Assembly: GCA_042095055.1 (NCBI GenBank)
Contig: JBELBZ010000007.1
Span: 20,673-84,672 of the forward strand
Reading direction: 5' to 3'
Length of the DNA: 64,000 nt
Source: Crocinitomicaceae bacterium
Lineage (GTDB): Bacteria; Bacteroidota; Bacteroidia; Flavobacteriales_D; Sanyastnellaceae
The notes below the pieces were generated by a model. That model was not told the origin of the DNA, ran no database searches, and saw nothing but the letters and a program-made list of their open reading frames with translations. A program made the position numbers and the translations under genes. Positions 1 through 64,000 of the stretch are shown here, piece after piece; within the stretch, counting starts at the first letter, position 1; each line of letters starts with the position of its first letter.

Positions 1-288
1 CAAGAAGGCCAGCAAGCCAAAGCGGTTGCCGTGCACGTGCCCGTGTTCCATCCCCTTGCTCAAATATTCAAGGCCGATTTGAAGCAAAAACCCGGCGATC
101 ACCCATTGTCCTGCGCCAGCATTCATCACAAATGCTTCGGGCAAGAGGTGCAAAAAACACAAGCCCAAAAGAAAGGCCCCTCCAAAGGACAAGAGCAAGG
201 GCATGTGTTGCTTGAACCTGTCCCCCAGCCATTCTCCCAATGCAGCGCCTATGATGGCGACCAGAACCAATGTAATGCCAGCTGTCAT
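1..288 (-). CDS. ZIP-family metal (Zn/Fe) permease, N-terminal part; CDS runs off the left edge
   Basis: Not in the ORF track because there is no stop in the window. Manual minus-strand translation from ATG at 288 gives MTAGITLVLVAIIGAALGEWLGDRFKQHMPLLLSFGGAFLLGLCFLHLLPEAF...GMEHGHVHG. It has hydrophobic helices, HLLPEAF and a His-rich loop typical of ZupT/ZIP. Its ATG overlaps the upstream stop (ATGA at 285-288). Confidence 0.6.
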   Translation of the reverse strand, partial: MTAGITLVLVAIIGAALGEWLGDRFKQHMPLLLSFGGAFLLGLCFLHLLPEAFVMNAGAGQWVIAGFLLQIGLEYLSKGMEHGHVHGNRFGLLAFL

Positions 289-1052
289 GACTTGCGTGCG
301 TGTAGAATGAGTCGGTTGCTTTCTCCTTGCGTCCAAGGTTCCAAGGCATATGAGCCGTAGCGGCCCAAAACTTCAAATCCAGATTCGTTCATCATGGAGG
401 TTAAGTGCCCATTCTCCAATGCAGCCACACGCTCTACATGTGATTTGCTTCCCGAAGGTGAGCTGTGCTCAATGTGCTTTACAAAGGTTGGATACCCGTC
501 TCCCACTGCCGGCAACAATTCCCTGGAAATGTGGTAATGGACCCCTCCCCGCTCCAATTGCTCTTCGGCCACCAAATGTTTCTTGGCAAAGTGCACGTCG
601 AGAAAATCCAAAACAAAAAATCCACCCGGTTTCAAATGGGCGTGCACATTGGCGAGAACAGCCAAATGGTCTTCAGGCTGGTTGAAATAGCCGAAACTCG
701 TAAAAAGGTTGAGTATGCCGTCAAATTGTTGTCCAAGGGAGAAGTGGCGCATGTCACCTTCCACAAAAGACAGTCCAGCTGCGCCCTTGTGATCCAATTG
801 TGCTGCAGCAATGCTGTTTGAACTGAGATCCAGGCCCACGACTTGGTGGCCCTTCATTGCTGCGGCATGGGCGTGACGGCCTTTGCCACAGGCCAAGTCC
901 AACAGGCTCAGCTGTTCCCATCCCCAGGTGTTGTGCATGGCCGATACAAAAGCTTCTGCTTCTGCATTGCTGCGGTGCCCATAGAGCTGGTGATAATGTG
1001 GGTTGTCAAACCAAGCTTCGAACCAAGCAGGGGATTGATGGGAGGAATCCAT
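285..1052 (-). CDS. class I SAM-dependent methyltransferase
   Basis: Start moved to the internal ATG at 1052 (MDSSHQSPAWFEAWFDNPHYHQLY). Motif I is LDLACGKGRHA, followed by VVGLDLS, GDM and PGGFFVLDF. The upstream 103 codons of the track ORF have no methyltransferase-like sequence. Confidence 0.8.
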   Translation of the reverse strand: MDSSHQSPAWFEAWFDNPHYHQLYGHRSNAEAEAFVSAMHNTWGWEQLSLLDLACGKGRHAHAAAMKGHQVVGLDLSSNSIAAAQLDHKGAAGLSFVEGDMRHFSLGQQFDGILNLFTSFGYFNQPEDHLAVLANVHAHLKPGGFFVLDFLDVHFAKKHLVAEEQLERGGVHYHISRELLPAVGDGYPTFVKHIEHSSPSGSKSHVERVAALENGHLTSMMNESGFEVLGRYGSYALEPWTQGESNRLILHARKS

Positions 1053-1139
1053 TTGAGGCGTCGAAGATAATTCCAACGAATTGGGCAACCTCAGAACCTT
1101 GATTTGCGTAGAAGCAACGATTCCGATTCCTGCTGCTTG

Positions 1140-1700
1140 ATGATTTCTATGGATACCCGCCCCGTCTTTTCCCCTTCTAAAGGGCACTGGATGGGCTTGG
1201 CTTCTTTTGTTGGAAGGCCAACCACACGCAATTTGGACGCCTTGCTCGAGCACCTCGAGCAGGTGGTTGTCCAACGGATGGAAGACCGCAGGGTGTTTCG
1301 TGCCCTCATCGAATGTGTGCAGAATATGGAGCGACACGCCGACCCATCCCGCTCTGCGCATTTCAAACTGTTGGGGCGCTCTCTAGATGGAGAGCCCCGT
1401 TTCAAAATCCGGAGTGTAAACGCCATTCGAAAAAACGAGGTGGCCTATGTCCAAGATTGGATCCGCCAATACAGCTCGCTGCAAGAGATGACGGCTTCTT
1501 CAATTGATCAGGGAGAGCTGGACTGGAGAAATCTGTACCGTGAATGTTTGAATTCAGATGAGCGCACCCCCCGTGGAGGCGCTGGTTTGGGTTGGGTTTC
1601 CTTGGCCAAGGCTGCAGTCAATCTGCCCCACATTCGGATTATCCACGCTGTGGATGGTCCGAAATTGTTCTTCTCAGTGGAAGTGGCGTGCACGCGTTGA
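1140..1700 (+). CDS. SiaB/SpoIIAB-like GHKL serine/threonine kinase (anti-sigma-type ATPase fold)
   Basis: N-box-like ECVQNMERH (ExxxNxxxH) and G-box-like GGAGLGWVSLAKAA. Size is about 187 aa. It sits immediately upstream of a DUF1987/SiaC-like gene. The track ORF begins at TTG 1104; the first ATG is at 1140, so the start is uncertain. Confidence 0.5.
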   Translation: MISMDTRPVFSPSKGHWMGLASFVGRPTTRNLDALLEHLEQVVVQRMEDRRVFRALIECVQNMERHADPSRSAHFKLLGRSLDGEPRFKIRSVNAIRKNEVAYVQDWIRQYSSLQEMTASSIDQGELDWRNLYRECLNSDERTPRGGAGLGWVSLAKAAVNLPHIRIIHAVDGPKLFFSVEVACTR

Positions 1701-1713
1701 CTATTTTTGGTTC

Positions 1714-2082
1714 ATGGGTCCCTTACACATCGCTCCAACTGTCAAGACTCCAGAGATTGTTTTCCATTCGGGAGAACAGCGCCTCGTGCTCTCTGGACGT
1801 TCTATTCCTGAGAATGCCGTTGACTTTTACCGACCGGTCTTAGACTGGGCCCAATCCATTCCTTCCGCGTTTAAGCTCACCGTTCAAGTGCAGCTGGAGT
1901 ACTTCAATACCAGCAGCAGCAAATGCCTATTGGACTTGTTTAAGCGCCTTGAGCAAAGTGAAGCGTTGGAGGTGCAATGGTATTTCGATGCTGACGACGA
2001 AGACATGCTTGAGGCAGGAGAAGACTACGATCACATTGTGAACGTCCCCTTCAAATTCGTGGAGATCGACCCTGAGGCCTAA
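1714..2082 (+). CDS. DUF1987 / SiaC-like small regulatory (phospho)protein
   Basis: Start at ATG 1714 (MGPLHIAPTVKTPEIVFHSGEQRLVLSGRSIPENAVDFYRPVLDW...LEYFNTSSSKCLLDLFKRLE...WYFDADDEDMLEAGEDY). Length (122 aa) and sequence pattern match DUF1987 as I remember it. Confidence 0.7.
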   Translation: MGPLHIAPTVKTPEIVFHSGEQRLVLSGRSIPENAVDFYRPVLDWAQSIPSAFKLTVQVQLEYFNTSSSKCLLDLFKRLEQSEALEVQWYFDADDEDMLEAGEDYDHIVNVPFKFVEIDPEA

Positions 2083-5068
2083 AGGCATTCTTCAAGGCCA
2101 AGGCCAAAATGAAGATGAAGGTGGTGCCCCACAGCACCATCCAATTCCCGCCGCTTTTGGAATATGAGCGTGGTCCTATTCTGGTTTCGGCTGCATGAAA
2201 CGCCCCCATGCCCGGCCAAAGTGAGCCGGCGTAGAGCGCGTCCCTCGTATTGATGATCTTGTTGTTGTGGACCGCAATGCCCGAATTGAGCATTTGATCT
2301 TGGGTGGTCCAATCGATGAGCACCTGGTTGTACTGGCGGTCTTTGACGGCGGCTCCGAGCACAGGATCATCCCACCCTTTTTGCTGCAGCACTTGGTCTT
2401 TTCTGGACTTCGCGTTGCGCCATGCCTGTCGTTGTATTTCGCGGTACTGTTGGAGCTCTTCGGTGAGCAGCGCTTTTTCGGTGGAGTCAATCCCGTCCTC
2501 AAAGGGAATGCTGATGGCAAGCTCACCGCGTTCATACAGGGTGTTCCACTCTGATGCTGTGGTGCGCAATGCGCTTTCGTCACCTTGGTGGGCCCGGTCC
2601 AATTGGCGCAGCATTTCGGGATGCCAGCGGTCGCGCAAGAAAGACGACCGTGCCAGGGTGGCATTGCTCTCATGCAGGGCCTTGGAGTAAGGGGTCTCTG
2701 CAGCAAACAAGGTGGTCAAGGCTTCAAATCCCCAGCGGCTGATCATGACCTGTCCAATGGGCGAAACGCCAGAGGGCCTGGATATCCCCGGGTTCAGTTT
2801 GTCAAAGGTGACGATGGCACCACCCAACATCAACTGCGGGATGATGAACAAGGGAATGGCCAGGTAAATGACACGTACGCTGTTGAACAGCAGAGAAATG
2901 ACGAGGCCAAACATGTTGGCACAGGCGGCCACTGAAAACAGGGTGAACCAGTATGCCACAAACTGTCCTGGGAGTTCCAAAATGATGTGGGACAAGGCTG
3001 CGAACAGCAATGTTTGAATGGCACTGATGCCAAATAAAACACTGCTTTTCGCTGTGAGGTAGGCCGACCAGTTGAGCCTGAGGTTCTGCTCTCTTTTGCG
3101 CATCAAGCGGTCCCTAAACAACTCTTCTGCACTGACCGTAAGCCCCATAAATATGGCCACGATCACAGCGATAAACAGGAAGTGTGGGATGTTGCTGGCT
3201 TGGCCATAGCTGTATGCTTTGCCGCTCTCCGTAGACCTCAAAATAAAAGCGAGAAGAATGGCCAAAAGGGGCGCCTCGAGCAGATTGATAAGCAGGTATT
3301 GCCTGTTCTTCCATTTGCGGGCGATGTCCCTTGCGCTTTGGACGAGCCATTGGCGCCGCCAGTGCGGCGGACGCAGGCCTAAGGCTGCCGCAGGTTCATT
3401 TCCTTTTGGTTGGCTGCGTTCCATTTCTGCCTCCACTTTGGGAACCAGCAATACGTTGTAAAAGTCATTCCATTCTTTGGGGCTGATCCTTCTTTGCCCC
3501 GTCGACTTCCCCCTCCCATCCAAAACGGGAACGTCGATGATGTCAAAGATTTGCTCTGGGTTGACGTGTCCGCACATCCCACACGCCACATTGTCCGCTT
3601 CGAAGTGGTTGACGATGGTTCTGAAATGGGTCAGGGCATCCAAAGGCCTTCCTGTAAACACAGGGTAGCCCCCATGGTCTAGCACCCACAGTGCATCAAA
3701 GCTCCTAAAAATGTCGCCACTGGGCTGGTGAATGACAGCAATCACCAAGGTCCCATTGTAGGTCATCTGCTTCAGCAGGTCCATCAGCAGTTCAGAGTCC
3801 TTGCTGCTCAAGCCGCTTGTGGGTTCGTCCACCAGGAGAACCCGAGGTCCTCGGATGAGCTCCATGGCGATGTTGAGCCGTTTGCGTTGTCCCCCGCTGA
3901 TGGTCTTGTTTAGCGCATCTCCCACAGGGAGGTTGCGGGCTTCCCAAAGGCCCAATTGTTGCAAGCACACTTCAACGCGCTGCTTGCTTTGGGCCTTGTC
4001 GTCTACAGCATAGGCGAGCCTTGCTGCATAGAACAGGTTTTCTTCAACGGTCAGCTCTGGCAGGAGGTGGTCTTCTTGTGGAACCAAACCAATCCAAGAG
4101 CGGGCAGCGTCATCTGCTACAGGAATGCCATCGATGGTGATTTCCCCAAAAGTGGGAGGCTCAGTGCCCGCCAACAGGTTGAGCAAGGTGGATTTACCCG
4201 ACCCGCTCGCTCCCATCACGCCCACCAGCATGCCTGACCGGGCCTGAGTTCGAAAAGGGTGAAGCGCTTGTTTGTCCGGGTAATTGAACCAATGGCTGAC
4301 TTCATTGATTTCAAGCGTCAGCTCTGGTATGTTTTCCTCCTCCATAAAGGAGCGTTGGATGTCCACAAAATGGAGGGGTGCAGTGCCAGGGTGGCGCAAT
4401 GTGGAGCCCGGAGTAAAAGGCTGGGTGCGCTGTGGATCGAGGGGTTCGCCATTGAGCTGCACGGTGCCCGCTCCAAGTGGCCTGATAAAGACGACCTGGG
4501 ATTCTGGATGCCGAAAACAGGCCAAAGCAGTGGTCCAACCTGCCTTGACGACGCCTCCAAGTTGGGGCTGGTCGCCAATGAGGAAGGCCTCGTGATAACG
4601 CTGGGTCATCACGGGCCAATCGGCCGTGTTGAAGACCAGCGTTTCGTAGCAACGCTTCTCCCCTTCCCGAATGCCAAATACGTCGGCGACGAGGTCGGTC
4701 AATTCTCGGCTGAGGTTGTCCTGCGCTCCATCGCTTGGTAGCATGGCATGCTCAAACTCGAGCATGCGCAAAAACACGAGTGCCTTCTCGCTGGCTTGAA
4801 GGTCGCGGTTGATGTCCGTGCAAGTGCGCAAGACCTTGGTCGAGCGCAATGCGGTGCGCTTCAGTCCTGCCAACTCTCTGGATTCTACGGCACCACCTTG
4901 GCTTGCGAGGTGGCCTTCAAAGACATCCAGCCACTCGGTTACAGCTTCTTTGGGCAGCCGGCTGCGCAAGAAATGAGCCACGACTTCCCGCCCCTTTTCC
5001 AGGCCCTCTTCCCTCAAAGTGATGAGGGCAAACAAGCGCATCAAGGCGTCTAAAATGTGACGGCTCAT
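2051..5068 (-). CDS. large ABC transporter, fused ATPase + ABC-2-type permease (ABCG-like) with a long N-terminal extension and C-terminal tail
   Basis: Walker A GASGSGKST (about 4190-4213), signature ISGGQRKRLNIAMEL, Walker B LLVDEPTSGLS. Multiple TM helices follow the NBD (FLFIAVIVAIFMGL, LFGISAIQTLLFAAL, and others), plus a last TM at the C-terminus. About 270 aa of non-ABC sequence precedes the NBD. Confidence 0.85.
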   Translation of the reverse strand: MSRHILDALMRLFALITLREEGLEKGREVVAHFLRSRLPKEAVTEWLDVFEGHLASQGGAVESRELAGLKRTALRSTKVLRTCTDINRDLQASEKALVFLRMLEFEHAMLPSDGAQDNLSRELTDLVADVFGIREGEKRCYETLVFNTADWPVMTQRYHEAFLIGDQPQLGGVVKAGWTTALACFRHPESQVVFIRPLGAGTVQLNGEPLDPQRTQPFTPGSTLRHPGTAPLHFVDIQRSFMEEENIPELTLEINEVSHWFNYPDKQALHPFRTQARSGMLVGVMGASGSGKSTLLNLLAGTEPPTFGEITIDGIPVADDAARSWIGLVPQEDHLLPELTVEENLFYAARLAYAVDDKAQSKQRVEVCLQQLGLWEARNLPVGDALNKTISGGQRKRLNIAMELIRGPRVLLVDEPTSGLSSKDSELLMDLLKQMTYNGTLVIAVIHQPSGDIFRSFDALWVLDHGGYPVFTGRPLDALTHFRTIVNHFEADNVACGMCGHVNPEQIFDIIDVPVLDGRGKSTGQRRISPKEWNDFYNVLLVPKVEAEMERSQPKGNEPAAALGLRPPHWRRQWLVQSARDIARKWKNRQYLLINLLEAPLLAILLAFILRSTESGKAYSYGQASNIPHFLFIAVIVAIFMGLTVSAEELFRDRLMRKREQNLRLNWSAYLTAKSSVLFGISAIQTLLFAALSHIILELPGQFVAYWFTLFSVAACANMFGLVISLLFNSVRVIYLAIPLFIIPQLMLGGAIVTFDKLNPGISRPSGVSPIGQVMISRWGFEALTTLFAAETPYSKALHESNATLARSSFLRDRWHPEMLRQLDRAHQGDESALRTTASEWNTLYERGELAISIPFEDGIDSTEKALLTEELQQYREIQRQAWRNAKSRKDQVLQQKGWDDPVLGAAVKDRQYNQVLIDWTTQDQMLNSGIAVHNNKIINTRDALYAGSLWPGMGAFHAAETRIGPRSYSKSGGNWMVLWGTTFIFILALALKNAFRPQGRSPRI

Positions 5069-5111
5069 CGCTTACGAAATGGAAGTAAAAGAGGGCTCAA
5101 AGGCCCTGGGG

Positions 5112-6647
5112 TTATTGACGCTCGTAGCAGCCCTTGTCAGGTGCTGAGCCCACCACCCGCGGTAAACCGTCGAGGTCTGTGGCAAGAAATGGCAACCCTG
5201 CTGGGATACCGAGGCCATTCCACTGGCTGTTGCCGCTAATGAGGTGGAAGTCCCTGTTGAAGACATCGGCAAAGGGTGGGGCAGCATCCAAGCTGCTTTC
5301 TTCGATCCAGTCGGCTGTCCCGAAATCGTCCATTTCCACGGCGCAGCCCCGAATGAGCAGGTCATTGTCATCGCCCTCAAGATCGACGACCAATTCATCA
5401 AAATCTTCGAGCCCGGCATTGTTTCCCCACATGATGCAGTTCAGGAAACGCGATTCGACCAATGGGCGAATTTGTACAACCCCGTTGATGTCTTCGTAAT
5501 GGTCGTTGATGAGAACGGTGGGCGTGGAACGGGTTCCATCAGACCAGTAGTTCGCAAAGGTGCTGTGTGTGAACCTATAACGGCCTCCCAAGGTGAGCGC
5601 AGCGCAAGCTTGGGCACAGTCGTACATGAGCAGGTTTGTGCCGTCAACGTTGGCGCCTTGGGCCAGCAAGCCGATGCCACTCATGTTGTGGATGACACAA
5701 TTCTCCATACTCAAGGCAGCCTGGTCTGCGGTCCCAGCGGTGTCCACTTGCAAACCAATGGTGCCATTGCGCAAGATGGCGTGGCGCATGGTGCTGCCTG
5801 TCGATCCGTACAGCCAAATGCCACCTCCGAGTATGCTCGCTTGGGCGACTCCGAAATCAGTTTGAATCAAGGTGTCTACTTGGATTCCCCATTGACCGGG
5901 GATGTCCGCGTATTCTGGCTCAAGCCTGTCCCCTTCAAAGGTGACTTCTTGTCCCAATTCACCATTGACCTCGAGGGTACCCCTGTCCACATATATCCCG
6001 CCTCCGGCATGCACGTGGACATCGCACCCCGCTTCTATGGTCAATTTGCAATCGGGTGCGACGCCGACAACGCCGTAAATCACATGGGGCCGCTCAGCAG
6101 TCCAGATGTCGTTGCAAGGCAGCGAGGAAAGGCCTCCTGGGGCGCCATGAAAAAAAGCGTCCTGACCCCAAGCCAGCAACTGCGCGTATTGGCTAAATCC
6201 GTTGACGGTCACCCTGATGCGGTCTTTCACCACAAATGGGAGATTGACATCTTCAGGGTCCACGGTGACCTCGACAAAAACGTAGATCGAGTCCCCTTGC
6301 TCCAATACAAGATTGCCCGCAGACGGGCCGGGTATTCCATCAATGTTGATCCTGAATTCACTCTCAATCCCGTCCTCCAAGGTGACATCCTCGAGCAAAA
6401 TGCGTCCAGGGCTTTCATTGACAATGCGCAATGCCTGACTGGCGCTCCCGATGGACGTGAACACCGTGTCAAACCACAATGTGTCTTGGCTAAAAGACAC
6501 CCTTGCATCGGCACCGAGGTAATACTTGTCCCCCTGACAACCGGTGCACAAAACCAAGCCCAAGAAGAGGGCCAAAAACCCGCTGATCCAGATCCATGGA
6601 CGGGAAGCAGGAATGGAGGGGGAACTGATGTTGTCCGGTTGGAACAT
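5112..6647 (-). CDS. lipoprotein with right-handed beta-helix-like repeats (choice-of-anchor-Q-like C-terminus)
   Basis: Lipobox LGLVLCTGC. Repetitive G/N/D-rich beta-helix-like sequence. The C-terminal ...DLDGLPRVVGSAPDKGCYE resembles the D-x-G-A-Y-E end of choice-of-anchor Q domains. Confidence 0.55.
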   Translation of the reverse strand: MFQPDNISSPSIPASRPWIWISGFLALFLGLVLCTGCQGDKYYLGADARVSFSQDTLWFDTVFTSIGSASQALRIVNESPGRILLEDVTLEDGIESEFRINIDGIPGPSAGNLVLEQGDSIYVFVEVTVDPEDVNLPFVVKDRIRVTVNGFSQYAQLLAWGQDAFFHGAPGGLSSLPCNDIWTAERPHVIYGVVGVAPDCKLTIEAGCDVHVHAGGGIYVDRGTLEVNGELGQEVTFEGDRLEPEYADIPGQWGIQVDTLIQTDFGVAQASILGGGIWLYGSTGSTMRHAILRNGTIGLQVDTAGTADQAALSMENCVIHNMSGIGLLAQGANVDGTNLLMYDCAQACAALTLGGRYRFTHSTFANYWSDGTRSTPTVLINDHYEDINGVVQIRPLVESRFLNCIMWGNNAGLEDFDELVVDLEGDDNDLLIRGCAVEMDDFGTADWIEESSLDAAPPFADVFNRDFHLISGNSQWNGLGIPAGLPFLATDLDGLPRVVGSAPDKGCYERQ

Positions 6648-6691
6648 GTTGCGAAACTAAGGCTGGGAATTGGGTCCTTAACTTTTATGCC

Positions 6692-7345
6692 ATGGCTGAC
6701 CTGGAATCAACGTTCATTTCTACGAAATCTGATGCGGACTGGTCATGGCATCAAGCCAGGCTTCACTTCAAAGAGGCAGACCCTGAATTTCACGATGTCG
6801 TCAAGGGTCTTGAAAATCCAGTTGATGTGGACCAGAGGCCCGCTTTTGAGAGCCTCGTTCGGGCGGTGATTGGCCAGCAGCTGAGCACAAAGGCTGCCCA
6901 CACCATATGGTGCCGTTTTGTTGCACTGTATGACGGAGAGTTGAACCCTGAGGTGGTGGTACAAGAGGCTGCTGAGGTTCACCGCAGTGTGGGTGTGAGT
7001 GGTCAAAAACATGGCTATATCATGGACCTCTGCCGCCATTATTTGGCCGATCCAGCTTCCTTCGATGCAGTCGGGCAGTGCACGGATCAGGAAGTCATCA
7101 CATCTTGGACCAAGGTCAAGGGCCTGGGTCCATGGACCGTCCAAATGCATCTGATGTTTCAGCTGAGCAGACCTGATGTCTTTCCAGTGGATGATTTGGG
7201 CGTGCGCCGGGCGATGGAAAAGGGATTGTCCATCCCCAAGGATTCCCCGAAAACGGTGTATGCAAAACGGGCCCTGGTATGGAGCCCGTTTCGCACGGCT
7301 GCAAGCCGTTTGTTGTGGCAGAGCTTAAATGCTCAGCCCAAGTAA
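6692..7345 (+). CDS. DNA-3-methyladenine glycosylase II family (HhH-GPD)
   Basis: [19 protein letters not shown], HhH-GPD segment [33 protein letters not shown]. Confidence 0.8.
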
Positions 7346-8202
7346 GACTTCAAGATCCGGCTGCGGCTGGTATGCTTGAGGCGTCGGATGGCCTTTTCTT
7401 TAATCTGACGAACGCGCTCACGCGTCAAGTCAAAGCGCTCACCAATTTCTTCCAGGGTCAAAGGATGCTCGCCGCCCAATCCAAAGTAGAGGCGAACGAC
7501 ATCTGCTTCACGGCTGGTCAGGGTTTGCAAGGACCGCTCGATTTCTTTGCGCAACGACTCTGTGATCAACACCGTGTCAGGTGATGGAGTGTCATTGGTT
7601 TGCAACACGTCGTACATCGTGCTGGAGCTGTCGTCGCCGTCTTTCAACGGGGCATCCATCGATACGTGGCGCCCTGCGTTCTTCAAGCTTTGCTTGACCT
7701 CGTCAAGGGTCATGTCCAATACTTCAGCAAGTTCTGCTGGCGTCGGAGGGCGTTCAAACTCTTGCTCAAGTCGGGCAAAGGCCTTGTTGATCTTGTTGAT
7801 GGACCCGATTTTATTGAGGGGCAAGCGTACGATACGGCTTTGCTCTGCAAGGGCCTGCAGGATGCTTTGGCGGATCCACCAAACCGCATAGGAGATGAAC
7901 TTAAATCCGCGGGTTTCATCAAAACGCTGCGCGGCTTTGATCAAGCCGAGGTTTCCTTCGTTGATCAAATCAGGCAAGGAAAGGCCTTGGTTTTGGTATT
8001 GCTTAGATACAGAAACCACGAAACGCAGGTTGGCTTTCGTCATCTTTTCCAAAGCGACTTGATCGCCCTGTTTGATGCGGCGGGCCAACTCCACCTCTTC
8101 TTCGGCTGTGATCAAGTCGACCCTGCCGATTTCCTGGAGGTACTTGTCCAGCGATGCGGTCTCCCTGTTGGTGACCTGTTTCGTGATTTTTAGCTGTCTC
8201 AT
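7333..8202 (-). CDS. rpoD: primary RNA polymerase sigma-70 factor
   Basis: [26 protein letters not shown]..., region 2 [38 protein letters not shown]...[13 protein letters not shown], region 4 [28 protein letters not shown]. The length of about 289 aa is typical of Bacteroidota. Confidence 0.92.
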
Positions 8203-8219
8203 GGGCGTTGCTTTTCAAG

Positions 8220-8259
8220 TGTTTGAGGGGAGGCCGGCAGACCCTTCCTCCCCTTCAAA
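8220..8259 (-). terminator. GC-rich hairpin between pnp (upstream) and rpoD (downstream)
   Basis: Arms gtttgaggggagg (8220-8232) and cctccccttcaaac (8246-8259) are near-perfect complements. There is no U-tract in minus sense; a T-run follows on the plus strand. This may be a terminator or a processing site. Confidence 0.35.
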
Positions 8260-8280
8260 CGTATTTTTCGGTCATTCGTT

Positions 8281-10413
8281 TCACTCGGGCTTCGGAAGAA
8301 GCACTTTTCTGCTCAATTTGAGCTTTCCTGAGCGTGGATCGCGACCGGTGACTTTGAACTTCACGAGGTCGCCTTCGTTGATCACGTCTGTGACCTCATT
8401 GACACGGCCGTGTTCCAATTCAGAGATGTGCAACAGCCCATCTTGTCCGGGGATGATTTCAACGAAAGCGCCGTATGGCATTACCGTCTTGACCTGACCT
8501 TCATACACCTCTCCTACCTCTACAGTTGGAGGGAATGCAATGGCGCGGATGCGGGCAACCGCAGCGTCAATCTTCTGCTTGTTGTCACCGGAAACTTCCA
8601 CGAGGCCCTTTCCGTCAGCATCTTCAATGGTCACGTTGGCACCTGTGGTGTCTTGGATCTCATTGATGATTTTACCACCTGGACCAATGATGGGGCCAAT
8701 GGCTTCTGCTGGCACTTCAAAGGAGACGATGCGGGGCGCGTGGTCCTTGTAATCGTCGCGGTGCGTGTCCATCGTCTTGAGCATTTCTCCCAAGATGTGT
8801 GCACGTCCTTCTTTGGCTTGCAAGAGGGCTTCGGTCAACTGAGCAAAGGACAGGCCCTTGATCTTGATGTCCATCTGGCAGGCTGTGATGCCTTCGGATG
8901 TTCCTGTCACCTTGAAGTCCATGTCTCCGAGGTGGTCTTCATCACCAAGGATGTCGCTCAGTACAGCGTACTTGCCGCTGGCTTGATCGGTGATCAATCC
9001 CATGGCGATGCCACTTACGGGGCGCTTCAGGGGAATACCGCCGTCCATCATGGCGAGTGTGCCAGCGCAAACGGTAGCCATGGAGCTGGATCCATTGGAC
9101 TCCAGAATCTCACTGACCAAGCGAATGGTATACGGGCAGTCCTCTACTGGAGGCAGCATGGGCTTCAGGGCCCGCAAAGCCAAGTTTCCATGGCCAATCT
9201 CACGGCGGCTCGTTCCACGGATGGGACGCGCTTCACCTGTTGAGAATGGAGGGAAGTTGTAGTGCAACAAGAACTTCTCGGTCTTCCGAACGAGGGCATT
9301 GTCAATGAGCTGCTCGTCGTCCTTGGTGCCCAAGGTCAACGTGGTGAGGCTTTGTGTTTCGCCACGTGTAAAGATGGCTGAGCCGTGCGGTCCTGGCAGG
9401 TAGTCCACTTCGCACCAAATGGGGCGAATGTCCTTGGTGCCACGTCCGTCCAAACGGATGCCTTCGTTCAGAAGCAGGTCGCGGATGGCCTTTTTCTGAG
9501 CGCCTTTGATGTAGTCACGGAGCATGTACTGCTTCTCGGCCTTCTCCTCATCGGACATGGTGGCGAGGAAGCCCTCTTTGATGGACTTGAAAGACTTGCC
9601 GCGCTCCTCCTTGGAACCGGCATTCTTTGCTGCATCATAATACTGCTGGTACAACTCGTCATGGATGCGCTGCTTGAGTGCGTCATCCTGCTTTTCATGC
9701 TCGTACTCGCGCTTGGGAGAAGAACTGGGCACTTCTGCAGCCATGTCAAGCTGAGCTTGGCATTGCTTCTGAATGGCGACGTGGGCCGCTTCAATGGCAC
9801 CCACCATCTCCTCTTCAGACACCTCGTTCATTTCACCTTCCACCATCACGATGCTGTCCATCGAACCGGCGATCATCATGTCGATGTCCGCCTCCTCCAA
9901 CTGAGCGTATGTAGGGTTGATGACAAATGACCCATTGATGCGCGCAACGCGCACCTCAGAGATGGGGCCGTCAAAGGGGATGTCACTCACAGCCAATGCT
10001 GCGGATGCTGCCAAACCAGCGAGGCTGTCCGGCATGTTCTCCTTGTCAGCTGACATCAACTGGATCATCACCTGTGTTTCAGCGTGGTAATCGCTGGGGA
10101 ATGTGGGGCGCAGAGCGCGGTCCACGAGGCGCATGACCAGAATTTCGGTGTCACTTGGACGGGCTTCCCTTTTGAAGAATCCACCAGGGAAGCGGCCTGT
10201 TGAGGCGTATTTCTCACGGTAGTCCACAGTCAGTGGAAGGAAGTCGACGCCTTCTGAGGCGTCATAATTGCTCACTGCGGCGGCAAGAAGCATGGTGTCG
10301 CCTTGGCGCACAACCACACTTCCGTGGGCTTGCTTGGCGAGCTTTCCAGTCTCAATTGTGACTGGGCGACCATCGCCTAAATCGATGGTCTTGGTTACAA
10401 TGTTCAGTTCCAT
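8281..10413 (-). CDS. pnp: polyribonucleotide nucleotidyltransferase (PNPase)
   Basis: Two RNase-PH-like halves, a KH domain ([12 protein letters not shown]) and an S1 domain ([20 protein letters not shown]). Start set at ATG 10413 ([29 protein letters not shown]). Confidence 0.95.
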
Positions 10414-10460
10414 AAAGGAGTTGTCAAATCGGGCATCCGTAAAGACCACAGGGCATTTCC

Positions 10461-10489
10461 CCGCGGGTTATTCATTGTATAACCCCGCG
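10461..10489 (-). terminator. rpsO-pnp intergenic hairpin (attenuator/terminator or processing site)
   Basis: ccgcgggttat / ataaccccgcg forms an imperfect stem of about 10 bp with a 7-nt loop, located between the rpsO stop and the pnp start. Confidence 0.4.
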
Positions 10490-10538
10490 ACCGGATGCCC
10501 GTGCCGCAGGGTTGTAGCATATGCTTGGTTGGGGCGTA

Positions 10539-10808
10539 TCAGCGGCGGAGACCGAGGTCTTTGACGATGGCGCGATAACGCTCAATGTCCTTGCGCATGA
10601 GGTAGTCCAACAAGCGGCGGCGCTTTCCGACCAAGGTGATCAGAGAGCGCTGGGTGTTGACGTCTTTCCGGTTCTCCTTCAGGTGTCCTGTAAGGTGTGC
10701 AATTCGGAAGGAGAACATGGCGATCTGCCCTTCGGCGCTGCCAGTATCTTCAGCGTTCTTGCCATACTTGGCGAAGAACTCTTGTTTTTTCTCGGGTGTG
10801 AGGTACAT
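10539..10808 (-). CDS. rpsO: 30S ribosomal protein S15
   Basis: Start at ATG 10808: MYLTPEKKQEFFAKYGKNAEDTGSAEGQIAMFSFRIAHLTGHLKENRKDVNTQRSLITLVGKRRRLLDYL. Confidence 0.95.
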   Translation of the reverse strand: MYLTPEKKQEFFAKYGKNAEDTGSAEGQIAMFSFRIAHLTGHLKENRKDVNTQRSLITLVGKRRRLLDYLMRKDIERYRAIVKDLGLRR

Positions 10809-10854
10809 GTGGAAATCTCTTGGATGTTCGTTATGCTGCCTGGAATTCAGGGGT

Positions 10855-10885
10855 GCAAAAGTACGTTGGCGCCCGCGATTGGACA
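10855..10885 (-). promoter_or_regulatory. putative Bacteroidota sigma-A promoter for rpsO
   Basis: Minus sense reads TTG, then 20 nt, then TACTTTTG (fits TTG...TAnnTTTG). It lies about 50 nt upstream of the rpsO ATG. Confidence 0.4.
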
Positions 10886-10903
10886 AGCCTTACTGCAAGA
10901 CAA

Positions 10904-11815
10904 TCAGTCCATCAGCATGCCCACGAGGGTCGACAGCTCCTGTTGCAATTTGTTGCGGTGAACAATGCGGTCTACAAAACCGTGCTCCAGCAAGAATTCA
11001 GCGCGTTGAAAACCTGATGGGAGGTCCTTGCCAATGGTCTCTTTGACCACCCTTGGCCCTGCAAATCCGATGAGGGCATTGGGCTCGGCAATGTGGATGT
11101 CACCCAACATGGCAAAGGAGGCTGTAACTCCCCCAGTTGTAGGGTCGGTTAAGATGCAGACATAAGGCAGTCCTGCCTTGGCCAACAGGCTGAGCTTGGC
11201 GCTGGTCTTGGCCATTTGCATGAGCGAAAAGCCCGCCTCCATCATGCGGGCGCCGCCGGACTTCGTGATGCACACAAAGGGCAAGCCGTTTTTGATGGCG
11301 TAGTCAATGGCCCTGGCGATTTTTTCTCCGACCACCGATCCCATGGAGCCGCCGATGAAGCTGAAATCCATGCAGCTGATGACCATGGTTCTTCCCGCAA
11401 CCTCCCCTACTCCTGTGCGAAGGGCATCTTTCAGGTTGGTTTTCTCCATGGAAGAATTCAGCCGGTCTTCATAATCCTTGGTGTCTTTGAAATTGAGCGG
11501 ATTGGCTGAGGTCATTTTGGCCTGCAACTCCCTGAACTTTCCACCGTCAAACAAGAAGTTGAAATAGGCAGCTGACCCAATCCGTTCGTGATGGTCACAG
11601 TGGGCACACACCCACAGGTTGCCCTCGTGCTCCGGTGAAGCTATCACGGTTTTACAAGAGGGGCACTTGTACCAATTGCCTTCGGGAATTTCCTTCTTTT
11701 CGGCTGTTTTGGTGGTGATGCCCTCCTTCATTCGGCGGAACCATCCCAGTCCACCGGCTTCGGTGTTCTCGGCTTCTTTGGGTTGGGCCTTGGCCTGCTG
11801 GTCTTTGTCTGCCAT
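10904..11815 (-). CDS. accD: acetyl-CoA carboxylase carboxyltransferase beta subunit
   Basis: Zn ribbon [26 protein letters not shown]; [13 protein letters not shown]; [16 protein letters not shown]. Start set at ATG 11815 (MADKDQQ...). Confidence 0.9.
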
Positions 11816-11837
11816 AAGGTGCAAATTTAGTCCAGCT

Positions 11838-14147
11838 TCAAAAGGGCAAGGATATGGCTGGATGAATCCGCCAACCGGTAAGCGTGGATTGTGCGCCATT
11901 GGGCCATCTCACAGGCCTTCCTGCGTCACAGCGGAGCATGAAGTACCCGAAATCAAGTCGGATTCCCCCGCCGCATGCGATGGCCATTTGCGATAGAAAT
12001 GTGGCCGCATTGAATTCCACATCTGCCAAGTCCGGATCTGGCCGCGTCATCCATATGTTGCCGGCGTCGGTAAACAAGGCGCATTGAATCCAGTCGTTGA
12101 TGTACCGCCTCAATTCGATGTTGGCCTCAATGCGGATGTCACCTCTGACCCTGAGGCTCGCATTGCTGGAACCGCCCGGTCCGAGACTCAAGGCTTGCCA
12201 ACCCCTCATGCTGTTTGGACCTCCAACGTAAAACTGTTTCTCCAAGGGGACAGCAACGTTGTCGATGGAGGAGGCAGCGACGCCCACAACGCAACGTCCA
12301 AAAATGCCGTTTTTGCCTTTGGGCGTCCACCCTGCCCGTAAATCCGCCATCCACCGCGTATAGCGGGCTACTTGGACGTCTCTGGATTGTGCGAAGGCGC
12401 TTGGCAATCGGATGTTCGTCTCTTCCGGGGCATCCTTGTGAAGGAGGTGGAACAAGTTTCCAGAACCTTCAAACTCGACATCGACGCTCCATTGAAGAGG
12501 TGACCGCTTGTCCAACTTCGATCTCAACCGCCAACGTATGCCCGAGCTGAACAGCGCTCGTGGTTCGAAAGATGAAGTCAGAAAGTCCGACTGCAAGCTG
12601 TCCAGATCGGCCACAAAAACAGGCTCCAATTGGCTGGATGTGAAGGCCACTTCAAAGGGCCTCAACTCTATACTGGAACCCGTCGCTGGGTTTTCGATGA
12701 ACTGCTCTACCAATCCAAGTTGGATGTAGGTTCTGCTGAATTTCACACGGTCTTCATCGCGAATGGTCAGCGATATTCGGCTTTCTGGCTTGTTGGACTT
12801 CGAAAAGCTTTTGGCGCCGAAAGGAATGAGTCGGTTTGTCCGGTAAATCAAGCCTGCACTCAGAATGCGGGAATTCAAGGCGCCGCTTGCTCCACCATCA
12901 TTGACCAGGTCCAGTCCATAAGGCTGCACAGATTCCAGACCGAGACCGAGTTCAAGAGACAGTTGTTCTGCGCGTTTTCGGAAGTCTTGATCGGACAACG
13001 ACAGGGCCACTTCTCCCCCCACCCCTTGCCGTTGGGTCACCGCGCCGTTTACCTTCATGACCCTCCTTTCCGAAGGGTAGGCATCCATATGGATGTGCAA
13101 GGGCGTGTATGGTTGCGGCTCGACCTGGTCCATCGTTGTGATCCCCACCCGCAAGTCTTGCACCAGGGGCAGCTGGCGAATGGCCTGTCGCGTTTGCGCC
13201 AATTTCAGTGGAGTAAACAAGCCCCCTTGTTCTATGCGCATGAAGTGGCTGAGACCTCGGATGTCCCGTGCGATAGGCACCCTCCATTGAATCCCATCTA
13301 TGTCCCTGGTTTCCATGGGTTCCAATTGAACAGGGTGCCAGTGGAAGCTGATGCTGTCAATCTGCCCTTTGCGGTGCGGCACCATGAGTCCATCAAATTG
13401 TGCGGGGGCTATTCGCAAGTCGAGGTCCACACATCTGCTGGATCGGCTCTCGGTGGTGTCTATTTCAATCGAGAAAAACCCGGAGGTGAGTCCAAACCAG
13501 CCCTCTTGCTGGAGCCTTTTTGCGAACCGGTCGCGCTCTCGATCCAAGGCGTCGAGCTCCAGTGGGCGCCCTTCCCACATCTTCCATTCTTTTTCAATGG
13601 CTGCGACCTGCAGGCGAGGTAGCCCGCTGCCATCTGCATTGACTCGTGCATTGCAGCAGCGTTGCCGCTGTCCCGGATTCAGAATGATCACCAAGCTGAC
13701 GTGTTGGCCTTTCATGGTGGTATCCAAGGAGACCTCAGCGTCCAAGTATCCGCTGCGCAGCATTCGCGACTCCAAAAGGGCGCGGTTTTGGCCCAGTAAA
13801 TTGCTGTCAAATGGAGAGGCCGTTCCCGCAGGCACAGGCTGAGCAGCATCTACGGCCTTTTGCCACCTGCCATTGAACTTGGCCCAAAGGTGCCTCCAAG
13901 GAATTCCTGCCAACCGTTCTGGTGGCTGCACTGCCAATCCGCCTTGGAGCAGGGACTGCCACTGGGCGAGGTCCGTTTCGATTGAATCTTCGCTTGAGGC
14001 CAGCCGCCATTCGATGTTCCAAACCAGGGGCTCCCCTGTGTCTACAGTGCTATTGTCTTGTCCCAGAAGTTCTGCATTCGGCCACAGGAATGCCCAAAGT
14101 GCCAAGGAGAAGGCCCATCTTGCATAGAAACGGGGGACGCGGAACAT
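11838..14147 (-). CDS. Omp85/BamA-TamA family outer-membrane protein
   Basis: Start at internal ATG 14147, giving the signal peptide [31 protein letters not shown]-terminal barrel with [11 protein letters not shown] and terminal ...[11 protein letters not shown]. The 220-codon upstream extension of the track ORF overlaps the TrmH-like gene and looks non-coding. Confidence 0.75.
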
Positions 14148-14907
14148 GCCTACGAAGAACGAGATTCTAGCCGTGCGGGCCTTGAGGAACCGCAAAACAC
14201 GCTCTGAAGAGCGCAAATTTGTCGTGGAAGGACTGAAGGGTGTGGAGGAAGCCTTGTCCAGTGGTTGGTTGGTCCATGGCTTGTATGGCACAGCAGATTG
14301 CAGGGCCCCTGAAGATTGGGAGGCGGAACGGGTGTCCACCAAAGACATGTCCCGGATGAGCACACTGAAGGCACCACCGGGAATTCTGGCCGTGATGGGC
14401 ATGCCAGAAGAAGGCGACACAGAACCGGACGTGGAAGATCCTGCGGCCTTTGCCTTGGCCATTGATGGACTCTCTGATCCAGGCAACCTCGGTACGATCA
14501 TCCGCACCGCTGATTGGTTTGGTGTCTCGGGCATTTGGATTTCACACGGCTCGGTCGACCCTTTCAACCCCAAGGTGGTGCAAGCCACGATGGGGGCGAT
14601 TTTCCGGTTGCCCATCTGGTCGGTTGACCTCCCAGTCACCTTGCACAAACTCTCCGCCCAAGGAGTGTCAATCCAAGGCTTGGAGCTTGCCGGAGAATCG
14701 CTTTGGGAGCGCGAGAAGAGAACTCCCCCCGCCGCGAGGGTGGCAGTGGTGGGCAGTGAAAGCCACGGTCTTTCTGAAGAGGTGCGAAAAGTGTGTTCAG
14801 AGTTCATTCACATACCCGGTGGAGGACAGTCTGAATCCCTCAACGCATCTATGGCAGCAGGCATTGTGATGGCGGCTTGGCACAGCACGACCCTCAAGGA
14901 TGGGTGA
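14146..14907 (+). CDS. TrmH/SpoU-family RNA 2'-O-methyltransferase
   Basis: LSDPGNLGTIIRTADWFGV, VVGSESHGLSEEV, IPGGGQSESLNASMAAGIVM. Confidence 0.8.
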   Translation: MPTKNEILAVRALRNRKTRSEERKFVVEGLKGVEEALSSGWLVHGLYGTADCRAPEDWEAERVSTKDMSRMSTLKAPPGILAVMGMPEEGDTEPDVEDPAAFALAIDGLSDPGNLGTIIRTADWFGVSGIWISHGSVDPFNPKVVQATMGAIFRLPIWSVDLPVTLHKLSAQGVSIQGLELAGESLWEREKRTPPAARVAVVGSESHGLSEEVRKVCSEFIHIPGGGQSESLNASMAAGIVMAAWHSTTLKDG

Positions 14908-15919
14908 CTGGCCCACTGCGGGCTGAACCTTCGCGGTAAATTTCACAAGCCATGCGGGTGAGGGTGTTGCGCCCTAACCCTTCTCCCAACACCCCAAGTT
15001 CGACTTCAATCCATGCGATCCGGTCAAGGAAGCTTTCGGACAAACCAGAGAAATCTCCTGTATCCAAAGCCTGTTGGGCTTCATGTGCCCATTGCCCAGA
15101 GATTCCCATGGATTCCATGGCGTCGTCTACACGTTGGGCATAGGATTCCCAGCCAGCTCGGTCGTTGGCGCAATCCACCGATTCAATGGCAACACCCTCA
15201 GCAATCCGGACGGTTCCTTTCCAGCCTTCAAGGCCGATGCGCATGCTCCGCTCATCGTCCTTTTCTGTCTTGATGCCGTCGAGCCTTTCCTTGATGAGCA
15301 ACATGTCGCAGGGGTTCACGTCGTACCGCACCACAAGTGGACGGACCAGGCCTGTTAGGACTTGCGGCCCTAAGCGGTCTCCTCCCCTTGCTTTGGCCAA
15401 CATTTTGAGCAAGCCTACATGGGTCTCGTCACGCCCTTGTTTCGCACGGCCTGGTCCTTGTGCAATCCAAACTTGACCTCCCCGATCTGTGATATCAGCT
15501 ATGCGTTCGCTGATGGCCTTGTGTTGGTCAAAGGCCGACCGGCCGGAAAGACTGCGGTCTATGAAAATGGCTTTATTGGCCTCCATCAAAGTCTTGACCC
15601 AAGGCAGACGCGCCAAATTGCTTCCGAGGACAATGTGGGTGGTGCTGAGTCCTGCATCGAAGCGGGCCATGTTGTACAATGCCGGGTCGCAGACGATGTC
15701 CCTGTGCGTGCTGATGCGGATTCCGGGCTCATCCGCAGGCTGCATGGTGGCTTCAATGCCCGCCGTTGTATTGGCGGTGACCCAGCGCATGAAGGGAACA
15801 CTCCATTCTGCTTGAATGTCCTTGGGTGCAGATGGCAACTCCAGTCCCTTGGCCCGCAGATAATGCTGAATCCTCTTGATTTCGGGAAGCTGATCCAAGG
15901 AAATAGCCGTTTCCGCCAT
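14894..15919 (-). CDS. PlsC-like glycerolipid/lysophospholipid acyltransferase family protein
   Basis: THRDIVCDPA motif, resembling the NHRDIVLD variant of Bacteroidota acyltransferases, followed by a ...WIAQGPGRAK... segment. Start at ATG 15919; the track ORF begins at TTG 15937. Confidence 0.5.
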   Translation of the reverse strand: MAETAISLDQLPEIKRIQHYLRAKGLELPSAPKDIQAEWSVPFMRWVTANTTAGIEATMQPADEPGIRISTHRDIVCDPALYNMARFDAGLSTTHIVLGSNLARLPWVKTLMEANKAIFIDRSLSGRSAFDQHKAISERIADITDRGGQVWIAQGPGRAKQGRDETHVGLLKMLAKARGGDRLGPQVLTGLVRPLVVRYDVNPCDMLLIKERLDGIKTEKDDERSMRIGLEGWKGTVRIAEGVAIESVDCANDRAGWESYAQRVDDAMESMGISGQWAHEAQQALDTGDFSGLSESFLDRIAWIEVELGVLGEGLGRNTLTRMACEIYREGSARSGPVTHP

Positions 15920-15982
15920 GTGCGCAAAGGAAAGCAAGGTGTATCAATCGCCCCGCCCGCTTCCATGGTTTAATCTTGCACC

Positions 15983-17272
15983 ATGACGTTTGCAGAGCTC
16001 AAGGTCACCCGACAATACCTCGATGCCCTCGGGGATATGGGGATTGTGGAGCCGACAGAGATACAATCCAAGGCCATTCCCCGGATTCGCGCTGGGCAGG
16101 ATGTCATTGGAATTGCGCAGACAGGGACAGGAAAGACCCTGGCCTTTTTGTTGCCTGTGATGGCGATGCTGTCCCACGCACAAGGAAAGGGACCTCGTTG
16201 TGTGATCTTGACCCCTGCCAAGGAGCTCGCCCTTCAAATCGCCGATGTGGCCAAAAGACTGGCTGCCAATACAGACCTGAGGGTTGAGGTCGTATACGGG
16301 GGCGTCGGCCACAGGGCACAACAGGAGCGAATGGAGTCGGGAACCGATTTGGTGGTGGCTACACCTGGCAGGTTCATGGAGCTCTACCTCCGAAATGCCT
16401 TCGTGACCAAGAACATTGAACACCTTGTGTTGGATGAAGCGGACCGCATGATGGATTTGGGATTCATGCCCCAGCTCCGCAAGCTGTTGGAGATCCTTCC
16501 AAACAAGCGACAAAACCTCCTTTTTTCAGCCACATACCCCCCCAAGACGGAGGAAATGGCGGGTGAATTCTTGCTCTGGCCTACCCGTGTCGAAGCCTCA
16601 CCTCAATCAACGCCGGTTGAAACCATCACCCAGAGTGCTTTTCGGGCTCCGAATTTCGGAACGAAGCTGAACCTGCTCGTAGAGATCCTGGGTCGGGATG
16701 ATGCGCCCGAGCAAGCTCTCATCTTTGTGCGGGAAAAAGACCAAGCCGAAAGGATTGGACAAGCCATCCACGATGGTGTATCGTGGTCCGTAAAAACACT
16801 GCACGCCAACAAAGGGCAGAACAGCCGCATCAATGCCATGGAGGACTTTAAGTCCGGGGAGTTGCGCTACTTGGTGGCTACCGATGTAGCGAGCAGGGGC
16901 ATTGATGTCCCGCAATTGGACTTGGTTGTCAACGTGACCGTTCCTCGAGATCCGCACGATTACATCCACAGAATTGGGCGGACAGGCCGGGCGAAGCGAA
17001 AGGGTCAAGCCATCACTTTGGTCGACCCGAGCGAAAAAGCGGCATTGCTCCGTGTCGAGGAACTGCTGGGTGTTCCCTTGAATTTCAAGCCCGTACCGGA
17101 CGGCGTCGCTGAGGTGGCCACACCGAAGTGGGAAGCCCAAGCGATGGCCCGCTCCATTGACCGAGAAAAGCGCAAGGCCGACCCCACCTTCAAAGGGGCT
17201 TTTCATGAAAAAAAGCGCAAGCCATTTTCCAAAGGGAGGAATGCTTCGGGGCGGTCTGGAAAACGCCGTTAA
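15983..17272 (+). CDS. DEAD-box ATP-dependent RNA helicase
   Basis: AQTGTGKT, VLDEADRMMD, SAT, HRIGRTGRA, and a basic C-terminal tail. Confidence 0.9.
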   Translation: MTFAELKVTRQYLDALGDMGIVEPTEIQSKAIPRIRAGQDVIGIAQTGTGKTLAFLLPVMAMLSHAQGKGPRCVILTPAKELALQIADVAKRLAANTDLRVEVVYGGVGHRAQQERMESGTDLVVATPGRFMELYLRNAFVTKNIEHLVLDEADRMMDLGFMPQLRKLLEILPNKRQNLLFSATYPPKTEEMAGEFLLWPTRVEASPQSTPVETITQSAFRAPNFGTKLNLLVEILGRDDAPEQALIFVREKDQAERIGQAIHDGVSWSVKTLHANKGQNSRINAMEDFKSGELRYLVATDVASRGIDVPQLDLVVNVTVPRDPHDYIHRIGRTGRAKRKGQAITLVDPSEKAALLRVEELLGVPLNFKPVPDGVAEVATPKWEAQAMARSIDREKRKADPTFKGAFHEKKRKPFSKGRNASGRSGKRR

Positions 17273-17670
17273 TGCTCCCACACGGGCTGAACCACCCCGT
17301 CCCGTTCCAATCTGTACCCTGTATCATACACCCAGACTTCAGTCCCCCCATCACTGACGTGTTTGACATGGGTGTGGTACTCAAAGGCAAAGCCCTTGTC
17401 GCGCAGCCACTGCATCCCCCCGATATCGGACATGGTAGGGGCGCTGGCATGCCAGTCCTTAAATGCCCTGAGTATGCTGTGGTTGCGGTCGAGTATCCTT
17501 CCTACGGCATTTTGATGCGGCCGTGCGTGGTAAACAGCTGGCATTTTTGAGCGCATTTTTCGCTGTTGTCCGGGATAGGTAGAGAAGCAATACTCCGAAC
17601 AGAAGTCGCCGGTGTATGGGGCTGCTTTGTATGGTTCAATACGGGCTTTACAGGCCAAACATTTGGTCAT
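17269..17670 (-). CDS. hypothetical protein with N-terminal Cys4 zinc-ribbon-like motif
   Basis: ATG 17670: MTKCLACKARIEPYKAAPYTGDFCSEYCF... No family recognised. Confidence 0.4.
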   Translation of the reverse strand: MTKCLACKARIEPYKAAPYTGDFCSEYCFSTYPGQQRKMRSKMPAVYHARPHQNAVGRILDRNHSILRAFKDWHASAPTMSDIGGMQWLRDKGFAFEYHTHVKHVSDGGTEVWVYDTGYRLERDGVVQPVWEH

Positions 17671-17767
17671 AGTGATGCGAATCTGACGCAATCAAATAAA
17701 GTCCTGTGTGAAACACGATTTCACCAGCTGTTCATTCGTCACTGTTCGTCTTTCCTTTGTCTGTGAC

Positions 17768-18937
17768 ATGAATGATGTGATGACAGTGGGCGTTGTTGGC
17801 GCCGGAACGATGGGGCGGGGCATCGCCCAAGTGGCTGCTGCTGCAGGCCACAAGGTCCATTTGTTGGATAGAAATCTTGCTGTGCTCAAGGATGCACAAT
17901 CGTTTTTGGCCAAAATCCAAGACCGTTCTGTGTCCAAAGGGCGGATCTCCAGGCAAGATGCCGATGCCTTACTCGAACGCATCTCGTCCACGCAGGAGGT
18001 GTCAGACATGGCTGGGTGCGGTCTTGTAATTGAAGCCATTGTAGAGCGGGCCGACATCAAAGAAGCATTGTTTTCTGAGCTCGAATCTGTCGTCTCAAAA
18101 GGTTGTGTATTGGCCTCCAACACCTCTTCCCTATCGGTTACAGCATTGGCGGCCTCCCTGAAACATGCTGACCGCTTTGTCGGCCTTCACTTTTTTAATC
18201 CAGCACCCTTAATGCCGCTGGTTGAAGTGATTCCAGCGTTGCAAAGCCGGGCTGGTCTTTCGGATGAAATGTTGGTGCTGATGCAGCAATGGGGCAAACA
18301 ACCCGCTGTAGCCAAAGACACGCCAGGTTTTATCGTCAACCGCGTGGCCCGTCCGTTTTACGGTGAGGCCATCCGCATGCTGGAGGAAGGCTTTGCCGAT
18401 GTGCCGACCATTGATTGGGCCATGACGTCATTGGGAGGGTTCAAAATGGGCCCATTCGAACTCATGGATTTGATCGGCAATGACGTCAACTATGCCGTCA
18501 CAGAAAGTGTCTGGACCGCGTTTTACTTTGACCCGCGTTACAAGCCCTCTTTTGCGCAAAAGCGCAATGTGGACGCAGGCTGGCTTGGCCGAAAGACAGG
18601 TCAGGGGTGGTACGATCACGACGAGGGTGCCGACCAGCCCGTTGCGCGCATGGACAAAGACTTGGGTCAAGACATTTTGTGGCGCATCCTGGTGATGTTG
18701 ATCAATGAGGCTGCAGATGCCGTGTTCTGGGGCGTGGCTTCGGCCCAGGATGTCGACAAGGCGATGCGCGGGGGCGTCAACTACCCCAAGGGGTTGCTGG
18801 AATGGGCTGAGGAAGTGGGCCTCGACCGCTGCGTTGCTGCACTGGACGAACTTCGCGACACTTATGGAGAGGACCGCTATCGCTGCAGTCCATTGTTGAG
18901 GACCCGGGCCAAAGAAGGCAGAAGCCTGTTTGCCTGA
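17768..18937 (+). CDS. 3-hydroxyacyl-CoA (3-hydroxybutyryl-CoA) dehydrogenase, long form
   Basis: Rossmann VGVVGAGTMGRGIAQVAA; HFFNPAPLMPLVEVI; PGFIVNRVARPF; duplicated C-terminal helical domain. Start at ATG 17768. Confidence 0.85.
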   Translation: MNDVMTVGVVGAGTMGRGIAQVAAAAGHKVHLLDRNLAVLKDAQSFLAKIQDRSVSKGRISRQDADALLERISSTQEVSDMAGCGLVIEAIVERADIKEALFSELESVVSKGCVLASNTSSLSVTALAASLKHADRFVGLHFFNPAPLMPLVEVIPALQSRAGLSDEMLVLMQQWGKQPAVAKDTPGFIVNRVARPFYGEAIRMLEEGFADVPTIDWAMTSLGGFKMGPFELMDLIGNDVNYAVTESVWTAFYFDPRYKPSFAQKRNVDAGWLGRKTGQGWYDHDEGADQPVARMDKDLGQDILWRILVMLINEAADAVFWGVASAQDVDKAMRGGVNYPKGLLEWAEEVGLDRCVAALDELRDTYGEDRYRCSPLLRTRAKEGRSLFA

Positions 18938-18947
18938 GGGTTGTTGA

Positions 18948-19631
18948 TCAGCATTCTGTGCCAAAAGCACTCAACAGCTGTAGCACATCAGAAACGGTCA
19001 CTGCGCCATCGCCATTGACATCGGCTGAACAGCTCTCAAGACAACCAAAGTCTGAAAGCAGCACCAAAACGTCGGACACGCTGATCAGCAGGTCTCCGTT
19101 GAGATCCAAGGGACATGAGGCTTCTTCCGGACTGAGGATGCCATCGCAATTGTTGTCCACACCGCTGGCATTGGCTGGGGCGCCAGGGAACACCTCGGAA
19201 TTGTTGTCGTCACAGTCGCAAACGGTGGTCTCCCCGTCTCCATCCATGTCCACGATGCCCGCACAGGTTTCGAAATCTGCCTGGCAATTCGCCAAAACAC
19301 AAGCTTCGCAGTCCGCGGTGCTTCCGAAACCACACACGAGCAGACAGTTGTTCTGAGCGCAGACGCTTTGCTCCGCAAAGCAGCCCACACAACCCGTGCT
19401 CATCGTGGGAATGCCCGCTGCGATGCAACTGGCAAAGCAACTTTGGAGGTCCCCAGCAAAAATGCAGTCAAAGCCGCATGAGAATACCGCGTCGTTGACC
19501 AGGTCACCTTCATTGCACAGCAAATTGAAGTCCAGCGAGTCACATTGTGCTTCCATGGATTGCGGGACGGTCCACAGCCCAAGCAACATCAAGAATGGAA
19601 TGCAGTTAAAGAGGCTTGAATATTGGCTCAT
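18948..19631 (-). CDS. secreted Cys-rich protein with MopE-like metal-binding motif and dockerin-like C-terminal module
   Basis: Signal-like MSQYSSLFNCIPFLMLLGLWTVPQSMEAQ; about 20 Cys in the next 100 aa; DMDGDGETTVCDCDDNNSEVFPGAPANASGVDNNCDG; ends with the double DxDGDG module. Confidence 0.6.
   Translation of the reverse strand: MSQYSSLFNCIPFLMLLGLWTVPQSMEAQCDSLDFNLLCNEGDLVNDAVFSCGFDCIFAGDLQSCFASCIAAGIPTMSTGCVGCFAEQSVCAQNNCLLVCGFGSTADCEACVLANCQADFETCAGIVDMDGDGETTVCDCDDNNSEVFPGAPANASGVDNNCDGILSPEEASCPLDLNGDLLISVSDVLVLLSDFGCLESCSADVNGDGAVTVSDVLQLLSAFGTEC
18951..19115 (-). other. dockerin-like 4-Cys double DxDGDG C-terminal module
   Basis: CPLDLNGDLLISVSDVLVLLSDFGCLESCSADVNGDGAVTVSDVLQLLSAFGTEC, then stop. 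Confidence 0.8.
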
Positions 19632-19655
19632 GTGGTATAAACAAAAATCCAAACT

Positions 19656-20507
19656 TCAGGTTCGGTCGAGCAACCGGGTGCCTCCTTGGTCGAGGACTTC
19701 ACCCGCTTTTTGGATATCTGAAGGGTGGGTTAAATCCAGGAAGGCTCCGGCCAAAGGCAGGGCTTGCATTTGCCCACCGCTCTTGAGGAACAGTGAGACG
19801 GCCTCGGGAAGCTCGCGCTCCCTTCGCACAGGATGTTCCGGAACATTTCGCACGGCGTCCAACAAGGGGGCGTAGGGCAACCTGAAGTAGTTCATGCTGA
19901 CCCTGGGCTGGCCATCGCCCCAACGCGATGCGTTGACTTCTGCTGCGGTGGGCTTTTCAATGATGCCCGTGAGCTTTCCCCCTTGGTCAGCTTGCAGCAC
20001 TGCAAAGGCCAGCACCCGCTCTTGTGGCAGTCCGAGAAAACGCGGGTCAAAGGCCGGCAGTACAGCGTCGTGCTCGAACAGCGCCCTGAACATGCCCCGT
20101 GGCGGCAGGTTGTCTCCGTTGGCGATGGTGATGCTGTTGTTGGACCATTGAGGGTTGGCCTCAAGTGCCAATTGCACAGCATGTGCTGTCCCCAGCGGTT
20201 TCTTGCGTCCAGAAGGAATGGATTGCCGCACATAGGTCAAGGCCATCCCGGCGATGGGATGGACGTCAAAGTGGGCCTGGGTGATGGTGTCCTCTTGTGC
20301 AATGACCAAGCAGGCTTCGGTGCACCCCTCTTCCCTGAGCTGCATCAACAAGTGTTCTATGAGCGGCTTGGCATCTGTACCAATGCGGATCATCGCTTTT
20401 GGCCTGGATCGCGCTTCATTGAGAATGTTTTGGGGCTCGTTTGAGGCGGCCTTCATTCTGCTCCCCCTTCCGGCGGCCATGATGACGGTGGGATTCAACC
20501 TTGACAT
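19656..20507 (-). CDS. sugar-1-phosphate nucleotidyltransferase family protein
   Basis: Start ATG 20507: MSRLNPTVIMAAGRGSRMK (GxGxR loop). Overlaps the upstream GHMP kinase stop by 13 nt. Confidence 0.7.
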   Translation of the reverse strand: MSRLNPTVIMAAGRGSRMKAASNEPQNILNEARSRPKAMIRIGTDAKPLIEHLLMQLREEGCTEACLVIAQEDTITQAHFDVHPIAGMALTYVRQSIPSGRKKPLGTAHAVQLALEANPQWSNNSITIANGDNLPPRGMFRALFEHDAVLPAFDPRFLGLPQERVLAFAVLQADQGGKLTGIIEKPTAAEVNASRWGDGQPRVSMNYFRLPYAPLLDAVRNVPEHPVRRERELPEAVSLFLKSGGQMQALPLAGAFLDLTHPSDIQKAGEVLDQGGTRLLDRT

Positions 20508-21511
20508 GATACTCCTTGGTCCATTTCCACTTCCCAGGCCCCCACTGCGCCTGCTGTGAGCATGGCTTTTCTGACCTGATCTGAAGATGCTTTGGGCGAA
20601 AGTGCAAAAGCGCACCCACCCCCACCAGAACCGTTGATTTTACCTCCCCAAGCCCCCGCATTGCGAGCGGCCGTTAACATCGCTTCGATGCGGGGTGTCG
20701 AGAGCCTCAGGACATCGCGCAATACGTCGTGGTGCTTGGTTAAATCGTGTCCCATGGCCATGCCGCTTGATGGCGCTTCGGCCATTTGGGTTCCCCAATG
20801 CCATTCTAAGTCGCGGTTGGTCCTGGTGCCCTCCAACAGGAGCCGGTCGTCGGCATCCAGAGCGATGTCTCGGGCATCGATGTGGGCCATCAAGGGGATC
20901 CGCGCTTCTTTGCATCGGCGCAAATGTCCCTGCGTGTCTTTGGGCTGGCCCGAATCGCCGAGAACGAAGGCACCCTCTGGCAAGTGCAAGGGAACGGGGG
21001 CGCCAATTCCAAACCTGTGGATTCCACCGTGGGCGCAAGCAAATTGGTCCATATCGCCTCCTGCCCCATTGTAATCGGTGACTTCATACTGATGGCAGCG
21101 CTTGACGACGTCATTCACATCGAAACCGCCGTTGAAAATTTTGAGCCACGCAGCGGTCCATGCGGTCAGCAAAGCTGTCGAGGAACTGCAACCTGCCCGC
21201 AGCGGAATGGTGCTCTCAATCCAAACACGCCAGCCCGGCCCCACTGGGGTTCCAAACTCTTGAAGCATCGACCTCAAAGCCATCCCCATGGGCAGTTCGA
21301 CTGACATTTCATCAGGGTGGTTCAAGTCGTATTCTGCCAATGGTCCGAGGGCGGCACTGGCGACTTCTACGCGGGAATCCTGAATTGGCGAAAAGTGAAG
21401 TGTGCACCTCCTGTTCATGGCCATTGCGATGACGGGAAGCCCCAAGTAATCTTGATGCTCTCCAAACAGACACAGCCGGCCAGGCGCCGAGCTTATGAAT
21501 GCAGTGGTCAT
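20495..21511 (-). CDS. GHMP-family sugar kinase (galactokinase-like)
   Basis: Start ATG 21511: MTTAFISSAPGRLCLFGEHQDYLGLPV (galactokinase-type motif) and PLRAGCSSSTALLTA (GHMP motif). ATGA overlap with the transporter stop. Confidence 0.75.
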   Translation of the reverse strand: MTTAFISSAPGRLCLFGEHQDYLGLPVIAMAMNRRCTLHFSPIQDSRVEVASAALGPLAEYDLNHPDEMSVELPMGMALRSMLQEFGTPVGPGWRVWIESTIPLRAGCSSSTALLTAWTAAWLKIFNGGFDVNDVVKRCHQYEVTDYNGAGGDMDQFACAHGGIHRFGIGAPVPLHLPEGAFVLGDSGQPKDTQGHLRRCKEARIPLMAHIDARDIALDADDRLLLEGTRTNRDLEWHWGTQMAEAPSSGMAMGHDLTKHHDVLRDVLRLSTPRIEAMLTAARNAGAWGGKINGSGGGGCAFALSPKASSDQVRKAMLTAGAVGAWEVEMDQGVSCQG

Positions 21512-23268
21512 GGCTTGGATTGCAACTTCAGGATTCCCCAAACCGCAGCTGCACAGAATGCCGACATCATCACCGCTGTCGTGAGCTGGGCAAACAATCC
21601 AGCGCCAATCCCCAACAATGCGCCATAGACCGCTATGCATCCTAAGAAGGCCTGCAACAGCGACTTCGGCACGTTCCATGAAACTGCTTCCTTTCCCTCG
21701 GTGGGTGGGAATTGTTTCCAGCCTGGGCCACCAGGTTGAACCTTGTCCACAAAAGACTGCAGCACTTCTGCGGACTCAGGCTTCAGGACGACAGCAGCCA
21801 CTGCCCACCCGACTGTGGTCAGCAGACTTCCGATGACAAGTTTGCCCCAATCGGCCATGGGCCACCATCCCAAAGCATCGTGGAACCAAGTGAAATAAGC
21901 GGCGACCAGCAGGGACATGGCCATCGCTACGATTTCTGTGCTGGCAGAAACGCGCCACCAAAACCAGCGGACGATGAACAGCCCGCCTGTTCCCGCCCCG
22001 AGCAACAGCAATAGATTGAAGGCTTGAGAAGCCGAAGTGAGCGTGAGGCTCAACAATGCCCCAGCCAACAGTGAGAGCAAGCTGGCCCAGCGGCCTGCCA
22101 CAACTTTCTGCTGTTCTGTGGCCTCTGGTCGAATAAAACGCGCCCAGCCATCGTGCACCAAATAGCTCGCACCCAAGTTTACCTGGGTACTCATGGTCGA
22201 AATAAAGGCTGCAAGCAATGAGGCGGCCACCCACCCCAACAAGCCGGCGGGAAGCAAACTCAACATGGCAGGATAAGCCACATCATGACCCACCTTGTCG
22301 GCAGCCAATTCAGGAAATGCAGCGGCGATGGTGTCCAGGTCTGGAAAGACGATCAGCGAAGCCAATGCGACCAAAATCCAAGGCCAAGGACGCACCGCAT
22401 AATGTGCCGCATTGAACAGCAGTGTGGCCCCTACAGCGTCATCTTCGCTTCGGGCGCTGAACATGCGCTGTGCAATGTAGCCCCCGCCCCCAGGCTCAGC
22501 ACCGGGATAATAGCTGGCCCACCATTGAACGGCCAAGGGCACGAGCATCACGGGTACCCACACTTCTGGCTTTGTAAAATCCGGCCACACCGAAAGCTTG
22601 TCCATGACATTGGGGTGTGTCATCAGACCTTGGATCCCTCCCACTTCGGGCAATGCCAATACGTAAACGCTGGCAGCGACTGCGCCGCTCATGGCCAAGA
22701 AGAATTGGAACAGGTCGGTCCAGAGTATGGCGCGAAGTCCGCCGTAAACGCTAAACAGCAGGGTCACCGAGCAGGTCACCAGCAAGGTCATCCAACCTGG
22801 CCAACCCAACAAAATGCTTCCGAGTTTGATGGCTGCCAGACTGACTGTGGCCATGACCAAAACGTTGAAAACGAGGCCGAGGTAAACGGCCCGAAACCCG
22901 CGCAAAAACGCTCCGGCCTTGCCGCCATAGCGGAGCTCGTAAAAGGCAATGTCTGTGAGCACTCCAGACCGCCTCCACAACCGGGCATACACAAAGACGG
23001 TGACCATGCCCGTGAGCAAGAATGCCCACCAAGCCCAGTTGCCTGAAACACCTTGTTGTCTGACGAGATCGGTTACCAGATTTGGCGTGTCGGCGCTAAA
23101 TGTGGTCGCCACCATGGAGGTGCCGAGCAGCCACCAAGGCATGTTTCTCCCCCCCAGGAAGAAATCATCGGCACTGTTGTTGCCCTTTCGGCCAGCGGCT
23201 ATTCCTATGAAGAGAATGGTCAACAACACCCCGCCGATCACGAGGAAATCCAACATCGCCAATTGCAT
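21508..23268 (-). CDS. sodium:solute symporter (SSS) family transporter
   Basis: 586 aa, polytopic, with an SSS-like N-terminus MQLAMLDFLVIGGVLLTILFIGIAAGRKG...FFLGGRNMPWW. Confidence 0.85.
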   Translation of the reverse strand: MQLAMLDFLVIGGVLLTILFIGIAAGRKGNNSADDFFLGGRNMPWWLLGTSMVATTFSADTPNLVTDLVRQQGVSGNWAWWAFLLTGMVTVFVYARLWRRSGVLTDIAFYELRYGGKAGAFLRGFRAVYLGLVFNVLVMATVSLAAIKLGSILLGWPGWMTLLVTCSVTLLFSVYGGLRAILWTDLFQFFLAMSGAVAASVYVLALPEVGGIQGLMTHPNVMDKLSVWPDFTKPEVWVPVMLVPLAVQWWASYYPGAEPGGGGYIAQRMFSARSEDDAVGATLLFNAAHYAVRPWPWILVALASLIVFPDLDTIAAAFPELAADKVGHDVAYPAMLSLLPAGLLGWVAASLLAAFISTMSTQVNLGASYLVHDGWARFIRPEATEQQKVVAGRWASLLSLLAGALLSLTLTSASQAFNLLLLLGAGTGGLFIVRWFWWRVSASTEIVAMAMSLLVAAYFTWFHDALGWWPMADWGKLVIGSLLTTVGWAVAAVVLKPESAEVLQSFVDKVQPGGPGWKQFPPTEGKEAVSWNVPKSLLQAFLGCIAVYGALLGIGAGLFAQLTTAVMMSAFCAAAVWGILKLQSKP

Positions 23269-23340
23269 GGCACCGAATGTAGCACGTCAGAGGATTCCAA
23301 GGGATTAAACGCACGCAGAACGGGGACGTTATATTTCAGA

Positions 23341-24792
23341 ATGAAATGGATTCCGGGCTTGTCCCTTCTTTGCTGCATGGCTCCAGCGATTTTGGCAGCG
23401 CAAGACGTGACGTTTCACGCCGACGTGGCCCCCATTGTATTCAATCATTGTACTTCATGTCATCGGCCTGGGGAAATTGGCCCCATGCCTTTCACGAATT
23501 ATGGTGAGGTCGCGGCTTACGGGGAGTTCATCGAGTACGTCACATCCATAGGATATATGCCTCCGTGGTCACCTGATGCGTCCTACAGTCATTTTGTGGG
23601 CGAGAATGTCCTGACTGCGGGTCAATTGGAAACGCTCAGCGCATGGGTGGCCGCAGGCAAACCCGAAGGCGACCCCGCGGACAATCCCGGTCTACCCGAA
23701 TTTCCGGACGGAAGTCAAATTGGCACTCCTGACCATGTGCTCGCGATGGACCAGCCGTACACGCATGCAGGCGACATGTCCGAGCAGTACCAGGTCTTCG
23801 TCTTGCCTTCGGGGTTCGATGCGGCGGCTTCCATTCGTGCACTTGAGGTACAGCCCGGAAACCACAATGTGGCTCACCACGCCATTCTCGGTCTGGATGT
23901 CTCGGGAACAGCCACTGTCCTCGATGCTGCTGACCCGGCCCCGGGCTACGAGAGCTTTGGCGGTTTTGGCTTCAATGCTGAGAGCTCCTTCTTTGGAGCG
24001 TGGGTTCCCGGAGCCCTTCCTGTGGCATATCCTCCGGGCATTGGCCGCACGATTCCAGCGGGGGCTGACGTGCTGTTGCAGATGCACTACGGCCCTTCTT
24101 CGGTGGACGAAGTGGACCAGACCGAGATCAATGTGTTCCTGTCCAATGAGCCCATTGAGCGTGAAGTATTGACGGTCATCATGGGGCCCCAGCACCTCGA
24201 TGCGCCTTTTGTCCTGCCGCCCAATCAAGTCTCGTCGTTCCATGGCACCATGCCGGTGACCGCAGATGTCAGCCTGCTGAGTATCGCGCCCCACAGTCAC
24301 CTGATCGGGTCCTCTTGGAAGGTGTACGCCACTTCCCCGGGCAATGCAGACACCATCCCTTTGATTTCAATACCCTCTTGGGATTTCAATTGGCAGGGGT
24401 ATTTCACCTTCCCGCACCTGACAAAGGTTCCTCAAGGCTACACGCTCCACGGTGAAGCCACTTATGACAACACTGCCGACAACCCATTCAATCCAAGCGA
24501 CCCGCCACAGTGGGTGTATTTCGGTGAAGAGACCCAAGACGAGATGTTTTTTGTCTTCATCGATTTGGTGGCCTTTGAAGAGGGCGATGAAGAGATTGCA
24601 CTCGGGCCAGATACGGCGTCCTGCGATGGAGACCTCACGGGTGACAACCTCGTGGGGGTTTCTGACGCCCTGCTTTTGCTGAGTGAATTTGGATGTCAAG
24701 TCGGATGCACTTTGGATTTGGACGGTGACAATGCAGTGACCGTTTCAGACGTGCTGTTTTTGTTGGGTCAATACGGGGCCACATGCAATTGA
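23341..24792 (+). CDS. secreted heme-c (CxxCH) + PHM/DBH-like copper monooxygenase fusion, dockerin-like C-terminal module
   Basis: Start ATG 23341 (MKWIPGLSLLCCMAPAILAAQ). CTSCH at 23449-23463. HH (NVAHHAILG), LLQMHYG, HSH (24292-24300, IAPHSHLIG) and DEMFFVF match the CuH/CuM ligand pattern of peptidylglycine hydroxylating monooxygenase. Confidence 0.7.
   Translation: MKWIPGLSLLCCMAPAILAAQDVTFHADVAPIVFNHCTSCHRPGEIGPMPFTNYGEVAAYGEFIEYVTSIGYMPPWSPDASYSHFVGENVLTAGQLETLSAWVAAGKPEGDPADNPGLPEFPDGSQIGTPDHVLAMDQPYTHAGDMSEQYQVFVLPSGFDAAASIRALEVQPGNHNVAHHAILGLDVSGTATVLDAADPAPGYESFGGFGFNAESSFFGAWVPGALPVAYPPGIGRTIPAGADVLLQMHYGPSSVDEVDQTEINVFLSNEPIEREVLTVIMGPQHLDAPFVLPPNQVSSFHGTMPVTADVSLLSIAPHSHLIGSSWKVYATSPGNADTIPLISIPSWDFNWQGYFTFPHLTKVPQGYTLHGEATYDNTADNPFNPSDPPQWVYFGEETQDEMFFVFIDLVAFEEGDEEIALGPDTASCDGDLTGDNLVGVSDALLLLSEFGCQVGCTLDLDGDNAVTVSDVLFLLGQYGATCN
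24622..24789 (+). other. dockerin-like 4-Cys double DxDGDG C-terminal module
   Basis: CDGDLTGDNLVGVSDALLLLSEFGCQVGCTLDLDGDNAVTVSDVLFLLGQYGATCN, then stop. Confidence 0.8.
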
Positions 24793-25262
24793 TGCTGGCC
24801 GCCCCATTGTTGCGGGTGGTGCTGTTTTTGGCCCCCCTTTGCCCCATCTGCCAGAACATGTGTTATGATTTGCGCCTTTTGGAGGAGGAATTTGCCGATG
24901 CTCCTGTTGAATTTGTGGGGGTATTTCCCAATGCATCGACCAAGGCCCACCAAATGGCTGAATTTCGAACGACCTATGGCCTCAACATGCCATGTGTTGG
25001 CGACACGGCCCAATGGGCAGCCTTGCTGGGCGCCCGGTGGACCCCAGAAGCGTTCATTTTAGATGAGCACGACAGCGTCTTGTATCAAGGCCGCATCAAT
25101 GACCGGTACTTCGCACCGGGTCGGCGGAGAAACAAGACCCGAAGTCGAGATTTGAGAAATGCCATTTCAGAAGCGTTGCTGGGACAAGAGGTTCAGGTCC
25201 CCCTGACCGAAGCTGTCGGTTGCCCCATTGAAGGATTGAAAATTCTCCAACCTCAGCATTGA
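24783..25262 (+). CDS. thioredoxin-fold redoxin (CxxC)
   Basis: CPIC at 24840-24851; ...WTPEAFILDEHDSVLYQGRINDRY... resembles TlpA/AhpC-TSA-like redoxins. Start overlaps the upstream stop by 10 nt. No obvious signal peptide. Confidence 0.6.
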   Translation: MQLMLAAPLLRVVLFLAPLCPICQNMCYDLRLLEEEFADAPVEFVGVFPNASTKAHQMAEFRTTYGLNMPCVGDTAQWAALLGARWTPEAFILDEHDSVLYQGRINDRYFAPGRRRNKTRSRDLRNAISEALLGQEVQVPLTEAVGCPIEGLKILQPQH

Positions 25263-25302
25263 TCTCATCTGCACTTTGTTTTTCTCGTTTTAATTTCCAA
25301 CC

Positions 25303-26832
25303 ATGAAGACAGCGCTATCCTTTGCCCTCCTGCTCGCTCTTGGAGCAACCACAGGTTGGGGTCAGGTCACCTATCACGCCGATGTGGCGCCCATCATCCA
25401 CAATGCTTGTATGGAGTGTCACCGTACTGGAGAAATTGGCCCCATGCCTTTCACCAATTACGAGGAGGTGTCGGCATATGGCCCTTTCATCGAGTATGTG
25501 ACTTCAATCGGCTACATGCCGCCTTGGACACCCGATGCCGACTACAGTCATTTCGTGGGTGAGCGGGTGTTGTCCGCGGAAGAAATCGAAACCATCAGCG
25601 CATGGGTGGATGCCGACATGCCCGAAGGAAACCCTGCCGACAATCCTGGAGCACCTTTTTTTCCAGAGGGAAGCCAAATTGGCGAGCCCGACTTCGTGTT
25701 TAGCATGTCGGAGCCCTACGCCCATGGCGGGGACATGACCGACCAATATCAGGTCTTTGTAATGCCCACTGGGTTTGAACAGGACATGACCGTGAGGGCA
25801 CTCGAAGTGCGCCCTGGCAATGGGGCCATCGCGCATCACGCTGTCCTCGGTTTGGACATTGAAGGCGTTGCAGAAAACCTGGACGCCCAAGATCCTGAAC
25901 CAGGGTATGAAAGCTTTGGTGACTTTGGGTTTGATGCTTACCAAAACTTCTTTGGTGCTTGGGTACCCGGTGCGCAAACCTTGGTCTACCCCGAAGGCAT
26001 TGGCAGGGTCATTCCCGCACAAAGTGACCTCTTGATGCAGATGCATTACGGGCCCAATGCAGCGGAGGAGTCTGACCAAACCGAAGTCAATGTGTTCTTG
26101 ACGGAGGGGCCCATCGACAGGGAAGTGGAGACAGGAATCATGGGGCCGTGGACCTTGGGTGAACCGTTCTTCATTCCCCCCAATCAAGTCAAAACCTTTC
26201 ACGGCACCTACAACATCCCTGTGGACCTGAGCTTGATCAGCATTGCTCCGCACAGCCACCTGATTGGAAACTCATGGGAAGTGTTCGCCACAAGCCCCAA
26301 CAACCAAGACACCATCCCATTGATTTCCATACCCGCTTGGGACTTCAATTGGCAGGGCTTTTTCACATTCCCATACATGACCAAAGTGCCGGGTGGTTAT
26401 ACCCTGCATGGCATTGCGTCCTATGACAACACCTCTGACAATCCGTTCAATCCAAACGACCCTCCTGTCATGATTGAATACGGTGACAATACAGGTGACG
26501 AGATGTTTTTTGTCTTCTTCGACTACGTGCTCTACGAGGCGGGTGACGAGGACATTTCGCTGGAGACCCCCTTACTTTCCAGCGTAGAGCCTCTGGAACG
26601 CGAGGCGCCGGGCGTTACACTTCAGCCCAACCCCGCCTCAAATCGGATTCAGTTGTTGGCCCATCCACAATTTGTAGGGTCCTCCTGGTCATTGCGCGAT
26701 TTGGGTGGTCGGGAAGTCATGTCAGGGCAATTCAACTCAGGCAATGACCGAATATTGACCGGTGCCCTCCCGGATGGCGTTTACCTGTTTCAGGGCCCTC
26801 AGGGCACAGAACGGGTGGTCATCCAGCATTGA
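25303..26832 (+). CDS. secreted heme-c + PHM/DBH-like copper monooxygenase fusion, T9SS type-A CTD (paralog of 23341..24792)
   Basis: Signal MKTALSFALLLALGATTGWGQ; CMECH at 25408-25422; AIAHHAVLG, LMQMHYG, IAPHSHLIG, DEMFFVF. C-terminus VTLQPNPASNRIQLL...GVYLFQGPQGTERVVIQH. Confidence 0.7.
   Translation: MKTALSFALLLALGATTGWGQVTYHADVAPIIHNACMECHRTGEIGPMPFTNYEEVSAYGPFIEYVTSIGYMPPWTPDADYSHFVGERVLSAEEIETISAWVDADMPEGNPADNPGAPFFPEGSQIGEPDFVFSMSEPYAHGGDMTDQYQVFVMPTGFEQDMTVRALEVRPGNGAIAHHAVLGLDIEGVAENLDAQDPEPGYESFGDFGFDAYQNFFGAWVPGAQTLVYPEGIGRVIPAQSDLLMQMHYGPNAAEESDQTEVNVFLTEGPIDREVETGIMGPWTLGEPFFIPPNQVKTFHGTYNIPVDLSLISIAPHSHLIGNSWEVFATSPNNQDTIPLISIPAWDFNWQGFFTFPYMTKVPGGYTLHGIASYDNTSDNPFNPNDPPVMIEYGDNTGDEMFFVFFDYVLYEAGDEDISLETPLLSSVEPLEREAPGVTLQPNPASNRIQLLAHPQFVGSSWSLRDLGGREVMSGQFNSGNDRILTGALPDGVYLFQGPQGTERVVIQH
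26611..26829 (+). other. T9SS type-A C-terminal sorting domain
   Basis: GVTLQPNPASNRIQLL...SLRDLGGREVMSG...LPDGVYLFQGPQGTERVVIQH. Confidence 0.75.
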
Positions 26833-27568
26833 CCGGGCAAGCTGCAGCACCTGTCCACCGGTGGCTGATGGCACCTTCCCTCCGGATTCCTTCTGGCTCA
26901 AGGAGGTCGAAGCGCACTTCTCCGGATGCGTGCAGGACTTGTGGGGCGCTGTCCGTTGTGATCCATGCGAATCCCACGTGGGTCACCTTTGAAGGGTCGT
27001 CTTTGTGAAAGAATACGAGGTCTCCATGCTGGAGTTCCTCATAGGACTTGCGCCCAGCTTCAAGGGAAGTCCACTGCTGCGACGCGTCTCTTGGAATGGA
27101 ACATCCGTGCAAGGCGCAGGCAAGTTGTGTCAGTCCACTGCAATCCATGCCCAACACACTCTTGCCGCCCCAGAGATAAGGTGCTCCCAAAAATGTGTAG
27201 GCAGCATCGACAGGTTGATCAGGCCGCGCAGGCGCCGATGGGATGAGTCCAAATGGCACGGAGGACCCTGCGGGCAAGTGGTATGGCCTCCCCTCCCACT
27301 CCAATGTGGTCAATGGCGCCATCAAGACCATGGTTTCTGCTGCAAAAGCCTCAATGGCTTCGGGCGTATCCGCGATCAATTTGACATCGGTGTAGCCCGT
27401 ATATCGGTCGTCGTCCAAGGTGACAGAAGCCCAACCCGGGGCATTTGGGGCTGGAGCCCATTGCAACCTCTGGCCAAACAGGCCTTGGGTCACCATTTCT
27501 GCACGGTCGTCTGCTGAGGACCTGATGGGCGCAAGGGGGACACGAATGATGCCGGGTGTATCGCCCAT
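26819..27568 (-). CDS. NlpC/P60 (C40) family peptidase with N-terminal SH3-like region
   Basis: LGAPYLWGGKSVLGMDCSGLTQ, GDLVFFH, VTHVGF. Confidence 0.8.
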   Translation of the reverse strand: MGDTPGIIRVPLAPIRSSADDRAEMVTQGLFGQRLQWAPAPNAPGWASVTLDDDRYTGYTDVKLIADTPEAIEAFAAETMVLMAPLTTLEWEGRPYHLPAGSSVPFGLIPSAPARPDQPVDAAYTFLGAPYLWGGKSVLGMDCSGLTQLACALHGCSIPRDASQQWTSLEAGRKSYEELQHGDLVFFHKDDPSKVTHVGFAWITTDSAPQVLHASGEVRFDLLEPEGIRREGAISHRWTGAAACPVNAG

Positions 27569-27571
27569 GGC

Positions 27572-28753
27572 TTAAACCAGGTTTTCCAAAACGAGGGCAC
27601 TGCCTCCTCCTCCACCATTGCAGATGCCTGCGGCGCCCAGCTTTTTTCCATGGCGCTTTAAGGCATGGATCAAGGTCACCGTGATGCGGCTTCCGGAGCT
27701 CCCCAGGGGATGCCCGAGAGATACTGCGCCTCCATGGACGTTGACCTTGTCAGCACCGAGGCCCATCAATTTGCTGTTGGCCAGTCCGACCACCGCGAAA
27801 GCTTCATTGAGTTCAACGAGCTCCATGTCTGCCATGCTCAATCCGGCGCGGTCCAAAGCGATGGGCAGGGCTTTTGATGGGGCAGTGGTAAAGTCTTCAG
27901 GTGCATGGGCGGCATCGGCATTTGATAGCAGCCGGGCCAACGGGACAATCCCCCTGGCTTTTGCAGCTTCTTCTGACATGAGGACCAATGCAGAAGCGCC
28001 GTCGTTGAGCGTGCTGGCGTTGGCCGCGGTAACGGTTCCTTCCTTGTCAAAGACGGGCCGGAGGGTTGGAATCTTCTCCATCTTGACGTTGCTGAACTCT
28101 TCGTCCACGGCCACCACGACAGGGTCGCCCTTTCGCTGCGGAATGCTCACCGGAACGATTTCGTCTTCAAAAGCCCCGGACTCCCATGCAGCTGCTGACC
28201 TGCGGTAACTCTCTATGGCAAAAGCGTCTTGTTCCTCACGGGAGAAACCGTGCTTGGTGGCACACAGCTCTGCGCAAACCCCCATGTGTTGGGCGTTATA
28301 TACATCGGTCAACCCATCCAAAAGCAGTCCGTCCACCGCTTGAATGTGGCCCAACTTTACGGCTGAACGGCCCTGGAGGTAATGGGGGGCTTGAGACATG
28401 TTTTCCATGCCGCCAGCCACAACAATGTCGGCCTGTCCCAATGCAATGGCGTTGGCTGCCAAGTGGATGGCTTTCATTCCTGAGGAGCACACCTTGTTGA
28501 CGGTTGTGCAGGGCACGTCATGGGAAACCCCTGCGCCCATGGCCGCCTGTCGGGCAGGAGCCTGTCCAAGACCTGCTTGTAAGACGTTGCCCATGAAGAC
28601 TTCGTCTATGTCTGCTCCTGTTATACCTGCTGATTCCATGGCCGCCTGAATGGCGACGGACCCCAACTTCGTGGCGGGCACGGAGGACAATCCTCCGAGA
28701 AAAGAGCCCATCGGCGTGCGACGGGCGGATGCGATAACGACTGCTCTGTTCAT
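27572..28753 (-). CDS. acetyl-CoA C-acetyltransferase (thiolase II)
   Basis: VNKVCSSGMKAI, NVHGGAVSLGHPLGSSG, GICNGGGGGSALVLE. Confidence 0.92.
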   Translation of the reverse strand: MNRAVVIASARRTPMGSFLGGLSSVPATKLGSVAIQAAMESAGITGADIDEVFMGNVLQAGLGQAPARQAAMGAGVSHDVPCTTVNKVCSSGMKAIHLAANAIALGQADIVVAGGMENMSQAPHYLQGRSAVKLGHIQAVDGLLLDGLTDVYNAQHMGVCAELCATKHGFSREEQDAFAIESYRRSAAAWESGAFEDEIVPVSIPQRKGDPVVVAVDEEFSNVKMEKIPTLRPVFDKEGTVTAANASTLNDGASALVLMSEEAAKARGIVPLARLLSNADAAHAPEDFTTAPSKALPIALDRAGLSMADMELVELNEAFAVVGLANSKLMGLGADKVNVHGGAVSLGHPLGSSGSRITVTLIHALKRHGKKLGAAGICNGGGGGSALVLENLV

Positions 28754-28958
28754 TTCAGATGTTTAGCGTGCCGCAAAGATACCAAGGACTTCAGGCCGGA
28801 GGAAGCGGTCCGTTTTGACTTTCATTGGCATTGATTGTGTGGAGGAAACAGTGCCACACACGCTTTTGGCACGGTAGTTGAACTAACCTACACAGCTGAA
28901 AGCAGCGACATAATGGTTCATGATGCCGGCTTGATACCGGCATTGATTTGGTTAAGGT

Positions 28959-28986
28959 GAAGCGCTCCGAAACGTCGGGGCGCTTC
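28959..28986 (-). terminator. 12-bp stem / tetraloop hairpin directly after the stop of the pseudouridine-synthase-like gene
   Basis: gaagcgctccga-aacg-tcggggcgcttc (one G-U pair). No U-tract follows in minus sense. Confidence 0.45.
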
Positions 28987-29883
28987 TTATTTAACGACCC
29001 TCAAGAATTCTTTGGGCACCCGGGTTTTGACCTCCCACATGGCGTCCAATTCCGGGTCTGTAAGGACCATTCGAAAAAGGTGGACTCCCTGCCTGCCCAG
29101 CGGATCCGGGGCATCTGCACCGAGGCCGCACACCATGCAATTGTGGTGACGTAGACCTGGCAAGATTTCATTGATGTCCTGCAGGCCTGCCTTTACCTTG
29201 AGAATGGTGAACCGTCCACCTGAGCGCATGCGCCTGAATTGAAACTTCTTTGAAGAATACTTCTCTCCTGGCTTTTTGCGTGCGCTGAACTCGCCGTCCT
29301 CCTCGATTTCTCCATGGAGCAGCAAATAGCTTTCAAATTGTTGGGTGGACCAGCTTTCTTGCAGGCGTTTGCGAAGGCCCATGTCCCGCACGACAACCGC
29401 TATTCCACTGCTGTCCTTGTCCATCATGTTGACGAAGTGAACCGCCCTCTCAGGATTCCCTCCGGCGAGATCTCGGGCGACCAAATAGTCTTTTACCCTC
29501 GTGAAACTTGTGTCTACACGGGGATTGGGAGAGGCCAATATCCAGCCTGCCGGTTTCAGGTAGCAGAAGATGTCATCGTCTTCGTACAGCACCTCAAAGG
29601 GCAAGTCGTCATCGGGTCGAATGGACTTGGTGGCATTGGCCGGTTCTGATTTTCGCGCTTCCTTCTCTTCTGGGACGGAAATCTCTTGTCCCGTGGGAAT
29701 GACCAGGGACGGAATCTTCACCACTTCGCCTTCTACCCTCACAGCACCGCCTTTGATCAGGTTGCGCGAAGCCGTGGTACTGCGCAACCCCAGTTCAGAG
29801 CGAACCAAGGCATGCAGTGGGGCTTCAATTTCAGAAGTCCAACGGCGGATGTTGATTTTTGGGCGGGGAGGTTTTGAAGCCAT
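28987..29883 (-). CDS. RluA-family-like pseudouridine synthase with S4 domain (divergent motif II)
   Basis: S4-like LHALVRSELGLRSTTASRNLIKGGAVRVEGEVV; KPAGW; the expected HRLD..TSG reads NMMDKDSSG. Start at ATG 29883; the track ORF begins at GTG 29901. Confidence 0.6.
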   Translation of the reverse strand: MASKPPRPKINIRRWTSEIEAPLHALVRSELGLRSTTASRNLIKGGAVRVEGEVVKIPSLVIPTGQEISVPEEKEARKSEPANATKSIRPDDDLPFEVLYEDDDIFCYLKPAGWILASPNPRVDTSFTRVKDYLVARDLAGGNPERAVHFVNMMDKDSSGIAVVVRDMGLRKRLQESWSTQQFESYLLLHGEIEEDGEFSARKKPGEKYSSKKFQFRRMRSGGRFTILKVKAGLQDINEILPGLRHHNCMVCGLGADAPDPLGRQGVHLFRMVLTDPELDAMWEVKTRVPKEFLRVVK

Positions 29884-29910
29884 AGCGGGCGCAAGATGCA
29901 CCGGGATTCC

Positions 29911-32900
29911 TCATTCCTCGCAGCCTTGACCGTACAAAGCCAACAAAGCCAAGATGTCATTGGCAGAAACAGCACCGTCTCCTGTGATGTCCACCGTGCA
30001 TTCAGACGAACATCCGAACTCCGACAACACGGCAAGGATGTCTGTGGCCCCAAAAAAACCGTCTCCATCGAGGTCCTCAGGGCATTGGCTTTCCCAGCAG
30101 GTGAAATCGCACATATCATTGGAGATCGAGGCCGATGGATCAAAATTGCAGGCGGTGCTGTCTGTGCACCCGACAACAGCAGGCAAGGGCAAGCAAAACG
30201 ACCCCCCCACTCCGCTGGAGAAGCCTATGCCTGCCGCACTGGTGTCCGTCACTGACCAAATTCCAACTCCTCCCATGGAGGCCACGACCAGATCCCCTTC
30301 CATACCGCAGTTGGTGCTGGTAAAACCGTTGCTCCCCCGGTCGACGAGGATCACTTCATAACAGCCGTGGGTCAGGCACACAGTATCCACGGTGGGTGCT
30401 TCGGGGACAAAGTGTTGCCGGCGATGCCATGACACACCCGTCGAATCTGACAGCGCCCAGGCCGTCTCCATCGGGTGGCAATCCGCTGTGGTGGTCACAA
30501 CGACTGGGCCGGTGCCCACCCTGTGCTCCCAGGTGACGCCCAAAGCATCGTTTTCTGAAATGGCATCTACACCGGAGGTCAGTTCGCCCGCTGCTAAACC
30601 GCCATGGAGTCCAACCACCTCGAGGATGCGCACAACCAGTTCATTCTTGTGGCCCACTGTGCCGCGATTGACGTTGGGCCAAGGCAATGAGGCCTCTTGA
30701 TTTGGTGCCAACAACATCCCGTATTGGACCGTGTCGATGCCGTTCCACAGCAGCGTCATGGCCGCCAAAGTGTCTGAGCCAGCATTGCGTGCTGTGGCCG
30801 TCACATGAAGGGGTCCTGCACACTGTGTGGCCTGGTGCCCGTGAATGCCAGTCAATGCCGCGTCTCTTGCTGGCGGCGTAAACAGCGGTGCGCGCCAAAT
30901 CCCACTTCCGTAAGTCGCCAGAAGCAATTCTCCTGTCGAAGACCGCACCCCAAGGTCACTGCACAACACCTCTGGCAGCCCAGTCTTGTATGGCGTCCAC
31001 AGGTCTGAACCGCTGTTGAGCGCATAAACGCCAGCATCCGTACCTGCATAGAGGTCGCCACTTTCTGGGTGCCGGGCCAGGGTATTGACAGGCAAATCCG
31101 GCAGCCCCTCTCCTGCGTCTGTCCACGTCAATCCGGCATCGGAGGTCTTCCATACGCGCTGGCCCTCTTCATATCCTCCGAATGACATCCAGAACACATC
31201 CGCATCTGCGTGGTCGAAGACCACATCGAGGATGGGCAAACCGGGCAGGTCTGAAAGGGGGGTCCAATGCTCTAAGTTCTGCGTGGCAAAGGCAAACGCG
31301 CCGCGGGCCACGACTGCAGTGCTGTCATCCGATGGCGCCAAAGCCAAGACTTCCATTTCTGCGCCTGACAGCGCGCTTGTTTGCTCCCATGTTTCGCCTT
31401 GATTGTCGGTCCAGTAGAGCCTGTGTTTGGCGATAAAAATGCGGTCGGGGTTGGAGGGAGCGTATGCCATAGGCGTGTTCCAGTCTCCCCTTTCATTGAC
31501 CCCTTCCCCGTTGCTTCCCAGCCAGAGGTCCCAGGTCCATCCGCCATCCAATGAGAGGTGGGCCTTGCCGAAGTATTCCGCAGCGACCAAGGTGTCGGGT
31601 TCGTTGGGATCGATGAGGCAGTGAAATCCGTCGGCTCCGATGACCTGGGCATGAATGTCGTCTGCGAGCAGGTTGATGCCATTGTCTTGCCATCCCGATA
31701 TCAAGCGGTCTGGCCTGCTGTTTGCAAAACCGAGGTTGTACACCTGGCCCACATTGAGGCCCTCTGTTAAGGTCTCAAAACCGTTTTCGCGTTTGCGGGA
31801 TACCCCGCCGTCATGGGCGCTGACCCAATGGTTGCTGCCAGGCACGAAACTGAGGGCGTGGTGGTCGGCATGAACGAAATCTGCGTCTTGTTCACCAAAC
31901 CAATGGCCTATGCACGCCCAAGTGTCACCTCCGTCATGGGATTCCCAAATGTTGACGCCACCAGCGATGATGTGATGTTCGTCCACTGGATCGATGGCGA
32001 GCGCCAGGTCATAGAACCCTTGGCCTCCAAAATCTGCGCCTGCATAGGTCCACCCCAAAAGGTTGGGCAAGTCTGGAACCTCGGTATAGGTCTGCCCGCT
32101 GTCTTGGCTGACATAGAAGCCTTGGAGCCCTTGCGATCCGCTTTTTGCAGCTATTGCCGCCAAAACCTGAGGGTTTGATGCCGATGCGGCCAAGGTGTAC
32201 CTGCTCACAGAGAATGTGGAGGGCAAACCTTGAACTGCATTCCAATGGCGCCCGCCATCGGTGGAACGCAGCAGTTCCCCTGGACGCAAGGCTGCGTGCC
32301 AAACAGCGGAGTCTCCCGGATGTGGAATCAGGTCAGAACAGATCCCAGAGTATGTCAACGAGAAGGTCTCTCCATTGTCCTCGCTCAGCCATATTCCGTC
32401 GCTGGTGGCGACCAAAATGTGATGTGGGGCACCCACTTTTCGGTGTACCCTGCTGCATGTGGCCGACTCTGAAAGTGCGAATGTGAGTCCTGTTGTTTGC
32501 CATGTTGCCCCCATATCCGAGGTGGACATGAGTCCTATCCCATAGGCGCTGCCGAAGTCAGAATCTCCCGTAGCAGCCAATATGCTCAATGAATCGGCAG
32601 GGTGCAAGGCCACATCGGACACCCCCATTCCAGCCCAATCTTGTGTCCCCAAAAGGTTCCAGTGTTGTCCTGAATCTTCAGAACGCCAAAGCCCTCCACT
32701 TGGCGCGCAGGCATACCATTCGGCCGTGTCTTGGGCGGATACGACCACGCGGTTTACCCGGCCAGCACCCCCCACAAGCGGTGAGCCTGTGGGAATGGCT
32801 TGTCGCCAAACAGCCTCAGGTTCTGAATCACGTGCGGCCCTGCCCATCCGTTCCCATTGCGTGGCCTCCCAAGGCGCAGCGGCTTTGAAGGGGCTTGCAC

Positions 32901-33156
32901 CGTCAAAAGCAAAGCGGGCAGTGGCAAAATGTCGCCAACGCATAAACGGCTTAAACCCTTTGCCCTTCTGAGGTAGGCTGTCAGTCCAGGTGGCGTCAAA
33001 CGCGTTGAATGCGGAGCTCCAATCTCCTTGGGGCAGCGCCCCTTCACTCCAGTGTTGGGCCTGAAGAGAAAATGTGGACCAAACCAAGAGGCAGCCCGCC
33101 AAGAAAGGCGCGCATAAGGGCCGTTTGGCCCCCTGTTGGTCAGGGAAACGGAGCAT
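29911..33156 (-). CDS. secreted BNR/Asp-box (sortilin/VPS10- or GH74-like) multi-propeller protein, one Cys-rich module, dockerin-like C-terminal module
   Basis: Repeated SxDxGxTW boxes (SEDSGQHWN, STSDMGATWQ, SEDNGETFS, STDGGRHWN, SQDSGQTYT, SHDGGDTWA, TDNQGETWE, TSDAGLTWT). Start at ATG 33156 (MLRFPDQQGAKRPLCAPFLAGCLLVWSTFSLQAQ). Confidence 0.7.
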   Translation of the reverse strand: MLRFPDQQGAKRPLCAPFLAGCLLVWSTFSLQAQHWSEGALPQGDWSSAFNAFDATWTDSLPQKGKGFKPFMRWRHFATARFAFDGASPFKAAAPWEATQWERMGRAARDSEPEAVWRQAIPTGSPLVGGAGRVNRVVVSAQDTAEWYACAPSGGLWRSEDSGQHWNLLGTQDWAGMGVSDVALHPADSLSILAATGDSDFGSAYGIGLMSTSDMGATWQTTGLTFALSESATCSRVHRKVGAPHHILVATSDGIWLSEDNGETFSLTYSGICSDLIPHPGDSAVWHAALRPGELLRSTDGGRHWNAVQGLPSTFSVSRYTLAASASNPQVLAAIAAKSGSQGLQGFYVSQDSGQTYTEVPDLPNLLGWTYAGADFGGQGFYDLALAIDPVDEHHIIAGGVNIWESHDGGDTWACIGHWFGEQDADFVHADHHALSFVPGSNHWVSAHDGGVSRKRENGFETLTEGLNVGQVYNLGFANSRPDRLISGWQDNGINLLADDIHAQVIGADGFHCLIDPNEPDTLVAAEYFGKAHLSLDGGWTWDLWLGSNGEGVNERGDWNTPMAYAPSNPDRIFIAKHRLYWTDNQGETWEQTSALSGAEMEVLALAPSDDSTAVVARGAFAFATQNLEHWTPLSDLPGLPILDVVFDHADADVFWMSFGGYEEGQRVWKTSDAGLTWTDAGEGLPDLPVNTLARHPESGDLYAGTDAGVYALNSGSDLWTPYKTGLPEVLCSDLGVRSSTGELLLATYGSGIWRAPLFTPPARDAALTGIHGHQATQCAGPLHVTATARNAGSDTLAAMTLLWNGIDTVQYGMLLAPNQEASLPWPNVNRGTVGHKNELVVRILEVVGLHGGLAAGELTSGVDAISENDALGVTWEHRVGTGPVVVTTTADCHPMETAWALSDSTGVSWHRRQHFVPEAPTVDTVCLTHGCYEVILVDRGSNGFTSTNCGMEGDLVVASMGGVGIWSVTDTSAAGIGFSSGVGGSFCLPLPAVVGCTDSTACNFDPSASISNDMCDFTCWESQCPEDLDGDGFFGATDILAVLSEFGCSSECTVDITGDGAVSANDILALLALYGQGCEE
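29914..30084 (-). other. dockerin-like 4-Cys double DxDGDG C-terminal module
   Basis: CPEDLDGDGFFGATDILAVLSEFGCSSECTVDITGDGAVSANDILALLALYGQGCEE, then stop. Confidence 0.8.
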
Positions 33157-33253
33157 CGTGGTTTTGGTTGCCACTTGAAGGTGCACCTGTCGTCAGACAG
33201 ATGTCCACACCAAGGCCTCAAGTGGTTGACCTTGGGGTGGTGGCTGCATGAAT

Positions 33254-36202
33254 TTAGTCGGGGCAAGCCAGTCCAAAGGTGGACAATGCCACCAATATAT
33301 CGCTGGCCGCGACCATGCCGTCTCCATTCAAATCTGGGTCACCACATTCAGATTGACATCCAAAGGCACCCAGCATGACGAGAATGTCGGCTGCCCCGCG
33401 CAAGCCGTCGCCATTAAAGTCTCCTGGACACACCTGTTCATCCTCGTCACAAATCCCATTTTCATTGAGGTCGTTTAAACAGCGGCCCAGGCAGTCCACC
33501 GTAGCCTCACCGTCCACAACCGCGTCGGGAAAGAGGTCTTCAGGGGCAGCACAACTCCCATTGTCCAAAGTAGCCATGGGATTGTAGTTGCAGTAGTTCT
33601 CGTCAGTGCACCCGGCACAACTGGTGAATTCACATGAACTGTCGTCATCTGTGGCTTCCCCGTCAAAGTTGCAGGCGGTTGAATCCGTGCAGCCCAGCTG
33701 TTCCTCCTCGTCACATATTCCATCGCCATCGTTGTCGTTCAGACATTGGTCATCGCAATCCACATAACCTTTGTTGAACAGATCCACGGGGAATTGGCAT
33801 GTGCCATCGTCAATCAGGGCAGTGGGGTCATAGTTGCAAGCCACCGAAGAGGTGCATCCAGAACAACTTGAGTAGTCGCAGGAACCGTCAGAGACCCACG
33901 CACCGGCGTCGTGGTTGCATGCTGCAGGGTTGATGCAACCGGCACACGATGTGAAATCACACCCTCCGTCATCGATCGTGGCAGTGCCCAAAAAGTTGCA
34001 CGCCAGGGCATCCATGCACCCGCTGACTTCTTCTTCATCGCACACCCCATTGGCATTGATGTCGTTGTAGCAAGTTCCACTGCAGTCCACAAAGGCTGAG
34101 GGGTGCAAATCCTGAATAAACAGGCAGGTCTCATTGGAGGGTTGGGTGAATGCCGCCTCGAAGTTGCAGGCTTCATTGTCCATGCATCCGTAACAATCAA
34201 AAGTGCAACTGCCATCGTCAGCATCGGCATTGGCGTCATAGTTGCAGGCCTGAGGGATGGTGCAACCGTCGATCATGCTCAGTCCAGCCCTTTCTTCTCC
34301 AGATGTGGCCATCCCTTCACCTTCGCAGCTTGCGAAATCACAGGCACCCACTTTATAGAGGTCGGCATCGGGGTCATAATTGCAGGCAAATCCCAGTGGA
34401 CAAGCTGCGCAGGTGATAAAGTCACATGTGCCGTCATCCGCGTTGGCCGCAGGGTCGAAATTGCACGCCTTGGGTGAAGTGCAGCCATCGTACCTGCAAG
34501 CGAAATCAATGGTGGCACAAGCTTCGTAGTTGTCAGCTGTAGTGTCGGTACAGCCTGTTATCCGGAGTGCCGGGCTAAAGCTGTTGGAGTTGCACAATTC
34601 AACTTGGCCGTCGCGGTCCACCCCAGCAACCTGCAGTTCAGAATTCGAAAAGGTGTTGTTGAGCAGAGCGGTAGAAATGTCGGCTGATTGGGTAAAGGCT
34701 ACGCTGTGCAATTGGAGGGTGCAGTCGTTCATGGCAAAGGTGTCTGACTCCCCTCCTGCACTCAGTTTGACAGCCTCCCCGCCTGCATTTTCAAACAGGC
34801 AGGCTTCGACCAACGTGGCGCCAGAATCTGTCCCGTCGTGGGCCACCTCCAATCCAGTTGTATTCTCCTTGAGCGTACTGTTTGATACGGTTAAACTGCC
34901 AGACCGGTGAATCACCCCTTGAGCGAATCCCGACACTTTGACTTCCTGTAATTCGGTCATGTGACGCGCCACAACACCGCTGCTGGGTGCCGCATTGCTG
35001 CCTGCGATGACGCTGTTTTTGAGGGTGAGGCCCGCGGCACTGCTTGTGACATCTACAGCATTGCCGGCGGTGGCGTTTATTCGAACCCCATCCACCACAG
35101 GGTGGCCAGCCTGGACGATGATTCCATCCAGCACAGATTCGACATCGCGCTGCGCTGCATTGGTCCCTGTCAGTCCAGCATTCGCTCCTACCAAGTTGAT
35201 GCTTGCTCCCACTTCGATGGGACCTTCATCGAAGGTTCCGGGCTCCAGCTTGATCGTGGTATTGTCGTCTGCAACGTTGACTGCACTTTGGACGGACATT
35301 CCAGGAAATACAGTCATGTCCTGGGTGACCATGCTGTAAGAAACCAGTGTTTGAATTTCCGCGCCGAGATTGGCAGCGACTTCGCGCACATTGTCGTTGT
35401 GCACGAGAATGCAACCCGTGAGGTCGTCACCTGGAGCTTCTAACAAGTACTCGAATCCATCTGCTGTCATGCTGATGGGGAACCCGCTACCGGAACCTAC
35501 TGGAACCAAGGCGGGGTCAATCTGCACAATGACACCGCCGCCACCGAGGTCCTGGGGCCCTTCCAAATCGAGTTCACCCACAAAGGAAATGGCATTGACC
35601 TCTTGGTCATAATAGTTCGACTCCATGATGGCGATGTCGCCGAAACCATTGCCCGCGCTCGTAATGTTTTCAATCACAGTATTGGAACAGGTGCTCAGCG
35701 CCAAGCCAAAACCGATGGTGCTGTTGCTGACTGTGAGGTTTTTCAGGGTGTTCTGGCTGGGACCCGTGAGTCCATTTAAATCGATGCAAGTCTTGGTGGA
35801 TTCACTGACCACAATGTCCTGCAGGGTGAGCCCTGTGATGCCCGGTTCACTGTGCACTGCATATGCGTCATTGGCGCCTCCGCCCACAATGGTCAGGTCT
35901 TGCAGGGTAATGTTGTTGCTGGACAAGGTGATGCCCCAGCCGTCCATGGTGGACACGTCGATAATGGAGGTCCCATTGGGATCGCCAGCCAAAGTCAAGG
36001 GCATTGAAATGCTCACATGTTCTGTGAACCTCGATGCTGCCAGCTGAATGAAGTCTCCAGCGGCCGCCTCCGCCATCGCAGCAGCAATGTCATCATAGCT
36101 GGCACCGGTGGTCACGTTCAATACGGGCACAATGGGCGTCACTTGCGCTTGTACACAGTGCACCACAGTAAACAGGAAAAGCGCAGTAAGAATTCGCAGC
36201 AT
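33254..36202 (-). CDS. giant secreted beta-helix protein with Cys-rich module array and dockerin-like C-terminal module (982 aa)
   Basis: Signal MLRILTALFLFTVVHCVQAQ. N-terminal about 550 aa is beta-helix-like and paralogous to 36346..40902. Then about 11 Cys-rich modules, 3 DxDxDG units, and the terminal double DxDGDG module. Confidence 0.75.
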   Translation of the reverse strand: MLRILTALFLFTVVHCVQAQVTPIVPVLNVTTGASYDDIAAAMAEAAAGDFIQLAASRFTEHVSISMPLTLAGDPNGTSIIDVSTMDGWGITLSSNNITLQDLTIVGGGANDAYAVHSEPGITGLTLQDIVVSESTKTCIDLNGLTGPSQNTLKNLTVSNSTIGFGLALSTCSNTVIENITSAGNGFGDIAIMESNYYDQEVNAISFVGELDLEGPQDLGGGGVIVQIDPALVPVGSGSGFPISMTADGFEYLLEAPGDDLTGCILVHNDNVREVAANLGAEIQTLVSYSMVTQDMTVFPGMSVQSAVNVADDNTTIKLEPGTFDEGPIEVGASINLVGANAGLTGTNAAQRDVESVLDGIIVQAGHPVVDGVRINATAGNAVDVTSSAAGLTLKNSVIAGSNAAPSSGVVARHMTELQEVKVSGFAQGVIHRSGSLTVSNSTLKENTTGLEVAHDGTDSGATLVEACLFENAGGEAVKLSAGGESDTFAMNDCTLQLHSVAFTQSADISTALLNNTFSNSELQVAGVDRDGQVELCNSNSFSPALRITGCTDTTADNYEACATIDFACRYDGCTSPKACNFDPAANADDGTCDFITCAACPLGFACNYDPDADLYKVGACDFASCEGEGMATSGEERAGLSMIDGCTIPQACNYDANADADDGSCTFDCYGCMDNEACNFEAAFTQPSNETCLFIQDLHPSAFVDCSGTCYNDINANGVCDEEEVSGCMDALACNFLGTATIDDGGCDFTSCAGCINPAACNHDAGAWVSDGSCDYSSCSGCTSSVACNYDPTALIDDGTCQFPVDLFNKGYVDCDDQCLNDNDGDGICDEEEQLGCTDSTACNFDGEATDDDSSCEFTSCAGCTDENYCNYNPMATLDNGSCAAPEDLFPDAVVDGEATVDCLGRCLNDLNENGICDEDEQVCPGDFNGDGLRGAADILVMLGAFGCQSECGDPDLNGDGMVAASDILVALSTFGLACPD
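33257..33430 (-). other. dockerin-like 4-Cys double DxDGDG C-terminal module
   Basis: CPGDFNGDGLRGAADILVMLGAFGCQSECGDPDLNGDGMVAASDILVALSTFGLACPD, then stop. Confidence 0.8.
33431..34555 (-). repeat. in-frame array of about 11 Cys-rich modules plus 3 DxDxDG units
   Basis: From ...GCTDTTADNYEAC... to ...NENGICDEDEQV. Same module as in 36520..39216. Confidence 0.85.
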
Positions 36203-36221
36203 GACAAAAAGGTCTTAGCTA

Positions 36222-36229
36222 CAAATATA
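36222..36229 (-). promoter_or_regulatory. putative -7 box (TATATTTG) for 33254..36202
   Basis: Minus sense TATATTTG fits TAnnTTTG, 19 nt upstream of ATG 36202. No clear -33 TTG at canonical spacing. Confidence 0.3.
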
Positions 36230-36295
36230 CGAGATTAAGCGATTAATTATACGTATTCGAGGGTCAATTTTTTTGGGCCTGTCGCTTTCAGCCAT

Positions 36296-36320
36296 AAAAA
36301 AAGGGGCCTGAACAGGCCCC
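36296..36320 (-). terminator. Rho-independent terminator of 36346..40902
   Basis: Minus sense has the GGGGCCTG / CAGGCCCC stem followed by a 7-U tract (plus-strand A-run 36296-36302), 26 nt after the stop. Confidence 0.8.
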
Positions 36321-36345
36321 TTATTCATGGTTCAAATAGCGTGTT

Positions 36346-39300
36346 TCACTCACAGTATGTCCCGAAGTAACTCAGCATTGCCAGCACGTCTGAAGCCGTT
36401 ACGAAGCCGTCCATATCCAAATCAGCGTCACCGCAGTCAGCGGCGCAACCGTAAGCTGCCAGGACTACCAGCACGTCGCTGGCAGTGCGCACGCCGTCTT
36501 CATTGAAGTCGCCAGCACACACATCGTCCTCGTTGCAAATGCCATCTCCATCTTCGTCATTGTTATTGACCGTTCCATCAGGGTTGCAGGTGGCACATTC
36601 TGTCTCTGGAAATACACAGGACCCGTCGTTGTCTGTGGCATTGGTATTGAAATTGCAGGCCAACGGATCATCGCAACCGCTGAGTTCTAATTCATCACAG
36701 ACGCCATCGCCATCCGCATCATTGATGCACCCACCTGAGCAGTCGAGATATGGCTCTTCAGGATAAGTGCACGATCCGTCTTCAATGGCCGCACCGGGTT
36801 CGTAGTTGCAGGCTGTTGCATCGGTACACCCTGTCTCGTCTTCATCACAAATGCCATCACCGTCAGCATCATTCAGGCATTCGCCAAAACAGTTGAGATA
36901 GTCTTTGCCGTACAATGAGGCCGGTGTTGTGCACGATCCATCATCGAATTGGGCGGCTGAATTGTAATTGCATGCGCTGGGGTCTGTACAACCACCACAG
37001 CTTGAGTATTCGCAGGACCCATCGTCAAAGTCGGCTGATGCCGTATAGTTACACGCCAAAGGATCTGTGCAGGCACTCAACTCGTCTTCGTCGCAGATTC
37101 CGTCGTTATCCGAATCGTTCACACATTCTCCGCCGCAATCCAAATTGGTGACGTTGTACAGGTCCAATACGTAGATGCAACTTCCATCATCGGTGATGGC
37201 CCCTGAGGCATAGTTGCAACCTTCGGGGTCTGTGCAACCTTGACAAGATGCATAGTCACAAGAACCGTCATTGATGGTCGCCGATTCCACGTGGTTGCAC
37301 GCTCCAGGGTTGGTACAACCTGCACATGAGATGTAGTCACAAGAGCCATCATTTTCTGTAGCTGTATCCATGAAATTACAGGCAGTAACGTCATCACAGC
37401 CTCCAATTTCTAGGGGGTCACATACGCCGTCTCCGTCGGTATCGGAGAGACAGTCCCCATCACAGTTCAAATAGGTTTCAGTGGGATAAGTGCAGCTGTT
37501 GTTGATGGTGGCATCGGGATTGTAGTCACATGCTGTGGGGTCTGTACAACCCAAGCATGATACATAATCGCAATCGTTGCTTGGATTTGTAGCAGCTGCA
37601 TCAAAATTGCACGCTGTGTTGTCCATACATCCCGAGCAAGACAAGAAGTCGCACGTGCCGTCATCTTGGGTGGCCAAGGCATTGTAATTGCAAGCGCCTG
37701 CATTGGTGCATCCTGAAATCTCATCAGGGTCGCACACGCCGTTGCCGTCTGCATCTTCCAGGCAGTCACCGTTGCAGTCTACTGCATCGCTTCCATAAAG
37801 ATCGTTGGGGTAAATACAGGCACCATCTAAGCTTGCGGCTCCGTCATAGTTACAAGCTTCTATATCCATGCAGCCCGCACATGTCTCATAGTCACATGAC
37901 CCATCGTTGATTTCAGCGGAAGCATCATAGTTGCAGGCCTCGTTGTCGGTGCACCCAGCGCAGGAGGTGAACTCACATGTTCCATCATCTGTGATGGCCT
38001 GCATGTCGTAGTTGCATGCCAGCGCGTCTGTGCATCCCGTGACCTCTTCCTCGTCACAAATCCCATTGCTGTTTGCGTCGTTGTTGCATTCTCCGGCACA
38101 ATTGACATTGGGGTTTCCATAGAGCTCTAAGGGGTATGTACATGTGGATGTCGACAGAGTCGCCGAAGCATCATAGTTGCAGGCGCTGGCATTGGTACAG
38201 CCCGCACAGCTGTCGAATTCGCAATCGGCATCTTCTCCAAAGTTGCAGGCAAAAGAAAGGTTGCACACCTCCAAGGAGATCATGCCTGCAGACTGTCCAT
38301 AGCTGCAACCAAAGGTCAATTGTGGCAGAATATCTGGGTCGTAGTTCGATGCAGCAGGGTCACCACAGCAACTGAGGTAATCACATGTGGTGCCGTCGTG
38401 AATGAGCACCGTCGGATCATAGTTACAGAATCCTTCAATGGCACAACCTGCACATGAGGTGTATTCACAATTGCCAGCGTCGACACCAGCAGCAGCATCA
38501 TAATTGCATGCGCCTTGATCTGTGCACCCGCCATAGATGCATGAACCATCTTCTACTCCGGCGCCTGCGTTGAAATTGGTCGCCGTTTCATCGGTACAAC
38601 CAAATACGCGGCACGAGCCATCGTCAACGGTTGCATCAGCATCGTAATTGATCGCATCAGGATTCGTGCAGCCCCGGCAACTGGTGAAATCGCAATTGTC
38701 GGCATCGATGATGGCAGACTCGTCATAGTTGCATGCCCTCGGGTTCAGGCATCCGGAGCAGCTGTCATATTCACAATCTCCCAAATTGAAATTCGCATCC
38801 ATGTCATAGTTGCAAGCATTGGCATCGGTGCAACCATAGAAATAGCAAAGGCCATTGTTCAAGTTGGCGCTTGGATCGTAGTTGTCGGCCTCAGGATTCG
38901 TGCAGCCTGGTAACAGACAGGAACCATCGTCATAAATCGCAGAAGATTGGTAGTTCAATGCTTGTTCATCCGTACATCCGCGGCATGAATTGAACTCACA
39001 GCTTCCTGCTTCAAGGGTAGCAGAGCTGTTGTAATTACAGGCAATGGGGTTCAAGCAACCAGAACATGACTGGTATTCACAGCTTCCGTCTTCTGCTCCT
39101 GCAGCAGCGTTGTAATTGCAGGCGTTTTCATCTGTGCAACCGCCATATAGACAGTTGCCGGAATTCATGGAGGCGCACTGCTCATAGTTTACTGCAGACG
39201 GGTCATCACAGGCATCAATCGAAATGACTGGATTGCTGAAGTCATTTTGCTCACAAAGTGCAACGCGCGTTGCAAGGTCTGTGCCTATGACCTGCTCTTC

Positions 39301-47420: not shown

Positions 47421-49805
47421 ATGAAGTGGGAATGTTTATCCGTGCTCTTCTTGGGAATGATCCTTGGCTTTGGCACGACCTGTGCTCAAGGGTTCGATTT
47501 CACCCTCAGCGGTTACGTAGAGGATGCCAACAGTGGTGAGTCGCTGCTCGGCGCCACCGTCTGGCATGCCTCGAGCTCATCAGGTACCACAGCCAACATT
47601 TATGGCCACTACAGCATTACACTGCCTGCAGGCGAGCAAGAAGTGCTGTTTTCTTATCTCGGCTATACCCCTCAGAAAATCGCCATCAACCTCAAGGGGG
47701 ATGTAAAGCTGGACATCAAGCTTACAGCTGGCCTAGAATTGGGCGAAGCTGTGGTGGAGTCGAGTGCCTCTGAGCGCATCGAAGAGCAGGTTCAAATGTC
47801 CAAGATTGATGTTCCCATTGATCAGATCAAACGGCTTCCAGCCATTGCAGGTGAAGTGGACCTTTTGAAGAGTTTACAGCTGCTTCCCGGGGTGCAGTCT
47901 GGCAATGAAGGTTCGAGCGGCATCTATGTCAGAGGTGGCAGTCCTGATCAGAATCTCATCATGTTGGATGGTGTTCCCTTGTACAGCGTGAGCCACCTCT
48001 TTGGTTTTTTCTCTGTTTTCAACGCCGATGCTGTCCGAAAGATCTCCATCACCAAAGGTGGCTACCCTGCAAGATTCGGAGGCCGCTTAAGCTCCATTCT
48101 TGAGGTCAACATGAAAGAGGGGCACAAGAGCGAGGTGCACGGGGCAGGATCCATTTCTATGCTCGCTTCCAAGCTGACCTTGGAAGGCCCCATTGCAAAG
48201 GACAAGGCTTCCTTTATGATCAGTGGACGTCGGACTTACTTGGACTTGTTGCTCAACCCCATTATCCAAGCTTCAAACACCGACCAGTCCTCTGTAGACC
48301 CCGCCTATTTTTTCCACGACTTGAATGCCAAAGTCAATTGGCGCATTGGAGCAAAGGACAGGATCTATCTGAGCACATTTCAAGGGTTGGATGATTTCGG
48401 GTTGAAATCCAAAGACAGCTTCAACAATTCGACAGATGAAATTGACCTCGGATTGGATTGGCGCAACTCAGTGCTTGCATTGCGTTGGAACCACGAGTGG
48501 CGTGCCGACCTTTTTAGCAATGTGACCTTGATGAAGAGCCGGTACGATTTCAATACTGGTTTTGACTTCAAGTCTACCGAGCAGGATGGCGGCTCCGAAA
48601 TCACCTCCCGTTTTGCTTCCTTGTACAATTCGGGTATTCGGGATCTTGGCGGCCGAATCGACTTTGACTTCACTCCGAATAACCGCCATTTTGTGCGTTT
48701 TGGAGGCAACCTCACCCGCCACCGCTTTCAGCCTGGCGCCACTCAAGCCATATTGGATTTTGGGGACGAATTCAGCTTAGACACCACCATTGGTTCGCCC
48801 AACTTGTTTTCTACGGAGTCCTTTGTTTACCTCGAGGATGAAATCAAACTCGGAGAAGACTTGACAGTGAATGTGGGGGGGCATGCCTCTGTCCTGTTTG
48901 TAGAGGGGGTGAACTACTTCTCATTTCAACCGCGACTGGCACTCAACCGTCGTTTGCCGAGCGGCCTCGCCCTGAAGGCTTCTTATGCGGAAATGACGCA
49001 GTTTGTCAATCTGCTGACCAATGAAGGGTTGACCCTCCCCACCGACCTGTGGCTTCCTTCAACCGCTCAGATACGACCGCAGGAAAGTTGGCAAGCTGCC
49101 ATCGGGGCAGCCAAAACAATGGGGGAAATTGAGGTCAGCATTGAGGGCTATTACAAAGAGATGGAGGGGCTGCTTGGCTACAAGGAAGGGGCCAGTTTTG
49201 GTTCTGCCGCATTCAACCTTTCCAGCAATACCACGTGGGAAGACGAAGTGACACAAGGCGAAGGGCGCAGTTATGGTGCAGAAGTTCTGTTTCAAAAGAA
49301 ACGGGGCCGTACTTCTGGATGGTTGGGGTATACGTTGAGCTGGACCGACCGTCAGTTTGATGAAGTCAACAATGGCCAGCGTTTTCCATTCACTTATGAC
49401 AGGAGACACGACCTGTCAGTGGTGTTGATCCATGACTTGAGTGACAAATGGACCCTCAGTGGCACATGGGTTTATGGTACTGGAAGGGCTTTGACGCTCA
49501 ATGAAGTGACCTACGCCAGTGTGATTCCCGACTACGAAGGAGGGTTGAGTCCAATCTCCCTCGACATCCCATCGAATCGGAATGCCTTTCGAATGAGCCC
49601 ATATCACAGGCTGGATTTAAGTGCAACCCGGACCAAGGTGAAGGAGAATGGTGAACGGTCGCTGGTTCTCAGCGTTTACAATGCCTACAACAACCTGAAC
49701 CCTTTCTTGGCATTGCCTGGAACTGCGGATGACGGCACTCGGGTCATTCGAGAATATGGTTTGTTTCCCTTTATTCCTTCAATAGCATGGCAATTCAGCT
49801 TCTGA
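47421..49805 (+). CDS. TonB-dependent receptor (CarboxypepD_reg-like N-terminus + plug + barrel)
   Basis: FTLSGYVEDANSGESLLGATVW; plug region IMLDGVPLY; terminal ...IAWQFSF. Confidence 0.85.
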   Translation: MKWECLSVLFLGMILGFGTTCAQGFDFTLSGYVEDANSGESLLGATVWHASSSSGTTANIYGHYSITLPAGEQEVLFSYLGYTPQKIAINLKGDVKLDIKLTAGLELGEAVVESSASERIEEQVQMSKIDVPIDQIKRLPAIAGEVDLLKSLQLLPGVQSGNEGSSGIYVRGGSPDQNLIMLDGVPLYSVSHLFGFFSVFNADAVRKISITKGGYPARFGGRLSSILEVNMKEGHKSEVHGAGSISMLASKLTLEGPIAKDKASFMISGRRTYLDLLLNPIIQASNTDQSSVDPAYFFHDLNAKVNWRIGAKDRIYLSTFQGLDDFGLKSKDSFNNSTDEIDLGLDWRNSVLALRWNHEWRADLFSNVTLMKSRYDFNTGFDFKSTEQDGGSEITSRFASLYNSGIRDLGGRIDFDFTPNNRHFVRFGGNLTRHRFQPGATQAILDFGDEFSLDTTIGSPNLFSTESFVYLEDEIKLGEDLTVNVGGHASVLFVEGVNYFSFQPRLALNRRLPSGLALKASYAEMTQFVNLLTNEGLTLPTDLWLPSTAQIRPQESWQAAIGAAKTMGEIEVSIEGYYKEMEGLLGYKEGASFGSAAFNLSSNTTWEDEVTQGEGRSYGAEVLFQKKRGRTSGWLGYTLSWTDRQFDEVNNGQRFPFTYDRRHDLSVVLIHDLSDKWTLSGTWVYGTGRALTLNEVTYASVIPDYEGGLSPISLDIPSNRNAFRMSPYHRLDLSATRTKVKENGERSLVLSVYNAYNNLNPFLALPGTADDGTRVIREYGLFPFIPSIAWQFSF

Positions 49806-50743
49806 AACACAGTGTTTTTCTGGCCTTGGTGATGGCCCTTGTGGGATGCGAAAAATGGGCCGACGGAGTGGTCCGTGACATCGATTTTCCAGAGCATACT
49901 CCTGAGTTGGCAGCCACCGTCAATTTATTTGCTGGAGACACCAAGGCCATCGCTGCCCTGCACCAATCCGCCAGCACCCTGGATGCAAACGACGCGGTCA
50001 TTCCCGAGGGCCTTACCGCCCGCATCGAAAAAGAGGGTGACGTGCTCCTGTCGTGGACCCCTTCGGATACGGCCTTGGTGGGAACAAGCTGGGACAGCCG
50101 CACCATGCACGTTTTGGATTTGCCGGCTCCTTTGGCCCTTCCAGAAGGAGAATTGGACCTCATTGTTGAGGCCCCTGGATTCGAGCCCTTGACTGCAACA
50201 GCGGTGCAACCGCCAGCGCCCATCTGCAGCGTTGGGTTTGAAGAAGGTGCTGACACCACATCCGATTTTGGTGAGCCTGTTGTGTTGGATCGTTTTGAGT
50301 TGGATGTCCTGAACCGTCCGGGCATTCGAGATGTCTATGGCATTCAGCTGCACGAAGGCTACGTCTATAATCCGGGTGATACCCTCTGGCAATTGGTGGG
50401 GATTGGAGACGGGGATTCGGACCTGGAGCCGCGCACCACTTTCAACCAGGCTTGTTTCTGCTTGCTTTTGGATGACTACGGATTGGATGCTCAGTCCTTA
50501 GAGGATGTGTTCATTGACCGAAAGCGTTGGATCAGCGGTTATGGGGAATCAGGGGGAGGCGATGTCCTGAGGATGAAGGTCGTTTTGATGGATGCACCCT
50601 TGGCGCAGTTCTACCGTTCACTGGATACCCATTGGGAAACACAGGACAGCTTTTTTGCCAACCCCTCCACCATCTTCAGCAACACCAGCACAGGGTACGG
50701 CATCTTCGGGTTGGGTTCCTCTGTGGAATTCTTTTGGGAGTGA
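49787..50743 (+). CDS. DUF4249-like lipoprotein partner of the TonB-dependent receptor
   Basis: Lipobox LALVMALVGC; C-terminal SNTSTGYGIFGLGS; overlaps the receptor stop by 19 nt. Confidence 0.6.
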   Translation: MAIQLLKHSVFLALVMALVGCEKWADGVVRDIDFPEHTPELAATVNLFAGDTKAIAALHQSASTLDANDAVIPEGLTARIEKEGDVLLSWTPSDTALVGTSWDSRTMHVLDLPAPLALPEGELDLIVEAPGFEPLTATAVQPPAPICSVGFEEGADTTSDFGEPVVLDRFELDVLNRPGIRDVYGIQLHEGYVYNPGDTLWQLVGIGDGDSDLEPRTTFNQACFCLLLDDYGLDAQSLEDVFIDRKRWISGYGESGGGDVLRMKVVLMDAPLAQFYRSLDTHWETQDSFFANPSTIFSNTSTGYGIFGLGSSVEFFWE

Positions 50744-50771
50744 TACCCCGTGATGTCAGTAATTTGGGGGC

Positions 50772-53648
50772 ATGACTCAAACCTGGCGACCCTCCCTTTG
50801 CTTGTCTGTGTTGACCCTGTTGTTTTCGGCCTTACAGGGCCAAAACAGCACCGTAAACATCACTGTTGATGGACTCGCTGCGGGCGATGTTGCCGCATTG
50901 ACCCTGGAACGCGGTGTCGGCGGATTGTTTGACGCTACAGTGATCGGGCAAGGTGTGGATGTTCCTGTGCCGCATTCTTTTGAAGTAGAGGCTGGTCCGT
51001 GGATGTTGTCCTTGGATGCGCTGGGCTACATCACTCCTGCTGCACAAACCATAGAGGTCGATGGAACGGTGAATGTGACCTTGGATGTCGCCGCACTCCA
51101 AGGTGACAGCAGCACATATACGTTCACTTGGGAAGAGGATGGAAGCTTTGCTGGTCATGCTACCGAGTTCGTGCCAGCTGATCCTCCGGTGATCGAAGTG
51201 TTGGGCGCCTCGTATGACGTCCCTGCAGGATTCAGCGCCCAGACCCTCTTTCAGCAATATGGATTTGTCTTGGACGATCAAGAATTGGCATGGACCACAG
51301 ACGACGCATTTAAACTGCACCAGACCATTTCTTCCCTGCCGTACCCCCGTGTAAATGCCGATGAGGCGGGAACCCCGGTTGTAGCGGTATGGCGGTTGAC
51401 GGAGGACATGCTGGACGGCGACTACATGGCAGAGACCATCGCCGATACGGAAGTCATCACCATCTCCAAGGATGCCTTCACCTATGCTGCTCCATTGGTT
51501 GTCAATTTCGATGGCGATCAAGGGCAATTCTTTAGCCGCCGATTGTTCAAGGCGCTCCTGTCGCACCTCACCAATGAAGGCTCCAATGCCGGACTTGTCC
51601 AAAACATCGCTTCTGAGCGCTACGGCATAGAATTCATGACGCCCAGTCCTGAGCTTGAAGACTTGATGAGCGAGACCCAAACGAATTTTCAGCCCTTCCC
51701 CGCTTGGGAGAAGCTGCAGATCATGGGCATGCTCGAAGAATTCCCGGAGGGCATGCGCAAGCAAGACGGATTGTCCAAACTGGTGAGGCGCATCAACGGA
51801 CAGCCCAACCCCTTCTACCCCACCGCCCCTGCCATCGCGTGGACGGGCATGGAGACCATTGAGTGGATGGAAAGCGGGTTTGCCAACTTCTCCATGGACT
51901 ACATCCACCGCTTGATCCTGCACGAAAAGGCCCACTTCCTATGGGAGTACACCTTTGACGAAGACCTGAGGGCTGACTGGACTTCATTGGGGGAATGGTT
52001 TGAAGACCCCAACGCGCCCAGTGGATGGAGCACCACCCTGACCACCGAATTCGTCAGCGCTTATGCCCACGCCATGAACCCCAACGAGGACATGGCCGAA
52101 AGCATCGCCTACTACATCTCAAATCCGCAAGTGCTGATGACACATGCGCCAGACAAATACGACTTCATCCGAGATCGCGTGATGCACGGTGCGCGTTATG
52201 TGGCGATGATCACGGAGGAATTGACGTTTGAAGTGTTGAACCTGTTTCCGGATTACACCTACCCTGGCAAAATCGTCGGCACCGATGTTCAGGTCAACGG
52301 AAACCCCAGTGATGACAAAGTATTGACCCTGACCATCCACCTGCACAGCGACGACCCCGCCCAAGATGGGGCCGTGAGTGGGCAGGTCCGGTTTGTCAGC
52401 GCAGTAGGTACCATCTTCGATATGTGGCTGTCCCCTGCAAACGGAAGCAGCGACTCTGTGTTGACGGGCACATTGACCCTCAACAAGCACATGAAGTCCG
52501 GGTGGTGGAACTTCGATGGCCTCCACATCTGGGACGCCGTGGGCAACGACCGCTATGAGAGTCCCGCGACCATCGGTTTGCGTCTGTTCCTCAACAATCC
52601 CTTGGAGGACATCACGCCTCCCGAGTACATCGATGATTCCTTTGTGATGGAGGAGGTCGCTGGCATCCAAGTCGGGGACGGCACCGACGGCCCTGCAACC
52701 GTTGATGGCATTCAAATCGAATTTGATACTTGGGATAAAATCCCCCTGAGCCGTGGATTGACCCGCATGACCTTTCCCACCATGGATCCAGATTACGGAC
52801 ACCGGTATTCCATGGACATCCAATCGAATGCGTTTGAGTCCAACGGTTACGAGGAAGTAAAGCACCACGAGATGGTATTGCCTGTCCCCCACTACTTTCC
52901 CACGGGTCACTACACTGTCAATTTCTCTGCTGCCGATGACGTGGCGGGCAATTCCAGCGCCATCTATTTTACCGGTGACCCCAATTATTCCAATGCTGAT
53001 GGGGTGCACATCTTCGCCGAAGACCGGGATTCAGTCTACATGGAAACGGCCTACCCTGACCTCTTGGCACCTGAGGTGGATTTGAACAGCTTTTCAATTG
53101 TGGCCACGCCCAGCAATCCTGACCTTCCCAATGGAGAAACGCTGGTGGAGTTCACTTTGGCGTTTCAGGACACCAGTGACTTTGATGGATTTGCTTCAGG
53201 TGTTCGGGACCTCACGTATACCCTGAGGGATCCTCTGGGTGATGAATTTCACTTCAGTGCTTGGGAAGAGTTTGGCGGCGCCAACTTCTTTTATGCGGTT
53301 TACCCACCTGAAGGCGCGAACACCTGGACCACCACAACCTTGACGGCACTTTTGCCGGCAGGTTCTGCGCCCGGAACATGGGGGGTGTCGGCCCTCGCCA
53401 TTCGAGACCGCGCCCTCAATGTGAAGCGGTACAGCTTTGTAGAATACGTTCAGTTCGTTTTGGATGTGGCCGATTGTCCCGCTGACCTCGATGGCAACGG
53501 CCAAATTGGTGCTCCGGACTTGCTGATGGTGCTCGCTGAGTTTGGCTGTCTGCAAGACTGTGGAATTGCGGACATCGATGGAAATGACCAGGTTGATGTG
53601 GGCGATGCGCTGTTGTTCCTCGCCGACTTCGGATCGGCCTGCGACTGA
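50772..53648 (+). CDS. large secreted protein with HExxH motif and dockerin-like C-terminal module
   Basis: Signal MTQTWRPSLCLSVLTLLFSALQGQ; LILHEKAHFLWEY (HEKAH at 51921-51935) followed by NEDMAESIAYYI. Ends with the double DxDGxx module. Confidence 0.6.
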   Translation: MTQTWRPSLCLSVLTLLFSALQGQNSTVNITVDGLAAGDVAALTLERGVGGLFDATVIGQGVDVPVPHSFEVEAGPWMLSLDALGYITPAAQTIEVDGTVNVTLDVAALQGDSSTYTFTWEEDGSFAGHATEFVPADPPVIEVLGASYDVPAGFSAQTLFQQYGFVLDDQELAWTTDDAFKLHQTISSLPYPRVNADEAGTPVVAVWRLTEDMLDGDYMAETIADTEVITISKDAFTYAAPLVVNFDGDQGQFFSRRLFKALLSHLTNEGSNAGLVQNIASERYGIEFMTPSPELEDLMSETQTNFQPFPAWEKLQIMGMLEEFPEGMRKQDGLSKLVRRINGQPNPFYPTAPAIAWTGMETIEWMESGFANFSMDYIHRLILHEKAHFLWEYTFDEDLRADWTSLGEWFEDPNAPSGWSTTLTTEFVSAYAHAMNPNEDMAESIAYYISNPQVLMTHAPDKYDFIRDRVMHGARYVAMITEELTFEVLNLFPDYTYPGKIVGTDVQVNGNPSDDKVLTLTIHLHSDDPAQDGAVSGQVRFVSAVGTIFDMWLSPANGSSDSVLTGTLTLNKHMKSGWWNFDGLHIWDAVGNDRYESPATIGLRLFLNNPLEDITPPEYIDDSFVMEEVAGIQVGDGTDGPATVDGIQIEFDTWDKIPLSRGLTRMTFPTMDPDYGHRYSMDIQSNAFESNGYEEVKHHEMVLPVPHYFPTGHYTVNFSAADDVAGNSSAIYFTGDPNYSNADGVHIFAEDRDSVYMETAYPDLLAPEVDLNSFSIVATPSNPDLPNGETLVEFTLAFQDTSDFDGFASGVRDLTYTLRDPLGDEFHFSAWEEFGGANFFYAVYPPEGANTWTTTTLTALLPAGSAPGTWGVSALAIRDRALNVKRYSFVEYVQFVLDVADCPADLDGNGQIGAPDLLMVLAEFGCLQDCGIADIDGNDQVDVGDALLFLADFGSACD
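53475..53645 (+). other. dockerin-like 4-Cys double DxDGxx C-terminal module
   Basis: CPADLDGNGQIGAPDLLMVLAEFGCLQDCGIADIDGNDQVDVGDALLFLADFGSACD, then stop. Confidence 0.8.
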
Positions 53649-53671
53649 ACATCGGAGACTACCTTCGGGCC

Positions 53672-54712
53672 ATGCGTTTAGTATTTGCCCTCATCTCTCT
53701 CTGTGCAGGTCTTGCAGCACAAGCCCAGACCCCAAACAACATCGAAGCGGTCGAGTATGACCCCGATGGAAACCGCTGGTTTGTAAGCAATGGCAGCAGC
53801 CTGCTCGTCACCGAGGACCAAGGTCAGACGTGGTCATTCTTTGGTGAAGCGGTGGCTTCACATGGCATGGAGGTGATGAACGGCGCCCTTTATGCCATCG
53901 GAAATAACGTCATCCGTGCGTACGATCTGGCATCAGCAGAGATCTTGGGATCCCTGGTGATTCCAGGTGTTGGATTTCTCAATGGCATGGGCAACGATGG
54001 TGTTGGAAACGTTGTCGTGAGTGATTTTCAAGGGAGCAGGTTGTATACCGTCAATGCATCAAACCCTGCGGAAATGACATACTCACAGTTGACGGGGAAC
54101 TTGGGGGAGATCCCCAATGGCATTGTCGTCGACACCGACAACAACAGGGCCATTGTCGTGTGCTGGGGAAACAACGCAGACATCCTCGCTGTGGATTTGG
54201 AAAGCGGTGAGGTCAGCACCTTGGTCGATGGCTCAGGTTTGGGCAACCTCGACGGCATTGACGGCGACGGGAGTGGCCAGTATTATGTGAGTTCTTGGTC
54301 ACCGACCCGGATCACGCGTTACTCTGAGGAATTTTCGGTTTCAGAAACTGTGGTGACGGGGGCAGCGGGTCTTTCGAGCCCCGCGGACATCAGTTACGCA
54401 GTGGGATTGGACACACTGGGTGTCGCCAACTCCGGCAACGACATTGTCACTTTCCACGGTTTTGGGGACCCTACGAGCGGTGTGCTCGAAACTTCGCGTT
54501 TTACGGCCCTCCGGGCTGGTAATGACATGCTGATTGACATGCCCATTGGAAGGATGTTGCACCTCACTGCTTTTGATGCTGCAGGCAGGGTGCTTGTGCA
54601 GCGTTCTGAGTTCTTGCCCAGCGGTCAGATGAGCTGGCCTTGGCCTGTCGCAGGATCATCCGCAGTTGTGGTTCAACTGCGTTCTGGAGCCGACGTCATC
54701 GTCCTGCGCTAA
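53672..54712 (+). CDS. secreted beta-propeller-like protein, possible degenerate T9SS CTD
   Basis: Signal MRLVFALISLCAGLAAQAQ; repeated V/G-rich blades. C-terminal ...LHLTAFDAAGRVLVQRSEF...VVVQLRSGADVIVLR. Confidence 0.4.
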   Translation: MRLVFALISLCAGLAAQAQTPNNIEAVEYDPDGNRWFVSNGSSLLVTEDQGQTWSFFGEAVASHGMEVMNGALYAIGNNVIRAYDLASAEILGSLVIPGVGFLNGMGNDGVGNVVVSDFQGSRLYTVNASNPAEMTYSQLTGNLGEIPNGIVVDTDNNRAIVVCWGNNADILAVDLESGEVSTLVDGSGLGNLDGIDGDGSGQYYVSSWSPTRITRYSEEFSVSETVVTGAAGLSSPADISYAVGLDTLGVANSGNDIVTFHGFGDPTSGVLETSRFTALRAGNDMLIDMPIGRMLHLTAFDAAGRVLVQRSEFLPSGQMSWPWPVAGSSAVVVQLRSGADVIVLR

Positions 54713-54713
54713 C

Positions 54714-55529
54714 CTACTTGTCCTTCAGTTTTATGCGGTAACTCCACCGCAGCCCCACCGTCCACTCCACTGCACCTGATAGCCTCAGGTCGTCCAGCCC
54801 TGCGTCCACTTCAAACAGGGTCATGCCAGGAGGTGCTGGGTTGTACCGGCTTTCTATATCACGCTGGATAAACACCTTGAGTTTTTGTCGTTTACCGGTC
54901 TTGGTCCCCGTTGCCAGCCGGACCCTCCACGAACCGTCAGGCTCCCAGCCATCGGGCACCTCAGAGACGAAGCGCTCTATGGACACAGCTGGATCCCACT
55001 TGAAGCCTTTGATATTGTACCCAATCTCTCCTTTGAAGCGCCATGCTGCTTTGGCTGGAACCGCCGCGGGATCGCTGGCGTCTTTGAGTGCGACAGCAGT
55101 CTGTTTTTGGTAACGAATTCGGGTTTCAAACTCCCACCGGCCTGCATCGAACGATGTGCCATGTTGAACTTGCCACCGCACAAACCGGTCTACGCCTTGA
55201 ACGTCCCCTTTCCGATCGGGCCGCACAGTGTGTCGGATTCCAATACCCAAAGATTGCGCCTTGCTCAGGTCATTCCAACGCGGACTCCACTTGAACTCCA
55301 GTTGCTGCAATTGGCGGTCAAATTCCGTGAAGTCGCTGTTCCACCGCCATTGTTGATTCAATTCCAGAGCTACGGCCTTCACAGGTTTGAAGCCTATTGA
55401 AACACCCGTCCACCCTCTCCATTCCGTCGTGTCAGTGGGGCCTCCTGAACCGGGAGGAGGATTGATGACCTGGGCATGCGCTGCTGCGCATACTGCTGCA
55501 AATGCAAGCACCAGCAGGGCACCCTTCAT
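54714..55529 (-). CDS. putative outer-membrane beta-barrel protein (DUF2490-like)
   Basis: Signal MKGALLVLAFAAVCAAAHAQ; alternating aromatic/basic beta-strand pattern. Located downstream of a VTC/DUF4956 pair. Confidence 0.45.
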   Translation of the reverse strand: MKGALLVLAFAAVCAAAHAQVINPPPGSGGPTDTTEWRGWTGVSIGFKPVKAVALELNQQWRWNSDFTEFDRQLQQLEFKWSPRWNDLSKAQSLGIGIRHTVRPDRKGDVQGVDRFVRWQVQHGTSFDAGRWEFETRIRYQKQTAVALKDASDPAAVPAKAAWRFKGEIGYNIKGFKWDPAVSIERFVSEVPDGWEPDGSWRVRLATGTKTGKRQKLKVFIQRDIESRYNPAPPGMTLFEVDAGLDDLRLSGAVEWTVGLRWSYRIKLKDK

Positions 55530-56125
55530 ATGCCGTCGTTGGGGTCTATGTGTTCGGAATGGTCTTCGCCTTTGTAAGAAACCTTGATCACCGCGGTTTC
55601 TCTGAGCAAGTCCACATTGCCAATCTCGATGCGCTCGACATCCTCTCCAATGCGCTCGGCCAAATCTGTGAGAAGCTCGGCCCGCTTGTCCTTTTGCAAA
55701 TACTCAATGCGATCATAAACCACCCGCTTCGTGACCAAGTGCTCCACGAACATCAAACGCTCCAGTGCAAAAGCCAGGAACCAAATGGACGCGTTGCCTA
55801 TGGCCACTGGCCATTCTCCCATGGCACCTGGCGCCAAGGCGTTCATGACCGCCAAGGCAATGACCACAAACAAATACGTCATCTCGCGAATGGGCACCAC
55901 ATTGGTGCGGTAGCGGATGATACCAAAAATGGCAAACAGCCCCAAGGCGAAGGCCAGGTCGAGTTCCACTCCGATCAACATGCGGCACAGCAAGAAGATG
56001 GACGAGCTCACCATCATGAAGGTGAACACATAATCCCGGCGCTTGGCCTTGGATTGGTAGATCATTCGGACGATGATCCAGCAGGATATCAAATTGGCTG
56101 CGAAATGCAGTGCGATTTCAGTCAT
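55526..56125 (-). CDS. DUF4956-like integral membrane protein
   Basis: Start ATG 56125 (MTEIALHFAANLIS...). LGLFAIFGIIRYRTNVVPIREMTYLFVVIALAVMNA. 4-nt overlap with the downstream gene. Confidence 0.6.
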   Translation of the reverse strand: MTEIALHFAANLISCWIIVRMIYQSKAKRRDYVFTFMMVSSSIFLLCRMLIGVELDLAFALGLFAIFGIIRYRTNVVPIREMTYLFVVIALAVMNALAPGAMGEWPVAIGNASIWFLAFALERLMFVEHLVTKRVVYDRIEYLQKDKRAELLTDLAERIGEDVERIEIGNVDLLRETAVIKVSYKGEDHSEHIDPNDGI

Positions 56126-56132
56126 GTTGCGG

Positions 56133-56945
56133 TCAGGCTTGCAGGTCCCCGGCCCAGGACTGTGCATCCATGAGCCTCCGATAAGTCGCAAGGTAAGCGC
56201 GGCCCGCGATGTTGCCATCCCTTGCGAGCCGAGCTACGGTGTATTTGCTCACCTTGGTCTTTCGTCCAATGACACCCTTTCTGCGGCTCTGGCTCCTGAG
56301 CCAAATTTGAATGGGGCTGTAGCGGTCAGGCTTTGGTTGCTTGACTTCAATCACGGCCAGCCCCTCGAGCAGTGGGGCGTCGGCTTCACCCAAAACCTGC
56401 GCATTGAGGCTGCGGTCCACAGTTACCCGTTCAGAGCGGTTAAAATCCACAAGGGTCGTGCGGTGGAATCCTCCAGAAAGCCGGGGTTCGATGTGTCCTG
56501 CGTCCCTCAATTTTTCCCCTAAAAACGCATGGTCTGAGGCATTGAGGGGCTGGTGAATGTCATGGCCCGTGGCGATGCGTTCTTTGACGGTTCTTCCGCC
56601 GGGCAGCCGTTCCTTCACTTCAAGAAATACCAGGCCATTGCTGGCATACCGGCGCTTTCTGATTTTCATACGCCGCGCCTTTCCCCTCAAATGGTCCTGT
56701 AAGAATTGATCCCCAGGGAGCTCGTAATAGAGGTTGTCATAACGGCACTGTTCCATTCCTGACACCGAAAGGACATGTGCATGTCCGCTCATGGCTTCTA
56801 CAAGCTCTGGCAACCAGGATTCTGGCACGACATATTTGGTGTCAAACCTGCGCATCAATTGAACGGCACCCACGGCGTTCAAATCTGTTTTGGGCAATGC
56901 CGTCAAGGCCGCCGCAAGCGCTTTCGTTAACGAATGATGATCCAC
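56133..56945 (-). CDS. VTC-domain (polyphosphate-polymerase-like, CYTH/triphosphate-tunnel fold) protein
   Basis: RFDTKYVV, NLYYE, RMKIRKRRY, VFLEVKER beta-strand pattern of VTC domains. Probable GTG start at 56945. Confidence 0.6.
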   Translation of the reverse strand: MDHHSLTKALAAALTALPKTDLNAVGAVQLMRRFDTKYVVPESWLPELVEAMSGHAHVLSVSGMEQCRYDNLYYELPGDQFLQDHLRGKARRMKIRKRRYASNGLVFLEVKERLPGGRTVKERIATGHDIHQPLNASDHAFLGEKLRDAGHIEPRLSGGFHRTTLVDFNRSERVTVDRSLNAQVLGEADAPLLEGLAVIEVKQPKPDRYSPIQIWLRSQSRRKGVIGRKTKVSKYTVARLARDGNIAGRAYLATYRRLMDAQSWAGDLQA

Positions 56946-57006
56946 AGGTTAATGAATGTACAACGGCACCCTGTTTTTGGTTGCTTCATGCCAAATAAAT
57001 CAGGGG

Positions 57007-58491
57007 TCATTTGTGTTCGCGTGTGCGCTTTTCTTGGCCAAGATGCAGCTGATTTAATGCAAAATCCCGCACTTGTTGCGCTGCACCGCGTGGGACGTAA
57101 TCAAAGCTCCGACCTCCTGCAGCTGTGTGAAATATCAGGTGGCCAATCTTGCGGCGTTCCAACAGGGCGTTGCGCTTCCATTCAACGCCTTGGAGCTGGC
57201 TCATCTTGAGCACGGTTCGGCTGCGCCAAAACCAGCCTTTTTCCATGACAACGCAGTCGGTATACACCTGCAATCGGTAGGATTCATACCTCCTCCCTGT
57301 GGTCCAAAAGACCACCACCAGCCAGGCAACAGCCAACACGAGGTGCCACAGGGTTGGATCAGTCAGCAACAAGAAAGCCGGGATGGATGCTCCAGCCAAC
57401 AGAAGCCAGCGCAGGCGGCGGGCAGGCTTCACATCAAAGACAGCTTGGGCTGGCTGTAAGTCAGGGTACAGCGCATCTTGCATGGCCGCCCTGTGAACAG
57501 GTTCCATGGCAGGTATGAATACCCTAAGGCCACCTGACCCCAAAGCCTGTGCTTGCCGAATGCGCACCGTTTCATATCCCAGCATCCTGCGGATCCAATT
57601 GCTCTTCCACTCGGTCATGTGGATTTTGTCAAAAGGGACATCGAAAGTATTGCGCCGGAGCAGGCCCATTTGAAGTTTCAGACCATCCTGCCCGAGGGTG
57701 CTGTTGAGTTTCCAATACCGCAACGCAGCAGAGCCCAAGCTGGTGAGTACCCCTACCATTCCCATGACCACAAGGCCGGGGATAAACAGCAATACCGAGG
57801 TCAATCCCACAACGGATATGATCCCTGTTGGAACGCCGTCCAGCCACTGTGCGACCTGTTCCTCCGCCCCCTGAAACAAGGACATGAACAAGGCCAGTCC
57901 CAAGAATGCGTTTTTGAAGTGGTTTTGGCTGAGGCCCACCTTGAGCAGACCGGTCAGGTTGAGCGAAACCAAGGGCTGTCCGCTGTCCTCATCACGTTCG
58001 GCATCAAACTCTGCTTGCTCTTCTTCCAACGGGGTGGCTTGAAGCATTTTGTCATTCAAGAACTTCTGGAGGATGGCGGCCTCAGACTTTCGAATGGCGA
58101 CCAACTCCAGTTCACTGCCACTGGAACCTGCAGTGTCGACTCGGACCCCCGTGAGTCCAAAAACCTGCTGGATCGGGCCTTGAAAGAGCTGTACGGCTTG
58201 GATGCGGTCAAAGGGGATTTGGAGACGCTCGCGTTGAAAAATGCCGCGCTCCACAATCAGTGCGTCCGAGGAAATGTAAAAATGAAAGCGCAAGTAATAC
58301 AGCAGCGCAAAGGCGCCAACGAGCACCAAGCCCGCAGGAATCACCAAGAAGTGGTACCACTGCAGTTCTCCAAATGAGGCGCCAATCAGAATGGGCCAAG
58401 ACGCTTGGACCGACTTCCATGTGAATTGGGCTCCGATGATCAACACCCCCAAGGGATGCTGCCGTTTGGGCACATCAAAGCTGGTGCTCAT
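57007..58491 (-). CDS. YdbT-like membrane protein with three bacterial PH (bPH_2) domains
   Basis: Repeated TM-hairpin + PH-like units (...YYLRFHFYISSDALIVERGIFQRERLQIPFDRIQAV...). 4-nt overlap with the upstream YdbS-like gene. Confidence 0.65.
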   Translation of the reverse strand: MSTSFDVPKRQHPLGVLIIGAQFTWKSVQASWPILIGASFGELQWYHFLVIPAGLVLVGAFALLYYLRFHFYISSDALIVERGIFQRERLQIPFDRIQAVQLFQGPIQQVFGLTGVRVDTAGSSGSELELVAIRKSEAAILQKFLNDKMLQATPLEEEQAEFDAERDEDSGQPLVSLNLTGLLKVGLSQNHFKNAFLGLALFMSLFQGAEEQVAQWLDGVPTGIISVVGLTSVLLFIPGLVVMGMVGVLTSLGSAALRYWKLNSTLGQDGLKLQMGLLRRNTFDVPFDKIHMTEWKSNWIRRMLGYETVRIRQAQALGSGGLRVFIPAMEPVHRAAMQDALYPDLQPAQAVFDVKPARRLRWLLLAGASIPAFLLLTDPTLWHLVLAVAWLVVVFWTTGRRYESYRLQVYTDCVVMEKGWFWRSRTVLKMSQLQGVEWKRNALLERRKIGHLIFHTAAGGRSFDYVPRGAAQQVRDFALNQLHLGQEKRTREHK

Positions 58492-59021
58492 CTCCGCGTT
58501 CGTGCTTCGATGACTGCCCTCAATGCCTGGGCGTCCTCGTCTTCTAAACCTGCAATGCGCAAGTTGCCACTCCCTCCCGCCGTGAACAGCTTGAGGTGAT
58601 TGAGGCCCAATTTCCTGGATACTGGACCTTGGCTCAATTCAGAATGTTGGATCATCCCGAAAGGGACCGTTGTGGTGGAGCGAAACAGCCATCCTGCGCG
58701 GTAGGTGATGTCCCGCTCCCGCACAGCATAACCCCTTCTCGGAAAACCCTTCCATTCTTCCAAGAACCACAGCAAGCCAAATGCTGCACCGGCACCCAGA
58801 GGCCAGTACCACCCGCTGAATTCAGCCATGTCTTGGTCACCCCCCACCTTGTACAAGAGGTACGGCGTCAAACAGGCACAGGAATACAAGAACTGAACGC
58901 TGCCCCATAGGGCCAGGCGCATGGCCCGGTATTTTTTGCTGACCTGGTGGAATTCAACATCCTCTATGCGAGGCAATGCAGAGAGGTCCAGTGCAGGGTT
59001 GGGTACGTTAGAAATCTCCAT
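58488..59021 (-). CDS. YdbS-like membrane protein with one bPH_2 domain
   Basis: ATG 59021 (MEISNVPNP...); TM hairpin, then RERDITYRAGWLFRSTTTVPFGMIQHSELSQGPVSRKLGL. Confidence 0.6.
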   Translation of the reverse strand: MEISNVPNPALDLSALPRIEDVEFHQVSKKYRAMRLALWGSVQFLYSCACLTPYLLYKVGGDQDMAEFSGWYWPLGAGAAFGLLWFLEEWKGFPRRGYAVRERDITYRAGWLFRSTTTVPFGMIQHSELSQGPVSRKLGLNHLKLFTAGGSGNLRIAGLEDEDAQALRAVIEARTRR

Positions 59022-59035
59022 GTTCGCGGTAGGAC

Positions 59036-60895
59036 TCACTCACCAGAGATGCGCTTTTCTACGGTGCCATCGGAGTATTGGAACAGGAGAAGAACACCTG
59101 GTTCGGGAAGAACTTCGCGCCCCAACACATCGGTGACACGGACCAATTGCCTGTGGCCAGATGGCGCCAACTCCCCTACCGACATGGGTTCGCTGCAAGC
59201 TTGGGTAAAGAATTGCCACGCCTCACGCGAAGCATCGATGTCTTGGTTGCCCCAGGCCCCGGGCCAGCTGTGCCCTCCGCCGTTGATCGTATACAGCCAC
59301 ACTTGCGGGCAAGCCCCTTCTAAACCCCACTTTTGGTAATCCACGGTGGACTCATCCCAGGTCACGATGTCTGGAAAGCTGCCGGATTCTTCCAAGGTCA
59401 ATCCAAACATGTCTACGAAGAAAGACATGGCGTCTGGTGTGCTGGGATAAGACCCCCACCCGTCTTCGTTTTTTAGGTCCCCCTCATAGAGGCTCACATC
59501 ATCGGAAGTGCCATGGATTTCGAGAATGGGCACCATGAACTCTGGAGCGCATTCAGATTGGATGTCCGACATCAGAATGCCTGCAATAGGCGCTACGGCA
59601 CGAAACTCTTCCGATGCCTCGCACGCCAACAAGTAACAGAAGTCTGCACCATTGGAGAACCCCGTTCCGAATACACGCTCTGCATCAAGCCCATAGGTCT
59701 CGATGAGTTCCCCTCTCAGTTCAGACACGAAGGCCACATCGTCGACATATTCATTCTGGTGGAAAGCGTACCCCACATTCCAAAAAGGCTCGCCCGATCC
59801 GTCCGTGGTGCCTTGAGGATAGCACACCGCAAAACCAAATTCGTCGGCGAGGTCATTGAACCTCGAATACTGCAAGATGCCCTCAGCATCGCCCGTGTAG
59901 CCATGGAATACAAAGACCAAAGGACAGTTCGCTGGAGCGTCCGAAGGCTGGTAGTAGTAGTATTCACGGAGGTCCTTGCCCGCTGAATACACCCCATAAT
60001 AAATGGCAGAGACCGAGACGGACTGTGTGTTGTTGAGGGTCTGGTCGTCGCTGCCTCCATTGACCGCTGTGATCTCTGCTGTCACGTTGTAGTTGCCGCT
60101 CCAATCAAAGGGCAAGACCCCGTTGATGGAGAAGCTGTGGGTTTCTGAGGAACCCAATGACACCCCATCGATGGTGGTCTCTCCTGATGCCCCCTCCATG
60201 CTCCATGCCACGGTATAGGAATACACCGTGTCGGTGCCGAGGTTGACCACCGTTCCTGCCAAGTCCTCAGTAGCGGGTGCCAGCACCACACTTTCGGATT
60301 CTAATCCTATCAAGGCCAGGTCCAAGCCGCTCGGTTCCAAAACCGTCACATCATCAATCGCCCATCCGTAGAGCCAACCTCCGCCGTCGTTGTAACGGAA
60401 CCCGAGGTGAACTTCTGTCTCTCCCAGCACCACGTCGAGGTCCATCACTTCAAAATCCCATGTCCCTTCGCTGCCTTCCAGGGTCTGCAAAACGGTCCAC
60501 GTAGCTCCTCCATCGAGGCTGTATTCGACCGTAGCTACCTCGTCATCGCCTTCGTAGGAGCCACCATCGTAGTAGCTCGAAAAAGCCAGGATGGCGCTCT
60601 CTACATCCGACAGGTCCAGCACTGGTGTAATGAGGTAATCCTCGCTTTTGTCACAGTCGCAGCCGTCGTCATTGGTGGCCATCATGTTGCCGTGCGGTGC
60701 AATGGGCCACCACTGGCTCTCCAGGTCTGTGCTCTCTCCGGGCAACCAACCTCCATCGGTAGCCAAGGTCTGCTGGGTCCAGCCGTCAGGCAAAACGCCC
60801 GCGTCAAAGTTCTCTTGCAGCAATGTTGTCTGCGCATACACAGAAGTGCTGCACAGGGCGAGGGCCACAAGGGCCAACCGAATCGTTTGGGTCAT
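59036..60895 (-). CDS. secreted esterase (PHB-depolymerase/feruloyl-esterase-like alpha/beta hydrolase) with N-terminal choice-of-anchor-J-like domain and short T9SS-like CTD
   Basis: Signal MTQTIRLALVALALCSTSVYAQ; LLQENFDAGVLPDGWTQ; PLVFVFHGYTGDA; nucleophile elbow GFSNGA. Confidence 0.55.
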   Translation of the reverse strand: MTQTIRLALVALALCSTSVYAQTTLLQENFDAGVLPDGWTQQTLATDGGWLPGESTDLESQWWPIAPHGNMMATNDDGCDCDKSEDYLITPVLDLSDVESAILAFSSYYDGGSYEGDDEVATVEYSLDGGATWTVLQTLEGSEGTWDFEVMDLDVVLGETEVHLGFRYNDGGGWLYGWAIDDVTVLEPSGLDLALIGLESESVVLAPATEDLAGTVVNLGTDTVYSYTVAWSMEGASGETTIDGVSLGSSETHSFSINGVLPFDWSGNYNVTAEITAVNGGSDDQTLNNTQSVSVSAIYYGVYSAGKDLREYYYYQPSDAPANCPLVFVFHGYTGDAEGILQYSRFNDLADEFGFAVCYPQGTTDGSGEPFWNVGYAFHQNEYVDDVAFVSELRGELIETYGLDAERVFGTGFSNGADFCYLLACEASEEFRAVAPIAGILMSDIQSECAPEFMVPILEIHGTSDDVSLYEGDLKNEDGWGSYPSTPDAMSFFVDMFGLTLEESGSFPDIVTWDESTVDYQKWGLEGACPQVWLYTINGGGHSWPGAWGNQDIDASREAWQFFTQACSEPMSVGELAPSGHRQLVRVTDVLGREVLPEPGVLLLFQYSDGTVEKRISGE

Positions 60896-60923
60896 GCCCC
60901 GAAGATATGGGGCAACGCCTCAC

Positions 60924-62774
60924 TCAATGGCGAACGGCAAAGCGTTGTGGTCCCAAGCCTTCTGCCTTCAAGACGTAGAAGCCCTCAGGAAGGGTGGCGA
61001 CATCTATAACTGCGCGCACATCAGTGGCCTTGAAACGGTCGACCACGCGCCCGCTGACATCCACAATGGCCACATTCATTCCCGCAACCAGCCCCTCAAT
61101 GTTCAACGCCTCGGACGCTGGATTCGGATAAATCCCAAGGGATTCAGAAGAGAGGTCGGATGACCCGCTGGTCGCGCTGCACGGTGCAGACAAGCGCCAA
61201 CGGTAGAAATAGTAGTGGTAATCAAGTGGCGAGTCTGTGGTATTTCCCGTGATGCTCATGCGGTTGGCCACAGCCAAAGGAAAGGTGCCCGCAGGAACAG
61301 CGTTGTTGCGGAACAAACCTTCATTGGTGCCATCGATGCCCATTTGGAATCCGGTGCCATTGGGGATTTCAACGCCAATTTCGAGGGTATTCCAACCAAA
61401 TGCGAGGGTGTAATTGTCCTCGAATACGGTCGCTCCCCCTGCGTCTCTGATGTAAAAGCCAATGGAGAAGTTGGTCAGTGCCAGCACCTCTACACTCTCC
61501 AGAACGGTGGGTTCAGATACGCTGAAGACCATGTCCCACATGTCATTTAAATGATAGCCACCTGCCCCCAGTTCGTCTGCAGAGAGTGGACCTCCCAATG
61601 CGGTTTCAGTGTTGGCATTGGGATCGAAGAATTCAGAGGCAGCATCGGTACAGCCCAAGATGGGCGCGATACATGACCCATCGCCCAGGCAAGCCGCTGG
61701 ATTGTAGTTCACAGCCGATTCTTGCATGCATCCCGCCACATAGCAACAAGAGCCATCATCGTCAATGGCTCCTTCAGTGTAATTGACCGCTTGTGGATCC
61801 GTGCAGCCGCAATCATCTGAGAGGGAAACACGCCACAAGTCTTGGTGATAGGTGTCGTTGGCACCCTCCAAACCCGAAGTCAAGTAGGCGTAGCACCCGA
61901 GGACAAAACTGCCTGGCGCCCAGCGCGCTCCCCCAGGGTGTGCTGCCAATTCCGTCCAGCTGTCTCCGTCGGGGTCATATTGCCAAAACTCGCCGTAGTC
62001 CAGCGGACCATGGTTGTCGCCGTCGCCACTCAGGATATAGCCATAGCCATCCTTGGCGAATTGCGTTCCAGCAACCCGGGCCTCTCCCGGAAAGTCTCCC
62101 AATGGGGTCCATTCATCGGCCACGGGGTCGTAGCGGTGAAAGTCCTTGTAAATGGTGAGGTTCCCATTTTCTGTGTTGCCGTGCCCAAATCCCACGTAAG
62201 CGGCTCCATCGATGCCGAAATAAAAAGGGTGGTGTCGGTTTCCACCTGTGAACGCGGCCCGTTGCTCCCAGGTGTCGCTGTCCACATCGTATGCCCACCA
62301 ATCTCCGAGGTTGCCACTGTCGTTGCTTCCGAGGCCCACCATGACCTTTCCTCCTGCCAGCACCATGGCCGGGTGATTCCTTCCTATTCCGGGGAAATCA
62401 GCAAGCGCGCTCCACGCACCCGTAGCCATGTTGAGGTGCCACCAGTCTGTAGGGTAGCCGCTGTTGTTGGAGCCAAAGCCCACGTAGGCATGGTCTCCTT
62501 CACACACGCCATATCCATAGCCCCTGCCACCACCCGGAAAGGCTTCCATTTCCTGCCAACTGTCGTTCGAAGGATCGTATCGAAAAACGTCGTCGAGGTT
62601 CAGCGCTGCGAAACCAGCCTGACCCGCGATGACATACCCGTAATCATCGTTGGCCACCGTAATCGGGTGATGACGGCCATTTCCACCAAAGCTGGACATG
62701 GCTTGCCACTCTGTTTGTGCGAGGGAAAACAATGGACTCAAAAAGGAAAGCAGCAGGAGAATGGCAAGTCTCAT
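60924..62774 (-). CDS. secreted Kelch-like beta-propeller protein with 2-3 Cys-rich modules and T9SS type-A CTD
   Basis: ATG 62774 (MRLAILLLLSFLSPLFSLAQ). Repeated blades with D.W......FPG.[GA]R; GCTDPQAVNYTEGAIDDDGSC. CTD LGIYPNPASEALNIEG...GFYVLKAEGLGPQRFAVRH. Confidence 0.65.
   Translation of the reverse strand: MRLAILLLLSFLSPLFSLAQTEWQAMSSFGGNGRHHPITVANDDYGYVIAGQAGFAALNLDDVFRYDPSNDSWQEMEAFPGGGRGYGYGVCEGDHAYVGFGSNNSGYPTDWWHLNMATGAWSALADFPGIGRNHPAMVLAGGKVMVGLGSNDSGNLGDWWAYDVDSDTWEQRAAFTGGNRHHPFYFGIDGAAYVGFGHGNTENGNLTIYKDFHRYDPVADEWTPLGDFPGEARVAGTQFAKDGYGYILSGDGDNHGPLDYGEFWQYDPDGDSWTELAAHPGGARWAPGSFVLGCYAYLTSGLEGANDTYHQDLWRVSLSDDCGCTDPQAVNYTEGAIDDDGSCCYVAGCMQESAVNYNPAACLGDGSCIAPILGCTDAASEFFDPNANTETALGGPLSADELGAGGYHLNDMWDMVFSVSEPTVLESVEVLALTNFSIGFYIRDAGGATVFEDNYTLAFGWNTLEIGVEIPNGTGFQMGIDGTNEGLFRNNAVPAGTFPLAVANRMSITGNTTDSPLDYHYYFYRWRLSAPCSATSGSSDLSSESLGIYPNPASEALNIEGLVAGMNVAIVDVSGRVVDRFKATDVRAVIDVATLPEGFYVLKAEGLGPQRFAVRH
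60927..61139 (-). other. T9SS type-A C-terminal sorting domain
   Basis: LGIYPNPASEALNIEGLVAGMNVAIVDVSGRVVDRF...LPEGFYVLKAEGLGPQRFAVRH. Confidence 0.8.
61608..61811 (-). repeat. 2-3 Cys-rich modules inside the Kelch-like T9SS protein
   Basis: CGCTDPQAVNYTEGAIDDDGSCCYVAGCMQESAVNYNPAACLGDGSCIAPILGCTDAASEFFDPNANTE. Confidence 0.7.
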
Positions 62775-62861
62775 GGAATTGATTTGGTGTGAATTCAACT
62801 CATAAACCCTCACAAATGGCATAAGGTTCGTTCGGCTTAGAATCTAATAGAATTGGGCAAT

Positions 62862-62885
62862 AAAAAAGCCGGCACAAGGCCGGCT
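62862..62885 (-). terminator. Rho-independent terminator of 62908..63228
   Basis: Minus sense has the AGCCGGC / GCCGGCT stem with a 5-nt loop, followed by a 6-U tract. Confidence 0.8.
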
Positions 62886-62907
62886 TTCTCATGGGTGAAA
62901 TGGTGGA

Positions 62908-63228
62908 TTACAATCCGTCAAACTCGATGTAGACAGAATCTCCACAGGCCACTGTAATCGAGGTGTCAAATGCAGTGCACAATGAGATGAAAGACAAGCC
63001 GAACTCCACATCGATGGTGCCGGCGTCGGTCTCAAAGCTGTTTTGAGCAAGGATGCCCATGTCAGCAGCCACTTCATCGCCAGCGATACTGACATCTGGG
63101 GTGCAGAGTGAGTTGTTGAAAATGGTAACAACGGCTTTGTTGCCCTCGTCACAAGCTTCGGTGTTGTCATCACAACCCGTGATGAGCACCAGCGCGGCCA
63201 TCAGGCCAAACAGGTTTTGGATTTTCAT
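62908..63228 (-). CDS. small hypothetical lipoprotein
   Basis: MKIQNLFGLMAALVLITGC lipobox; 6 further Cys. No family recognised. Confidence 0.5.
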   Translation of the reverse strand: MKIQNLFGLMAALVLITGCDDNTEACDEGNKAVVTIFNNSLCTPDVSIAGDEVAADMGILAQNSFETDAGTIDVEFGLSFISLCTAFDTSITVACGDSVYIEFDGL

Positions 63229-63378
63229 TCTGAATCGGTTTTGTGGCGCGAAAATACACGCCGTCGTGAGGACTCAAAATGAAATCATAGGGTTGCACAA
63301 CCGGCGAACAATATCTCTGCCCCTTTCAAGGTTGAATGTTCAGGATACCACCACACACCCAATAAAACCTACAACTGC

Positions 63379-64000
63379 ATGACCCGTCACCCTCTGATCA
63401 TCCCCTCCCTGGCTGCTGTTTTGGCCGTTTCCATCCTCGCTTCAGCCTATCTCGTGGCCCGCAACGGGAGTTATTTCTTCCGCAGCCAAGCGAGCGACAT
63501 TGCGGTTACCGGGTCGACCTCTATGGATTTCACCTCGGACCTCGCCGTTTGGCAGGGTCAGTTCACGCGAAAGGCCATGGATCTGAAAGAAGTTTATGCC
63601 CTCATGAAGCAAGACAAGGCGGTGGTGGAGCAATTCTTGAAGGAAAAGGGCATCGACCGGGATGCCTATGCCTTTTTGTCGATTGACATCATCCCACAGA
63701 ACAAAACGGTCAACCACTACAACGACGAAGGCGACCTGGTCGATCGGGAGTCTGTCTTCAATGGCTACCGGCTCAAGCGCGGTTTTAAGGTGACCTCAAC
63801 AGACATCGATTTGGTGGAGCGCCTCGCCAATGAGGTCACTGAGCTGATCGAGCAAGACGTGTACATCACCTCCTATCCACCCAAGTATTACTACACCCAA
63901 TTGGGCACGCTCAAGATTCAGATGATCGAAGCCGCCTCTCAAGACGGCCTGACGCGCGCCAACACTGCGGTATCAGGCGGAGGTGGTGAACTCGGTGACC
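63379..64000 (+). CDS. SIMPL-domain (DUF541) protein, N-terminal part; CDS runs off the right edge
   Basis: Not in the ORF track. Manual translation from ATG 63379 gives MTRHPLIIPSLAAVLAVSILASAYLVARNG...IAVTGSTSMDFTSDLAVWQGQF...IQMIEAASQDGLTRANTAVSGGGGELGD. It is open to position 64000. Confidence 0.55.
   Translation, partial: MTRHPLIIPSLAAVLAVSILASAYLVARNGSYFFRSQASDIAVTGSTSMDFTSDLAVWQGQFTRKAMDLKEVYALMKQDKAVVEQFLKEKGIDRDAYAFLSIDIIPQNKTVNHYNDEGDLVDRESVFNGYRLKRGFKVTSTDIDLVERLANEVTELIEQDVYITSYPPKYYYTQLGTLKIQMIEAASQDGLTRANTAVSGGGGELGD

What the first reader, a model, noticed from the sequence alone, without database searches (positions are those of the whole stretch)
18951..53645. Seven unrelated secreted proteins end in the same four-cysteine, double DxDGDG (dockerin/EF-hand-like) module, never together with a T9SS CTD
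Seen directly in the translations. Six proteins (genes at 18948, 23341, 29911, 33254, 36346, 50772) end within 0-3 residues of the stop with a 55-58 aa unit. That unit is C-x2-D-[LF]-[DNT]-G-[DN]-x3-[GST]-x2-D-[VIL]-L-x2-L-x2-[FY]-G-C-x3-C, followed by a second D-[LIV]-[DNT]-G-[DN]-x-x-V-x3-D-[VIA]-L-x2-L-x2-[FY]-G-x2-C. A seventh protein (41079) ends with a single half-unit. The passenger domains are unrelated: a heme-c/PHM-like oxygenase, a BNR propeller, two beta-helix giants, an HExxH protein, a MopE-like Cys-rich protein and a 149-aa mini protein. All have N-terminal signal peptides. Other secreted proteins in the same window (25303, 43146, 60924, probably 59036) instead end in canonical T9SS type-A CTDs, and no protein has both tails. 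Four of the seven genes are contiguous (29911-41528). Established knowledge: dockerin type I is a tandem pair of 22-aa Ca-binding F-hand segments that bind cohesins, and T9SS CTDs are 70-100 aa beta-sandwiches. Inference: this behaves like a portable C-terminal anchoring or sorting tag. It could be a disulfide-stapled dockerin variant docking to an unidentified cohesin-like surface receptor, or an alternative export or attachment signal parallel to the T9SS CTD. I recognise no cohesin in this window.
Basis: partly seen in the sequence, partly recalled or inferred. Interest (0 to 1): 0.85.

Follow-up and report, generated by a model that had tools for sequence, protein, structure and literature searches.

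The report
Four-cysteine dockerin tails on secreted proteins
Six secreted proteins of an uncultured marine Flavobacteriales bacterium end in the same small calcium-binding docking domain, a four-cysteine "GC-type" dockerin that is already curated, and related proteins carry a type IX secretion tail in its place, so it looks like an interchangeable attachment module whose binding partner is still unknown.

Summary
Six ORFs end 0-2 residues before the stop in a 55-58 aa module with four invariant cysteines and two D-x-[DNT]-G-[DN]...D loops. A seventh ORF ends in a half module, and no other copy exists in the six-frame translation.

The module is a dockerin. The profile aligns end to end with a solved dockerin (2y3n_B, E 8e-7), and the AlphaFold model (pLDDT 92.5) superposes on it (TM 0.88). 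It also matches NCBIfam NF041540, "GC-type dockerin", end to end at borderline scores, so the domain type is already curated.

The portability inference is well supported. g23341 (dockerin) and g25303 (T9SS CTD) are 68% identical paralogs that differ only in the tail. In two passenger families, close homologs carry the dockerin and remote homologs carry PF18962.

The "alternative export signal" reading is disfavoured. Near-identical modules occur internally or N-terminally before a FISUMP domain, in tandem arrays in Phycisphaerae, and twice inside one protein that also ends in a T9SS CTD.

No cohesin was found in 40 window proteins, and the rest of the genome could not be scanned. The best reading is a disulfide-stapled, Ca-dependent docking module with an unidentified receptor. 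It is a new member of a known kind, of moderate interest.

The parts
18951..19115 (-). GC-type (four-Cys) dockerin module at the C-terminus of the 234-aa Cys-rich MopE-like protein (ORF 18948-19652)
   Evidence: Sequence is CPLDLNGD...FGCLESC...DVNGDG...FGTEC, followed directly by the stop. Tail alone scores NF041540 31.4 bits (cutoff 29) and PF00404 21.9 bits. The passenger hits PF11617 at 29 bits.
24622..24789 (+). GC-type dockerin module at the C-terminus of the CxxCH / PHM-like protein (gene 23341-24792)
   Evidence: A1 HMM score 86.6 bits. The passenger is 68% identical to 25303-26832, which ends in a T9SS CTD instead.
29914..30084 (-). GC-type dockerin module at the C-terminus of the BNR/Sortilin-VPS10 propeller protein (ORF 29911-33186)
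   Evidence: Tail alone scores NF041540 32.8 bits. PF15902 hits the passenger. Thirty-six close homologs keep the tail, while remote homologs carry PF18962.
33257..33430 (-). GC-type dockerin module at the C-terminus of the beta-helix protein (ORF 33254-36202)
   Evidence: A1 HMM score 97 bits. It is a paralog of 36346-40926.
36349..36519 (-). GC-type dockerin module at the C-terminus of the 1526-aa beta-helix / Cys-repeat protein (ORF 36346-40926)
   Evidence: Tail alone scores PF00404 24.3 bits, the only one of the six above the Pfam GA of 22.9.
41439..41525 (+). Single half unit (one F-hand flanked by two Cys; its loop DIVPDG lacks the position-3 ligand) at the C-terminus of the 149-aa protein (41079-41528)
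   Evidence: Matches A1 profile positions 26-58 at 20.4 bits. It is conserved in the orthologs of L001-L006, L009-L011, L014, L015 and L017. The exact protein is present in 70 blocks of the public assembly collection.
53475..53645 (+). GC-type dockerin module at the C-terminus of the 958-aa HExxH protein (50772-53648)
   Evidence: Orthologs in 13 GTDB species (74-98% identity) all keep it at the extreme C-terminus. The gene sits in a + strand run: TonB-dependent receptor (47421), DUF4249 (49787), this gene, then an SGL propeller (53672).
26626..26829 (+). Comparator: T9SS type A CTD of 25303-26832, the paralog of 23341-24792
   Evidence: Tail alone scores TIGR04183 24.3 bits (cutoff 23). Homologs carry precomputed PF18962.
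60927..61133 (-). Comparator: T9SS type A CTD of the Kelch protein 60924-62822
   Evidence: PF18962 38 bits (GA 27) and TIGR04183 29.5 bits (cutoff 23).
43149..43367 (-). Comparator: probable (sub-threshold) T9SS CTD of the M36/M4-like peptidase 43146-46160
   Evidence: Tail alone scores TIGR04183 19.9 bits against a cutoff of 23. It also resembles the C-terminus of NF038113.

Best explanation
The shared tail is a genuine dockerin domain of the four-cysteine 'GC-type'. It has two loop-helix F-hands with complete Ca2+-ligand sets, probably stapled by two disulfides once the protein has left the cytoplasm.

In this uncultured marine Flavobacteriales lineage it is fused to Sec-exported proteins as a portable, non-covalent docking module. 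Evolution has repeatedly exchanged it with the T9SS type A C-terminal domain on the same passenger.

The most likely function is Ca2+-dependent attachment of the cargo to a cohesin-like receptor of the cell envelope or of a secreted scaffold. It would then be an alternative way of tethering enzymes and adhesins, not an export signal.

**Shown:**
- dockerin homology and predicted fold;
- conservation of the Ca ligands and of the four Cys;
- terminal position in this lineage;
- signal-peptide-like N-termini;
- tail exchange with the T9SS CTD;
- internal and tandem occurrences elsewhere.

**Inferred:**
- Ca binding;
- disulfides, with the likely pairing C1-C4 and C2-C3 deduced from the two-fold symmetry of dockerins;
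- existence and location of a receptor;
- surface localisation.
For: **Dockerin identity.**
- The A1 profile aligns over its full length with the B. cellulosolvens Cel48 dockerin 2y3n_B (E 7.8e-7).
- The AlphaFold2 model has pLDDT 92.5. Its best Foldseek PDB hit is 2y3n_B (TMq 0.88, rmsd 1.3 A), followed only by other dockerins.
- NF041540 'dockerin_GC' aligns 1-67/67 with all six tails at 19-33 bits. PF00404 scores 13-24 bits.

**Conservation.** In 224 distinct related modules, the four Cys are 98-100% conserved and the loop positions 1, 3, 5 and 12 are 94-100% D/N/T.

**Portability.**
- 23341 and 25303 are 68% identical over 399 aa and diverge exactly where the tails begin.
- Of the 120 best homologs of 23341, 66 end in the dockerin (0-1 aa from the end). 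Of the 54 without it, 47 full-length proteins end in a T9SS CTD and the rest are truncated.
- An NJ tree places one dockerin-tailed protein (P0483) inside the CTD clade, which implies at least two swaps.
- In the 29911 family, 40 of 120 homologs end in the dockerin. About 70 remote homologs have PF18962. None has both.

**Binding module, not export signal.**
- The module precedes a FISUMP domain in P0200 and P0169.
- It forms tandem arrays in Phycisphaerae-type proteins.
- P0250 has two internal four-Cys dockerins and a terminal T9SS CTD.

**Precedent.** In-silico models of non-cellulosomal cohesin-dockerin systems exist for related diderm phyla (PMC8542988, PMC6461901).
Against: - No cohesin (PF00963) was found in 40 window proteins at E<=0.05-1, nor in two other dockerin neighbourhoods.
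- The rest of the genome could not be scanned, so the receptor is hypothetical.
- A Sec-exported protein without a CTD or a lipobox has no known route across the Bacteroidota outer membrane. Surface docking therefore needs an extra, unshown step. The alternative is that the proteins stay periplasmic.
- Ca binding and disulfides are inferred only. The Cys-Cys distances of the model could not be read.
- The tree is a plain NJ tree without support values.
Confidence: 0.6

Rival explanations
1. The tail is a C-terminal sorting or export signal. A dedicated machinery working in parallel to the T9SS recognises it and then cleaves it or uses it for covalent attachment.
For: - In this lineage the module is always within 0-2 residues of the stop, including in 13 species of 50772 orthologs.
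- It replaces the T9SS CTD on the same passengers.
- Within the window no protein has both tails.
Against: - Near-identical modules lie directly after the signal peptide (P0169) or internally (P0200), upstream of a FISUMP domain.
- Phycisphaerae-type proteins carry up to three or more copies in tandem.
- P0250 has two internal copies and its own T9SS CTD.
- The fold is that of a binding module with intact Ca sites.
- No candidate sorting enzyme lies next to the genes.
Confidence: 0.12
2. The module has no protein partner. It would be a Ca2+-dependent module that binds anionic envelope or exopolymer glycans, self-associates, or simply keeps and stabilises the protein in the oxidising periplasm. 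Swapping a CTD for it would then relocalise a paralog from the surface to the periplasm.
For: - No cohesin was found.
- No outer-membrane export route is evident for these proteins.
- Small secreted proteins made only of dockerin repeats exist (P0131, P0138).
- From my own knowledge (Peer et al. 2009, which is not held in the library), many genomes have dockerins without recognisable cohesins.
Against: - The passengers are typical surface or extracellular proteins: giant beta-helix proteins, a BNR propeller, S8, GH16 and M43 enzymes.
- P0250 shows that the module is exported by the T9SS as part of a surface protein.
- Every structurally characterised dockerin binds a cohesin (established knowledge).
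Confidence: 0.2
3. The dockerin-tagged proteins dock in the periplasm onto a cohesin-bearing T9SS substrate and are carried out with it (piggy-back export), ending up on a CTD-anchored scaffold.
For: - The T9SS is generally held to move folded cargo (established knowledge).
- A CTD-bearing cohesin scaffoldin has been proposed in silico for Cloacimonadota (PMC8542988).
- The tags replace CTDs on the same passengers.
Against: There is no cohesin-CTD protein in the window, no experimental precedent for hitch-hiking through the T9SS, and no direct evidence here.
Confidence: 0.08

Closest known systems
NCBIfam NF041540 'dockerin_GC' (GC-type dockerin domain-anchored protein)
   Same: It has the same four-Cys layout: C-x2-D ... 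G-(x)-C ... C-x2-D ... G-x(1-2)-C. The model aligns end to end (1-67/67) with all six tails, and two of the six score above the curated cutoff when scanned alone. The Phycisphaerae-type relatives recovered here show the same topology with WG-x-C.
   Different: The window modules are about 10 residues shorter, and they use [FY]G-C and [FY]G-x2-C instead of WGPC. In the full-length proteins they all fall below the cutoff, so standard annotation leaves them as 'hypothetical protein'. Here they sit in a T9SS-bearing Bacteroidota lineage. No paper in the held library uses the name.
Type I dockerin of cellulosomes (Pfam PF00404; e.g. 2y3n_B, 1ohz_B)
   Same: It has two tandem Ca-binding loop-helix segments, the same predicted fold (TM 0.88) and 36% identity to 2y3n_B. 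It is mostly C-terminal on secreted enzymes.
   Different: It has four invariant cysteines and a shorter inter-helix linker (C-x3-C). Only one of the six passes the Pfam gathering score. The host is a diderm marine flavobacterium, the passengers are not cellulases, and no cohesin has been identified.
Predicted non-cellulosomal cohesin-dockerin systems of diderm phyla: Ca. Stygibacter (Cloacimonadota, PMC8542988) and the 'planctosome' (PMC6461901)
   Same: Signal-peptide enzymes (S8 and other peptidases, glycosidases) carry C-terminal dockerins in FCB or PVC bacteria. In Stygibacter the proposed scaffoldin is itself anchored by a T9SS CTD.
   Different: Those genomes encode recognisable cohesins, whereas none is known here. 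Both systems are in-silico models. Neither paper describes a four-Cys signature or exchange with the CTD.
T9SS type A C-terminal domain (TIGR04183 / PF18962)
   Same: It occupies the same position on homologous passengers and is found on the same kinds of secreted proteins in the same genome.
   Different: It is an unrelated fold, a roughly 70-aa beta-sandwich against a two-helix Ca-binding module. There is no sequence match. The dockerin also occurs internally, in tandem, and together with a CTD.

Membership tests
Dockerin type I (Pfam PF00404) | Tandem pair of ~22-24 residue segments, each a Ca-binding loop (D1, D/N3, D/N5, D12) followed by a helix | tested here: met
   Both loops of all six modules carry D1, [DNT]3, [DN]5 and D12. 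In 224 related modules these positions are 94-100% conserved. DSSP on the model shows helices at residues 15-23 and 43-51.
Dockerin type I (Pfam PF00404) | Score at or above the Pfam gathering threshold (22.9 bits) | tested here: inconclusive
   Tails scanned alone score 13.3-24.3 bits, and only 36346 passes. In full-length proteins the best scores are 16.6 and 14.6 bits. Among 57 relatives, 28 hit PF00404 at E<=1e-3.
Dockerin type I (Pfam PF00404) | Dockerin three-dimensional fold | tested here: met
   AlphaFold2 pLDDT is 92.5. The Foldseek top hit is 2y3n_B (TMq 0.88, rmsd 1.3 A, probability 1.00), and the next ~30 hits are nearly all dockerins. This is a prediction, not a solved structure.
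Dockerin type I (Pfam PF00404) | A cohesin partner encoded by the same organism and bound in a Ca-dependent manner | not testable with these tools
   No PF00963 hit appeared in 40 window proteins or in the neighbours at L018 and L019. The rest of the 2.97-Mb genome (OX044365.1) could not be scanned.
GC-type dockerin (NCBIfam NF041540) | End-to-end match to the 67-position model | tested here: met
   All six tails align 1-67/67, from the first to the last Cys.
GC-type dockerin (NCBIfam NF041540) | Score at or above the curated cutoff (29 bits) | tested here: inconclusive
   Tails alone score 31.4 and 32.8 bits (pass) and 19.3, 22.1, 22.1 and 23.1 bits (fail). In full-length proteins the scores are 24.7, 12.4 and 10.4 bits or no hit.
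GC-type dockerin (NCBIfam NF041540) | Gly-Cys signature after each helix, giving four conserved Cys | tested here: met
   The motif is [FY]G-C after helix 1 and [FY]G-x2-C after helix 2. All four Cys are invariant in the six tails and 98-100% conserved in 224 relatives. That this motif is what defines the family is inferred from its name only; the curators' text was not available.
T9SS type A CTD (TIGR04183 / PF18962) | C-terminal ~70-aa beta-sandwich matching the CTD models | tested here: not met
   None of the seven tagged proteins gives a CTD hit. The tails are helical. The CTD models do hit 60924, 25303 and, weakly, 43146 in the same window.
EF-hand (PF13405 / PF00036 / PF13499) | Helix-loop-helix with scores above the Pfam thresholds | tested here: not met
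   The best score is 21.5 bits against a cutoff of 25. The hits cover only loop 2 plus its exiting helix. There is no entering helix.

The most novel reading that the evidence does not exclude
In marine Flavobacteriales the four-Cys dockerin may define a second cell-surface display system that runs beside the T9SS. Cargo that has lost its CTD would be tethered non-covalently and Ca2+-dependently to a cohesin-like receptor that is not yet recognised. The receptor could be a CTD-anchored scaffold, or a lipoprotein of a TonB-receptor complex such as the DUF4249 protein next to 50772. The cargo might even leave the periplasm by riding on that partner.
Probability: 0.15. Interest if true: 0.7.

Novelty: new member of a known kind. 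Interest (0 to 1): 0.4.

Why it matters
Dockerins are best known from Gram-positive cellulosomes. Here a divergent four-Cys form is used heavily: seven genes in 64 kb, on peptidase-like, propeller and giant beta-helix proteins. The host is an abundant uncultured marine Flavobacteriales lineage. Standard annotation misses the module, so these proteins are filed as 'hypothetical'.

The clean exchange between this module and the T9SS C-terminal domain on the same passengers shows that the cell has two alternative fates for one protein family. That raises a concrete, testable question. What does the dockerin bind in a diderm cell, and how does the cargo reach it?

Finding the receptor would add a display mechanism to Bacteroidota surface biology. 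It would also improve annotation of marine polymer-degrading bacteria. If no receptor exists, the case bears on the old puzzle of dockerins without cohesins.

Tried and rejected
- **Chance or recent duplication: rejected.** The HMM finds only these seven sites in the six-frame translation. The DNA copies are 50-57% identical.
- **EF-hand protein or FG-GAP repeat: rejected.** There are only sub-threshold partial hits to the loop.
- The search for related loci found no stretch conserved enough to search with. It gave the organism and 13 syntenic loci but no new genomic territory.
- **Cohesin hunt by neighbourhood: no result.** Two long contigs carrying other dockerin tails (L018, L019) showed no PF00963. 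They also showed that the 'small dockerin proteins' are frameshift fragments of long-read assemblies.
- **Exact look-up of 33254: failed.** The look-up of encoding contigs found no record. 41079 was found.
- **Literature.** The phrase 'GC-type dockerin' occurs in no held paper. Peer et al. 2009 is not held. Searches for dockerin with T9SS or Flavobacteriales found no description of this module.
- **Local T9SS-CTD HMM.** An HMM built from the tails of the 25303 family found 25303, 60924 and, weakly, 43146. It did not find 59036 or 53672.
- **Disulfide pairing: not checked.** Model coordinates are not returned by the tool.

Full report

Yes. Translation of the seven ORFs and a motif scan of all six frames confirm it. 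Six proteins end in a 55-58 aa unit whose last Cys is 0-2 residues from the stop:

| ORF | strand | module coordinates |
|---|---|---|
| 18948-19652 | - | 18951-19115 |
| 23341-24792 | + | 24622-24789 |
| 29911-33186 | - | 29914-30084 |
| 33254-36202 | - | 33257-33430 |
| 36346-40926 | - | 36349-36519 |
| 50772-53648 | + | 53475-53645 |

- The alignment of the six (A1) has 15 invariant columns. These include four Cys, both first and twelfth loop aspartates, and the helix leucines.
- ORF 41079-41528 (+) ends in one half unit that matches profile positions 26-58.
- An HMM built from A1 and run over the six-frame translation of the window finds exactly these seven sites. The full copies score 86-97 bits.
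- The six DNA copies are only 50-57% identical. They are therefore old and maintained by selection, not recent duplications.
- All seven proteins start with a hydrophobic segment ending in (A/G)Q, the usual Bacteroidota signal-peptidase I context. The CTD-bearing proteins of the window start the same way. This was judged by inspection; no predictor was run.

**2. Corrections to the description**

- The passengers are diverse but not all unrelated. 33254 and 36346 are paralogs (35-46% identity over most of their length).
- 29911, 33254, 36346 and 41079 share a ~27-aa Cys-rich repeat (GCTDxxACNYDxxAxxDDGSCxY). The T9SS-tailed 60924 has it too. 36346 has at least 22 copies. No Pfam family matches this repeat.
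- Of the proteins said to carry T9SS CTDs:
  - 60924 passes the curated thresholds (PF18962 38 bits, TIGR04183 29.5 bits).
  - 25303 passes when its tail is scanned alone (24.3 against 23).
  - 43146 is sub-threshold (19.9 against 23).
  - 59036 gives no CTD hit. It is a choice-of-anchor J plus PHA-depolymerase protein with an unassigned ~50-aa tail.

**3. What the module is**

It is a dockerin.

- *By sequence.* The A1 profile aligns over its whole length with the solved Cel48 dockerin of B. cellulosolvens (2y3n_B, E 7.8e-7). Other dockerins and EF-hand proteins follow far behind.
- *By fold.* The AlphaFold2 model is confident (pLDDT 92.5; two helices at 15-23 and 43-51). Its best PDB match is the same dockerin (TMq 0.88, rmsd 1.3 A, 36% identity), followed almost only by other dockerins.
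- *Against curated models it sits at the thresholds.*
  - Pfam Dockerin_1 gives 13-24 bits for the isolated tails against a GA of 22.9. One of six passes.
  - NCBIfam NF041540, 'GC-type dockerin domain-anchored protein', aligns 1-67/67 with every tail, from first to last Cys, at 19-33 bits against a cutoff of 29. Two of six pass.
  - In the full-length proteins none passes either model. This explains why public records call these proteins hypothetical or name them after the passenger only.
- *Status.* The four-Cys dockerin is already a curated domain type. The window carries a shorter, divergent Flavobacteriales form of it. No paper in the held library uses that name.

**4. Conservation and inferred chemistry**

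That selection biases towards the motif.
- In these, the four Cys are 98-100% conserved. Loop positions 1, 3, 5 and 12 of both F-hands are 94-100% D/N/T. Ca2+ binding at both sites is therefore a strong inference.
- Compared with 2y3n_B, the inter-helix linker is four residues shorter and carries the C-x3-C pair.
- From the two-fold pseudo-symmetry of dockerins, I infer the pairs C1-C4 (N- and C-termini clamped) and C2-C3 (linker).
- The half unit of 41079 has the loop D-I-V-P-D-G, which lacks the position-3 ligand. This loop is conserved in its orthologs, and a similar one forms the first loop of P0483.

**5. Where else it occurs**

- The exhaustive profile search found 19,457 cluster representatives at E<=1e-3 and 1,126 at E<=1e-10.
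- Single-copy hits of about 80 bits with the [FY]G-C signature are almost always at the extreme C-terminus. In 117 of 141 proteins the last full copy lies within 5 aa of the end.
- Where named, these hits come from Flavobacteriales or Bacteroidota MAGs.
- A WG-x-C form comes from Phycisphaerae. It often stands in tandem arrays, and some small secreted proteins consist of nothing else.
- The organism of the window is an uncultured marine Flavobacteriales bacterium. The closed MAG OX044365.1 (K_MB5, 2.97 Mb) has a 98% identical locus, and 12 further GTDB species share the synteny.

**6. Position and co-occurrence**

The module is not obligatorily terminal.

- In P0169 a near-identical four-Cys module follows the signal peptide directly. 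In P0200 it is internal. In both it precedes a FISUMP domain (PF09603, E 1e-28 and 7e-34). P0200 shares its N-terminal propeller with window gene 53672.
- Among 57 four-Cys dockerin proteins, none of the 25 most frequent Pfam families is Por_Secre_tail. The passengers include S8, GH16, M43, PAD, FG-GAP and beta-helix domains.
- One protein, P0250 (2175 aa), has a Bacteroidota-type signal peptide, six lamin-tail domains and two internal four-Cys dockerins. It also ends in a T9SS CTD of 36.7 bits.
- 'Never with a CTD' is therefore a strong tendency, not a rule. When both are present, the CTD takes the terminus and the dockerin is cargo.

**7. Interchange with the T9SS CTD**

This is the most informative result.

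- *The 23341 / 25303 pair.* 23341 (dockerin) and 25303 (CTD) lie 500 bp apart and flank a redoxin gene. They are 68% identical over 399 residues without a gap. They diverge exactly after GDE(E/D)I(A/S)L, where the tails begin.
- *The 23341 family.* Among its 120 best homologs, 66 end in the dockerin (0-1 aa from the end). Of the other 54, 47 full-length proteins end in a T9SS CTD and the rest are truncated fragments. In an NJ tree of the passenger region, 61 dockerin forms make one clade. One more (P0483) nests among the CTD forms next to P0492, which implies at least two independent exchanges (no support values).
- *The 29911 family.* The BNR/VPS10 family behaves the same way. Thirty-six close homologs (54-100% identity) and four distant ones (31-33%) end in the dockerin. 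About 70 remote homologs (29-35%) from diverse Bacteroidota carry PF18962. None has both.
- *Direction.* The CTD looks like the older state and the dockerin a lineage-specific replacement.

**8. Surroundings and the search for a partner**

- Pfam scans of 40 window proteins, including every large secreted one, give no cohesin. The remaining ORFs are housekeeping genes.
- Two other dockerin neighbourhoods have none either.
- The rest of the genome could not be reached with the tools. The existence of a cohesin is therefore untested, not disproved.
- One contextual hint comes from 50772, which is an HExxH protein.
  - It lies in a co-directional run: TonB-dependent receptor, DUF4249 lipoprotein (lipobox LVGC), 50772, then an SGL propeller.
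  - It weakly resembles the 'substrate import-associated zinc metallohydrolase lipoprotein' family (TIGR04549, E 0.04).
  - In that family the tether is a lipid. Here the dockerin may play that role.

**9. Mechanism and rivals**

- *Best reading (0.6).* The module is a Ca-dependent, disulfide-stapled docking domain that tethers Sec-exported proteins to a cohesin-like receptor not yet identified. It is an alternative to CTD-mediated anchoring.
- *Sorting-signal reading (0.12).* The internal, N-terminal and tandem copies, the combination with a CTD, and the occurrence of the same module in Phycisphaerae all weaken it. That Planctomycetota are outside the known range of the T9SS is established knowledge.
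- *Partner-less reading (0.2).* Here the module binds glycans, self-associates or retains the protein in the periplasm. This stays open, because no cohesin and no outer-membrane route are known for these proteins.
- *Piggy-back export on a cohesin-CTD scaffold (0.08).* This is an attractive speculation, with an in-silico precedent for the scaffold in Cloacimonadota (PMC8542988).

**10. Comparison with what is known, and verdict**

- It works like a dockerin. It meets the structural and motif criteria of both Dockerin_1 and the GC-type dockerin. It fails or straddles their score cutoffs.
- The defining functional criterion, a cohesin partner, could not be tested.
- I file it as a new (divergent, under-annotated) member of a known kind.
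- Interest is moderate (0.4). The domain itself is ordinary and already curated. Three things give a specialist a concrete question about protein display in Bacteroidota: the repeated, clean exchange with the T9SS CTD; the heavy use in an abundant marine lineage; and the missing receptor and export route.

Noticed in passing
window 36346-40926 (-), 33254-36202 (-), 29911-33186 (-), 41079-41528 (+), 60924-62822 (-): A ~27-aa Cys-rich repeat (GCTDxxACNYDxxAxxDDGSCxY) occurs at least 22 times in 36346 and 8 times in 33254. It occurs once in 29911 and once in 41079, in both cases just upstream of the dockerin. It occurs twice in the T9SS-tailed 60924, and P0200 also has it. No Pfam family matches it. 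It looks like an unannotated disulfide-rich stalk repeat of marine Flavobacteriales.
   Followed up: partly
window 23341-26832 (+): Two 68% identical paralogs lie 500 bp apart and flank a redoxin / AhpC-TSA-like gene (24783-25262). Each has an N-terminal CxxCH heme-c motif and weak similarity to the C-terminal domain of copper type II monooxygenases. One ends in a dockerin and the other in a T9SS CTD. The function of this family is unknown.
   Followed up: partly
window 47421-54712 (+): A co-directional, tightly spaced gene run: a TonB-dependent receptor (CarboxypepD_reg + Plug), a DUF4249 protein with a lipobox (LVGC), the HExxH-dockerin protein, and an SGL-like beta-propeller. It resembles SusC-type import loci that carry an HExxH lipoprotein (weak TIGR04549 hit). 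The order is conserved in L001-L003.
   Followed up: partly
window 59036-60895 (-): A choice-of-anchor J domain is followed by an extracellular short-chain PHA depolymerase domain (NF050058, 144.6 bits against a cutoff of 150). 53672-54712 likewise has a CTD-looking tail without any hit.
   Followed up: partly
L017 (CAXQGL010000043.1): A contig assigned to a 'Nitrosopumilus sp.' MAG carries the Flavobacteriales 50772 ortholog (81% identity) and the 41079 half-unit gene. This is almost certainly a binning contaminant in that archaeal MAG.
   Followed up: no
P0005, P0041, P0062 and similar hits; loci L018, L019: Many 'small proteins' of 50-100 aa that consist only of the dockerin are C-terminal fragments of larger genes, broken by frameshifts in long-read metagenome assemblies. 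One example is a fragmented S8 peptidase upstream in L019. They are not free dockerins.
   Followed up: yes
P0250 (2175 aa, NCBI contig of 42 kb): This Bacteroidota-type protein has six lamin-tail domains, two internal four-Cys dockerins and a terminal T9SS CTD. It is the only case seen with both modules. It could be an adaptor or scaffold of the hypothetical docking system.
   Followed up: partly
window 41439-41525 (+); P0483: A variant loop, D-[IV]-V-P-[DN]-G, lacks the position-3 Ca ligand. It recurs in the conserved single half unit of 41079 and in the first loop of P0483. A lone F-hand flanked by two Cys might need to dimerise to form a dockerin-like fold.
   Followed up: no
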